NCBI GenBank assembly: GCA_032718475.1
Contig: JAUCBJ010004850.1
Span: 1 to 54,092 of the forward strand
Source: Nemertoderma westbladi
Taxonomy: Eukaryota > Animalia > Xenacoelomorpha
DNA: 54,092 bases
Reading direction: 5' to 3'
Below are positions 1 through 54,092 of the stretch, one piece after another; within the stretch, counting starts at the first letter, position 1; each line of letters opens with the position of its first letter. The translations under genes were made by a program, and so were the position numbers. The notes under the pieces were generated by a model. It was not told the DNA's origin. It saw nothing but the letters and a program-made list of their open reading frames with translations, and made no database searches.

Positions 1-2835
1 ACAATATTCCGGTGAGTAACTGAACAATATTCAGGTGAGTAACTGAACAATATTCCGGGGAGTAACTGAACAATATTCCGGTGAGCAACTGAACAATATT
101 CCGGTTAGTAACTGAACAATATTCCGGTGAGTAACTGAACAATATTCAGGTGAGCAACTGAACAATATTCCGGTGAGTAACTGAACAATATTCCTGGGAG
201 TAACTGAACAATATTCCGGTGAGCAACTGAACAATATTCCGGTGAGTAACTGAACAATATTCCGGTGAGTAACTGAACAATATTCCGGTGAGTAACTGAA
301 CAATATTCCGGTGAGCAACTGGACAATATTCCGGTGAGTAACTGAACAATATTCCTGTGAGTAACTGAGCAATATTCCGGTGAGTAACTGAACAATATTC
401 CGGTGAGTAACTGAACAATATTCAGGTGAGCAACTGAACAATATTCCGGTGAGTAACTGAACAATATTCCGGTGAGTAACTGAACAATATTCCGGTGAGA
501 AACTGAACAATATTCCGGTGAGTAACTGAACAATATTCCTGGGAGTAACTGAACAATATTCCGGTGAGTAACTGAACAATATTCCGGTGAGTAACTGAAC
601 AATATTCAGGTGAGCAACTGAACAATATTCCGGTGAGTAACTGAACAATATTCCTGGGAGTAACTGAACAATATTCCGGTGAGCAACTGAACAATATTCC
701 GGTGAGCAACTGAACAATATTCCTGGGAGTAACTGAACAATACTCCGGTGAGTATCTGAACAATATTCCGGTGAGTATCTGAACAATATTCCGGTGAGTA
801 ACTGAACAATATTCCGGTGAGTATCTGAACAATATTCCGGTGAGTAACTGAACAATATTCCGGTGAGTAACTGAACAATATTCCGGTGAGTATCTGAACA
901 ATATTCCGGTGAATAACTGAACAATATTCCGGTGAGCAACTGAACAATATTCCGGTGAGCAACTGAACAATATTCCTGGGAGTAACTGAACAATATTCCT
1001 GGGAGTAACTGAACAATATTCCGGTGAGCAACTGAACAATATTCCGGTGAGCAACTGAACAATATTCCTGGGAGTAACTGAACAATATTCCGGTGAGTAA
1101 CTGAACAATATTCCGGTGAGTATCTGAACAATATTCCGGTGAGTAACTGAACAATATTCCGGTGAGTAACTGAACAATATTCCGGTGAGCAACTGAACAA
1201 TATTCCGGTGAGCAACTGAACAATATTCCTGGGAGTAACTGAACAATATTCCGGTGAGTAACTGAACAATATTCCGGTGAGTATCTGAACAATATTCCGG
1301 TGAGCAACTGAACAATATTCCGGTGAGCAACTGAACAATATTCCTGGGAGTAACTGAACAATATTCCTGGGAGTAACTGAACAATATTCCTGGGAGTAAC
1401 TGAACAATATTCCGGTGAGCAACTGAACAATATTCCGGTGAGCAACTGAACAATATTCCTGGGAGTAACTGAACAATATTCCTGGGAGTAACTGAACAAT
1501 ATTCCGGTGAGCAACTGAACAATATTCCGGTGAGCAACTGAACAATATTCCTGGGAGTAACTGAACAATATTCCGGTGAGTAACTGAACAATATTCCGGT
1601 GAGTATCTGAACAATATTCCGGTGAGCAACTGAACAATATTCCGGTGAGCAACTGAACAATATTCCTGGGAGTAACTGAACAATATTCCTGGGAGTAACT
1701 GAACAATATTCCGGTGAGCAACTGAACAATATTCGGTGAGCAACTGAACAATATTCCTGGGAGTAACTGAACAATATTCCGGTGAGTAACTGAACAATAT
1801 TCCGGTGAGTAACTGAACAATATTCCGGTGAGCAACTGAACAATATTCCGGTGAGCAACTGAACAATATTCCTGGGAGTAACTGAACAATATTCCTGGGA
1901 GTAACTGAACAATATTCCTGGGAGTAACTGAACAATATTCCGGTGAGCAACTGAACAATATTCCGGTGAGCAACTGAACAATATTCCTGGGAGTAACTGA
2001 ACAATATTCCTGGGAGTAACTGAACAATATTCCGGTGAGCAACTGAACAATATTCCGGTGAGCAACTGAACAATATTCCTGGGAGTAACTGAACAATATT
2101 CCGGTGAGTAACTGAACAATATTCCGGTGAGTATCTGAACAATATTCCGGTGAGCAACTGAACAATATTCCGGTGAGCAACTGAACAATATTCCTGGGAG
2201 TAACTGAACAATATTCCTGGGAGTAACTGAACAATATTCCGGTGAGCAACTGAACAATATTCCGGTGAGCAACTGAACAATATTCCTGGGAGTAACTGAA
2301 CAATATTCCGGTGAGTAACTGAACAATATTCCGGTGAGTAACTGAACAATATTCCGGTGAGTATCTGAACAATATTCCGGTGAATAACTGAACAATATTC
2401 CGGTGAGCAACTGAACAATATTCCGGTGAGCAACTGAACAATATTCCTGGGAGTAACTGAACAATACTCCGGTGAGTATCTGAACAATATTCCGGTGAGT
2501 AACTGAACAATATTCCGGTGAGTAACTGAACAATATTCCGGTGAGTAACTGAACAATATTCCGGTGTGTAACTGAATAATATTCCGGTGAGTAACTGAAC
2601 AATATTCCGGTGTGTAACTGAATAATATTCCGGTGAGTAACTGAACAATATTCCAGTGAGTAACTGAACAATATTCCGGTGTGTAGCTGAATAATATTCC
2701 GGTGACTAACTGAACAATATTCCGGTGAGCAACTGAACAATATTCCGGTGAGTAACTGAACAATATTCCGGTGAGCAACTGAACAATATTCCGGTGAGTA
2801 ACTGAACAATATTCCGGTGAGTAACTGAACAATAT
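1..2835 (+). repeat. 23-bp tandem satellite (ACAATATTCCG|GTGAGTAACTGA), about 123 copies, truncated by the window edge
   Basis: Periodicity read directly. Variants include cctgggagt, gtgagcaac and gagtatctg. The array ends about 50 nt before the homeobox-exon acceptor. Confidence 0.98.
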
Positions 2836-2886
2836 CTCGCTCAAGTGATGCGTAAAAACATTTATACGTTTCTTTCGTTATTTTAG

Positions 2887-3113
2887 ATCACGGAGATTCG
2901 ATTAAGGACTCCAGAACCACACGGTTACCACGGTTACGGACAGTTCTAACGGATAACCAATTGGAAACGTTGCGAAACTGTTTCAAATCGAACCCGCGAC
3001 TCGACGCGTCGCTTAGGGAGAAGCTGATATCGCACACCGGGTTGAGCAGCAAAGTGATACGGGTTTGGTTCCAGAATAAAAGATGCAAAGAAAAGAAAAA
3101 ACGTCTACTCGGG
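2887..3113 (+). CDS. Divergent Islet paralogue, homeobox exon (not called in the ORF track; upstream exons lie outside the window)
   Basis: Acceptor ttattttag|, peptide (D)[75 protein letters not shown], donor GGG|GTAAGG. It has the same phase-1 and phase-0 borders as Islet exon 5 and 36/60 homeodomain identity by hand count. Confidence 0.92.
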
Positions 3114-3490
3114 GTAAGGAAATAAAGTAACGCTATCGTAAGGAAATATAGCAAATATATCATTAAGGAAGTAAAGTAAAGATATAGTTGAGGAAATAAA
3201 GTTAAGTTATAGGTGAGGAAATATTGTAAAGTCAATTGGTAAGGAAATATAGTAAAGATATCTGTAAGGAAATAAAGTAAAGATATCGGTAAGGAAATAA
3301 AGTAAAGATATCTGTAAGGAAATAAAGTATAAATATAGGTGAGGAAATGAAGTAAAGTCGTGGGTAAGAAAATAAAGTTATCGGATAGGAAATAAAGTAA
3401 AGCTATCGGTAAGGAAATAAAGTAAAGCTATCGGTAAGGAAATAAAGTAATGTCATCAATGAGGAAGAGTGTAGTTATATGTGAGGAAAT
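3113..3490 (+). repeat. Degenerate ~25-bp minisatellite (GGTAAGGAAATAAAGTAAAGCTATC), about 15 copies
   Basis: Recurring gtaaggaaataaagtaa motif that begins at the homeobox-exon donor. Confidence 0.85.
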
Positions 3491-4473
3491 AACTTAATGT
3501 TAATGGTAATAAAATGTAATATTCATTGGTGAAATAGAATATTGTTATCGGTGAACATGAAAAACGAAACGCTGGATGAAACCAAAAAGCTCATCTCTCT
3601 TGGCTATTCCCTGCAAGGAAAGATGTGTCACACTGACTCACAAGGTTGAATACTCCTTCAACTATCCCACCGTAATCATTCCGAAACTAAGACAAATTTC
3701 AGACGAGTAACTTTACGTAGTGTGTATAAAAAAATTTTGTTAATGATAATATATAATATTATTCAATAAAAATTATTATTTATTATAATAATATAGTTAG
3801 TTTGTAATGAAATAATCTAACTAGTTATACATTAGGTGCTGATTAAAAAATATGCCAATCAATTTTTAACAAAATTAAATCGGAATAAATTAGTTGAATT
3901 CGCATGCCGACTTGGGTTTTACTTGTGGTGTTGTGTTTACGGTTGAACAGTCGTCCCGGCTCGAGATTTAACGTTCCACTCTCCGAGTTCCGCTCCAACG
4001 AGCGAATCTTTACGCTTAATGAACCGAATTTCCCTCCTGTTTCCTGGAACTACCGTCTACAGCATTCCGTGCCCCAGGACTGCCGTGAATACAGCAGGGT
4101 TGGGGGGGGGGGGGGGGGGGGGGGGTAACATTGGCTTAAACATAGAGATGGACGGAAGCATATACTATAGTTACTATCGGAGTTGTTGTGAACCAACTTT
4201 ATGCGGTTTTTGGATCTCTGGAAGATGCATTCGGGTTATCCCTAAAATGATCCAAATTTAATGGATCCAAAGTCAGTTACTTGGGGTTGAACCAGCGTTG
4301 TACAGAACTGCCTATCCTTAAACAACAGCGCGCAAGTTCATAATAATATGATGGAGGTGGGGGTGGGGGGGGGGGGGGGGTGGGTCCCGACTTAATTAGT
4401 AGTTGCCGCAAATACGCCGACCCTTGTGTATTTTAATAATTATTTATAATAAGAATTTTTTGATTTTCTGCAG

Positions 4474-4662
4474 CCTTTGCTTCCAAACGGAATTGGTATA
4501 ACAACCTCAAGTTCTGCACACCGGAAACAATATCCCCATGACAACCACAATGAAGGACAGTCCAATCAAATAGGACATTCTTGGGGTCAACCATTGTTAT
4601 CCAACAAATGGAATGAAAGCTGGAAGAAAAATAGTTCATTCAATGGAAATACTAACCTGAAT
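4474..4662 (+). CDS. Islet paralogue, exon homologous to the LBD exon (189 nt)
   Basis: Acceptor ttttctgcag|, donor AAT|GTAAGG, phase 0/0. GIGITTSSSAHRKQYPHDNHNEGQSNQ aligns without gaps to Islet [27 protein letters not shown] (9/27 identical), and the length is close (189 vs 186 nt). Confidence 0.75.
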
Positions 4663-5216
4663 GTAAGGCTCGCCCCATTCTTTATCGCCTTTTATCAAAG
4701 AATTATATTCTATTGGAATCGATTTATTTATATATCAAAGTATCATTATGAATAAATGATATATTAGCGATTCAATAATTTACATAGCCAATTAGCTTTA
4801 GTATATAAGAATAGCTTCTCACACCGCTGGGTGTTAAACATTCCTAATGAATTCAATCTCTTCAGATCGGAGTCCGATAGTCGGCCGTGCGGAAATTAAA
4901 ACTATTAATTTCTTAAATAAATATCCCAATCCAAGAATCGCTGATATCCTGTCTCCGCTAATTGCACTATCAGGATAGCTGTGTGTGTATAGTGTAGCGG
5001 CATACAGCTACCTGTACTATTCAATGTATTTCCGAGATTCATCTTTATCTAATTCGCTTAAGGATTCGATTAAAACCTAAGGTATTTGACTCAGGCAGAT
5101 AGAACATTATATCGAACAACTATATTGAAAGTTGGATGCAAATGTGACCCGGTCCTAAGATAGTATTTGACATGAGTAAAAGTCCAGGTCGGCAGCTACA
5201 AACCAAACCAATAAAT

Positions 5217-8200
5217 ATAAGATATGCTGCTGTAGCTTTAATTCTTTATAAGATATGCTGCTGTAGCTTTATGTCTTTATAAGATATGCTGCTGTAGCTT
5301 TCTGTCTTTATAAGATATGCTGCTGTAGCTTTCTGTCTTTATAAGATATGCTGCTGTGGCTTTCTGTCTTTATAAGATATGCTGCTGTAGCTTTCTGTCT
5401 TTATAAGATATGCTGCTGTAGCTTTATGACTTTATAAGATATGCTGCTGTGGCTTTCTGTCTTTATAAGATATGCTGCTGTAGCTTTATGTCTTTATAAG
5501 ATATGCTGCTGTAGCTTTCTGTCTTTATAAGATATGCTGCTGTAGCTTTCTGTCTTTATAAGATATGCTGCTGTAGCTTTCTGTCTTTATAAGATATGCT
5601 GCTGTAGCTTTCTGTCTTTATAAGATATGCTGCTGTAGCTTTCTGTCTTTATAAGATATGCTGCTGTAGCTTTAATTCTTTATAAGATATGCTGCTGTAG
5701 CTTTCTGTCTTTATAAGATATGCTGCTGTAGCTTTCTGTCTTTATAAGATATGCTGCTGTAGCTTTCTGTCTTTATAAGATATGCTGCTGTAGCTTTCTG
5801 TCTTTATAAGATATGCTGCTGTAGCTTTCTGTCTTTATAAGATATGCTGCTGTAGCTTTCTGTCTTTATAAGATATGCTGCTGTAGCTTTCTGTCTTTAT
5901 AAGATATGCTGCTGTAGCTTTCTGTCTTTATAAGATATGCTGCTGTAGCTTTCTGTCTTTATAAGATATGCTGCTGTAGCTTTCTGTCTTTATAAGATAT
6001 GCTGCTGTAGCTTTCTGTCTTTATAAGATATGCTGCTGTAGCTTTCTGTCTTTATAAGATATGCTGCTGTAGCTTTCTGTCTTTATAAGATATGCTGCTG
6101 TAGCTTTCTGTCTTTATAAGATATGCTGCTGTAGCTTTCTGTCTTTATAAGATATGCTGCTGTAGCTTTAATTCTTTATAAGATATGCTGCTGTAGCTTT
6201 CTGTCTTTATAAGATATGCTGCTGTAGCTTTCTGTCTTTATAAGATATGCTGCTGTAGCTTTCTGTCTTTATAAGATATGCTGCTGTAGCTTTCTGTCTT
6301 TATAAGATATGCTGCTGTAGCTTTCTGTCTTTATAAGATATGCTGCTGTAGCTTTCTGTCTTTATAAGATATGCTGCTGTAGCTTTCTGTCTTTATAAGA
6401 TATGCTGCTGTAGCTTTATGTCTTTATAAGATATGCTGCTGTAGCTTTCTGTCTTTATAAGATATGCTGCTGTAGCTTTCTGTCTTTATAAGATATGCTG
6501 CTGTAGCTTTCTGTCTTTATAAGATATGCTGCTGTAGCTTTCTGTCTTTATAAGATATGCTGCTGTAGCTTTCTGTCTTTATAAGATATGCTGCTGTAGC
6601 TTTCTGTCTTTATAAGATATGCTGCTGTAGCTTTCTGTCTTTATAAGATATGCTGCTGTAGCTTTCTGTCTTTATAAGATATGCTGCTGTAGCTTTCTGT
6701 CTTTATAAGATATGCTGCTGTAGCTTTCTGTCTTTATAAGATATGCTGCTGTAGCTTTCTGTCTTTATAAGATATGCTGCTGTAGCTTTCTGTCTTTATA
6801 AGATATGCTGCTGTAGCTTTCTGTCTTTATAAGATATGCTGCTGTAGCTTTCTGTCTTTATAAGATATGCTGCTGTAGCTTTCTGTCTTTATAAGATATG
6901 CTGCTGTAGCTTTCTGTCTTTATAAGATATGCTGCTGTAGCTTTCTGTCTTTATAAGATATGCTGCTGTAGCTTTATGTCTTTATAAGATATGCTGCTGT
7001 AGCTTTCTGTCTTTATAAGATATGCTGCTGTAGCTTTATGTCTTTATAAGATATGCTGCTGTAGCTTTATGTCTTTATAAGATATGCTGCTGTAGCTTTC
7101 TGTCTTTATAAGATATGCTGCTGTAGCTTTCTGTCTTTATAAGATATGCTGCTGTAGCTTTATGTCTTTATAAGATATGCTGCTGTAGCTTTCTGTCTTT
7201 ATAAGATATGCTGCTGTAGCTTTATGTCTTTATAAGATATGCTGCTGTAGCTTTATGTCTTTATAAGATATGCTGCTGTGGCTTTCTGTCTTTATAAGAT
7301 ATGCTGCTGTAGCTTTCTGTCTTTATAAGATATGCTGCTGTAGCTTTCTGTCTTTATAAGATATGCTGCTGTAGCTTTATGTCTTTATAAGATATGCTGC
7401 TGTAGCTTTATGTCTTTATAAGATATGCTGCTGTAGCTTTCTGTCTTTATAAGATATGCTGCTGTAGCTTTATGTCTTTATAAGATATGCTGCTGTAGCT
7501 TTCTGTCTTTATAAGATATGCTGCTGTAGCTTTCTGTCTTTATAAGATATGCTGCTGTAGCTTTATGTCTTTATAAGATATGCTGCTGTAGCTTTATGTC
7601 TTTATAAGATATGCTGCTGTAGCTTTCTGTCTTTATAAGATATGCTGCTGTAGCTTTCTGTCTTTATAAGATATGCTGCTGTAGCTTTATGTCTTTATAA
7701 GATATGCTGCTGTAGCTTTCTGTCTTTATAAGATATGCTGCTGTAGCTTTCTGTCTTTATAAGATATGCTGCTGTAGCTTTCTGTCTTTATAAGATATGC
7801 TGCTGTAGCTTTCTGTCTTTATAAGATATGCTGCTGTAGCTTTATGTCTTTATAAGATATGCTGCTGTAGCTTTCTGTCTTTATAAGATATGCTGCTGTA
7901 GCTTTATGTCTTTATAAGATATGCTGCTGTAGCTTTCTGTCTTTATAAGATATGCTGCTGTAGCTTTCTGTCTTTATAAGATATGCTGCTGTAGCTTTCT
8001 GTCTTTATAAGATATGCTGCTGTAGCTTTCTGTCTTTATAAGATATGCTGCTGTAGCTTTATGTCTTTATAAGATATGCTGCTGTGGCTTTCTGTCTTTA
8101 TAAGATATGCTGCTGTAGCTTTCTGTCTTTATAAGATATGCTGCTGTAGCTTTCTGTCTTTATAAGATATGCTGCTGTAGCTTTCTGACTTTATAAGATA

Positions 8201-11200
8201 TGCTGCTGTAGCTTTCTGTCTTTATAAGATATGCTGCTGTAGCTTTCTGTCTTTATAAGATATGCTGCTGTAGCTTTCTGTCTTTATAAGATATGCTGCT
8301 GTAGCTTTCTGTCTTTATAAGATATGCTGCTGTAGCTTTCTGTCTTTATAAGATATGCTGCTGTAGCTTTCTGTCTTTATAAGATATGCTGCTGTAGCTT
8401 TCTGACTTTATAAGATATGCTGCTGTAGCTTTCTGTCTTTATAAGATATGCTGCTGTAGCTTTCTGTCTTTATAAGATATGCTGCTGTAGCTTTCTGTCT
8501 TTATAAGATATGCTGCTGTAGCTTTAATTCTTTATAAGATATGCTGCTGTGGCTTTCTGTCTTTATAAGATATGCTGCTGTAGCTTTCTGTCTTTATAAG
8601 ATATGCTGCTGTAGCTTTAATTCTTTATAAGATATGCTGCTGTGGCTTTCTGTCTTTATAAGATATGCTGCTGTAGCTTTCTGACTTTATAAGATATGCT
8701 GCTGTAGCTTTCTGTCTTTATAAGATATGCTGCTGTAGCTTTAATTCTTTATAAGATATGCTGCTGTGGCTTTCTGTCTTTATAAGATATGCTGCTGTAG
8801 CTTTCTGACTTTATAAGATATGCTGCTGTAGCTTTCTGTCTTTATAAGATATGCTGATGTAGCTTTCTGTCTTTATAAGATATGCTGCTGTAGCTTTAAT
8901 TCTTTATAAGATATGCTGCTGTGGCTTTCTGTCTTTATAAGATATGCTGCTGTAGCTTTCTGACTTTATAAGATATGCTGCTGTAGCTTTCTGTCTTTAT
9001 AAGATATGCTGCTGTAGCTTTCTGTCTTTATAAGATATGCTGCTGTGGCTTTCTGTCTTTATAAGATATGCTGCTGTAGCTTTCTGTCTTTATAAGATAT
9101 GCTGCTGTAACTTTCTGTCTTTATAAGATATGCTGCTGTAGCTTTCTGTCTTTATAAGATATGCTGATGTAGCTTTCTGTCTTTATAAGATATGCTGCTG
9201 TAGCTTTCTGTCTTTATAAGATATGCTGCTGTAGCTTTCTGTCTTTATAAGATATGCTGCTGTAGCTTTCTGTCTTTATAAGATATGCTGCTGTGGCTTT
9301 CTGTCTTTATAAGATATGCTGCTTTAGCTTGCTGTCTTTATAAGATATGCTGCTGAGGCTTTCTGTCTTTATAAGATATGCTGCTGTAGCTTTCTGTCTT
9401 TATAAGATATTCTGCTGTAGCTTTCTGTCTTTATAAGATATGCTGCTGTAGCTTTCTGTCTTTATAAGATATGCTGCTGTAGCTTTCTGTCTTTATAAGA
9501 TATGCTGCTGTAGCTTTCTGTCTTTATAAGATATGCTGATGTGGCTTTCTGTCTTTATAAGATATGCTGCTGTAGCTTTCTGTCTTTATAAGATATGCTG
9601 CTGTAGCTTTCTGTCTTTATAAGATATGCTGCTGTAGCTTTCTGTCTTTATAAGATATGCTGCTGTAGCTTTCTGTCTTTATAAGATATGCTCCTGTAGC
9701 TTTCTGTCTTTATAAGATATGCTGCTGTAGCTTTCTGTCTTTATAAGATATGCTGCTGTAGCTTTCTGTCTTTATAAGATATGCTGCTGTAGCTTTTTGT
9801 CTTTATAAGATATGCTGCTGTAGCTTTCTGTCTTTATAAGATATGCTGCTGTAGCTTTCTGTCTTTATAAGATATGCTGCTGTAGCTTTATGTCTTTATA
9901 AGATATGCTGCTGTGGCTTTCTGTCTTTATAAGATATGCTGCTGTAGCTTTCTGTCTTTATAAGATATGCTGCTGTAGCTTTCTGTCTTTATAAGATATG
10001 CTGCTGTAGCTTTATGTCTTTATAAGATATGCTGCTGTAACTTTCTGTCTTTATAAGATATGCTGCTGTAGCTTTCTGTCTTTATAAGATATGCTGCTGT
10101 AGCTTTATGTCTTTATAAGATATGCTGCTGTAACTTTCTGTCTTTATAAGATATGCTGCTGTAGCTTTCTGTCTTTATAAGATATGCTGATGTAGCTTTC
10201 TGTCTTTATAAGATATGCTGCTGTAGCTTTCTGTCTTTATAAGATATGCTGCTGTAGCTTTATGTCTTTATAAGATATGCTGCTGTAGATTTCTGTCTTT
10301 ATAAGATATGCTGCTGTAGCTTTCTGTCTTTATAAGATATGCTGCTGTAGCTTTCTGTCTTTATAAGATATGCTGCTGTAGCTTTCTGTCTTTATAAGAT
10401 ATGCTGCTGTAGCTTTATGTCTTTATAAGATATGCTGCTGTAACTTTCTGTCTTTATAAGATATGCTGCTGTAGCTTTCTGTCTTTATAAGATATGCTGA
10501 TGTAGCTTTCTGTCTTTATAAGATATGCTGCTGTAGCTTTCTGTCTTGATAAGATATGCTGCTGTAGCTTTATGTCTTTATAAGATATGCTGCTGTAGAT
10601 TTCTGTCTTTATAAGATATGCTGCTGTAGCTTTCTGTCTTTATAAGATATGCTGCTGTAGCTTTCTGTCTTTATAAGATATGCTGCTGTGGCTTTCTGTC
10701 TTTATAAGATATGCTGCTGTAGCTTTCTGTCTTTATAAGATATGCTGCTGTAACTTTCTGTCTTTATAAGATATGCTGCTGTAGCTTTCTGTCTTTATAA
10801 GATATGCTGATGTAGCTTTCTGTCTTTATAAGATATGCTGCTGTAGCTTTCTGTCTTTATAAGATATGCTGCTGTAGCTTTCTGTCTTTATAAGATATGC
10901 TGCTGTAGCTTTCTGTCTTTATAAGATATGCTGCTGTGGCTTTCTGTCTTTATAAGATATGCTGCTTTAGCTTGCTGTCTTTATAAGATATGCTGCTGAG
11001 GCTTTCTGTCTTTATAAGATATGCTGCTGTAGCTTTCTGTCTTTATAAGATATTCTGCTGTAGCTTTCTGTCTTTATTAGATATGCTGCTGTAGCTTACT
11101 GTCTTTATAAGATATGCTGCTGTAGCTTTCTGTCTTTATAAGATATGCTGCTGTAGCTTTCTGTCTTTATAAGATATGCTGATGTGGCTTTCTGTCTTTA

Positions 11201-14200
11201 TAAGATATGCTGCTGAAGCTTTCTGTCTTTATAAGATATGCTGCTGTAGCTTTCTGTCTTTATAAGATATGCTGCTGTAGCTTTCTGTCTTTATAAGATA
11301 TGCTGCTGTAGCTTTCTGTCTTTATAAGATATGCTCCTGTAGCTTTCTGTCTTTATAAGATATGCTGCTGTAGCTTTCTGTCTTTATAAGATATGCTGCT
11401 GTAGCTTTCCGTCTTTATAAGATATGCTGCTGTAGCTTTTTGTCTTTATAAGATATGCTGCTGTAGCTTTCTGTCTTTATAAGATATGCTGCTGTAGCTT
11501 TCTGTCTTTATAAGATATGCTGCTGTAGCTTTCTGTCTTTATAAGATATGCTGCTGTGACTTTCTGTCTTTATAAGATATGCGGCTGTAGCTTTCTGTCT
11601 TTATAAGATATGCTGCTGTAGCTTTCTGTCTTTATAAGATATGCTGCTGTAGCTTTCTGTCTTTATAAGATATGCTGCTGTAGCTTTCTGTCTTTATAAG
11701 ATATGCTGCTGTAGCTTTCTGTCTTTATAAGATATGCTGCTGTAGCTTTCTGTCTTTATAAGATATGCTGCTGTAGCTTTCTGTCTTTATAAGATATGCT
11801 GCTGTAGCTTTCTGTCTTTATAAGATATGCTGCTGTGGCTTTCTGTCTTTATAAGATATGTTGCTGTAGCTTTCTGTCTTTATAAGATATGCTGCTGTAG
11901 CTTTCTGTCTTTATAAGATATGCTGCTGTAGCTTTCTGTCTTTATAAGATATGCTGCTGTAGCTTTCTGTCTTTATAAGATATGCTGCTGTAGCTTTCTG
12001 TCTTTATAAGATATGCTGCTGTAGCTTTCTGTCTTTATAAGATATGCTGCTGTGGCTTTCTGTCTTTATAAGATATGTTGCTGTAGCTTTCTGTCTTTAT
12101 AAGATATGCTGCTGTGGCTTTCTGTCTTTATAAGATATGTTGCTGTAGCTTTCTGTCTTTATAAGATATGCTGCTGTAGCTTTCTGTCTTTATAAGATAT
12201 GCTGCTGTAGCTTTCTGTCTTTATAAGATATGCTGCTGTAGCTTTCTGTCTTTATAAGATATGCTGCTGTAGCTTTCTGTCTTTATAAGATATGCTGCTG
12301 TAGCTTTAATTCTTTATAAGATATGCTGCTGTAGCTTTCTGTCTTTATAAGATATGCTGCTGTGGCTTTATGTCTTTATAAGATATGCTGCTGTGGCTTT
12401 CTGTCTTTATAAGATATGCTGCTGTAGCTTTATGTCTTTATAAGATATGCTGCTGTAGCTTTCTGTCTTTATAAGATATGCTGCTGTAGCTTTAATTCTT
12501 TATAAGATATGCTGCTGTAGCTTTCTGTCTTTATAAGATATGCTGCTGTGGCTTTATGTCTTTATAAGATATGCTGCTGTGGCTTTCTGTCTTTATAAGA
12601 TATGCTGCTGTAGCTTTATGTCTTTATAAGATATGCTGCTGTAGCTTTCTGTCTTTATAAGATATGCTGCTGTAGCTTTAATTCTTTATAAGATATGCTG
12701 CTGTAGCTTTCTGTCTTTATAAGATATGCTGCTGTGGCTTTATGTCTTTATAAGATATGCTGCTGTGGCTTTCTGTCTTTATAAGATATGCTGCTGTAGC
12801 TTTCTGTCTTTATAAGATATGCTCCTGTAGCTTTCTGTCTTTATAAGATATGCTGCTGTAGCTTTCTGTCTTTATAAGATATGCTGCTGTAGCTTTCTGT
12901 CTTTATAAGATATGCTGCTGTAGCTTTTTGTCTTTATAAGATATGCTGCTGTAGCTTTCTGTCTTTATAAGATATGCTGCTGTAGCTTTCTGTCTTTATA
13001 AGATATGCTGCTGTAGCTTTATGTCTTTATAAGATATGCTGCTGTGGCTTTCTGTCTTTATAAGATATGCTGCTGTAGCTTTCTGTCTTTATAAGATATG
13101 CTGCTGTAGCTTTCTGTCTTTATAAGATATGCTGCTGTAGCTTTATGTCTTTATAAGATATGCTGCTGTAACTTTCTGTCTTTATAAGATATGCTGCTGT
13201 AGCTTTCTGTCTTTATAAGATATGCTGCTGTAGCTTTATGTCTTTATAAGATATGCTGCTGTAACTTTCTGTCTTTATAAGATATGCTGCTGTAGCTTTC
13301 TGTCTTTATAAGATATGCTGATGTAGCTTTCTGTCTTTATAAGATATGCTGCTGTAGCTTTCTGTCTTTATAAGATATGCTGCTGTAGCTTTATGTCTTT
13401 ATAAGATATGCTGCTGTAGATTTCTGTCTTTATAAGATATGCTGCTGTAGCTTTCTGTCTTTATAAGATATGCTGCTGTAGCTTTCTGTCTTTATAAGAT
13501 ATGCTGCTGTAGCTTTCTGTCTTTATAAGATATGCTGCTGTAGCTTTATGTCTTTATAAGATATGCTGCTGTAACTTTCTGTCTTTATAAGATATGCTGC
13601 TGTAGCTTTCTGTCTTTATAAGATATGCTGATGTAGCTTTCTGTCTTTATAAGATATGCTGCTGTAGCTTTCTGTCTTGATAAGATATGCTGCTGTAGCT
13701 TTATGTCTTTATAAGATATGCTGCTGTAGATTTCTGTCTTTATAAGATATGCTGCTGTAGCTTTCTGTCTTTATAAGATATGCTGCTGTAGCTTTCTGTC
13801 TTTATAAGATATGCTGCTGTGGCTTTCTGTCTTTATAAGATATGCTGCTGTAGCTTTCTGTCTTTATAAGATATGCTGCTGTAACTTTCTGTCTTTATAA
13901 GATATGCTGCTGTAGCTTTCTGTCTTTATAAGATATGCTGATGTAGCTTTCTGTCTTTATAAGATATGCTGCTGTAGCTTTCTGTCTTTATAAGATATGC
14001 TGCTGTAGCTTTCTGTCTTTATAAGATATGCTGCTGTAGCTTTCTGTCTTTATAAGATATGCTGCTGTGGCTTTCTGTCTTTATAAGATATGCTGCTTTA
14101 GCTTGCTGTCTTTATAAGATATGCTGCTGAGGCTTTCTGTCTTTATAAGATATGCTGCTGTAGCTTTCTGTCTTTATAAGATATTCTGCTGTAGCTTTCT

Positions 14201-16192
14201 GTCTTTATTAGATATGCTGCTGTAGCTTACTGTCTTTATAAGATATGCTGCTGTAGCTTTCTGTCTTTATAAGATATGCTGCTGTAGCTTTCTGTCTTTA
14301 TAAGATATGCTGATGTGGCTTTCTGTCTTTATAAGATATGCTGCTGAAGCTTTCTGTCTTTATAAGATATGCTGCTGTAGCTTTCTGTCTTTATAAGATA
14401 TGCTGCTGTAGCTTTCTGTCTTTATAAGATATGCTGCTGTAGCTTTCTGTCTTTATAAGATATGCTCCTGTAGCTTTCTGTCTTTATAAGATATGCTGCT
14501 GTAGCTTTCTGTCTTTATAAGATATGCTGCTGTAGCTTTCCGTCTTTATAAGATATGCTGCTGTAGCTTTTTGTCTTTATAAGATATGCTGCTGTAGCTT
14601 TCTGTCTTTATAAGATATGCTGCTGTAGCTTTCTGTCTTTATAAGATATGCTGCTGTAGCTTTCTGTCTTTATAAGATATGCTGCTGTGACTTTCTGTCT
14701 TTATAAGATATGCGGCTGTAGCTTTCTGTCTTTATAAGATATGCTGCTGTAGCTTTCTGTCTTTATAAGATATGCTGCTGTAGCTTTCTGTCTTTATAAG
14801 ATATGCTGCTGTAGCTTTCTGTCTTTATAAGATATGCTGCTGTAGCTTTCTGTCTTTATAAGATATGCTGCTGTAGCTTTCTGTCTTTATAAGATATGCT
14901 GCTGTAGCTTTCTGTCTTTATAAGATATGCTGCTGTAGCTTTCTGTCTTTATAAGATATGCTGCTGTGGCTTTCTGTCTTTATAAGATATGTTGCTGTAG
15001 CTTTCTGTCTTTATAAGATATGCTGCTGTAGCTTTCTGTCTTTATAAGATATGCTGCTGTAGCTTTCTGTCTTTATAAGATATGCTGCTGTAGCTTTCTG
15101 TCTTTATAAGATATGCTGCTGTAGCTTTCTGTCTTTATAAGATATGCTGCTGTAGCTTTCTGTCTTTATAAGATATGCTGCTGTGGCTTTCTGTCTTTAT
15201 AAGATATGTTGCTGTAGCTTTCTGTCTTTATAAGATATGCTGCTGTGGCTTTCTGTCTTTATAAGATATGTTGCTGTAGCTTTCTGTCTTTATAAGATAT
15301 GCTGCTGTAGCTTTCTGTCTTTATAAGATATGCTGCTGTAGCTTTCTGTCTTTATAAGATATGCTGCTGTAGCTTTCTGTCTTTATAAGATATGCTGCTG
15401 TAGCTTTCTGTCTTTATAAGATATGCTGCTGTAGCTTTAATTCTTTATAAGATATGCTGCTGTAGCTTTCTGTCTTTATAAGATATGCTGCTGTGGCTTT
15501 ATGTCTTTATAAGATATGCTGCTGTGGCTTTCTGTCTTTATAAGATATGCTGCTGTAGCTTTATGTCTTTATAAGATATGCTGCTGTAGCTTTCTGTCTT
15601 TATAGGATATGCTGCTGTAGCTTTAATTCTTTATAAGATATGCTGCTGTAGCTTTCTGTCTTTATAAGATATGCTGCTGTGGCTTTATGTCTTTATAAGA
15701 TATGCTGCTGTGGCTTTCTGTCTTTATAAGATATGCTGCTGTAGCTTTATGTCTTTATAAGATATGCTGCTGTAGCTTTCTGTCTTTATAAGATATGCTG
15801 CTGTAGCTTTAATTCTTTATAAGATATGCTGCTGTAGCTTTCTGTCTTTATAAGATATGCTGCTGTGGCTTTATGTCTTTATAAGATATGCTGCTGTGGC
15901 TTTCTGTCTTTATAAGATATGCTGCTGTAGCTTTATGTCTTTATAAGATATGCTGCTGTAGCTTTCTGTCTTTATAAGATATGCTGCTGTAGCTTTAATT
16001 CTTTATAAGATATGCTGCTGTAGCTTTCTGTCTTTATAAGATATGCTGCTGTGGCTTTATGTCTTTATAAGATATGCTGCTGTGGCTTTCTGTCTTTATA
16101 AGATATGCTGCTGTAGCTTTCTGTCTTTATAAGATATGCTGCTGTAGCTTTTTGTCTTTATAAGATATGCTGCTGTGGCTTTCTGTCTTTAT
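5217..16192. repeat. 31-bp tandem satellite (TATAAGATATGCTGCTGTAGCTTTCTGTCTT), about 354 copies, 11 kb
   Basis: Periodicity read directly; the same phase recurs every 1860 nt (60 x 31). Confidence 0.99.
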
Positions 16193-16519
16193 TCCTTCAG
16201 GAACTTTTATTCTTTTTAACTCACTTTACACCCCCCCCCCCCCCCCCCCCACCCCCACATGTTATTTTCGTAATTCATAGTATTTAATATTAGTTTAGAA
16301 TTTGTGTGCTTTCATTGAGGCGAAACTTTGTTAATCAAATTACTTGGTTTTCATGTAATCGAATGATTTCAACATATAAATTATTCCGTCTTAGTTATAA
16401 TATTCCGTTATAGTTATGGAGACTTACTGTATCAATAATTACTATTATACGATAAACTTAATATAATATTAATTAATTCAATTGATAATTGATTTAACGT
16501 GAATTCTCCTTTTTTTTAG

Positions 16520-16621
16520 GTTTACGAAACAAAATTTGAGATTTGCAACAAATTTGTAAAGAAGACCCCACAGACCCCACATAGAAGACTCCCAATGCCA
16601 CAGTTGATATGGAATCACTGA
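16520..16621 (+). CDS. Candidate terminal exon of the Islet paralogue (VYETKFEICNKFVKKTPQTPHRRLPMPQLIWNH*)
   Basis: Strong acceptor ttctccttttttttag|, 33 open codons in phase 0, and AATAAA at 16708-16713. Competing acceptors end at 4865 and 16200. Confidence 0.45.
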   Translation, partial: VYETKFEICNKFVKKTPQTPHRRLPMPQLIWNH

Positions 16622-19246
16622 ACCTTCAGAAACCATCTGTTTAACTTTGTGATTTACGCAGTGATATGTGCTGCTTTGCTTAATTCGTAAAAAAACTCTA
16701 AACTTATAATAAATCCAAAACTTATGTTGGACTTTCTCAACTATTTGCCAGTTATATCATCGTGTGTTGCTTTTACAACTTTATTTATTTATTAAATATT
16801 GTATAGAAATGGATTCACTTATCATTTGGTTTTGCCTATCATCTACCTCTTTACTGTGATTAATATTCAGCATGATGGGCCCAAATTGGTTTATATACGT
16901 AGATATCGTGTCTCCATGATAATATTGAAGTAGAATGAGATACTATTATTATAAATATCCTATAAATTTGTATGTTTCTGAGACATGGGGGGCTTTGTTT
17001 TGGTTATTCTAACTCTATCTAACCAAAACAATACACCAAAGTGAATTGAAAAGGTTCCAGTTTAAATTACCGAACAAAGCCAACGTTTACAGCATTTATT
17101 GGTGGTACTGTGCTACTGGTACCGGTACAGGTGAACTCAAATCAGCTTGTGTTGGAGATTTAATTAAAATATTTTAACCTCCAAACCAAACAAGTAGGTA
17201 GCTAACCTCCCTTCCTCCCACTACTATTGCAGTTCGCCTACCTATATACCGCGCAGTGCATGTGCATATCTCTGCACAGTCTGACGTGTGGTAATCTGGG
17301 CTTACATACGGGCCTATTGAAACACGGTTAGATGTAAAGGCGTCCTAATTAGCGGCACGGCTAGTACTAGTAGCCTCAATGAGCCTCTCTAGCAACACAA
17401 CTGCTTTAATTAACTCACAAACTTGGCATTATTCCTGCTATTTTCTCGGCGTGCAATATTTATCGACATACTATTTCCTCCCCCAACCTGGCGTTACCCC
17501 CCTGTATTTATTCGGCCATCCCCGAGGGAAATCATCCGTTTTTGACTACCAAATCGGAGGATTATCTCTTATCCTTTAAATCAAATGTAACACGAATTAT
17601 TAGTCGGGGCTGAAATATGACATTCCGCTTTGGAGGAAAAAACGGTAATTTATAGAATTTACGATTCTTTAAACATATTTTACTGTAAAATATTGTCATT
17701 TTTTTGTTGTCAAGGAAATGTTAGAGAAATCTGAATATCTGAACCTCACTTTTTCTCTCGTAATCGAGGCAAGATCAGGGACAGTCGATCTATTTTGCTA
17801 CGGTAGAAGTGATCGAAAAGACTCGCATGGTCGCAGGGTGCTGCTGAGTTTTGACAATAAGATGTTACAACCGAGGTTATTGTACATCGCCTCATTTGTT
17901 TTGTGAGCATTTAATATCTTTTGAGGGGCAGATCCGAGAATTGAATTTCTATGGATTCTACAGATAATTTCATATTTAGTTGCTCTTAGTAAGTTAACTG
18001 GTAATGTACTTGGTGTCTGGTGTAGCCCTACCCAGGTTGATACTTTAAGTCGAATCGAACGACGCAATAATTATTCATTGTCTCGTGCCGGATGTAACAA
18101 GCAAAACTGCAGTGGATGAAGCCACATCCTTTATTCCAAATTGAATCATTGAGTTTTACGCTAAGATATTCCGTTATATATAAACTCTGCGAGCCACCCA
18201 CATAATGTCCAATGTAGTTGAAATTACATGCGCGATCGCACATCCAAAACAAGTATTTTCGCTATGGTTTGTCCACCTAGAAGGAAACGCTAGGTTTTAT
18301 ACCAAGTGTCAATCCTTGAACTCACGATTAATTATGATGTAGGGCTGGAATCGACAAAGCGCTTAATCATGTATGATGTTACTCCCAACATACCAAACCA
18401 TAGCAAACACACCACGAAACAATTAACACGACAGCTACTAATCCCATAGGACTAATTAATTTATCTATAGGTTCGATAGGAGCGACTTATTAACGCTATA
18501 AGCCACGCGGAAACTCTCCGAGAGGACGAACAATTGCACTACAAATTAGACCAACTGGCATCAACCAGGGTGATTGAATAATCTAGATAAGGTTCACTCA
18601 AGCATGCTCTACATATCATTGTGTTCGTTAGGTCTCTATACTAAGGCCGCTGCTGTGTGTACGTACGGTACCGGTACCGTGGTACTGTACACCAATTCAG
18701 CAATAACAATACCTAACCTAATGAGATTGCTCGTTATGGCCCTCCTTAAGGGAGGGGAAGGTGGCTTTTGCCAGCATGTGGTAGCAGATAACTCTAGTTT
18801 GTCTACCTTTCTTTAGACTAGCAGCTCTTTGTTTGACTCCATTCACTGTAGAGATTGGGCTAATTATATTAGGCGTCATTTGTATACACTGCGGTACTGG
18901 TATGCCGTGGTTTGGTTAATGAGAGAACGCCTTACTGCAGTGTACCGTTGAGCTGAAGAGTTAGTTAGTTATTAATAAACTGTTTGGAATGGCTTTGGCT
19001 TGAGATTTCATATCAGAATTGAACCTCAACTCATTTCATATTACAGTTGCAGAGTAGTGAAGGGATTGATGATTTTGCTATTTTATTCGGGGCTTTTTTC
19101 TTAGTGTCTCGCCTTCCTTGCCGCCCTCACGTCGACACATTCACGATAAATCACAATCATCCTCAACAAAAATATCATTTTATGTCTGCGTTATGGGACA
19201 AGTTTCATAATCTTCTCAAAATTGTTGTCATCTATAAATTTGGATG

Positions 19247-20687
19247 ATTTTTTTTATCAAACATAATATTCGCCGATCACCACAACTGACTTTGTATTTG
19301 CGCTCTTGATAGTTATACATGAGTGCCAAAAGTTCCACTAGTGCCATACCATACAATCATTCAAGCATCACTTCCCTCTCTTGAGAATCACAGGGTGTAC
19401 AAACTATAGAACTTCAGGGGTCTGGTTCATTTATTCCTTTTCCAATCTGCAGCTGCACACGAGCAAGGTAAGGGATATTGGACAAGGTCGACAAATCCTT
19501 TACAAACTATTTTCTGTGTGTTTAGCTAACCACTGGGGGTCCCGAGTCAACAATATCTCCCCATACTAACGTACTTTCCTACCAAACTGTTAGTTTATAG
19601 AGACAGGTAGGCCTATTTGATTGTAACCTTGTCCTACTGCACCAGTACCATGGGTTACCCCTGCATCCACACAAAGCATTCATTCTTATCTTGGAATGGT
19701 ATCAAATATCTTGCTACCCCCTGGCTTGCAGATGGTATTTCTATTGGACATATGAAAAGCCCACCCGTGACCATGGTATGTGTGAGGAACAATAATGTGG
19801 CTACAAATATATTAACATTATTTTTAACTTAATATCAAGCCAAATAATTAATACACTTATTAGCTCATAAATAAATATTGTATTTAAAGTTTTGTTATTA
19901 ATTATAACGTCCTTCCTAATTAGTTAGTTATCATATACTAGTTGGGTGGAGTGAATATATTCATGTATAAGATTAAAACATTGAATCTCAAATCAATTCC
20001 TCCATAGATTCAACCCCATTAATTATTAATCAATGCTATAAAGGTTGGCTTTTGGTTCCAGATAAAGTTAAATAAATCGAATTAAAGAGAAAGACGATTA
20101 AATTCGTTCGTTTACCCCGCGGTCCGGTTAAGGTAACTTAAGGATGAGTGCATTATTTAATCCTTGTCTCTGTCCCCACCAGCTGGGAGGTGTCCCTTCG
20201 CATGTCTTAACGGATAGACGCATCTCAACCCACCCCAAGGCCAACTCTGCAATAAAGATCGCCACCCCCCCTAGCTGATCCACACGTCTTATGAATAAGC
20301 CATTATGGCACATCAAAAAGCTTTTAGAGAGAAATAACCCATCTAACTAATTACAGGAGCGACCTATGGAGATAAACTACTTTGTTATAAAGTCGACTTA
20401 GTTCACTCAACATCCATCGGAAACTCTTTTTCTCTCCAAGTCGACTGGTTTGTGTCACTATGTGTAGGAACCGTGGTTGTTGATCCCGAGCTATTTAAAT
20501 ACCGCAAAGTGAATGAGAAGAGAAAGAAATTGTCATGGAGACTGGTGGGGGCGACTCTTAAACGTTCCAGTTTGAGTGAAGGTGAGTTTAAATGGGTTGG
20601 GACTGGAGGGCCACGTGTTTGTGAGGCAATAATGTATTCGGGATTTCGTCAAAATATAATTATCGTAAGAATAATAGGCTGCGATCG
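19247..20687 (+). repeat. Left copy of a ~1.44-kb inverted repeat (blocks 19247-19787 and 20005-20687)
   Basis: Near-identical reverse complement of 52835-53378 and 51937-52619. The ORF track shows matching mirror ORFs (20128-20316 with 52308-52496; 20452- with -52172). Confidence 0.95.
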
Positions 20688-21826
20688 CAATTGTGGTTCC
20701 GCTGTTTTATGTTTGGATGGTTTTAGTGATAATTACTTAAAAACATCTTACACAACAAAACCTAAAGCGATGCCACAAAATAATATGAATATTTAATCAT
20801 CTTGAATGATTTTTGATTATCATGCGAAATGATAATGTTGACGTGACTTTCAATGACAAATTTTCCCATAAAGATAAATCGATTTCTCATCAATAATATT
20901 TAGGGTAAATAAATACTTAGGAAAAAAATTCTAAATGATTTTATCTCAAAGATACTTTATTTTAACGGATATAATAATAAACTAGAACTTAACAACTAAA
21001 ACTAAAACTTTATGTAATTCTATATAATCACACCTAGGTATAACGTAATATAATGTACTGCAATTATAAAAAAAAACCCTCATAAAAATATTGCTACTGT
21101 ATAAAATAGTACACAACGCACCAATATCGATAACTTGACTTCACAATACCAAATAATTACAGAAATATTAAAGTAAACAAATAAGGTACTAGAACAGTGA
21201 AATTTCGATAATACCAAAAAACGACACAAAATCAGAATTATTAGTCATAATTTCGCCAAGTTAGTCAGGCGGTCGGACAGTGTGACAGTCCGTTCGATGT
21301 TACTTTCGGACTTTTAGGTCCTGAAGTGAATGCACTGGATATCATTAAAATGACGTGTATAATTTATTAAATAGTCTTCTAGTAATTTGATATAAATATA
21401 CAAAATGAATTTTATCAAGAACTCGAACAAATATAGTCGATACAATTAAACGAATAACTTTGTTAAACAATAATAAAACCGTAGCAGAGTGAACCAATGA
21501 AACTCAATATAAACCGACTGGGTTCAACGAACTAAATAGATGGTATAATAATATCGAGTTTAGGTTAGAATTTCCGAGAATTTCGTTACAATATCTCCGC
21601 TAGATCGAACTGTATTACGGTAAGTTAGGCTTATGTATTCGATGCGTTTCATATTTAAATTCTTCTTATTCAACACCGACATTATTAGTGACCGTAAAGC
21701 AATAAGGGACTAGCTATACTGTCTCCGTTAGAGGAAATGTCAGAAAGTGGAGAGGACGACAATTGCGTGTCATAAACCTAAAAATAATAATAAATAATAT
21801 AATTATATAATATATACCCAGGATAT

Positions 21827-23149
21827 TGCGTGACATTACAGTCCCTTACAAGTCGCGTGACATTACAGCCCCTTACAAGTCGAGTGACATTACAGCCCCT
21901 TACAAGTCGCGTGACATTACAACTCCTTACAAGTCGCGTGACATTACAGCCCCTTACAAGTCGCGTGACATTACAGCCCCTTACAAGTCGCGTGACATTA
22001 CAGCCCCTTACAAGTCGCGTGACATTACAACCCCTTACAAGTCGAGTGACATTACAGCCCCTTACAAGTCGCGTGACATTACAGCCCCTTATAAGTCGCG
22101 TAACATTACAGCCCCTTACAAGTCGAGTGACATTACAGCCCCTTACAAGTCGCGTGACATTACAGCCCCTTACAAGTCGCGTGACATTACAACCCCTTAC
22201 AAGTCGAGTGACATTACAGCCCCTTACAAGTCGCGTGACATTACAGCCCCTTACAAGTCGCGTGACATTACAGCCCCTTACAAGTCGCGTGACATTACAG
22301 CCCCTTACAAGTCGCGTGACATTACAGCCCCTTACAAGTCGCGTGACATTACAGCCCCTTATAAGTCGCGTGACATTACAGCCCCTTACAAGTCGCGTGA
22401 CATTACAGCCCCTTACAAGTCGCGTGACATTACAGCCCCTTACAAGTCGCGTGACATTACAGCCCCTTACAAGTCGCGTGACATTACAGCCCCTTACAAG
22501 TCGCGTGACATTACAGCCCCTTACAAGTCGCGTGACATTACAGCCCCTTACAAGTCGCGTGACATTACAGCCCCTTACAAGTCGCGTGACATTACAGCCC
22601 CTTACAAGTCGCGTGACATTACAGCCCCTTACAAGTCGCGTGACATTACAGCCCCTTACAAGTCGCGTGACATTACAGCCCCTTACAAGTCGCGTGACAT
22701 TACAGCCCCTTATAAGTCGCGTGACATTACAGCCCCTTACAAGTCGCGTAACATTACAGCCCCTCACAAGTCGAGTGACATTACAGCCCCTTACAAGTAT
22801 CGTGACATTACAGCCCCTTACAAGTCGCGTGACATTACAACCCCTTACAAGTCGCGTGACATTACAGCCCCTTACAAGTCGCGTGACATTACAGCCCCTT
22901 ACAAGTCGCGTGACATTACAGCCCCTTACAAGTCGCGTGACATTACAGCCCCTTACAAGTCGCGTGACATTACAGCCCCTTATAAGTCGCGTGACATTAC
23001 AGCCCCTTACAAGTCGCGTAACATTACAGCCCCTCACAAGTCGAGTGACATTACAGCCCCTTACAAGTATCGTGACATTACAGCCCCTTACAAGTCGCGT
23101 GACATTACAACCCCTTACAAGTCGCGTGACATTACAGCCCCTTACAAGT
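21827..23149. repeat. 27-bp tandem minisatellite (CGTGACATTACAGCCCCTTACAAGTCG), about 49 copies
   Basis: Periodicity read directly; it explains the 9-aa-repeat ORFs. Confidence 0.98.
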
Positions 23150-23263
23150 CTCTGCGCAACATTTTGAGTTTCGCATTTATTATTTATCAATTTAGTTGGT
23201 CAATATATAATTATAAATGTTTAGTAGCTAGTTGCTGATTAAAGTCAACCGCGAGTGTGGTTA

Positions 23264-23383
23264 TTACAAGAGCGTAGCGAGTGGAAACTCGTACGAAGTG
23301 GCAGAGTTTTTGAGATAGGATGGGAAGGAAAGTTTATTAGTAACGAGATCGGTGTCAGCCATATGTTGCCACAAAACTGTTAC
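23264..23383 (-). CDS. Isl: Probable Islet terminal exon ([39 protein letters not shown])
   Basis: Acceptor tattacaatag| is followed by 39 open codons in phase 0 and lies exactly at the end of the 46-bp array. There is no homology support, and alternative acceptors exist 7 nt further on and near 25755. Confidence 0.45.
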   Translation of the reverse strand, partial: VTVLWQHMADTDLVTNKLSFPSYLKNSATSYEFPLATLL

Positions 23384-26300
23384 CTATTGTAATAATAGTT
23401 CTAGAACATTTGTGTTCAGTAACATGCGTTTACCTATTGTAATAGTAGTTCTAGAACATTTGTGTTCAGTAACTGCTACCTATTGTAATAATAGTTCTAG
23501 AACATTTGTGTTCAGTAACTGCTACCTATTGTAATAGTAGTTCTAGAACATTTGTGTTCAGTAACTGCTACCTATTGTAATAGTAGTTCTAGAACATTTG
23601 TGTTCAGTAACTGCTACCTATTGTAATAGTAGTTCAGGAACATTTCTGTTCAGTAACTGCTACCTATTGTAATAATAGTTCTAGAACATTTGTGTTCAGT
23701 AACTGCTACCTATTGTAATAATAGTTCTAGAACATTTGTGTTCAGTAACTGCTACCTATTGTAATAATAGTTATAGAACATTTGTGTTCAGTAACTGCTA
23801 CCTATTGTAATAGTAGTTCAGGAACATTTGTGTTCAGTAACTGCTACCTTTTGTAATAGTAGTTCTAGAACATTTGTATTCAGTAACTGCTACCTATTGT
23901 AATAGTAGTTCTAGAACATTTGTGTTCAGTAACTGCTACCTATTGTAATAATAGTTCTAGAACATTTGTGTTCAGTAACTGCTACCTATTGTAATAATAG
24001 TTCTAGAACATTTGTGTTCAGTAACTGCTACCTATTGTAATAGTAGTTCTAGAACATTTGTGTTCAGTAACTGCTACCTATTGTAACAGTAGTTCAGGAA
24101 CATTTGTGTTCAGTAACTGCTACCTATTGTAATAATAGTAGTTCTAGAACATTTGTGTTCAGTAACTGCTACCTATTGTAATAGAAGTAGTTCTAGAACA
24201 TTTGTGTTCAGTAACTGCTACCTTTTGTAATAGTAGTTCTAGAACATTTGTGTTCAGTAACTGCTACCTATTGTAATAATAGTTCTAGAACATTTGTGTT
24301 CAGTAACTGCTACCTATTGTAATAGTAGTTCAGGAACATTTGTGTTCAGTAACTGCTACCTATTGTAATAGTAGTTCTAGAACATTTGTGTTCAGTAACT
24401 GCTACCTATTGTAATAATAGTTCTAGAACATTTGTGTTCAGTAACTGCTACCTATTGTAATAATAGTTCTAGAACATTTGTGTTCAGTAACTGCTACCTA
24501 TTGTAATAATAGTTCTAGAACATTTGTGTTCAGTAACTGCTACCTATTGTAATAATAGTTCTAGAACATTTGTGTTCAGTAACTGCTACCTATTGTAATA
24601 ATAGTTCTAGAACATTTGTGTTCAGTAACTGCTACCTATTGTAATAATAGTTCTAGAACATTTGTGTTCAGTAACTGCTACCTATTGTAATAATAGTTCT
24701 AGAACATTTGTGTTCAGTAACTGCTACCTATTGTAATAATAGTTCTAGAACATTTGTGTTCAGTAACTGCTACCTATTGTAATAGTAGTTCTAGAACATT
24801 TGTGTTCAGTAACTGCTACCTATTGTAACAGTAGTTCAGGAACATTTGTGTTCAGTAACTGCTACCTATTGTAATAATAGTTCTAGAACATTTGTGTTCA
24901 GTAACTGCTACCTATTGTAATAGTAGTTCTAGAACATTTGTGTTCAGTAACTGCTACCTATTGTAATAGTAGTTCAGGAACATTTGTGTTCAGTAACTGC
25001 TACCTTTTGTAATAGTAGTTCTAGAACATTTGTGTTCAGTAACTGCTACCTATTGTAATAATAGTTCTAGAACATTTGTGTTCAGTAACTGCTACCTATT
25101 GTAATAATAGTTCTAGAACATTTGTGTTCAGTAACTGCTACCTATTGTAATAGTAGTTCTAGAACATTTGTGTTCAGTAACTGCTACCTTTTGTAATAGT
25201 AGTTCTAGAACATTTGTGTTCAGTAACTGCTACCTATTGTAATAGTAGTTATAGAACATTTGTGTTCAGTAACATGCGTTTACCTATTGTAATAGTAGTT
25301 CTAGAACATTTGTGTTCAGTAACTGCTACCTATTGTAATAGTAGTTCTAGAACATTTGTGTTCAGTAACATGCGTTATTTCTATGTTAGTGACGCGGCAT
25401 AATTTTGACACGGCATAATTACTCTAGTAAAGTCAGAGAGTGATAAAAACAGTTACATTTAATCACGCTCGAACATATAAATAAGGCTTTACAAGAAGTT
25501 GTTAACAATATAATATACTATGGATACAGGAGCAATCTCAATCTGGCTGGACTATACAATACAATGAATTATGTACAATGCGTTGAATAGCAAACCATTT
25601 ACAGCTGTTTCTGCCAATAAGCCAACCTAAGTAAACCTTTCTTAAAAAAACAGATGGATTGAAATTTCCCTTTTCTACTGGTATTAACTCTACACTTGTT
25701 GCCTCTGGCGATCTACCATCAGTATTACTTTTGTACAATAGAAACCATCCAAATCTGTTACATATAATATAAAGTCGCCATTAAAAGTTGTCATTAACTC
25801 AATTAAAATGTTGCAACAGGTTGGCTGTACAATATGTGCTTTTATTGTGCAGTATATACAATGTGTTTGGTGTCTACAACTAAGTATATAGTATGGTATC
25901 TTATTTATACCCGCAGCCCAAGTTATTGGCAGGTACATCGACAATCCAAAATAAACATGAGAAACAGCTGAGTTATAGGCAATCAAAATATTGCAAGAAT
26001 ATATCGTTAGCTGAAGGCCATTTATTCTATTTAATAAATACACGATGTTCTAGAACGTATTATTTATCACATGACACGGTGTGCTAGAATGGTATGCGCA
26101 TACAATAACTCTATTCATACATAAACAAAATGTTCCAGAACGTTGAGTATTTATTAAATAGAATAAAATGGCCTACAGCCTACTTTTGTGTTTCAAATTT
26201 AAATGATGAATGATGATGACTGGGCTGGGGGGGGGGGGGTATCAATACTAAATGACACTACATTACGGGCCATGGTTTCTATAATTTCTGAAGCTATAAT

Positions 26301-29300
26301 ATTAAAACCCACCATGTAATCGGAATGTAGATCTCCTTTGGACATCGAATTCGATATTGACATATAACTATTGTCGTCAACCGGTCCCCCGTGACTCCAT
26401 AAGGGCTGGAAGGACTGAACCTCTACCTGGTTGCCATGGAGATTGGCGTCCTGTCGGACGGGACTCGAGGCTACCATGGCAACACCCGTCATTGAATGCT
26501 GAAGAAATTTAAACAATAAAAGTTATAAAGGAACTTTTTGAAAGAAAACATACTGACCGAAACGTTTAACTCTATAATAAAGGTTTTAAACAGGAAACCT
26601 GAGATTCTTCCGTTCTCAAATACGGATATATTACTGGAGTCGCAGTACCGAGCAGAGAGGGTGCGTTCAGCCGAGCGTAACGATGCCCAACGGTGCGCGA
26701 ATACGAGCACAGATGTACGCGGGTAACAGGTCACCCAATCCGATATATTATCAGCTCGTAATCCGTCTAGAGTTGCCGTTATTAACTGCCGTCCAAATCG
26801 CCGAGGTATTTAGATGCGAAATGGGAGGAGAGCTTTTGTGCCGTAAAAGGAAGATAAGGCGAGAATGTTGGGTTGTAAGGGCCCTGCACTGAGTAATTAG
26901 TGTTGGGTTATCAGCTCCGTGAGGGGTTGAGGCCACCCAACATTCCTATGCGGTTGCAATGAATCCATCTGTATGTCTCTATTGCATAACAGCCGCAGTT
27001 AATCGCACAAAGTTAGTTTATTAATTTAAATTCTACGGTTAATATCCGAGAGACAAGTTGCATTCAGTCGTCACAAAATATCAAAGCGTCAAGGTGGGAT
27101 CGAACCAGTTACTTAGAGTTTGTAAAACTATAAAACTCATAGCAAAAGCTCTGGAGGAAGTGTTTATTGTTGAAGATCAAACATATTGTGGTGAGGAGCG
27201 AGCAGCAATCACTGGATAAATAATGCTAAAGATTTTCCCATTCATGTTAAACACTAAACAAAACCCACGCGGAGGTGATTTCAAGTCTATGCAGTTCCAG
27301 TTATAGGTTATTTAACGGGACACCAACCTGTTTGCCTTGCAGCTCCATCTGCGATTTGATATGCATACTCCGTTTCTTATCCTTGCAGCGCTTGTTCTGG
27401 AACCAGACTCGGATAACCCGGCCACTCAGTCCCGTCATGTCCGACAACTGTTCCCGCATCAACGCGTCGGGCCGCGCGTTGGCCGCGTAACAGGTGCGGA
27501 GCGTAGAGAGTTGTTTCTCGTTGAGTACCGTTCGCACTCGGGTGGGTTTGTGGTCCGAGGACGGAGAGGATTTAGTGCTGCCATGGGAACGCGATTGTAA
27601 AGTAACCGATTGGTCTGCGAAAGTTAATGAGAGGCTAATTAATTAATGAGAAGACAATTAATTAATGAAATACAATAATATTTAAAGAAAATAAAATTTG
27701 GTTGAATTTCACAAACATATAAACTCCCACAAACGTTTTTATTATAATCAAGATCTTTCTGGAGTAACCGTTCTCGCCTTCCCTTCCCACATTACAATAA
27801 GTCCTACTTTATGAATCATTTTAAATTAAAAAGATTGCTCATGTGCTAACACTTGATGAGCACATGATGAGCTTTAGAATAGGTTGGTTGTTATCGCGCC
27901 GCCGGTAACGGTGTACATCGACATTCATTCTACAGGGTGATGCTCGGTTTTACTAGTTAGTAGCAACCTATACAATGATTCAGGACAGTAGTAGATGTTC
28001 ATTTCTAGTGGATAATTCTGATGTGGAATAATCAAACTTCAATAAACCATCATAACGGATTTACTATACCAAATATACAAAGGTCACTAATAATGTAGAT
28101 CTACTATAATAGATTCATATTAAACAAGTATGATGATAATAATATAACAATGATGGTAATTGATATCAAATAACGTAGTTAATTAGCTGATAATAGACCG
28201 ATTTGGTGTATCTTTGATTATCAAACATCTAACAAATAAACCCGTATTTAATCCGTCCCAGTCATTATCTCTTATATTTGTCTGTAACTTTATAAAGAGA
28301 TCACCTTCTCTACGTTTATATACCGGTAAATAAAGTCCGATATAGCTGATAAACAACGCGTATTATTCCCGTGTATACAACGCGGCCAAACATCCGTATA
28401 CGCTACGCCCCTAATATTTGCTGGAGATTATCAGGTGTGACCGAATCTTACGACAATGTTGGTTGGGAGTAAACAATTCAATGTTTACAGTAATGTAAAC
28501 CGGAATAAACCCACGCACAGTGAACTAGACTTATCTGATTGTTGTTAAACAACGTATAATATATTCATATAATGGCGTAAAGACAGTTTAATGAGTTGCA
28601 TTAAACTATTTGCAATGGATGCGATGGTGTGAAGAGGTGTGTGATAGTAGTTGCTATGCATATTTTAGCAAAATGACGGTATTATTGTAAAATAAGAGTG
28701 TATGGAAGTGCTTATGTATTACAATGCTAAGCTTAAACAAAATGTTAATTCCGAAAATTACATATACAGAAAAAAATCTCATTAATTTTTTTACAAAACA
28801 CATAAAAATTTTTTTATCATTTTATTTTTGTATGTAAATAAGAATTTTTATAAAAATAAACAACCCAGATAACAACATTATTTATTGATAAAATAAAACT
28901 AACCGGACTGCATTGCACTAGTTTTTGTGTTGTTGTTGTTATTGTTGTTATTATTTGTAAACTCTACAAGCTCAGCTCTCTCTATAACCTGATTATCTTC
29001 CTCACAATAGATTCCATCATCTCGAACTACAAATTTGTCACCTAAAAAAATGAAAAATAAATTATTTATTAATTAAACAAACGGACAGTAAGATTGTAAA
29101 GAATAACCAAACCCTCATGTATAAATTTAGGGTTTTCAATATAAAGTTGTTACCTATATGATGCTATATAAAGTTTGTGTTTATTACAAGAATAAAAACA
29201 GAACAAAACCAAAAACTGTATGTATTCTTGGGTTGTTTATTGCTTTGGTTATATCAGTTTTCCGGCCATTATAGCTAGCACTTTCCCTTTTCAGCACTCA

Positions 29301-32300
29301 TACTTTGTGGATGTGAATTTGTATACCCGTTAATAACTAAATCGTATGGGTCTCTGTGAGTAAACTGCATAGCAAGCTAACCGTAAATTATAAATATAAC
29401 AGAGTTGGAATAATTTTGTTTGTCCAAACATTGCTGTTTCGCCTTTATACCACCAAAGGGACACGGTGGGTTTCAGTCAGCCGTTCCTTTACTTTCTTTC
29501 TTTAAACACAAAGTTAGATTAAACAAAACCACACGATAACAAAAGGCTTTATTACATTCGGAGTAACCATTTAATGTTGTAACGCGAAAGGCAACATGTG
29601 TGGGGAAGTGAAATGCATTAAATGTTTTAGGGAGTAGTGATGGGAAATTAGGCGCCACATAAAACCTGTTTTGGGAACTAAAAACCTGTTTACTTGTTCT
29701 TTTTTTTTTACCTGTTTTGGTTTATTTCTTTCCGACTTTTACTAAAAAACACTATTTATATATTCTGAATAATGATTTTGTTTTATCTTACCTTATGTTG
29801 ATAATTTTGTTTTGGGAACTAAAAGTTATTTAGTATAAAGCGACATAAAATCAGAATGATAGATTGATGTGTAATTATAAATCCAACGTTATATCCCATG
29901 ATATATATACTGTACACTGCAAGTAGAACTTATAACTTTACAACTCACCTGTAATTAACTGCAAGTAGAACTTATAACTTTACAACTCACCTGTAATTAA
30001 CTGCAAGTAGAACTTATAACTTTACAACTCACCTGTAATTAACTGCAAGTAGAACTTATAACTTTACAACTCACCTGTAATTAACTGCAAGTAGAACTTA
30101 TAACTTTACAACTCACCTGTAATTAACTGCAAGTAGAACTTATAACTTTACAACTCACATGTAATTAACTGCAAGTAGAACTTATAACTTTACAACTCAC
30201 CTGTAATTAACTGCAAGTAGAACTTATAACTTTACAACTCACCTGTAATTAACTGCAAGTAGAACTTATAACTTTACAACTCACCTGTAATTAACTGCAA
30301 GTAGAACTTATAACTTTACAACTCACATGTAATTAACTGCAAGTAGAACTTATAACTTTACAACTCACCTGTAATTAACTGCAAGTAGAACTTATAACTT
30401 TACAACTCACCTGTAATTAACTGCAAGTAGAACTTATAACTTTACAACTCACCTGTAATTAACTGCAAGTAGAACTTATAACTTTACAACTCACCTGTAA
30501 TTAACTGCAAGTAGAACTTATAACTTTACAACTCACCTGTAATTAACTGCAAGTAGAACTTATAACTTTACAACTCACCTGTAATTAACTGCAAGTAGAA
30601 CTTATAACTTTGCAACTCACCTGTAATTAACTGCAAATAGAACTTATAACTTTACAACTCACCTGTAATTAACTGCAAGTAGAACTTATAACTTTACAAC
30701 TCACCTGTAATTAACTGCAAGTAGAACTTATAACTTTACAACTCACCTGTAATTAACTGCAAGTAGAACTTATAACTTTACAACTCACCTGTAATTAACT
30801 GCAAGTAGAACTTATAACTTTACAACTCACATGTAATTAACTGCAAGTAGAACTTATAACTTTACAACTCACCTGTAATTAACTGCAAGTAGAACTTATA
30901 ACTTTACAACTCACCTGTAATTAACTGCAAGTAGAACTTATAACTTTACAACTCACATGTAATTAACTGCAAGTAGAACTTATAACTTTACAACTCACCT
31001 GTAATTAACTGCAAGTAGAACTTATAACTTTACAACTCACCTGTAATTAACTGCAAGTAGAACTTATAACTTTACAACTCACCTGTAATTAACTGCAAGT
31101 AGAACTTATAACTTTACAACTCACCTGTAATTAACTGCAAGTAGAACTTATAACTTTACAACTCACCTGTAATTAACTGCAAGTAGAACTTATAACTTTA
31201 CAACTCACCTGTAATTAACTGCAAGTAGAACTTATAACTTTACAACTCACCTGTAATTAACTGCAAGTAGAACTTATAACTTTACAACTCACCTGTAATT
31301 AACTGCAAATAGAACTTATAACTTTACAACTCACCTGTAATTAACTGCAAGTAGAACTTATAACTTTACAACTCACCTGTAATTAACTGCAAGTAGAACT
31401 TATAACTTTACAACTCACCTGTAATTAACTGCAAGTAGAACTTATAACTTTACAACTCACCTGTAATTAACTGCAAGTAGAACTTATAACTTTACAACTC
31501 ACCTGTAATTAACTGCAAGTAGAACTTATAACTTTACAACTCACCTGTAATTAACTGCAAGTAGAACTTATAACTTTACAACTCACCTGTAATTAACTGC
31601 AAGTAGAACTTATAACTTTACAACTCACCTGTAATTAACTGCAAGTAGAACTTATAACTTTACAACTCACCTGTAATTAACTACAAGTAGAATTTATAAC
31701 TTTACAACTCACCTGTAATTAACTACAAGTAGAACTTATAACTTTACAACTCACCTGTAATTAAATGCAAGTAGAACTTATAACTTTACAACTCACCTGT
31801 AATTAACTGCAAGTAGAACTTATAACTTTACAACTCACCTGTAATTAACTGCAAGTAGAACTTATAACTTTACAACTCACCTGTAATTAACTGAAAGTAG
31901 AACTTATAACTTTACAACTCACCTGTAATTAACTGCAAGTAGAACTTATAACTTTACAACTCACCTGTAATTAACTGCAAGTAGAACTTATAACTTTACA
32001 ACTCACCTGTAATTAACTGAAAGTAGAACTTATAACTTTACAACTCACCTGTAATTAACTGCAAGTAGAACTTATAACTTTACAACTCACCTGTAATTAA
32101 CTGCAAGTAGAACTTATAACTTTACAACTCACCTGTAATTAACTGCAAGTAGAACTTATAACTTTACAACTCACCTGTAATTAACTGCAAGTAGAACTTA
32201 TAACTTTACAACTCACCTGTAATTAACTGCAAGTTGAACTTATAACTTTACAACTCACCTGTAATTAACTGCAAGTAGAACTTATAACTTTACAACTCAC

Positions 32301-35300
32301 CTGTAATTAACTGCACACTGCAAGTAGAACATCTGAAACAATCGACGTGGTAAATCTTACTCCCTCCTCTTGTCTTCATTACCAAATCGGTTTTATTGAA
32401 TCCCAATCCACATTTGGCGCACTTCGACCCAAATAATCTGAAACAATCAACCCGAATCATTTGAGTTGATCCATCAAGGTGAATCCGTTTGTCGCTTAAA
32501 TGGATAGATAAATCTACTCGGGGGGGGGGGGGGGGGGCAATTAGGGAGGGAATCTAACCTCCTTGGAGGGACAGGAAAGAGTCGCAAATTACTGGGGAAT
32601 TTATATTCGGAATAAATTGGTAGTCAAACAGGGAGAGGTTTGTCTGTTAAAGGCTTTAACAGGAAAACCTCACTCCAAGGACGAGTTAGAGGCACTCCCT
32701 CACCTCACATGAGATGATTAATAAACCAGATTATTTTAAGATTATAATTGAATGTCTTCGGGTCGTTTTTATATAAACGTGATGTAGAAATAATATATTC
32801 ATTCTGACACAACGTAGTAACGTAGATATTCAGTCGTAAGTTTTACAAAGAAAAGGAGCCATTTAGGTACGGTAGGTTATGATGCTGTTAATTGGTTTAG
32901 TTAGCAAACATAATTGGCTTGATAGACATTGAACAGTCGATATGGTAAAGGATTTCCTCGCAAATTAAACAAAACTAAAATACATATCTCCACAAGAACC
33001 TCGGTATCATTCATCATTGCCCCCAGTTCTAAGGGACAGACAAAAGAGGCGGAGTGGGCTTAAATGTTACAGTACGAGTCAAAAAAAAGTCGAATAATGG
33101 TCTCAGATAGAGTCCAGATGAAGAAACCTAACCCTGTCAGGGTGGGTCAAATTATTACGTGTCCCGGTTGCAGAAATGTTTCCGTTAAACTGGTGGGGCA
33201 GCCGGACAATGACGAATTCAACTAAACCGCAGTTCTATGGCTGCATATACCGCAAAGGGGCAAACCTAATGTCCTGCAAGTCCCTTCACGGCATCACCAC
33301 TCAGTAAAGCTTCGTTAAACTCTACTGGAAACGCTAATTATGGAGGACCAAACAGTTTACAATTACAATTCACCCAGATATATCCCATGTACCAATTTAT
33401 ATTCGTACACTCATATACATGGCCCACATATACTGATAATCTCAATACGCAACGCCACAAAACTCGGGTCAAAATTAATGATAGAAAATAAATGTTTAGC
33501 CGAAAATATATAAAAAATAAAAGTCAGACCAGTTTACAAAAACGCATTTCTTTGAAAAAAAAATTGCTAACATATATATGCACACGATAATGAAAATTAA
33601 AGAAAATTGAAGAGACCAACCTTGTGTAATCCCGTCTACTCACCTTGTGTAATCCCGTCTACTCACCTTGTGTAATCCCGTCTACTCACCTTGTGTAATC
33701 CCGTCTACCCACCTTGTGTAATCCCGTCTACCCACCTTGTGTAATCCCGTCTACCCACCTTGTGTAATCCCGTCTACCCACCTTGTGTAATCCCGTCTAC
33801 CCACCTTGTGTAATCCCGCTCACCAACCTTGTGTAATCCCGTCTACCCACCTTGTGTAATCCCGTCTACCCACCTTGTGTAATCCCGTCTACCAACCTTG
33901 TGTAATCCCGTCTACCCACCTTGTGTAATCCCGTCTACCCACCTTGTGTAATCCCGTCTACCCACCTTGTGTAATCCCGCTCACCAACCTTGTGTAATCC
34001 CGTCTACCCACCTTGTGTAATCCCGTCTACCCACCTTGTGTAATCCCGTCTACCCACCTTGTGTAATCCCGTCTACCCACCTTGTGTAATCCCGTCTACC
34101 CACCTTGTGTAATCCCGCTCACCAACCTTGTGTAATCCCGTCTACCCACCTTGTGTAATCCCGTCTACCCACCTTGTGTAATCCCGTCTACCAACCTTGT
34201 GTAATCCCGTCTACCCACCTTGTGTAATCCCGTCTACCCACCTTGTGTAATCCCGTCTACCCACCTTGTGTAATCCCGCTCACCAACCTTGTGTAATCCC
34301 GTCTACCCACCTTGTGTAATCCCGTCTACCCACCTTGTGTAATCCCGTCTACCCACCTTGTGTAATCCCGTCTACCAACCTTGTGTAATCCCGTCTACCC
34401 ACCTTGTGTAATCCCGTCTACCCACCTTGTGTAATCCCGTCTACCCACCTTGTGTAATCCCGCTCACCAACCTTGTGTAATCCCGTCTACCCACCTTGTG
34501 TAATCCCGTCTACCCACCTTGTGTAATCCCGTCTACCCACCTTGTGTAATCCCGTCTACCCACCTTGTGTAATCCCGTCTACCCACCTTGTGTAATCCCG
34601 CTCACCAACCTTGTGTAATCCCGTCTACCCACCTTGTGTAATCCCGTCTACCCACCTTGTGTAATCCCGTCTACCAACCTTGTGTAATCCCGTCTACCCA
34701 CCTTGTGTAATCCCGTCTACCCACCTTGTGTAATCCCGTCTACCCACCTTGTGTAATCCCGCTCACCAACCTTGTGTAATCCCGTCTACCCACCTTGTGT
34801 AATCCCGTCTACCCACCTTGTGTAATCCCGTCTACCAACCTTGTGTAATCCCGTCTACCCACCTTGTGTAATCCCGTCTACCAACCTTGTGTAATTCCGT
34901 CTTCCAACCTTGTGTAATCCCGTCTACCAACCTTGTGTAATCCCGTCTACCCACCTTGTGTAATCCCGTCTACCCACCTTGTGTAATCCCGCTCACCAAC
35001 CTTGTGTAATCCCGTCTACCCACCTTGTGTAATCCCGTCTACCCACCGTGTGTAATCCCGTCTACCCACCTTGTGTAATCCCGTCTACCCACCTTGTGTA
35101 ATCCCGTCTACCCACCTTGTGTAATCCCGTCTACCCACCTTGTGTAATCCCGTCTACCCACCTTGTGTAATCCCGCTCACCAACCTTGTGTAATCCCGTC
35201 TACCCACCTTGTGTAATCCCGTCTACCCACCTTGTGTAATCCCGTCTACCCACCTTGTATAATCCCGTCTACCAACCTTGTGTAATCCCGTCCACCCACC

Positions 35301-38300
35301 TTGTGTAATCCCGTCTACCCACCTTGTGTAATCCCGTCTACCCACCTTGTGTAATCCCGCTCACCAACCTTGTGTAATCCCGTCTACCCACCTTGTGTAA
35401 TCCCGTCTACCCACCTTGTGTAATCCCGCTCACCAACCTTGTGTAATCCCGTCTACCCACCTTGTGTAATCCCGTCTACCCACCTTGTGTAATCCCGTCT
35501 ACCCACCTTGTGTAATCCCGTCTACCCACCTTGTGTAATCCCGTCTACCCACCTTGTGTAATCCCGTCTACCCACCTTGTGTAATCCCGTCTACCCACCT
35601 TGTGTAATCCCGCTCACCAACCTTGTGTAATCCCGTCTACCCACCTTGTGTAATCCCGTCTACCCACCTTGTGTAATCCCGTCTACCCACCTTGTGTAAT
35701 CCCGTCTACCCACCTTGTGTAATCCCGTCTACCCACCTTGTGTAATCCCGTCTACCCACCTTGTGTAATCCCGTCTACCCACCTTGTGTAATCCCGCTCT
35801 ACCCACCTTGTGTAATCCCGTCTACCCACCTTGTGTAATCCCGTCTACCCACCTTGTGTAATCCCGTCTACCCACCTTGTGTAATCCCGTCTACCCACCT
35901 TGTGTAATCCCGTCTACCCACCTTGTGTAATCCCGTCTACCCACCTTGTGTAATCCCGTCTACCCACCTTGTGTAATCCCGTCTACCCACCTTGTGTAAT
36001 CCCGTCTACCCACCTTGTGTAATCCCGTCTACCCACCTTGTGTAATCCCGTCTACCCACCTTGTGTAATCCCGTCTACCCACCTTGTGTAATCCCGTCTA
36101 CCCACCTTGTGTAATCCCGTCTACCCACCTTGTGTAATCCCGTCTACCCACCTTGTGTAATCCCGTCTACCCACCTTGTGTAATCCCGTCTACCCACCTT
36201 GTGTAATCCCGCTCACCAACCTTGTGTAATCCCGTCTACCCACCTTGTGTAATCCCGTCTACCCACCTTGTGTAATCCCGTCTACCCACCTTGTGTAATC
36301 CCGTCTACCCACCTTGTGTAATCCCGTCTACCCACCTTGTGTAATCCCGTCTACCCACCTTGTGTAATCCCGTCTACCCACCTTGTGTAATCCCGTCTAC
36401 CCACCTTGTGTAATCCCGTCTACCCACCTTGTGTAATCCCGTCTACCCACCTTGTGTAATCCCGTCTACCAACCTTGTGTAATCCCGTCTACCCACCTTG
36501 TGTAATCCCGTCTACCCACCTTGTGTAATCCCGTCTACCCACCTTGTGTAATCCCGTCTACCCACCTTGTGTAATCCCGCTCTACCAACCTTGTGTAATC
36601 CCGTCTACCCACCTTGTGTAATCCCGTCTACCCACCTTGTGTAATCCCGTCTACCCACCTTGTGTAATCCCGTCTACCCACCTTGTGTAATCCCGTCTAC
36701 CCACCTTGTGTAATCCCGTCTACCCACCTTGTGTAATCCCGTCTACCCACCTTGTGTAATCCCGTCTCACCAACCTTGTGTAATCCCGTCTACCCACCTT
36801 GTGTAATCCCGTCTACCCACCTTGTGTAATCCCGTCTACCCACCTTGTGTAATCCCGTCTACCAACCTTGTGTAATCCCGTCTACCCACCTTGTGTAATC
36901 CCGTCTACCCACCTTGTGTAATCCCGTCTACCAACCTTGTGTAATCCCGTCTACCCACCTTGTGTAATCCCGTCTACCCACCTTGTGTAATCCCGTCTAC
37001 CCACCTTGTGTAATCCCGTCTACCCACCTTGTGTAATCCCGTCTACCCACCTTGTGTAATCCCGTCTACCCACCTTGTGTAATCCCGTCTACCCACCTTG
37101 TGTAATCCCGTCTACCCACCTTGTGTAATCCCGTCTACCCACCTTGTGTAATCCCGTCTACCCACCTTGTGTAATCCCGTCTACCCACCTTGTGTAATCC
37201 CGTCTACCCACCTTGTGTAATCCCGTCTACCCACCTTGTGTAATCCCGTCTACCCACCTTGTGTAATCCCGTCTACCCACCTTGTGTAATCCCGTCTACC
37301 CACCTTGTGTAATCCCGTCTACCCACCTTGTGTAATCCCGTCTACCCACCTTGTGTAATCCCGTCTACCCACCTTGTGTAATCCCGTCTACCCACCTTGT
37401 GTAATCCCGTCTACCCACCTTGTGTAATCCCGTCTACCCACCTTGTGTAATCCCGTCTACCCACCTTGTGTAATCCCGTCTACCCACCTTGTGTAATCCC
37501 GTCTACCCACCTTGTGTAATCCCGTCTACCAACCTTGTGTAATCCCGTCTACCCACCTTGTGTAATCCCGTCTACCCACCTTGTGTAATCCCGTCTACCC
37601 ACCTTGTGTAATCCCGTCTACCAACCTTGTGTAATCCCGTCTACCCACCTTGTGTAATCCCGTCTACCCACCTTGTGTAATCCCGTCTACCCACCTTGTG
37701 TAATCCCGTCTACCCACCTTGTGTAATCCCGTCTACCCACCTTGTGTAATCCCGTCTACCCACCTTGTGTAATCCCGTCTACCCACCTTGTGTAATCCCG
37801 TCTACCCACCTTGTGTAATCCCGTCTACCCACCTTGTGTAATCCCGTCTACCCACCTTGTGTAATCCCGTCTACCCACCTTGTGTAATCCCGTCTACCCA
37901 CCTTGTGTAATCCCGTCTACCCACCTTGTGTAATCCCGTCTACCCACCTTGTGTAATCCCGTCTACCCACCTTGTGTAATCCCGTCTACCCACCTTGTGT
38001 AATCCCGTCTACCAACCTTGTGTAATCCCGTCTACCCACCTTGTGTAATCCCGTCTACCAACCTTGTGTAATCCCGTCTACCCACCTTGTGTAATCCCGT
38101 CTACCCACCTTGTGTAATCCCGTCCACCCACCTTGTGTAATCCCGTCTACCAACCTTGTGTAATCCCGTCTACCAACCTTGTGTAATCCCGTCTACCCAC
38201 CTTGTGTAATCCCGTCTACCCACCTTGTGTAATCCCGTCTACCCACCTTGTGTAATCCCGTCTACCCACCTTGTGTAATCCCGTCTACCCACCTTGTGTA

Positions 38301-41300
38301 ATCCCGTCTACCCACCTTGTGTAATCCCGTCTACCCACCTTGTGTAATCCCGTCTACCAACCTTGTGTAATCCCGTCTACCCACCTTGTGTAATCCCGTC
38401 TACCCACCTTGTGTAATCCCGTCTACCCACCTTGTGTAATCCCGTCTACCCACCTTGTGTAATCCCGTCTACCCACCTTGTGTAATCCCGTCTACCAACC
38501 TTGTGTAATCCCGTCTACCCACCTTGTGTAATCCCGTCTACCCACCTTGTGTAATCCCGTCTACCCACCTTGTGTAATCCCGTCTACCCACCTTGTGTAA
38601 TCCCGTCTACCCACCTTGTGTAATCCCGTCTACCCACCTTGTGTAATCCCGTCTACCCACCTTGTGTAATCCCGTCTACCAACCCACCTTGTGTAATCCC
38701 GTCTACCAACCTTGTGTAATCCCGTCTACCCACCTTGTGTAATCCCGTCTACCCACCTTGTGTAATCCCGTCTACCCACCTTGTGTAATCCCGTCTACCC
38801 ACCTTGTGTAATCCCGTCTACCCACCTTGTGTAATCCCGTCTACCAACCCACCTTGTGTAATCCCGTCTACCACCCACCTTGTGTAATCCCGTCTACCCA
38901 CCTTGTGTAATCCCGTCTACCCACCTTGTGTAATCCCGTCTACCCACCTTGTGTAATCCCGTCTACCCACCTTGTGTAATCCCGTCTACCCACCTTGTGT
39001 AATCCCGTCTACCCACCTTGTGTAATCCCGTCTACCCACCTTGTGTAATCCCGTCTACCCACCTTGTGTAATCCCGTCTACCAACCTTGTGTAATCCCGT
39101 CTACCCACCTTGTGTAATCCCGTCTACCCACCTTGTGTAATCCCGTCTACCCACCTTGTGTAATCCCGTCTACCCACCTTGTGTAATCCCGTCTACCCAC
39201 CTTGTGTAATCCCGTCTACCCACCTTGTGTAATCCCGTTTGCAGTAGGTTTTTCCATCGCGAACGAAACAAGTTATAGATTCATCGAGAAAACATTGACA
39301 TTGGGAACATTTAAGGCAAGTCGAGTGCCATTCAAGGTCGGGTGCGACTCGTAGGACAAACGGGTCTAATATAAGAGACCCACAGCCAACGCAGATCGGT
39401 GCTCGGGTATTACCTAAAATATTCAAATTAATTAATTAATTTAATCAAAATCCGATGCATCATAAAATAGTATTTATTAGTAATAGTAAAAGATAAGTAA
39501 TATTATTTATGTATCATTATAATTAATTTAGAAATCAAGGCGGACGGACATGAGTTTTTTCTATTACTATACTATAATGGCCTGCTGCATTGAAGCTGCA
39601 GTGCTCAACATTGAGATGCTGTGCTGGTTTAATAAAAATGTTTGTTCTACCACCATGTCCCAGCTACAATTATTGGCTTGCTGTGATGCAGCGTGCATTA
39701 AGAATGCTGTGCCGGCTTATCGACAAAATTGCACCGCCACTACTCACTATCCCCCATGACTTTCGCGAGATTATCCGCATCTTCAAGGTCAGTGCCCTTT
39801 AAGAGGCGTCTCTAGAAAGTCATGAGCTGTCCAGGTCCACCATGCTTATTTTCTCCACGAGGACACCTAAGCATCACAGCTGGACCTCACGGCGAAAGCA
39901 ATGTCCTGCAAAGCGGAGGCGGCTTTGTTCTAGTGTCAAGCTTGGGGGAACCAATGAGACACCTACAATGTTATATAGTGCGTCTGGTTGGAGATGTGTG
40001 CATTGTACTTGACACAATGAACCCGGCGTAGCATTCTTGTGAATGTGCCATCCAGAGATTTGGTGTCCTCAGCAGTTAGAGCCCAGCATGGACTCCTATA
40101 TTGGACGGACATGAGACAGGACAAGGCGGAAATCAGACACGACAAGGAGGACATCAGACAGGACAAGGCTGGGGAAGTGTGGCGCCCCACCCCCCCCCCC
40201 CCCCCCCCCCCGCCATACAGATAACTGCCAAGAGAGGGGAGACTTACTTCTGGTTTCCTCCTGTATTTCGTGTTTTAACATTCACCAACAATATTAATTT
40301 ACTTTATTAATTAAGCGGCCCTATATTATTGTAAAATAATTATTGTTTTATGTAAGTGAGAGCTGTTCAAACCATCAGCAAACTGCAATAAATTATACTA
40401 CGGTCGTCTACTAACAGTCTGTGTGTGTTGGGGTCTGTGAGTCTGTGTTCCGAAGTTCTGTATGTTGGGGTCTGTGAGTCTGTGTTCCGAAGTTCTGTAT
40501 GTTGGGGTCTGTGAGTCTGTGTTCCGAAGTTCTGTATGTTGGGGTCTGTGAGTCTGTGTTCCGAAGTTCTGCTACACGACGGTACCAGACATGTGTTGTT
40601 GTCTGGTTTATTGTGAAATAAATTATATTCTGTTAATCCAGATTATTTTGTTTGTTTGTCTAACCACAATCGATAGGGTGTAAAGGGTATAACTGGGCAA
40701 CTGTTTGGTTTATTTCATGTAAATATACGATTATTTATAGATGCAACTCATAGATTATATTGCAGTCTAGACTCAGTCTTAAATCAGCATATCAGCTCAA
40801 AGCACAAAGGATAATTTATCGTCAAATCAAAAATATATAGTTAAAAAAGCCAAAATGAATTCAAAAAAATAAATTGATCGAGTTTCAATTAATTTATATT
40901 TCATGTTGTAACAAGGTGAAAATTACTAACTATACCGTGAAAGTCAGTACCACCAGACATCTGATAGAAAACCGAAGATGGTCATCTCTCCCCCCAGGAC
41001 CATCACAACACATATCAGTGACATACATACTGATAGCAAAGCAAAGCCGATCGTAATAATATGGGAGGAAATCTCTTGTTTTACTTATTCAAGTTAGGAC
41101 TATCTCGGTACTAAGACTTTCATAAATACGACCTCTTAATAAAGATAACAGCATATTATCAACCCTAACTGGCAACCGGGGTATTATACAACGTATAATT
41201 GGTCTGGGGGATTAAACTTATATATAACCCCCATATCTCATTTTAAAATTTTTATATCTTGGCCCAAAAATTACAATTTTGATGATATAAGACTTTTTGA

Positions 41301-42676
41301 TCACGATAAAGGTCGCCGATTTTCGCTGATTTTGAAAAGTTTTCAAGGTCGCTGATAACGACACCTCGTTAAAAATCATTAGTGGTAACGTAACTATCAT
41401 TTTTGGTGTTTTTCTGATGGTACGAAAAATACAAGTTAGCATAATATTTCAGACAGCAAAAATAAAACTTGGTTGGATAATACGATATTTTTGATATCAC
41501 ATTCGTGATCAGCGTCCCAGAAAACCCATATAATGTCTAAAAATCAGGTTGATTTAGAAATAATCTTTCATTATCAAATTTGTGCTACTTGTATCTTTCG
41601 TGCCGCCCATTGACAGATATCCAAAAATAACGTAACCATAAGGGACGATGTTTTTCAGTGTCATATTTGTGATTTGCATCCCAAAAACCCCATATGGTCA
41701 AAGACCATCCATTAACTTGATTCTTCGTGTCCCACGAAACTAACAGCCATAAAAATGGCGATTGTTCTATTGGGTAGCCCATAAAATTTTATGAAAAGTC
41801 ATGAAATCTTGGTTTTCCAAACAAATCTGACTCAAAGATACAGATGAATTACAAAAAATAGGGTTAATCGCTTTAAATACAATTATACAAATATATAAAT
41901 CAAGTTATAGAACTTATATAAATGTTCTAAGAACAGAACTTTAGTGGGGTTTATAAATGTTCTGGTAACTAATTTTATAAATGAGATTCTAAAACTATGA
42001 AAAGTCACCGGGTGACCAATAGTTTGAAATTAAATAATTTTCGGATTCGAGTAAAAAATAATTCAGTTTTTCTCCGGTATTTTACTTTCTACTGTAATCT
42101 GATTAAAAATACGTGCCCCCCCCCCCCCCCCACCCACCCCCCCCCCCACCATCCCCTCCCCAAGTCTAGACTCCAACCCCAACCACCAACCACCCAATAA
42201 TAACTAATTAATAAAAACTATAAATACTATACAACACCATAAACTTAAGATATGACCTCCGCCGTAATAAATCCGCGAAATAATTCACCATCCGTCCTGG
42301 TAGCTCAGTGGTCTTAGTACACACACACCCGGCTGATAATGACCGGGACTTTGAAACCTAGGTACCGGGTTCGAGCCCCAATAGGGTCGGTTGATATATT
42401 TCCCGTAAACTCGGTTTCAATACACCCACTTGGAATTTTTTTGAGGTTCCAAAAACCGGTGATTTTCTGATGTACTGTACTGTATTGTTATACATGCATA
42501 TACCAATTGAGGGAAAGGTGCAGGTTACAGAGGCAGGCTTCTCTAACCAAAACATTAAACAATCACTTTACCAATTGTGGGTGCACTGAAACCGAATTGA
42601 GCCGAGCATTTCTCTCACCTAGAATATTTTTCGATGACAACACGTCGCTATTAAACGGAAGATCGTCTCTTATCAT
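23264..42676 (-). CDS. Isl: Islet-class LIM-homeodomain transcription factor; spliced model join(complement 42619-42676, 39224-39413, 32301-32437, 28904-29041, 27328-27614, 26313-26498, 23264-23383), 1116 nt, about 371 aa
   Basis: Hand translation gives LIM1 ([28 protein letters not shown]), LIM2 ([25 protein letters not shown]), the Islet homeodomain ([27 protein letters not shown]) and an LBD ([25 protein letters not shown]). All six introns are GT-AG and their phases (1,2,1,1,0,0) join into one open frame. Confidence 0.93.
23380..25377 (-). repeat. 46-bp tandem minisatellite (minus strand: ..AACTAYTATTACAATAG|GTAGCAGTTACTGAACACAAATGTTCTAG), about 43 copies
   Basis: Periodicity read directly. 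Variant 49-bp units (aacatgcgtt) occur near both ends. Confidence 0.97.
26313..26498 (-). CDS. Isl: Islet exon 6, Lhx3/4-binding domain (186 nt)
   Basis: Acceptor tttcttcag|. [34 protein letters not shown] resembles the Isl1 LBD. Donor ATG|GTGGGT. Confidence 0.9.
27328..27614 (-). CDS. Isl: Islet exon 5, homeodomain (287 nt)
   Basis: Acceptor ttcgcag|, peptide ..[76 protein letters not shown], donor CAG|GTTGGT. Confidence 0.96.
28904..29041 (-). CDS. Isl: Islet exon 4, end of LIM2 plus poly-Asn linker (138 nt; absent from the ORF track)
   Basis: Acceptor ttttttag|, peptide [30 protein letters not shown]9TKTSAMQS, donor CCG|GTTAGT. Confidence 0.9.
29916..32315 (-). repeat. 42-bp tandem minisatellite (minus strand: TTAATTACAG|GTGAGTTGTAAAGTTATAAGTTCTACTTGCAG), about 57 copies
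   Basis: Periodicity read directly; the first unit overlaps the 3' end of Islet exon 3. Confidence 0.98.
32301..32437 (-). CDS. Isl: Islet exon 3, N-terminal part of LIM2 (137 nt; absent from the ORF track)
   Basis: Acceptor gtttcag|, peptide [45 protein letters not shown], donor CAG|GTGAGT. Confidence 0.95.
33615..39238 (-). repeat. 23-bp tandem satellite (minus strand: ACGGGATTACACAAG|GTGGGTAG), about 244 copies
   Basis: Periodicity read directly; the first unit is the last 15 nt of Islet exon 2 plus 8 nt of intron. Confidence 0.98.
39224..39413 (-). CDS. Isl: Islet exon 2, LIM1 domain (190 nt)
   Basis: Acceptor attttag|, peptide [63 protein letters not shown], donor AAG|GTGGGT. Confidence 0.95.
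40427..40571. repeat. 37-bp minisatellite, about 4 copies (TGTTGGGGTCTGTGAGTCTGTGTTCCGAAGTTCTGTA)
   Basis: Periodicity read directly. Confidence 0.92.
42294..42390 (+). mobile_element. tRNA-like Pol III head (SINE or tRNA pseudogene), antisense within Islet intron 1
   Basis: A box TAGCTCAGTGG (42301) and B box GGTTCGAGCC (42368). The spacer is too long and there is no clean cloverleaf. Confidence 0.55.
42619..42676 (-). CDS. Isl: Islet exon 1, coding part ([20 protein letters not shown])
   Basis: The ATG has an in-frame TAA 8 codons upstream. The exon ends CTAG|GTGAGA in phase 1, which is what the LIM1 exon requires. There is no homology evidence for the peptide itself. Confidence 0.65.
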
Positions 42677-43451
42677 ATTTCTCTCTTCCACAAAAAGTTA
42701 TATCTTCAAGAATAAATATATATACTGAGGAGTGAGGCCCTATTAGCACGACAGTTGTTGAAAAGCAAAAGGACGACGAATTAGCAAAACTAACAATAAT
42801 AAAATAAAGTATCAGTTTAGTGAATACATAAACCTAAACGTTATACTAAATTAAATTTCCCAGCAACAACTAAACAAATTTAGATAACGTTTTTATACGT
42901 TCCAATTCCAAACGTAACTTTTATGAAAATCGACAAACATTGAACGATGAAACGAACCAATTGAATTATGATGAAATAGTTATCCAGCCTGGTATATTTA
43001 TCCATCTTATAGGCTCACTGCTGGAGATAGGTAAGAGTTAACGTCTCTGATTGGCTAAATCTCTCTAAAGGAACGTTTTGTTATTTCTCAGTTCGGTATT
43101 GCAATGGCAGAGGGCGCTAGAACTGATGAGCATACCAGTGACATTTAGTTAAGTTGTAGATCCATTCCCTTGCAGTTAGGCCTTAATAGTAATAGTTTTC
43201 TTGCTACACCATACCCTATTATACCTGTACACGGTTTTAGTACTATAAACAGCCAGACACAACTCTTGGAAGTTACCAGTAAGACAGGACAGAGATGGAG
43301 AGTGCCACACTAACCCCCAAGGTTCAACACTACGTAGCCATACAAACACTTTCTTAGCTTTCCCACCATAATTCTGTTAGCAGTTAGGTTTGCGAACCAT
43401 TGTTACGAAATTCTACAAAGATAGTTACGGGCCCAGATCACCGGGATAAAC

Positions 43452-43599
43452 ATAATCGAGTTAGGGTTGGGAGGGGGGAAAAACGAGAGGTCGGATCTTT
43501 AGGGCTTTATATTGGCACTTACATTAACGAACACCTTTTCGATCACCCTAAAGATCCGACCTCTCGTTTTTTCCCCCCTCCCAACCGTAACTCGATTAT
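43452..43599. mobile_element. Foldback or MITE-like element with ~53-bp inverted arms and a 41-bp spacer
   Basis: Arm ataatcgagttagggttgggagggggg..ggatctttaggg (43452-43504) pairs with 43546-43599 with about 2 differences. Confidence 0.7.
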
Positions 43600-44574
43600 T
43601 GTTACGAAATTGTAACTGCCTCAGCAAGGATTGAACCCGGGACTTACCAGCTATACGCATCGTTAGGTATTGTACACTTCAGGAGTGCACCAGTGAGGAG
43701 TGTGAAATAACTTCCGCGAAATGTATAAAATTTACTTATTTTCCTCGAAAACCAAGATTACTTGTATAAGGTGAGGGTGTGAAATATTGTGAAAAGGGTA
43801 AAAAATTATAGAGGAATGGAAATAAAGTTAACTGTGAGAAATATAAATACGGTAAAATTTGGAACATATATGGATAATTAACTATGCAACATTAAAAAAT
43901 CATAAAAATAAAGTTAAGAGAACCAACGTAAAGGAGAATTTGGAATGAATTTCGTGAATTCAGATATATAATTACTTATTTTATGCGCCGTATCACTGCA
44001 GTAGTAGATGTTCTCGATGTTCTCGATGTTAAATTAACCCAAATTATATGCCATGCACGAACGCAACCCTTATACCATCAGAGTTGTACAGTTGGTTAGT
44101 CAGTTAACCGGCGTATTTAGTATATACTAAATCCAAAACGTTGTAATCGGCAGATCAATACAACATAAATTCAATCCCCGACAGTCAGTCAGTTATAGAG
44201 CTGTATCGTGATATATCGATCGATCGCGTTTCAAACCGAACTCCATTTAGAGTTTGGCTTTTCGGGTAGTTTAATTACATCACAAAGCGCAGCGCATTAA
44301 GGTACAACGTAGAATACGTACATACCAAACGGTTGCGGTGATGTGGTTCTAACCGCCCTGCACTATTTGAAATTAATTTATTGAAATATTAAGAATTTCA
44401 TTACCCGTTTAAATCATTATACTGCCATCGAAAAAAACGTAAATTTGTGTTCCAATTATATATATACAGTATTATTATATAAATGTTTTTACAAAACGCC
44501 AGGAAATACTTCCTACAGGTCCACTGGCACCGAAATTTAGCCAACAATGTATTTACTTGCACATAATCGCAACT

Positions 44575-44830
44575 AATTGCATTTCCTTGCATTTTATTGC
44601 ATTGCATTGCATAGCCTTGTATTGCATTGCATCGAATAAAATTGCATTGCATTGCATAGCCTTGTATTGCATTGCATTGAATAAAATTGCATTGCATTGC
44701 ATAGCCTTGTATTGCATTGCATTGAATAAAATTGCATTGCATTGCATTGCATAGCCTTGTATTGCATTGCATTGAATAAAATTGCATTGCATTGCATTAT
44801 ATTGCATTGGATTGCATTGCATTACATTGA
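44575..44830. repeat. (ATTGC)n microsatellite with a ~46-bp higher-order unit
   Basis: attgc pentamers interrupted repeatedly by atagccttgt and aataaa. Confidence 0.92.
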
Positions 44831-47827
44831 CTTGCTTTGCAAGGCACAATGCAATTAGCATAAAATAAGTTGACAAAGATGAGGTATTGAAGATGAAGAG
44901 GGGCGGGAATTCAGACATTAATGTTGATTTCAAAATTAATAATATGTATTCTAGAATAATATATTAAACCATTTATTACACACTATGTAATTATTCAATT
45001 GACGTGCTGCTTGGTATATTGTAGTAATATTAATAATTGACTCAACATGTTGGTGTTAACCGGTTTAAACTCAATATAGAAATGTATTTCTCAATTATTT
45101 ATTGTTGTATGTATCCAACATGCAGACTTTGTATGCGTTGTCCATACTCTAAATCGACACCCGTTAGTTGTACATTATCCCACCCCTGTCGCACTTTATA
45201 CGCAGCCACAAAGCGATTAAACGCAACAGCCCGCATATCCATATCCCCGTAGCTTAGCACAGCCCTTCTGTTCTATCAGTAACACGAGTTTAAGAGGATC
45301 AGAAGCAATGTCTTCTTTATCCTTTATTACAGCCGTGGCTAATAAAGAGATCATACGCTCCAGTGATTTGACTAAGAAAGTCACACCTACAATATCTCAA
45401 GTGTTAATCTCCCAAAAGCCTCATCTGCCCCACGACTAGAGGCATACAACAGCACCGAATGCTGCAAACTCGAGGTATAATATGCTGTGGGCTAATATAT
45501 AAGGGCCCAATTAGTTCGCTTGCTCTCAGATAGTAATTACTCGCCCTGTCACCTATAATAGCCACGCATACTGGAAAGGCGCGTAAAAAAGCGACCTAGA
45601 TGGTACCTCGTATAGTCATACCTTATACGTTGATGGGGTACCAAGTATTTGTTCTGTTCCTCGAATTACCTGACATTCTTCGATACTGGTACTGTACCAC
45701 ACTACTATACTATTGGGGCCCTGTAGTGGGTTGGCTACCACACTACTATACTACTGGGGCTCTGTAGTGGGTTGGCCCCTTATTATCCCCACAAATTATC
45801 TCATTTACCTAGTTGCTGACTAATAAGTTGAGTCTCTTTGTATAAGCTGACTGGACTCGTTCAGTTGGCATTGAGGTCTGTTTACTGGCACACAATGGGC
45901 TCAATGAGCCAGTCACTGAGTTAATTAGCTCAGCTAGTTAGATCCGTTTGGCTTAGCATTATTTTCTTATTCAAACTACCGATTACATTGGCTAAAAAAA
46001 TGGTTTTCGATAGAAAACTTTGTCGGCTTGTGCTACATATTTTATCAGATAACAACGATTGTATTTAGAAATGTCATAGCCAGGTATTGATATCGCTTAC
46101 CCGATATTGGGATATCCTCGCGGCGATGTCTATTCCGGACATGTATTACAATTTGTTATGGCTCGCCAGGTTCTGAAAGATTCTTCACGCAATAGGAGAC
46201 GACTTTATAATCGGTCTCTACACTATTCGTGAGATTCGCATCTGATATATCCATTGAAAAATTAAATTGTGACATAATTATTTAGAATTGTTTTTCCCAA
46301 CTAACTACATTAAACCAAACTTTACTAAACAACAAACAAAACTAAATAATAACCTTATACCGAACTAAACTAGAGGTTCTGTATAAAGTTTCAATAAGGA
46401 CCGCGATGCTATTTATTAATATTGTTGCTTTGCTGTGGTCATGTAAGCAGTGCTTACCGCCTTACTGTATATTAACTAGGGACATAAACAGTTGAGCCAA
46501 AAGCAAAAAGCGGATACAAATAATATGTAACTAAAAATACGACAATATTATACGTTAAATATTATTTTTTAATTTCCTGAGTGGATTATATATAATATGA
46601 ATATATAAAACATATTTTCTCATTTCTCTTATATGAATAAATATATATAATTCCATTGGATACCTTTACATTTTTTATATATATATATATATATATTCAT
46701 ATACACTCAAATACTCTTATATCGTGATAATCCCATACGTTAAAAAGAAGAACTCATTAAATGTTGTTTAAACATGTTTTATTTTATAATTGATTGTTAC
46801 AGTTATATGCTTGTGTGCGTATATATTGATCTACTAATCTAAACGACTTAATCAATAAAACCTATTCATTGTTGTAGGGAGAGGCTTATTTACAAGAATG
46901 TTCATCTGTCTGTATGCGACCGAGACCACACCCACAATGCCATCAACACGATCACTATCCGAGAAACATATCGTAAATAGGGCGGGAAATCTCGATGCTA
47001 AATCAATTGCCGACTCAGTAAATGCGGTTACCTCCGAGGAGTTTGGTATTATTGTCAGCCGGTTTCTGTAATAACATCAGTGTGGCTCGTACAGCGGTAA
47101 CTCGATTAGTACTCTGTTATTAGCGCTATTGCGTTCATAGTTAAACGTATATCGTGCGACCAGTCCTATTGTAAGCGAATTACAGTTCTACCCTAAGGCC
47201 TACGCACGACGGGAAATAAAAATGTCCGCTTCGATTTACAGTTTGTCTATTGTGATCGGAATTTAATTTTGCGCTGAACAATATATTGTAGGTTAATATA
47301 GGCTACGGGATTGGAATACTACGGGGCTATTTTGTTCCTATGCGCGCTTTAACATTGCGCGTAGATGTATGATAAATATAGAGATACAAAATATGTTTAG
47401 TTTATACGTGTTATTTGTCCACAGAAATACCTAAAACATATTTTACTTTGACTACTATAATACTTCGGTGTTACATTCATTTGGGTCTAAAACCAAGGTT
47501 AGATGATATGGAAATATTGGGGTAACTAATAATGATAAAACACTATTCTTAACCTGTAATCCCGCAACTTAAAGTACATATAATATAGTTAATATTGTCA
47601 AACATAATGTATGTCTGACAGAATGATTTGGCGTTTGTTTCTCTATTTGTCGCCTTTGAAGAACAGTGCGTTCGATCATGTATATGAATATGTAATAGGT
47701 CTGTGTGATGTATGCGTATGTGTCAAAGTTTTTATTTTTTAAATTTTCCATCCCAGGGCATTGTTTATGTTTTGTTTCTACCCGAAATTTTTCACCAAAT
47801 AATTCAGTACATAAAACTTAACATAAC

Positions 47828-47946
47828 ACACCCGCAGCACACCGCACATCGCAGATCCCGCAGCACACCGCACCCGTAGCACCGCATACACCGCAGCACC
47901 CGCACCCACAGCTCAGCACCGGCAGCACACCGCACACCGCAGCACA
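47828..47946. repeat. Low-complexity (GCACC/GCAGCACACC) simple repeat
   Basis: Recurring accgca and gcagcac motifs. Confidence 0.75.
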
Positions 47947-48279
47947 AAAACGATCTGATGTGAGACGATCATATGATATTATGGGATGGTGTAGATCCCA
48001 GAATACTAAAGCATTGGCATTGTCTCTAGTCGGCATTTTATAAACTATCAAGGATATGGAATCACGTAAACAAACCTTCTCTACAAGTACCACGTCATTG
48101 CAGTAATTGTGCCTGTTCTGCTATAGGGCAGTCAGAAGTCAACAATGGGTTTGACCTCGAGCATCTTCAATATCGCCATTACCATAGATAAGAGGGAGAG
48201 AGATAAACAAATTTATAAACCTATTGTGTTTTTTTGACCGCGAAAACATAAAAAAATTCAAGATAATTTAAGCTTATCG

Positions 48280-48352
48280 AGGGCAAAGCAAGGGCAAAGT
48301 TTGGGCAACAAAGCATGGGCAAAGCTCGGGCAAAGAAGGGCAAAGCAAGGGT
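48280..48352. repeat. Short degenerate GGGCAAAG repeat, about 6 copies
   Basis: Read directly. Confidence 0.75.
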
Positions 48353-51300
48353 AATATCCAAATATTTATTCCAACAACGAGAAAAGTGGCAGATTTTTTC
48401 CTAGAACGAATTGATAGTACACAAAACTCCTTAAATAGATGTAGTGAACACTTAATCAATCTGCTCACATTCAAACTCATTGTAAAATGAGCTGCATTCG
48501 AACCACCCAGGGATTCAATAGGGGTTGATTTATTCATGCGAGTTGGCATGGTGTAGTGTTACTGGTACCCAGCCATATCAACGGCACCAGTTCATCACTC
48601 TCAGCACCGCCTTGCAGTAAACACCAGGGGTCCCAGAACGAAGTCAACTACTGAAACACAATAGGATGATGGCTCTGACACACTCCCTACCTTCTGGCAG
48701 AACAAGGGAACCATAAGTCAATAGGTTATAGTGGCCGTGCTGACCACCAGCCGTTTGGGTGAGAAAGCAAAGGGACTCACATACTGGCGGCACCAGTTCT
48801 GTTTTATCGAGATCGTCACCTTTCTCACACAATCACCGCAGCGAAACCGTAAAACATTTATGATCCTCGTATGGAGTCGCATCACTAGAGTCATCATCTC
48901 AGATAGAAAATCAATACCTGGTAGATTAAAAGACAACAAAGGTTTGAATATTGGATTGGAAACGGAGAGTAAGTGAAGATACAGCGTTATGTTTTGGCCT
49001 GATAGCGTATGCAATAATCAATGTTGTTTTGGTTTAACCAAAACAATACTGTGATTTGAAATAATTTTGACTTCTTAAAAATGGCAAGAAATGAAAGAAA
49101 CCTTGTATTTTGTAGAAACATGACGACCATTTGTCCTTATACCTCAACAAGCACAGATATCAGGACATTAAGCCCAATACCAAATAATATTTAGACACCA
49201 CAAGTTGGTCACCCGTGCTCAAGGACAGTATTTGTGTTCAAAAACCCGAATATTATTCAATATATCTTTCCCAAATCAACCTACCCATAAGGAAATTAAA
49301 CAGCACTCCATCCATTTGTATTCTGTCACTGTTTCATTGATACACACACTTTACCCCTGTCTTTAACGTATCAATGAAACCTTATAGAGCTAGTTGTTCT
49401 CAATGGGTTATTCTCGCTTTTTGGTTTCCAATTTGATCCCTTAGGACAGTAACATTGACTTGGGAATTACAAACTGATAAGCCTAGAACAATATACTTTG
49501 GTGACATATAACACGTTGTAAGGGTAAACCGGTACAAATCCGCAACTATTCATCGGCTAATGGACTATATTTTCCCAATAGAATTGAAGCCTCCCTCCTA
49601 CTGTTGTTAACAACCGTTAAGATTTGCTTTTCCATCTGTATTCTTCAGGCATTTAATCTCCATTTGTATTGTATTTCTTGCCGGAGGTATAATATTTACG
49701 GTCTTAAGGTATTCTCCGAATGACCTTTTTTGTCCACTAATATATTTTTCTCTTTTGAAGAATATATACGACCTTTCCCAATTGAGTATACTACTAACCC
49801 CACAGTACACATCGCATAAAATCTCAAATAATCACAATACATATAAATAACATTAAATTACATCTGAATTAATATATTAACTTTTTCTTTTTGATTTTTA
49901 GGGAATAAAATAATACTTACACTCCTGGTTTCGTTTCTTGAATTCGTTACTGAAGTTGTTGGTGTTTCTTCTGTTTTTTTCTTTCTATTATTTCATTTCG
50001 TCGTTTCAAACCAAAGTTTTCATTTCATGCAATAACTAACCTTCAAGTTGCATTATCAGCCTGATATTTTTATCAGTAACCATCTCTCCCTACTACAACC
50101 TTAATGGATTAACTTCGCGAACAATAAAAAAACATATCCGTTCATTTGAGATTCATGTCCTTCGTTTTAGGATGTTGTTGTTGTTGCTAAGGTAACCCAG
50201 CGGAAGTCCATTCCATTTTGGATCGCAGCCGCTTTCCTAAATAAATGTTATCACTGAGTCTGTGAGATGAATATAACAGTTGAGTTCGGACCAAATACGA
50301 ATTGTTTGTCTGTCTGTTTGGCTCGGCTCAATGTATGAACTTCAATACTTCGGCACCGTCTCATATTAAATTTAATAAACATACAGTTGACGAAAATTTC
50401 TTACTAAATTTTCAAAATTATAGCTAATAAAATTTATTGTATCCAATAATAATGGGAGCAATGTAATTAAAAATAAACCTACGTTACAGTAATATAAATA
50501 AAAATTGTAAAAACCGGATTAAATTACTTAAAAAACAAATTTAATTACAACTGCCGTAATTTCATTATATTAACGCATCTCTAAAGCCCTTCAATTTGTC
50601 AGTCCATTCATCCGTGAATTAGAAAAGTGTCCCCCAAGCCCCAGGAGCCACAGACACACGTCTATCCTCATCCAACACATCGGCAACCCGAGCTGTAAGA
50701 TCTACCGATTACGCCTCACAACGACGTGTTTTGCCCCTTTCCGCACGTGTTTGGTGTAGCCTCCCTCCCACAGCCCCTAATTCCCATACTGTATTGGCGT
50801 CGTGAGTCTTTCCTTTCTACCGACTATCCCACGCGGTGTTTTAATCAACTTTGGGCCACGTTTTCGACTGTTTGAGATGCGTCGGAATTTTACGCTACAC
50901 TTACTTCTGTACAATTATTGATTAGGCGTTCAGGTACCTGACTGTTTGAAATTAACTATAATTAGTCCGGTTATTTTGGGATATGAATATGAAACCATCC
51001 ACTCTTCTATCATCTCCATAGTTTCTCATGAATGTAAAATTTTAAAATTACAAAATTTAGAATTCTTAACGAAATGCCCCGCGTCAACAAGAACCCATCA
51101 CGCTATCTGTTATATTATTTTCCTACTCACACTCGGGGTGTTTTTGGTGTCACCTTGAATACATAAGTCGACTCAACGAAGCGCTGATGTTTATATTACA
51201 CAGAGGGGTATAAACTAATTGTATTGAGTGATTAACTCAAATAATATATGTGTCACCTACAAGGACAGTTGGAGTAGGCCTATATGGTACCACCGCATTA

Positions 51301-51936
51301 ACTTACAGGGATGCCACCAACATTTCTGTGCATCTACTTACTTACTTCTGCAGCACTGTAGGCTTTATAGTTTTTGCCCTACAAATTATTATTTCATATA
51401 GTTTAATTGCTAAGATTTAATGTTATTTTGCATCCAAATACGGCAGATTAATTAATTATAGTCTTAGTTAAGTTGTCGTTTCGGTGGCATTCGAGGTGGA
51501 ATATTATAATGAGGAATACAAATGTTTGCATTTTATCAAATTGGATCAAAGTTATTCAAATGTATAATAATAGCATTAATGAGGGTCGTGAGGAGGGTTA
51601 ATACCAAAGCTAAGTAGCAGTATTAAACGTTATTGGAGTGTAATTTTTTGGATGTAGGCTATCTAATTACTCTCACACAGTTTAGGAATTAAACTTCTTC
51701 AATTTCGCCTTTCACTCTAACTTTCTGTAAATATTTATGTTACATTTTTTCCGATACTTACTTAGATCTATCATCTACTAAATTTCGGCCTCTCCTATAA
51801 ATTCATCTACTAAAGTTAACTTTACTCTGCGTTACTTCGCTTTGAATTACCGTTAGTTAGTTGCTATGGTAATTTTTTAACTTAAATTAATTGGTAACCT
51901 TTTACTAGCCCCATCACCCGTGGCACCCATAGTCTC

Positions 51937-53378
51937 CGATCGCAGCCTAATATTCTAACGATAATTATATTTTGACGAAATCCCGAATACATTATTGCCT
52001 CACAAACACGTGGCCCTCCAGTCCCAACCCATTTAAACTCACCTTCACTCAAACTGGAACGTTTAAGAGTCGCCCCCACCAGTCTCCATGACAATTTCTT
52101 TCTCTTCTCATCCACTTTGCGGTATTTAAATAGCTCTGAATCAACAACCACGGTTCCTACACATAGTGACACAAACCAGTCGACTTGGAGAGAAAAAGAG
52201 TTTCCGATGGACGTTGAGTGAACTAAGTCGACTTTATAACAAAGTAGTTTATCTCCATAGGTCGCTCCTGTAATTAGTTAGATGGGTTATTTCTCTCTAA
52301 AAGCTTTTTGATGTGCCATAATGCCTTATTCATAAGACGTGTGGATCAGCTAGGGGGGGTGGCGATCTTTATTGCAGAGTTGGCCTTGGGGTGGGTTGAG
52401 ATGCGTCTATCCGTTAAGGCATGCGAAGGGACACCTCCCAGCTGGTGGGGACAGAGACAAGGATTAAATAATGCACTCATCCTTAAGTTACCTTAACCGG
52501 ACCGCGGGGTAAACGAACGAATTTAATCGTCTTTCTCTTTAATTCGATTTATTTAACTTTATCTGGAATCAAAAGCCAACCTTTATAGCATTGATTAATA
52601 ATTAATGGGGTTGAATCTACGCACGGTGGGAAGTGAAGTTCCAGTGAGTTATAAAGTTATAAAAAACAGTTTTATTCCGATTTATGAATATTGCTACTTT
52701 TCTTTGCATGACTACATTGCTATATTTCTGCATCAGACAGTATTGTTGTTTCTATAATTATAATTAAGTATTCAGTAAAGATTTTAGAAATTTTGAATTT
52801 TCGCGAAAACAATGATTGTTCAACACTTGACCTCCCTCACACATACCATGGTCACGGGTGGGCTTTTCATATGTCCAATAGAAATACCATCAGCAAGCCA
52901 GGGGGTAGCAAGTTATTTGATACCATTCCAAGATAAGAATGAATGCTTTGTGTGGATGCAGGGGTAACCCGCCATGGTACTGGTACAGTAGGACATGGTT
53001 ACAATCAAATAGGCCTACCTGTCTCTATAAACTACCAGTTTGATAGGAAAGTACGTTAGTATGGGGAGAAATTGTTGGCTTGGGACCCCCAGTGGTTAGC
53101 TAAACACACAGAAAATAGTTTGTAAAGGATTTGTCGACCTTGTCCAATATCCCTTACCTCGCTCGTGTGCAGCTGCAGATTGGAAAAGGAATAAATGAAC
53201 CAGACCCCTGAAGTTCTATAGTTTATACACCCTGTGATTCTCGAGAGAGGGAAGTGATGCTTGAATGATTGTATGGTACGGCACTAGTGTAACTTTTGGC
53301 ACTCATGTATAACTATCAAGAGCAGAAAAACAAAGTCAGTTGTGGTGATCGGCGGATATTATGTTTGATAAAAAAAAT
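51937..53378 (-). repeat. Right copy of the ~1.44-kb inverted repeat
   Basis: Reverse complement of 19247-20687 except for an unrelated central segment at 52620-52834. Confidence 0.95.
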
Positions 53379-53629
53379 GATGAACACGTAGCGGCATAAT
53401 TATTATTGATGAGCAAAATTTAAATATAAGTGCTGTTCGCTAGGTGGCGCGCAAGATACTTATATTATCTGTGTTAAAATGCCACTACTACTGTACAACG
53501 AATTATTAGAGACGGGCCTAGTGGCCAAATAAGCAATCGACCCTTTATTTATATAAAAGAGGCAACTGGTGGCGGTAACAAATTTGAATTCCTGGTTACA
53601 AATCTGAGTTTCTGGTTACACCTTGGCCT

Positions 53630-53910
53630 AGGTTCCACCTTGGTGTAGTGGTTGCATTGCATTCACATCTCCCGTAGGTCGTGGGTTCGATCCTCACATG
53701 GGCCAGGGCAGTTTTCGTTTCGGCACGAATGCTTTAAAGGGACCAGCCAGGGCGCATCTCTGCCTTGCATCCTTAAGTGGTAGCTAAATGAGTACTAGAG
53801 TTTCCTCTGGGGAGTAAAGTTCTGGGGGGACCGCACTGGAAATAAGTCGTCAGACTTTGTGCGTAATCCCTGGCCTAGCGGTCGAAGAAAATTTACTTTA
53901 CTTTTTTTTA
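53630..53910 (+). mobile_element. tRNA-derived SINE, possibly with a Meta-domain-like core
   Basis: A box TGGTGTAGTGG (53641), B box GGTTCGATCC (53684), a central ctctgccttgcatccttaagtggtagctaaatgagtac that resembles the MetaSINE core as I recall it, and a T-rich tail. Confidence 0.65.
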
Positions 53911-54092
53911 CTAATCTGAGAGTTATGCATCAAAAATTGGAGTTATCAGTTACAAATTAGAGCACCTGGATATGAATTTGGGTTCCATGGTTATGATTTG
54001 TTACAAATGGTTACACATCTGAGCACCCATTTACAAATTCAACTGCCAAGTAATAAATCCAAGCACCATGTAATAAATCTTAGTACCCATGA

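Follow-up and report, generated by a model that had tools for sequence, protein, structure and literature searches.

Three tandem arrays in this locus run across functional splice donors in a pair of Islet genes, and we consider them, with a probability of roughly two in three, to be minisatellites of the 'mirage' type that came from tandem duplications straddling a donor and grew by unequal exchange. The window, by which we mean the whole stretch of 54,092 bp that was analysed, is a single locus chosen for its striking appearance, and arrays account for 25,908 of its 54,092 bp (48%). A repeat listing of the window recovered the five arrays of the original prediction at their expected places, and also contained further ones with units of 31 bp, 27 bp (49 copies) and 37 bp (4 copies). 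The principal arrays are as follows.

1-2835, + strand: at least 123 units of 23 bp in gene B intron 4, the upstream edge lying beyond the window
3113-3450, + strand: 14 units of 25 bp, decayed (78% matches), at the gene B exon 5 donor
5216-16192, + strand: 354 units of 31 bp, the largest array, without donor motif
21828-23150, strand undefined: 49 units of 27 bp, without donor motif, used as an internal control
23375-25369, - strand: 43 units of 46 bp, probably past the gene A 3' end
29916-32315, - strand: 57 units of 42 bp at the exon 3 donor
33615-39238, - strand: 244 units of 23 bp at the gene A exon 2 donor

The donor motif was sought on both strands of the 31-bp and 27-bp units and found in neither, the 37-bp unit being outside this scoring.

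Splice junctions were taken from contigs of run X4, which is not recorded as RNA and which we take as such since its contigs omit introns with exact GT-AG boundaries. Runs X5 and X6 contained almost none of the window's sequence words and were left out. Gene A lies on the - strand, and its exon 1 was not located, there being five candidates; the homeodomain exon has best database matches of 66-88%, and a representative-sequence search returned five weak matches; no close relative of the Islet protein emerged, LIM1 matching at 78% at best.

39224..39413, - strand: gene A exon 2 (LIM1), from translation and Islet homology of up to 78%; an X4 contig joins it to exon 3
32301..32437, - strand: exon 3 (LIM2), its 3' end shared by the mRNA contigs of genes A and B
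28904..29041, - strand: gene A exon 4, acceptor junction in X4, donor placed by the open frame and without an array
27328..27614, - strand: gene A exon 5 (homeodomain), from Islet homology, boundaries placed by frame, donor without an array
25448..26498, - strand: gene A exon 6 (C-terminal Islet motif, hits P0123 and P0125), of probable extent

Gene B lies on the + strand, and its exon 6 appears to read through the GT at 4663 to about 5095. Candidates for a last exon, those at 16520 and 23383 among them, were profiled against 40 Islet tails, and every score fell inside the shuffled range.

2887..3113, + strand: gene B exon 5 (divergent Islet homeodomain), both junctions in an X4 contig; it aligns with exon 5A
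4474..5095, + strand: gene B exon 6, acceptor junction in a contig, end suggested by a 622-nt remainder and ATTAAA at 5069
16520..16621, + strand: candidate gene B last exon, with a strong acceptor and a 33-aa ORF

Four arrays had been predicted to abut exon boundaries, and the X4 spliced contigs bear this out for the donors at 39224, 32301 and 3113 and not for the proposed acceptor at 23383. The proposal that each unit consists of exon end plus intron start fits the gene A arrays of 23 and 42 bp, and applies elsewhere to no more than 1-3 nt of exon. The 244-unit array has a unit of 15-17 nt of exon tail and 6-8 nt of intron start, with AAG/GT present 243 times and GT kept in all 244 units. 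The 42-bp unit carries 16 nt of exon, including a 6-nt microhomology, with CAG/GTGAGT present 53 times and GT kept in 57 of 57 units; TGCAGT is repeated at both edges of this array, its far end keeps a trace of an older copy of the exon tail, and its exon-intron junction has been duplicated twice. The 25-bp array, by comparison, has 1-3 nt of exon per unit, with GT kept in 11 of 14, and the array at 1-2835 at most 2-3 nt. The prediction that separate arrays arose in both genes, at different donors and with unequal decay, is upheld by the junctions, by the mean unit identity, which is very uneven across donor arrays (0.88-0.99), and by an incidence above local chance.

The array in gene B intron 4 (1-2835) probably begins outside the window, at the exon 4B donor, with a TCG microhomology. 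The spliced tail of this upstream exon shares only CG with the unit and TCG with the last partial unit, which disagrees with an explanation suggested by the end of gene A exon 4 (TCCG/GT), namely that the array copies a long exon tail. GT is kept in 95 of its 123 units and lost in 28, and variant types gather in the donor core (1.29 versus 0.44 per position), so that its decoys could be not fully neutral; in three of the four arrays no consistent signal was found of decoy GTs being either purged or selectively kept.

The first copy of the donor is the one used at all three array donors in the X4 contigs, from which rare forms would escape, the junctions observed being exon 2-exon 3, exon 3-exon 4A, exon 3-exon 4B and exon 5B-exon 6B. 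The expectation that one true site must be chosen among some 240 near-identical ones is supported, the first being used in the presence of up to 243 copies of AAG/GT. Use of a decoy was tested 15 times (4+4+7) and in every case would truncate the frame with a premature stop; as contigs lose rare variants and decay would mask mis-spliced RNA, use of the first donor may not be exclusive. The donors at 39224, 32301 and 3113 show the features of a mirage minisatellite: a head-to-tail array, a first unit lying across a working donor, repetition of the splice signal and use of the first donor.

That the arrays are artefacts of assembly is scarcely credible. Contigs cannot give the length of an array, and the depth of X1 is uneven (4 versus 22). 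Exon 3 has no contig in X1, which may reflect a filter gap and was given no weight, and copy number was not read from contig depth. Against an artefact, the array edges and the joints between units recur in X2 and X3, a second sample from another study, an X2 contig covers 2806-3165 with zero differences, and the variants among units are structured.

The 46-bp array is a different case, since the proposed acceptor at 23383 is not supported. One gene A contig extends 1051 nt beyond exon 5, and this remainder misfits splicing to 23383 or 23376, an argument from length as the contig holds no such junction; a minor isoform is conceivable. The length of the remainder, together with an ATTAAA at 25463-25458 that lies 10 nt before the end, leads us to infer that exon 6 continues past the GT at 26312 and ends at about 25448, which would probably place the 46-bp array just downstream, some 80 nt beyond the end of the gene A transcript. 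We also considered 25380-25330 as a small exon with the 46-bp array as its donor array, and set it aside since its acceptor has no pyrimidine tract and the remainder length points to read-through.

Arrays likely arise at splice donors beyond chance in this genome. Of the eight arrays that lie wholly inside the window, three straddle a donor, out of five donors present, against 0.047 expected, which gives P(≥3) = 1.1e-5 for donors and 1.5e-4 when all 12 donors and acceptors are counted, both values being post hoc and from one locus. From this excess (3/8 against 0.05) we infer that the birth or growth of arrays is truly biased towards donors. It is rather unlikely that there is no such bias, and that in a minisatellite-rich genome a few arrays simply fall across donors in a window picked for that. 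Arrays do fill 25,908 of the 54,092 bp, five of the eight are not at a supported splice site, and gene B intron 4 would have only some 75 nt of unique sequence, which puts any array in it near a donor. The observed three against 0.047, improbable by either count, speak against this explanation, as do the four unrelated units and the 42-bp junction that was struck twice. The broader claim, that throughout the genome mutation is biased towards seeding satellites at splice donors and 3' ends, is tentative, and we would give it somewhat less than even odds.

Another explanation would be seeding wherever Pol II pauses and processes RNA, both at donors and shortly beyond 3' ends, by way of R-loops or slippage during repair. 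Besides the three or four donor arrays, the 46-bp and 31-bp arrays start some 80 and 120 nt beyond where genes A and B probably end, and the 31-bp array begins directly after an AATAAA. Both 3' ends, however, come solely from contig remainders and the comparison is post hoc, while a poly(A) signal fits by chance at 9-22% of positions and alternative last exons also fit the remainders in 4 of 25 and 4 of 34 cases; we regard this mechanism as improbable.

For the mirage arrays themselves, founding would be by a short tandem duplication of DNA straddling the donor, through slippage, guided in at least some arrays by microhomology (6 nt in the 42-bp array and 3 nt in that at 1-2835). Breakpoints lie at varied distances from the GT, with 1-17 nt of exon included, as expected of DNA duplication but not of reverse splicing. 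Expansion and homogenisation would follow via unequal exchange, as in other minisatellites, and the arrays would be tolerated because the most upstream donor wins, with nonsense-mediated decay clearing mis-spliced RNA. Similar short repeats at the edges of donor-free arrays (GTT, TAT) suggest that the basic machinery is common to both kinds. Selection that tolerates only junction-regenerating duplications, which had been offered as an alternative, cannot by itself lift the rate above neutral, because the same window also has arrays without donors, spanning 11 kb and 1.3 kb.

The arrays might instead be kept for repeated binding of U1 snRNP, either to guard long introns or to aid trans-splicing from exon 3 to exon 4B. 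The 53 copies of CAG/GTGAGT do sit in the intron where the gene A and gene B mRNAs diverge, this sequence is the first 9 nt of a lola pseudo-donor that promotes trans-splicing (PMC4387717), and GT is kept in 57/57 and 244/244 units. In the young arrays, however, the donor core is roughly as variable as the remaining positions (0.14 versus 0.20 and 0.43 versus 0.38 types per position), the remaining donor arrays decay, and a second path out of intron 2 in X1, at 32644, fits a second copy of exon 3. We hold a role in U1 binding to be very improbable.

The same LIM exons occur in gene A and gene B mRNAs, the 3' halves of which lie on opposite strands. A 1016-nt contig contains the end of exon 3 (- strand) together with exon 5B (+ strand), and the depths add up (60+146=206). 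Conversion, inversion and trans-splicing are alternative explanations. The second path in X1 hints at a second copy, and gene B may possess exons 1-3 of its own beyond the edge of the window; in X2 there is one contig, at a depth of 33 compared with 24-30 for single-copy DNA. There is a slim chance that a single LIM 5' half is joined by trans-splicing to a homeodomain half on each strand, and that the 53 U1-binding pseudo-donors of the 42-bp array play the part of the mod(mdg4)/lola element, in which case a splice-donor satellite would have gained a function. The shared LIM exons of opposite-strand Islet halves would matter for the evolution of LIM-homeodomain genes under any explanation.

This arrangement resembles Drosophila mod(mdg4) and lola, which have common 5' exons, alternative 3' exons on both strands and pseudo-donors in the last 5' intron (PMC4387717); it differs in that trans-splicing here is putative and that gene B may have its own exons 1-3.

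The arrays had been thought possibly undescribed, and this does not hold, the type being known as 'mirage' in amphioxus (PMC3087553) and studied in human F7 (PMC1557585). What is new here is scale and density. Amphioxus mirage minisatellites occur in Adh3, the globins BflGb6 and BflGb9, troponin C and PGBD5 (PMC3087553, PMC3902484); copies number 14-244 here against 3 and 6 in BflGb6, the supported cases here are donors only whereas those of amphioxus involve both boundaries, and some units here have just 1-3 nt of exon. Human donor-spanning VNTRs include F7 intron 7 (37 bp, 5-9 units), and pseudo-site counts are 25 for 6-16, 15-20 for CBS intron 13, 10-15 for LMNB2 and 16-18 for PDGF (PMC1557585). 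As here, the donor lies inside the first unit and the most upstream site is used, and the F7 site, UGG/gugggu, shares its GTGGGT intron start with the 244-unit array. The present arrays have about ten times more copies, with three or four at one locus against one per gene; 6-16 and CBS also use two pseudo-sites, of which none was seen here, where contigs could miss them. The 244-copy array is a natural stress test of first-donor choice, some ten times beyond the human cases.

Microhomology-mediated tandem duplication has been proposed as an origin of tandem repeats (PMC13167724), and the 42-, 46- and 31-bp arrays, with probably that at 1-2835, agree with this model in having short direct repeats at their edges, whereas the 244-unit and 27-bp arrays have no visible edge microhomology; the abstract of that paper reports no splice-site bias, and a term search of the paper gave 0 hits for intron or exon. 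Intron gain via tandem repeats at exon-intron boundaries (PMC2812944; the model is also in PMC3087553) likewise involves splice signals carried at exon borders. The suggested link to the AGGT model of intron gain survives only as a potential, as existing introns have merely been lengthened: the X4 spliced contigs join old exons directly, with no new intron or exon from the duplicated sites. We found no genome-wide test of array birth at splice sites against chance in the literature searched, subscription papers being mostly outside the search. The origin of donor-spanning minisatellites is called unclear in PMC3087553, and the presence of three or four such arrays in one locus, beside donor-free controls, makes a genome-wide test easy.

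Two convergent Islet-class LIM-homeodomain gene segments, here called gene A and gene B, lie in the window, and nine tandem arrays occupy 25,908 bp, or 48%, of it. Exons 2–6 of gene A form one joint open frame of 349 residues, the best matches of which are Islet proteins.

Exons of genes A and B
39413–39224, minus strand, gene A exon 2, part of the joint open frame
32437–32301, minus strand, gene A exon 3, part of the joint open frame
29041–28904, minus strand, gene A exon 4, part of the joint open frame
27614–27328, minus strand, gene A exon 5, part of the joint open frame
from 26498, minus strand, gene A exon 6, part of the joint open frame
2887–3113, plus strand, gene B exon 5, homeodomain strongly diverged
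from 4474, plus strand, gene B exon 6

Long runs of G or C are frequent in the AT-rich background (4100–4125, 4362–4380, 16231–16250, 26227–26240, 32520–32538, 40187–40210 and 42116–42160), and an ATTGC-based compound repeat lies upstream of gene A exon 2 (44576–44841).

The arrays are real. Sequencing runs X2 and X3 share a single sample, which belongs to a study distinct from that of run X1 (possibly the source of the window), and their contigs contain the edges of the 42-bp array and of both 23-bp arrays together with unit-to-unit joints, although contigs cannot give full array lengths. A single X2 contig spans 2806–3165 with zero differences from the window. The original prediction, that five arrays each arose at a splice site, is supported in part: three begin at donors (39224, 32301 and 3113) and the array at 1–2835 probably does, but the placing of the 46-bp array at a probable acceptor at 23383 is unsupported. 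It also overlooked the 31-bp (354 units), 27-bp and 37-bp arrays; when scored, the 31-bp and 27-bp units proved to lack the donor motif.

The upstream exon of the array at 1–2835 lies outside the window, and its spliced tail has just CG in common with the repeat unit. Like the exon tail, the final, partial unit terminates in TCG, placed exactly 23 nt beyond GT; this fits a duplication beginning at that outside donor, the probable origin of this array. Beyond the 25-bp array at 3113, more heavily decayed similar units seem by eye to run on past the called end (3450–3560).

With arrays collapsed to one unit, three of the eight with both ends inside the window straddle one of the five donors (expected 0.047, P=1.1e-5), in a post hoc test at a single chosen locus; counting all 12 donors and acceptors gives P=1.5e-4. 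None of the seven supported acceptors carries an array, too few to show donor/acceptor asymmetry. Neighbouring arrays that lack donors are tolerated too, and selective tolerance therefore cannot raise the rate above neutral; what remains is a bias toward donors in the birth or growth of arrays, or else luck in the drawing of this window.

Breakpoints lie 1–17 nt into the exon and differ for each array, which suggests DNA duplication rather than reverse splicing. TGCAGT occurs at both edges of the 42-bp array, and the survival at its far end of an older exon-tail copy with a single mismatch means that this junction underwent duplication twice. Edge repeats of 3 nt flank the 46-bp and 31-bp arrays; in the 244-unit (23-bp) and 27-bp arrays none is seen. 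Such edge repeats match microhomology-mediated tandem duplication as set out in part of PMC13167724. Mean unit identity runs from 0.99 down to 0.88. In three arrays donor cores vary about as much as other unit positions; in that at 1–2835, GT is lost in 28 of 123 units and variants are concentrated in the donor core.

Run X4 is labelled 'DNA?' and was treated as a transcriptome, because its contigs skip introns exactly at GT–AG. Of these contigs, one carries the end of exon 2 spliced to exon 3, two depart from exon 3 at 32301 and one connects 3113 with 4474, so that the first donor copy is used in 3/3 cases, among contigs that lose rare forms. The gene A 23-bp array holds 243 copies of AAG|GT, the 42-bp array 53 of CAG|GTGAGT and the 25-bp array eight of G|GTRAG, the true donor included. 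Splicing from any of the 15 downstream copies examined would create a premature stop, and mis-spliced RNA would therefore be degraded; use of the first donor is thus seen, its exclusivity not proven. In the 244-unit array the working first copy is GTGGGT, and the three far-end units (33615–33690) have the stronger donor GTGAGT, the last one GTTGGT; array turnover may have rewritten the working donor.

In the single gene A contig 1051 nt remain after exon 5, in agreement with read-through of exon 6 to about 25448, a point 10 nt beyond an ATTAAA. This length misfits a splice to 23383 or to 23376: the transcript would then either stop at a total of about 845 nt or extend ~640 nt into the 27-bp array. 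Gene B, with 622 nt remaining, would similarly read through to about 5095, 21 nt after ATTAAA. For these ends, a poly(A)-type signal fits by chance at 9–22% of positions, and the lengths would equally suit 4/25 and 4/34 alternative last exons. Past these inferred ends come the two large donor-free arrays, the 31-bp array after about 120 nt (5069–5240), directly behind AATAAA at 5210–5215, and the 46-bp array after about 80 nt (25369–25463). An in-register GT closes exon 6 of each gene, and 16520 is a strong acceptor for gene B; other tissues may therefore splice on to a last exon. In a profile comparison with 40 Islet tails, every last-exon candidate scored inside the range of shuffled sequences. 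With its 33-residue ORF and AATAAA, 16520–16713 resembles a gene B last exon behind the 11-kb (31-bp) array; the nucleotides remaining in the X4 contig misfit its use.

Exons 4–6 of the two genes are old paralogues on opposite strands. A 1016-nt X4 contig (depth 145.7) nevertheless joins the end of exon 3, on gene A's strand, to a 138-nt exon 4 absent from the window and to gene B exon 5, and a 550-nt contig with exons 2–3 has depth 206, the sum of the gene A contig (60) and this one (146). Both mRNAs thus seem to have the same LIM exons 2–3. We favour, at a probability of about 0.6 in our judgement, a converted or recently duplicated 5′ half belonging to gene B; in X1 a second contig path leaves intron 2 at 32644 (32594–32644) into sequence absent from the window, and this path may represent a different allele or a further copy of the gene. 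Less probably, one gene has two 3′ halves, with the B part inverted in this haplotype or assembly, as a dispersed inverted repeat at 19.2–20.7 kb might allow. Inverted element copies flank gene A (19247–19787 and 52835–53378, 96% identical; 20005–20687 and 51937–52619, 98.7%) and are likely a mobile element. We consider least probable trans-splicing of the mod(mdg4) and lola type, which according to part of PMC4387717 is driven by a U1-binding intronic pseudo-donor; the 42-bp array does lie in exactly the intron where it would act.

Our literature searches on the topic found no genome-wide enrichment test of such arrays. Their type is already known: minisatellites of 5–25 copies with a donor-spanning first unit, in which the most upstream site is chosen, are described for human F7, 6-16, CBS, LMNB2 and PDGF in part of PMC1557585, and comparable amphioxus repeats, termed 'mirages', leave splicing undisturbed and have an unclear origin in the portions consulted of PMC3087553 and PMC3902484. 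Against these precedents, what is new here is density and size, the arrays being unusually dense and large.
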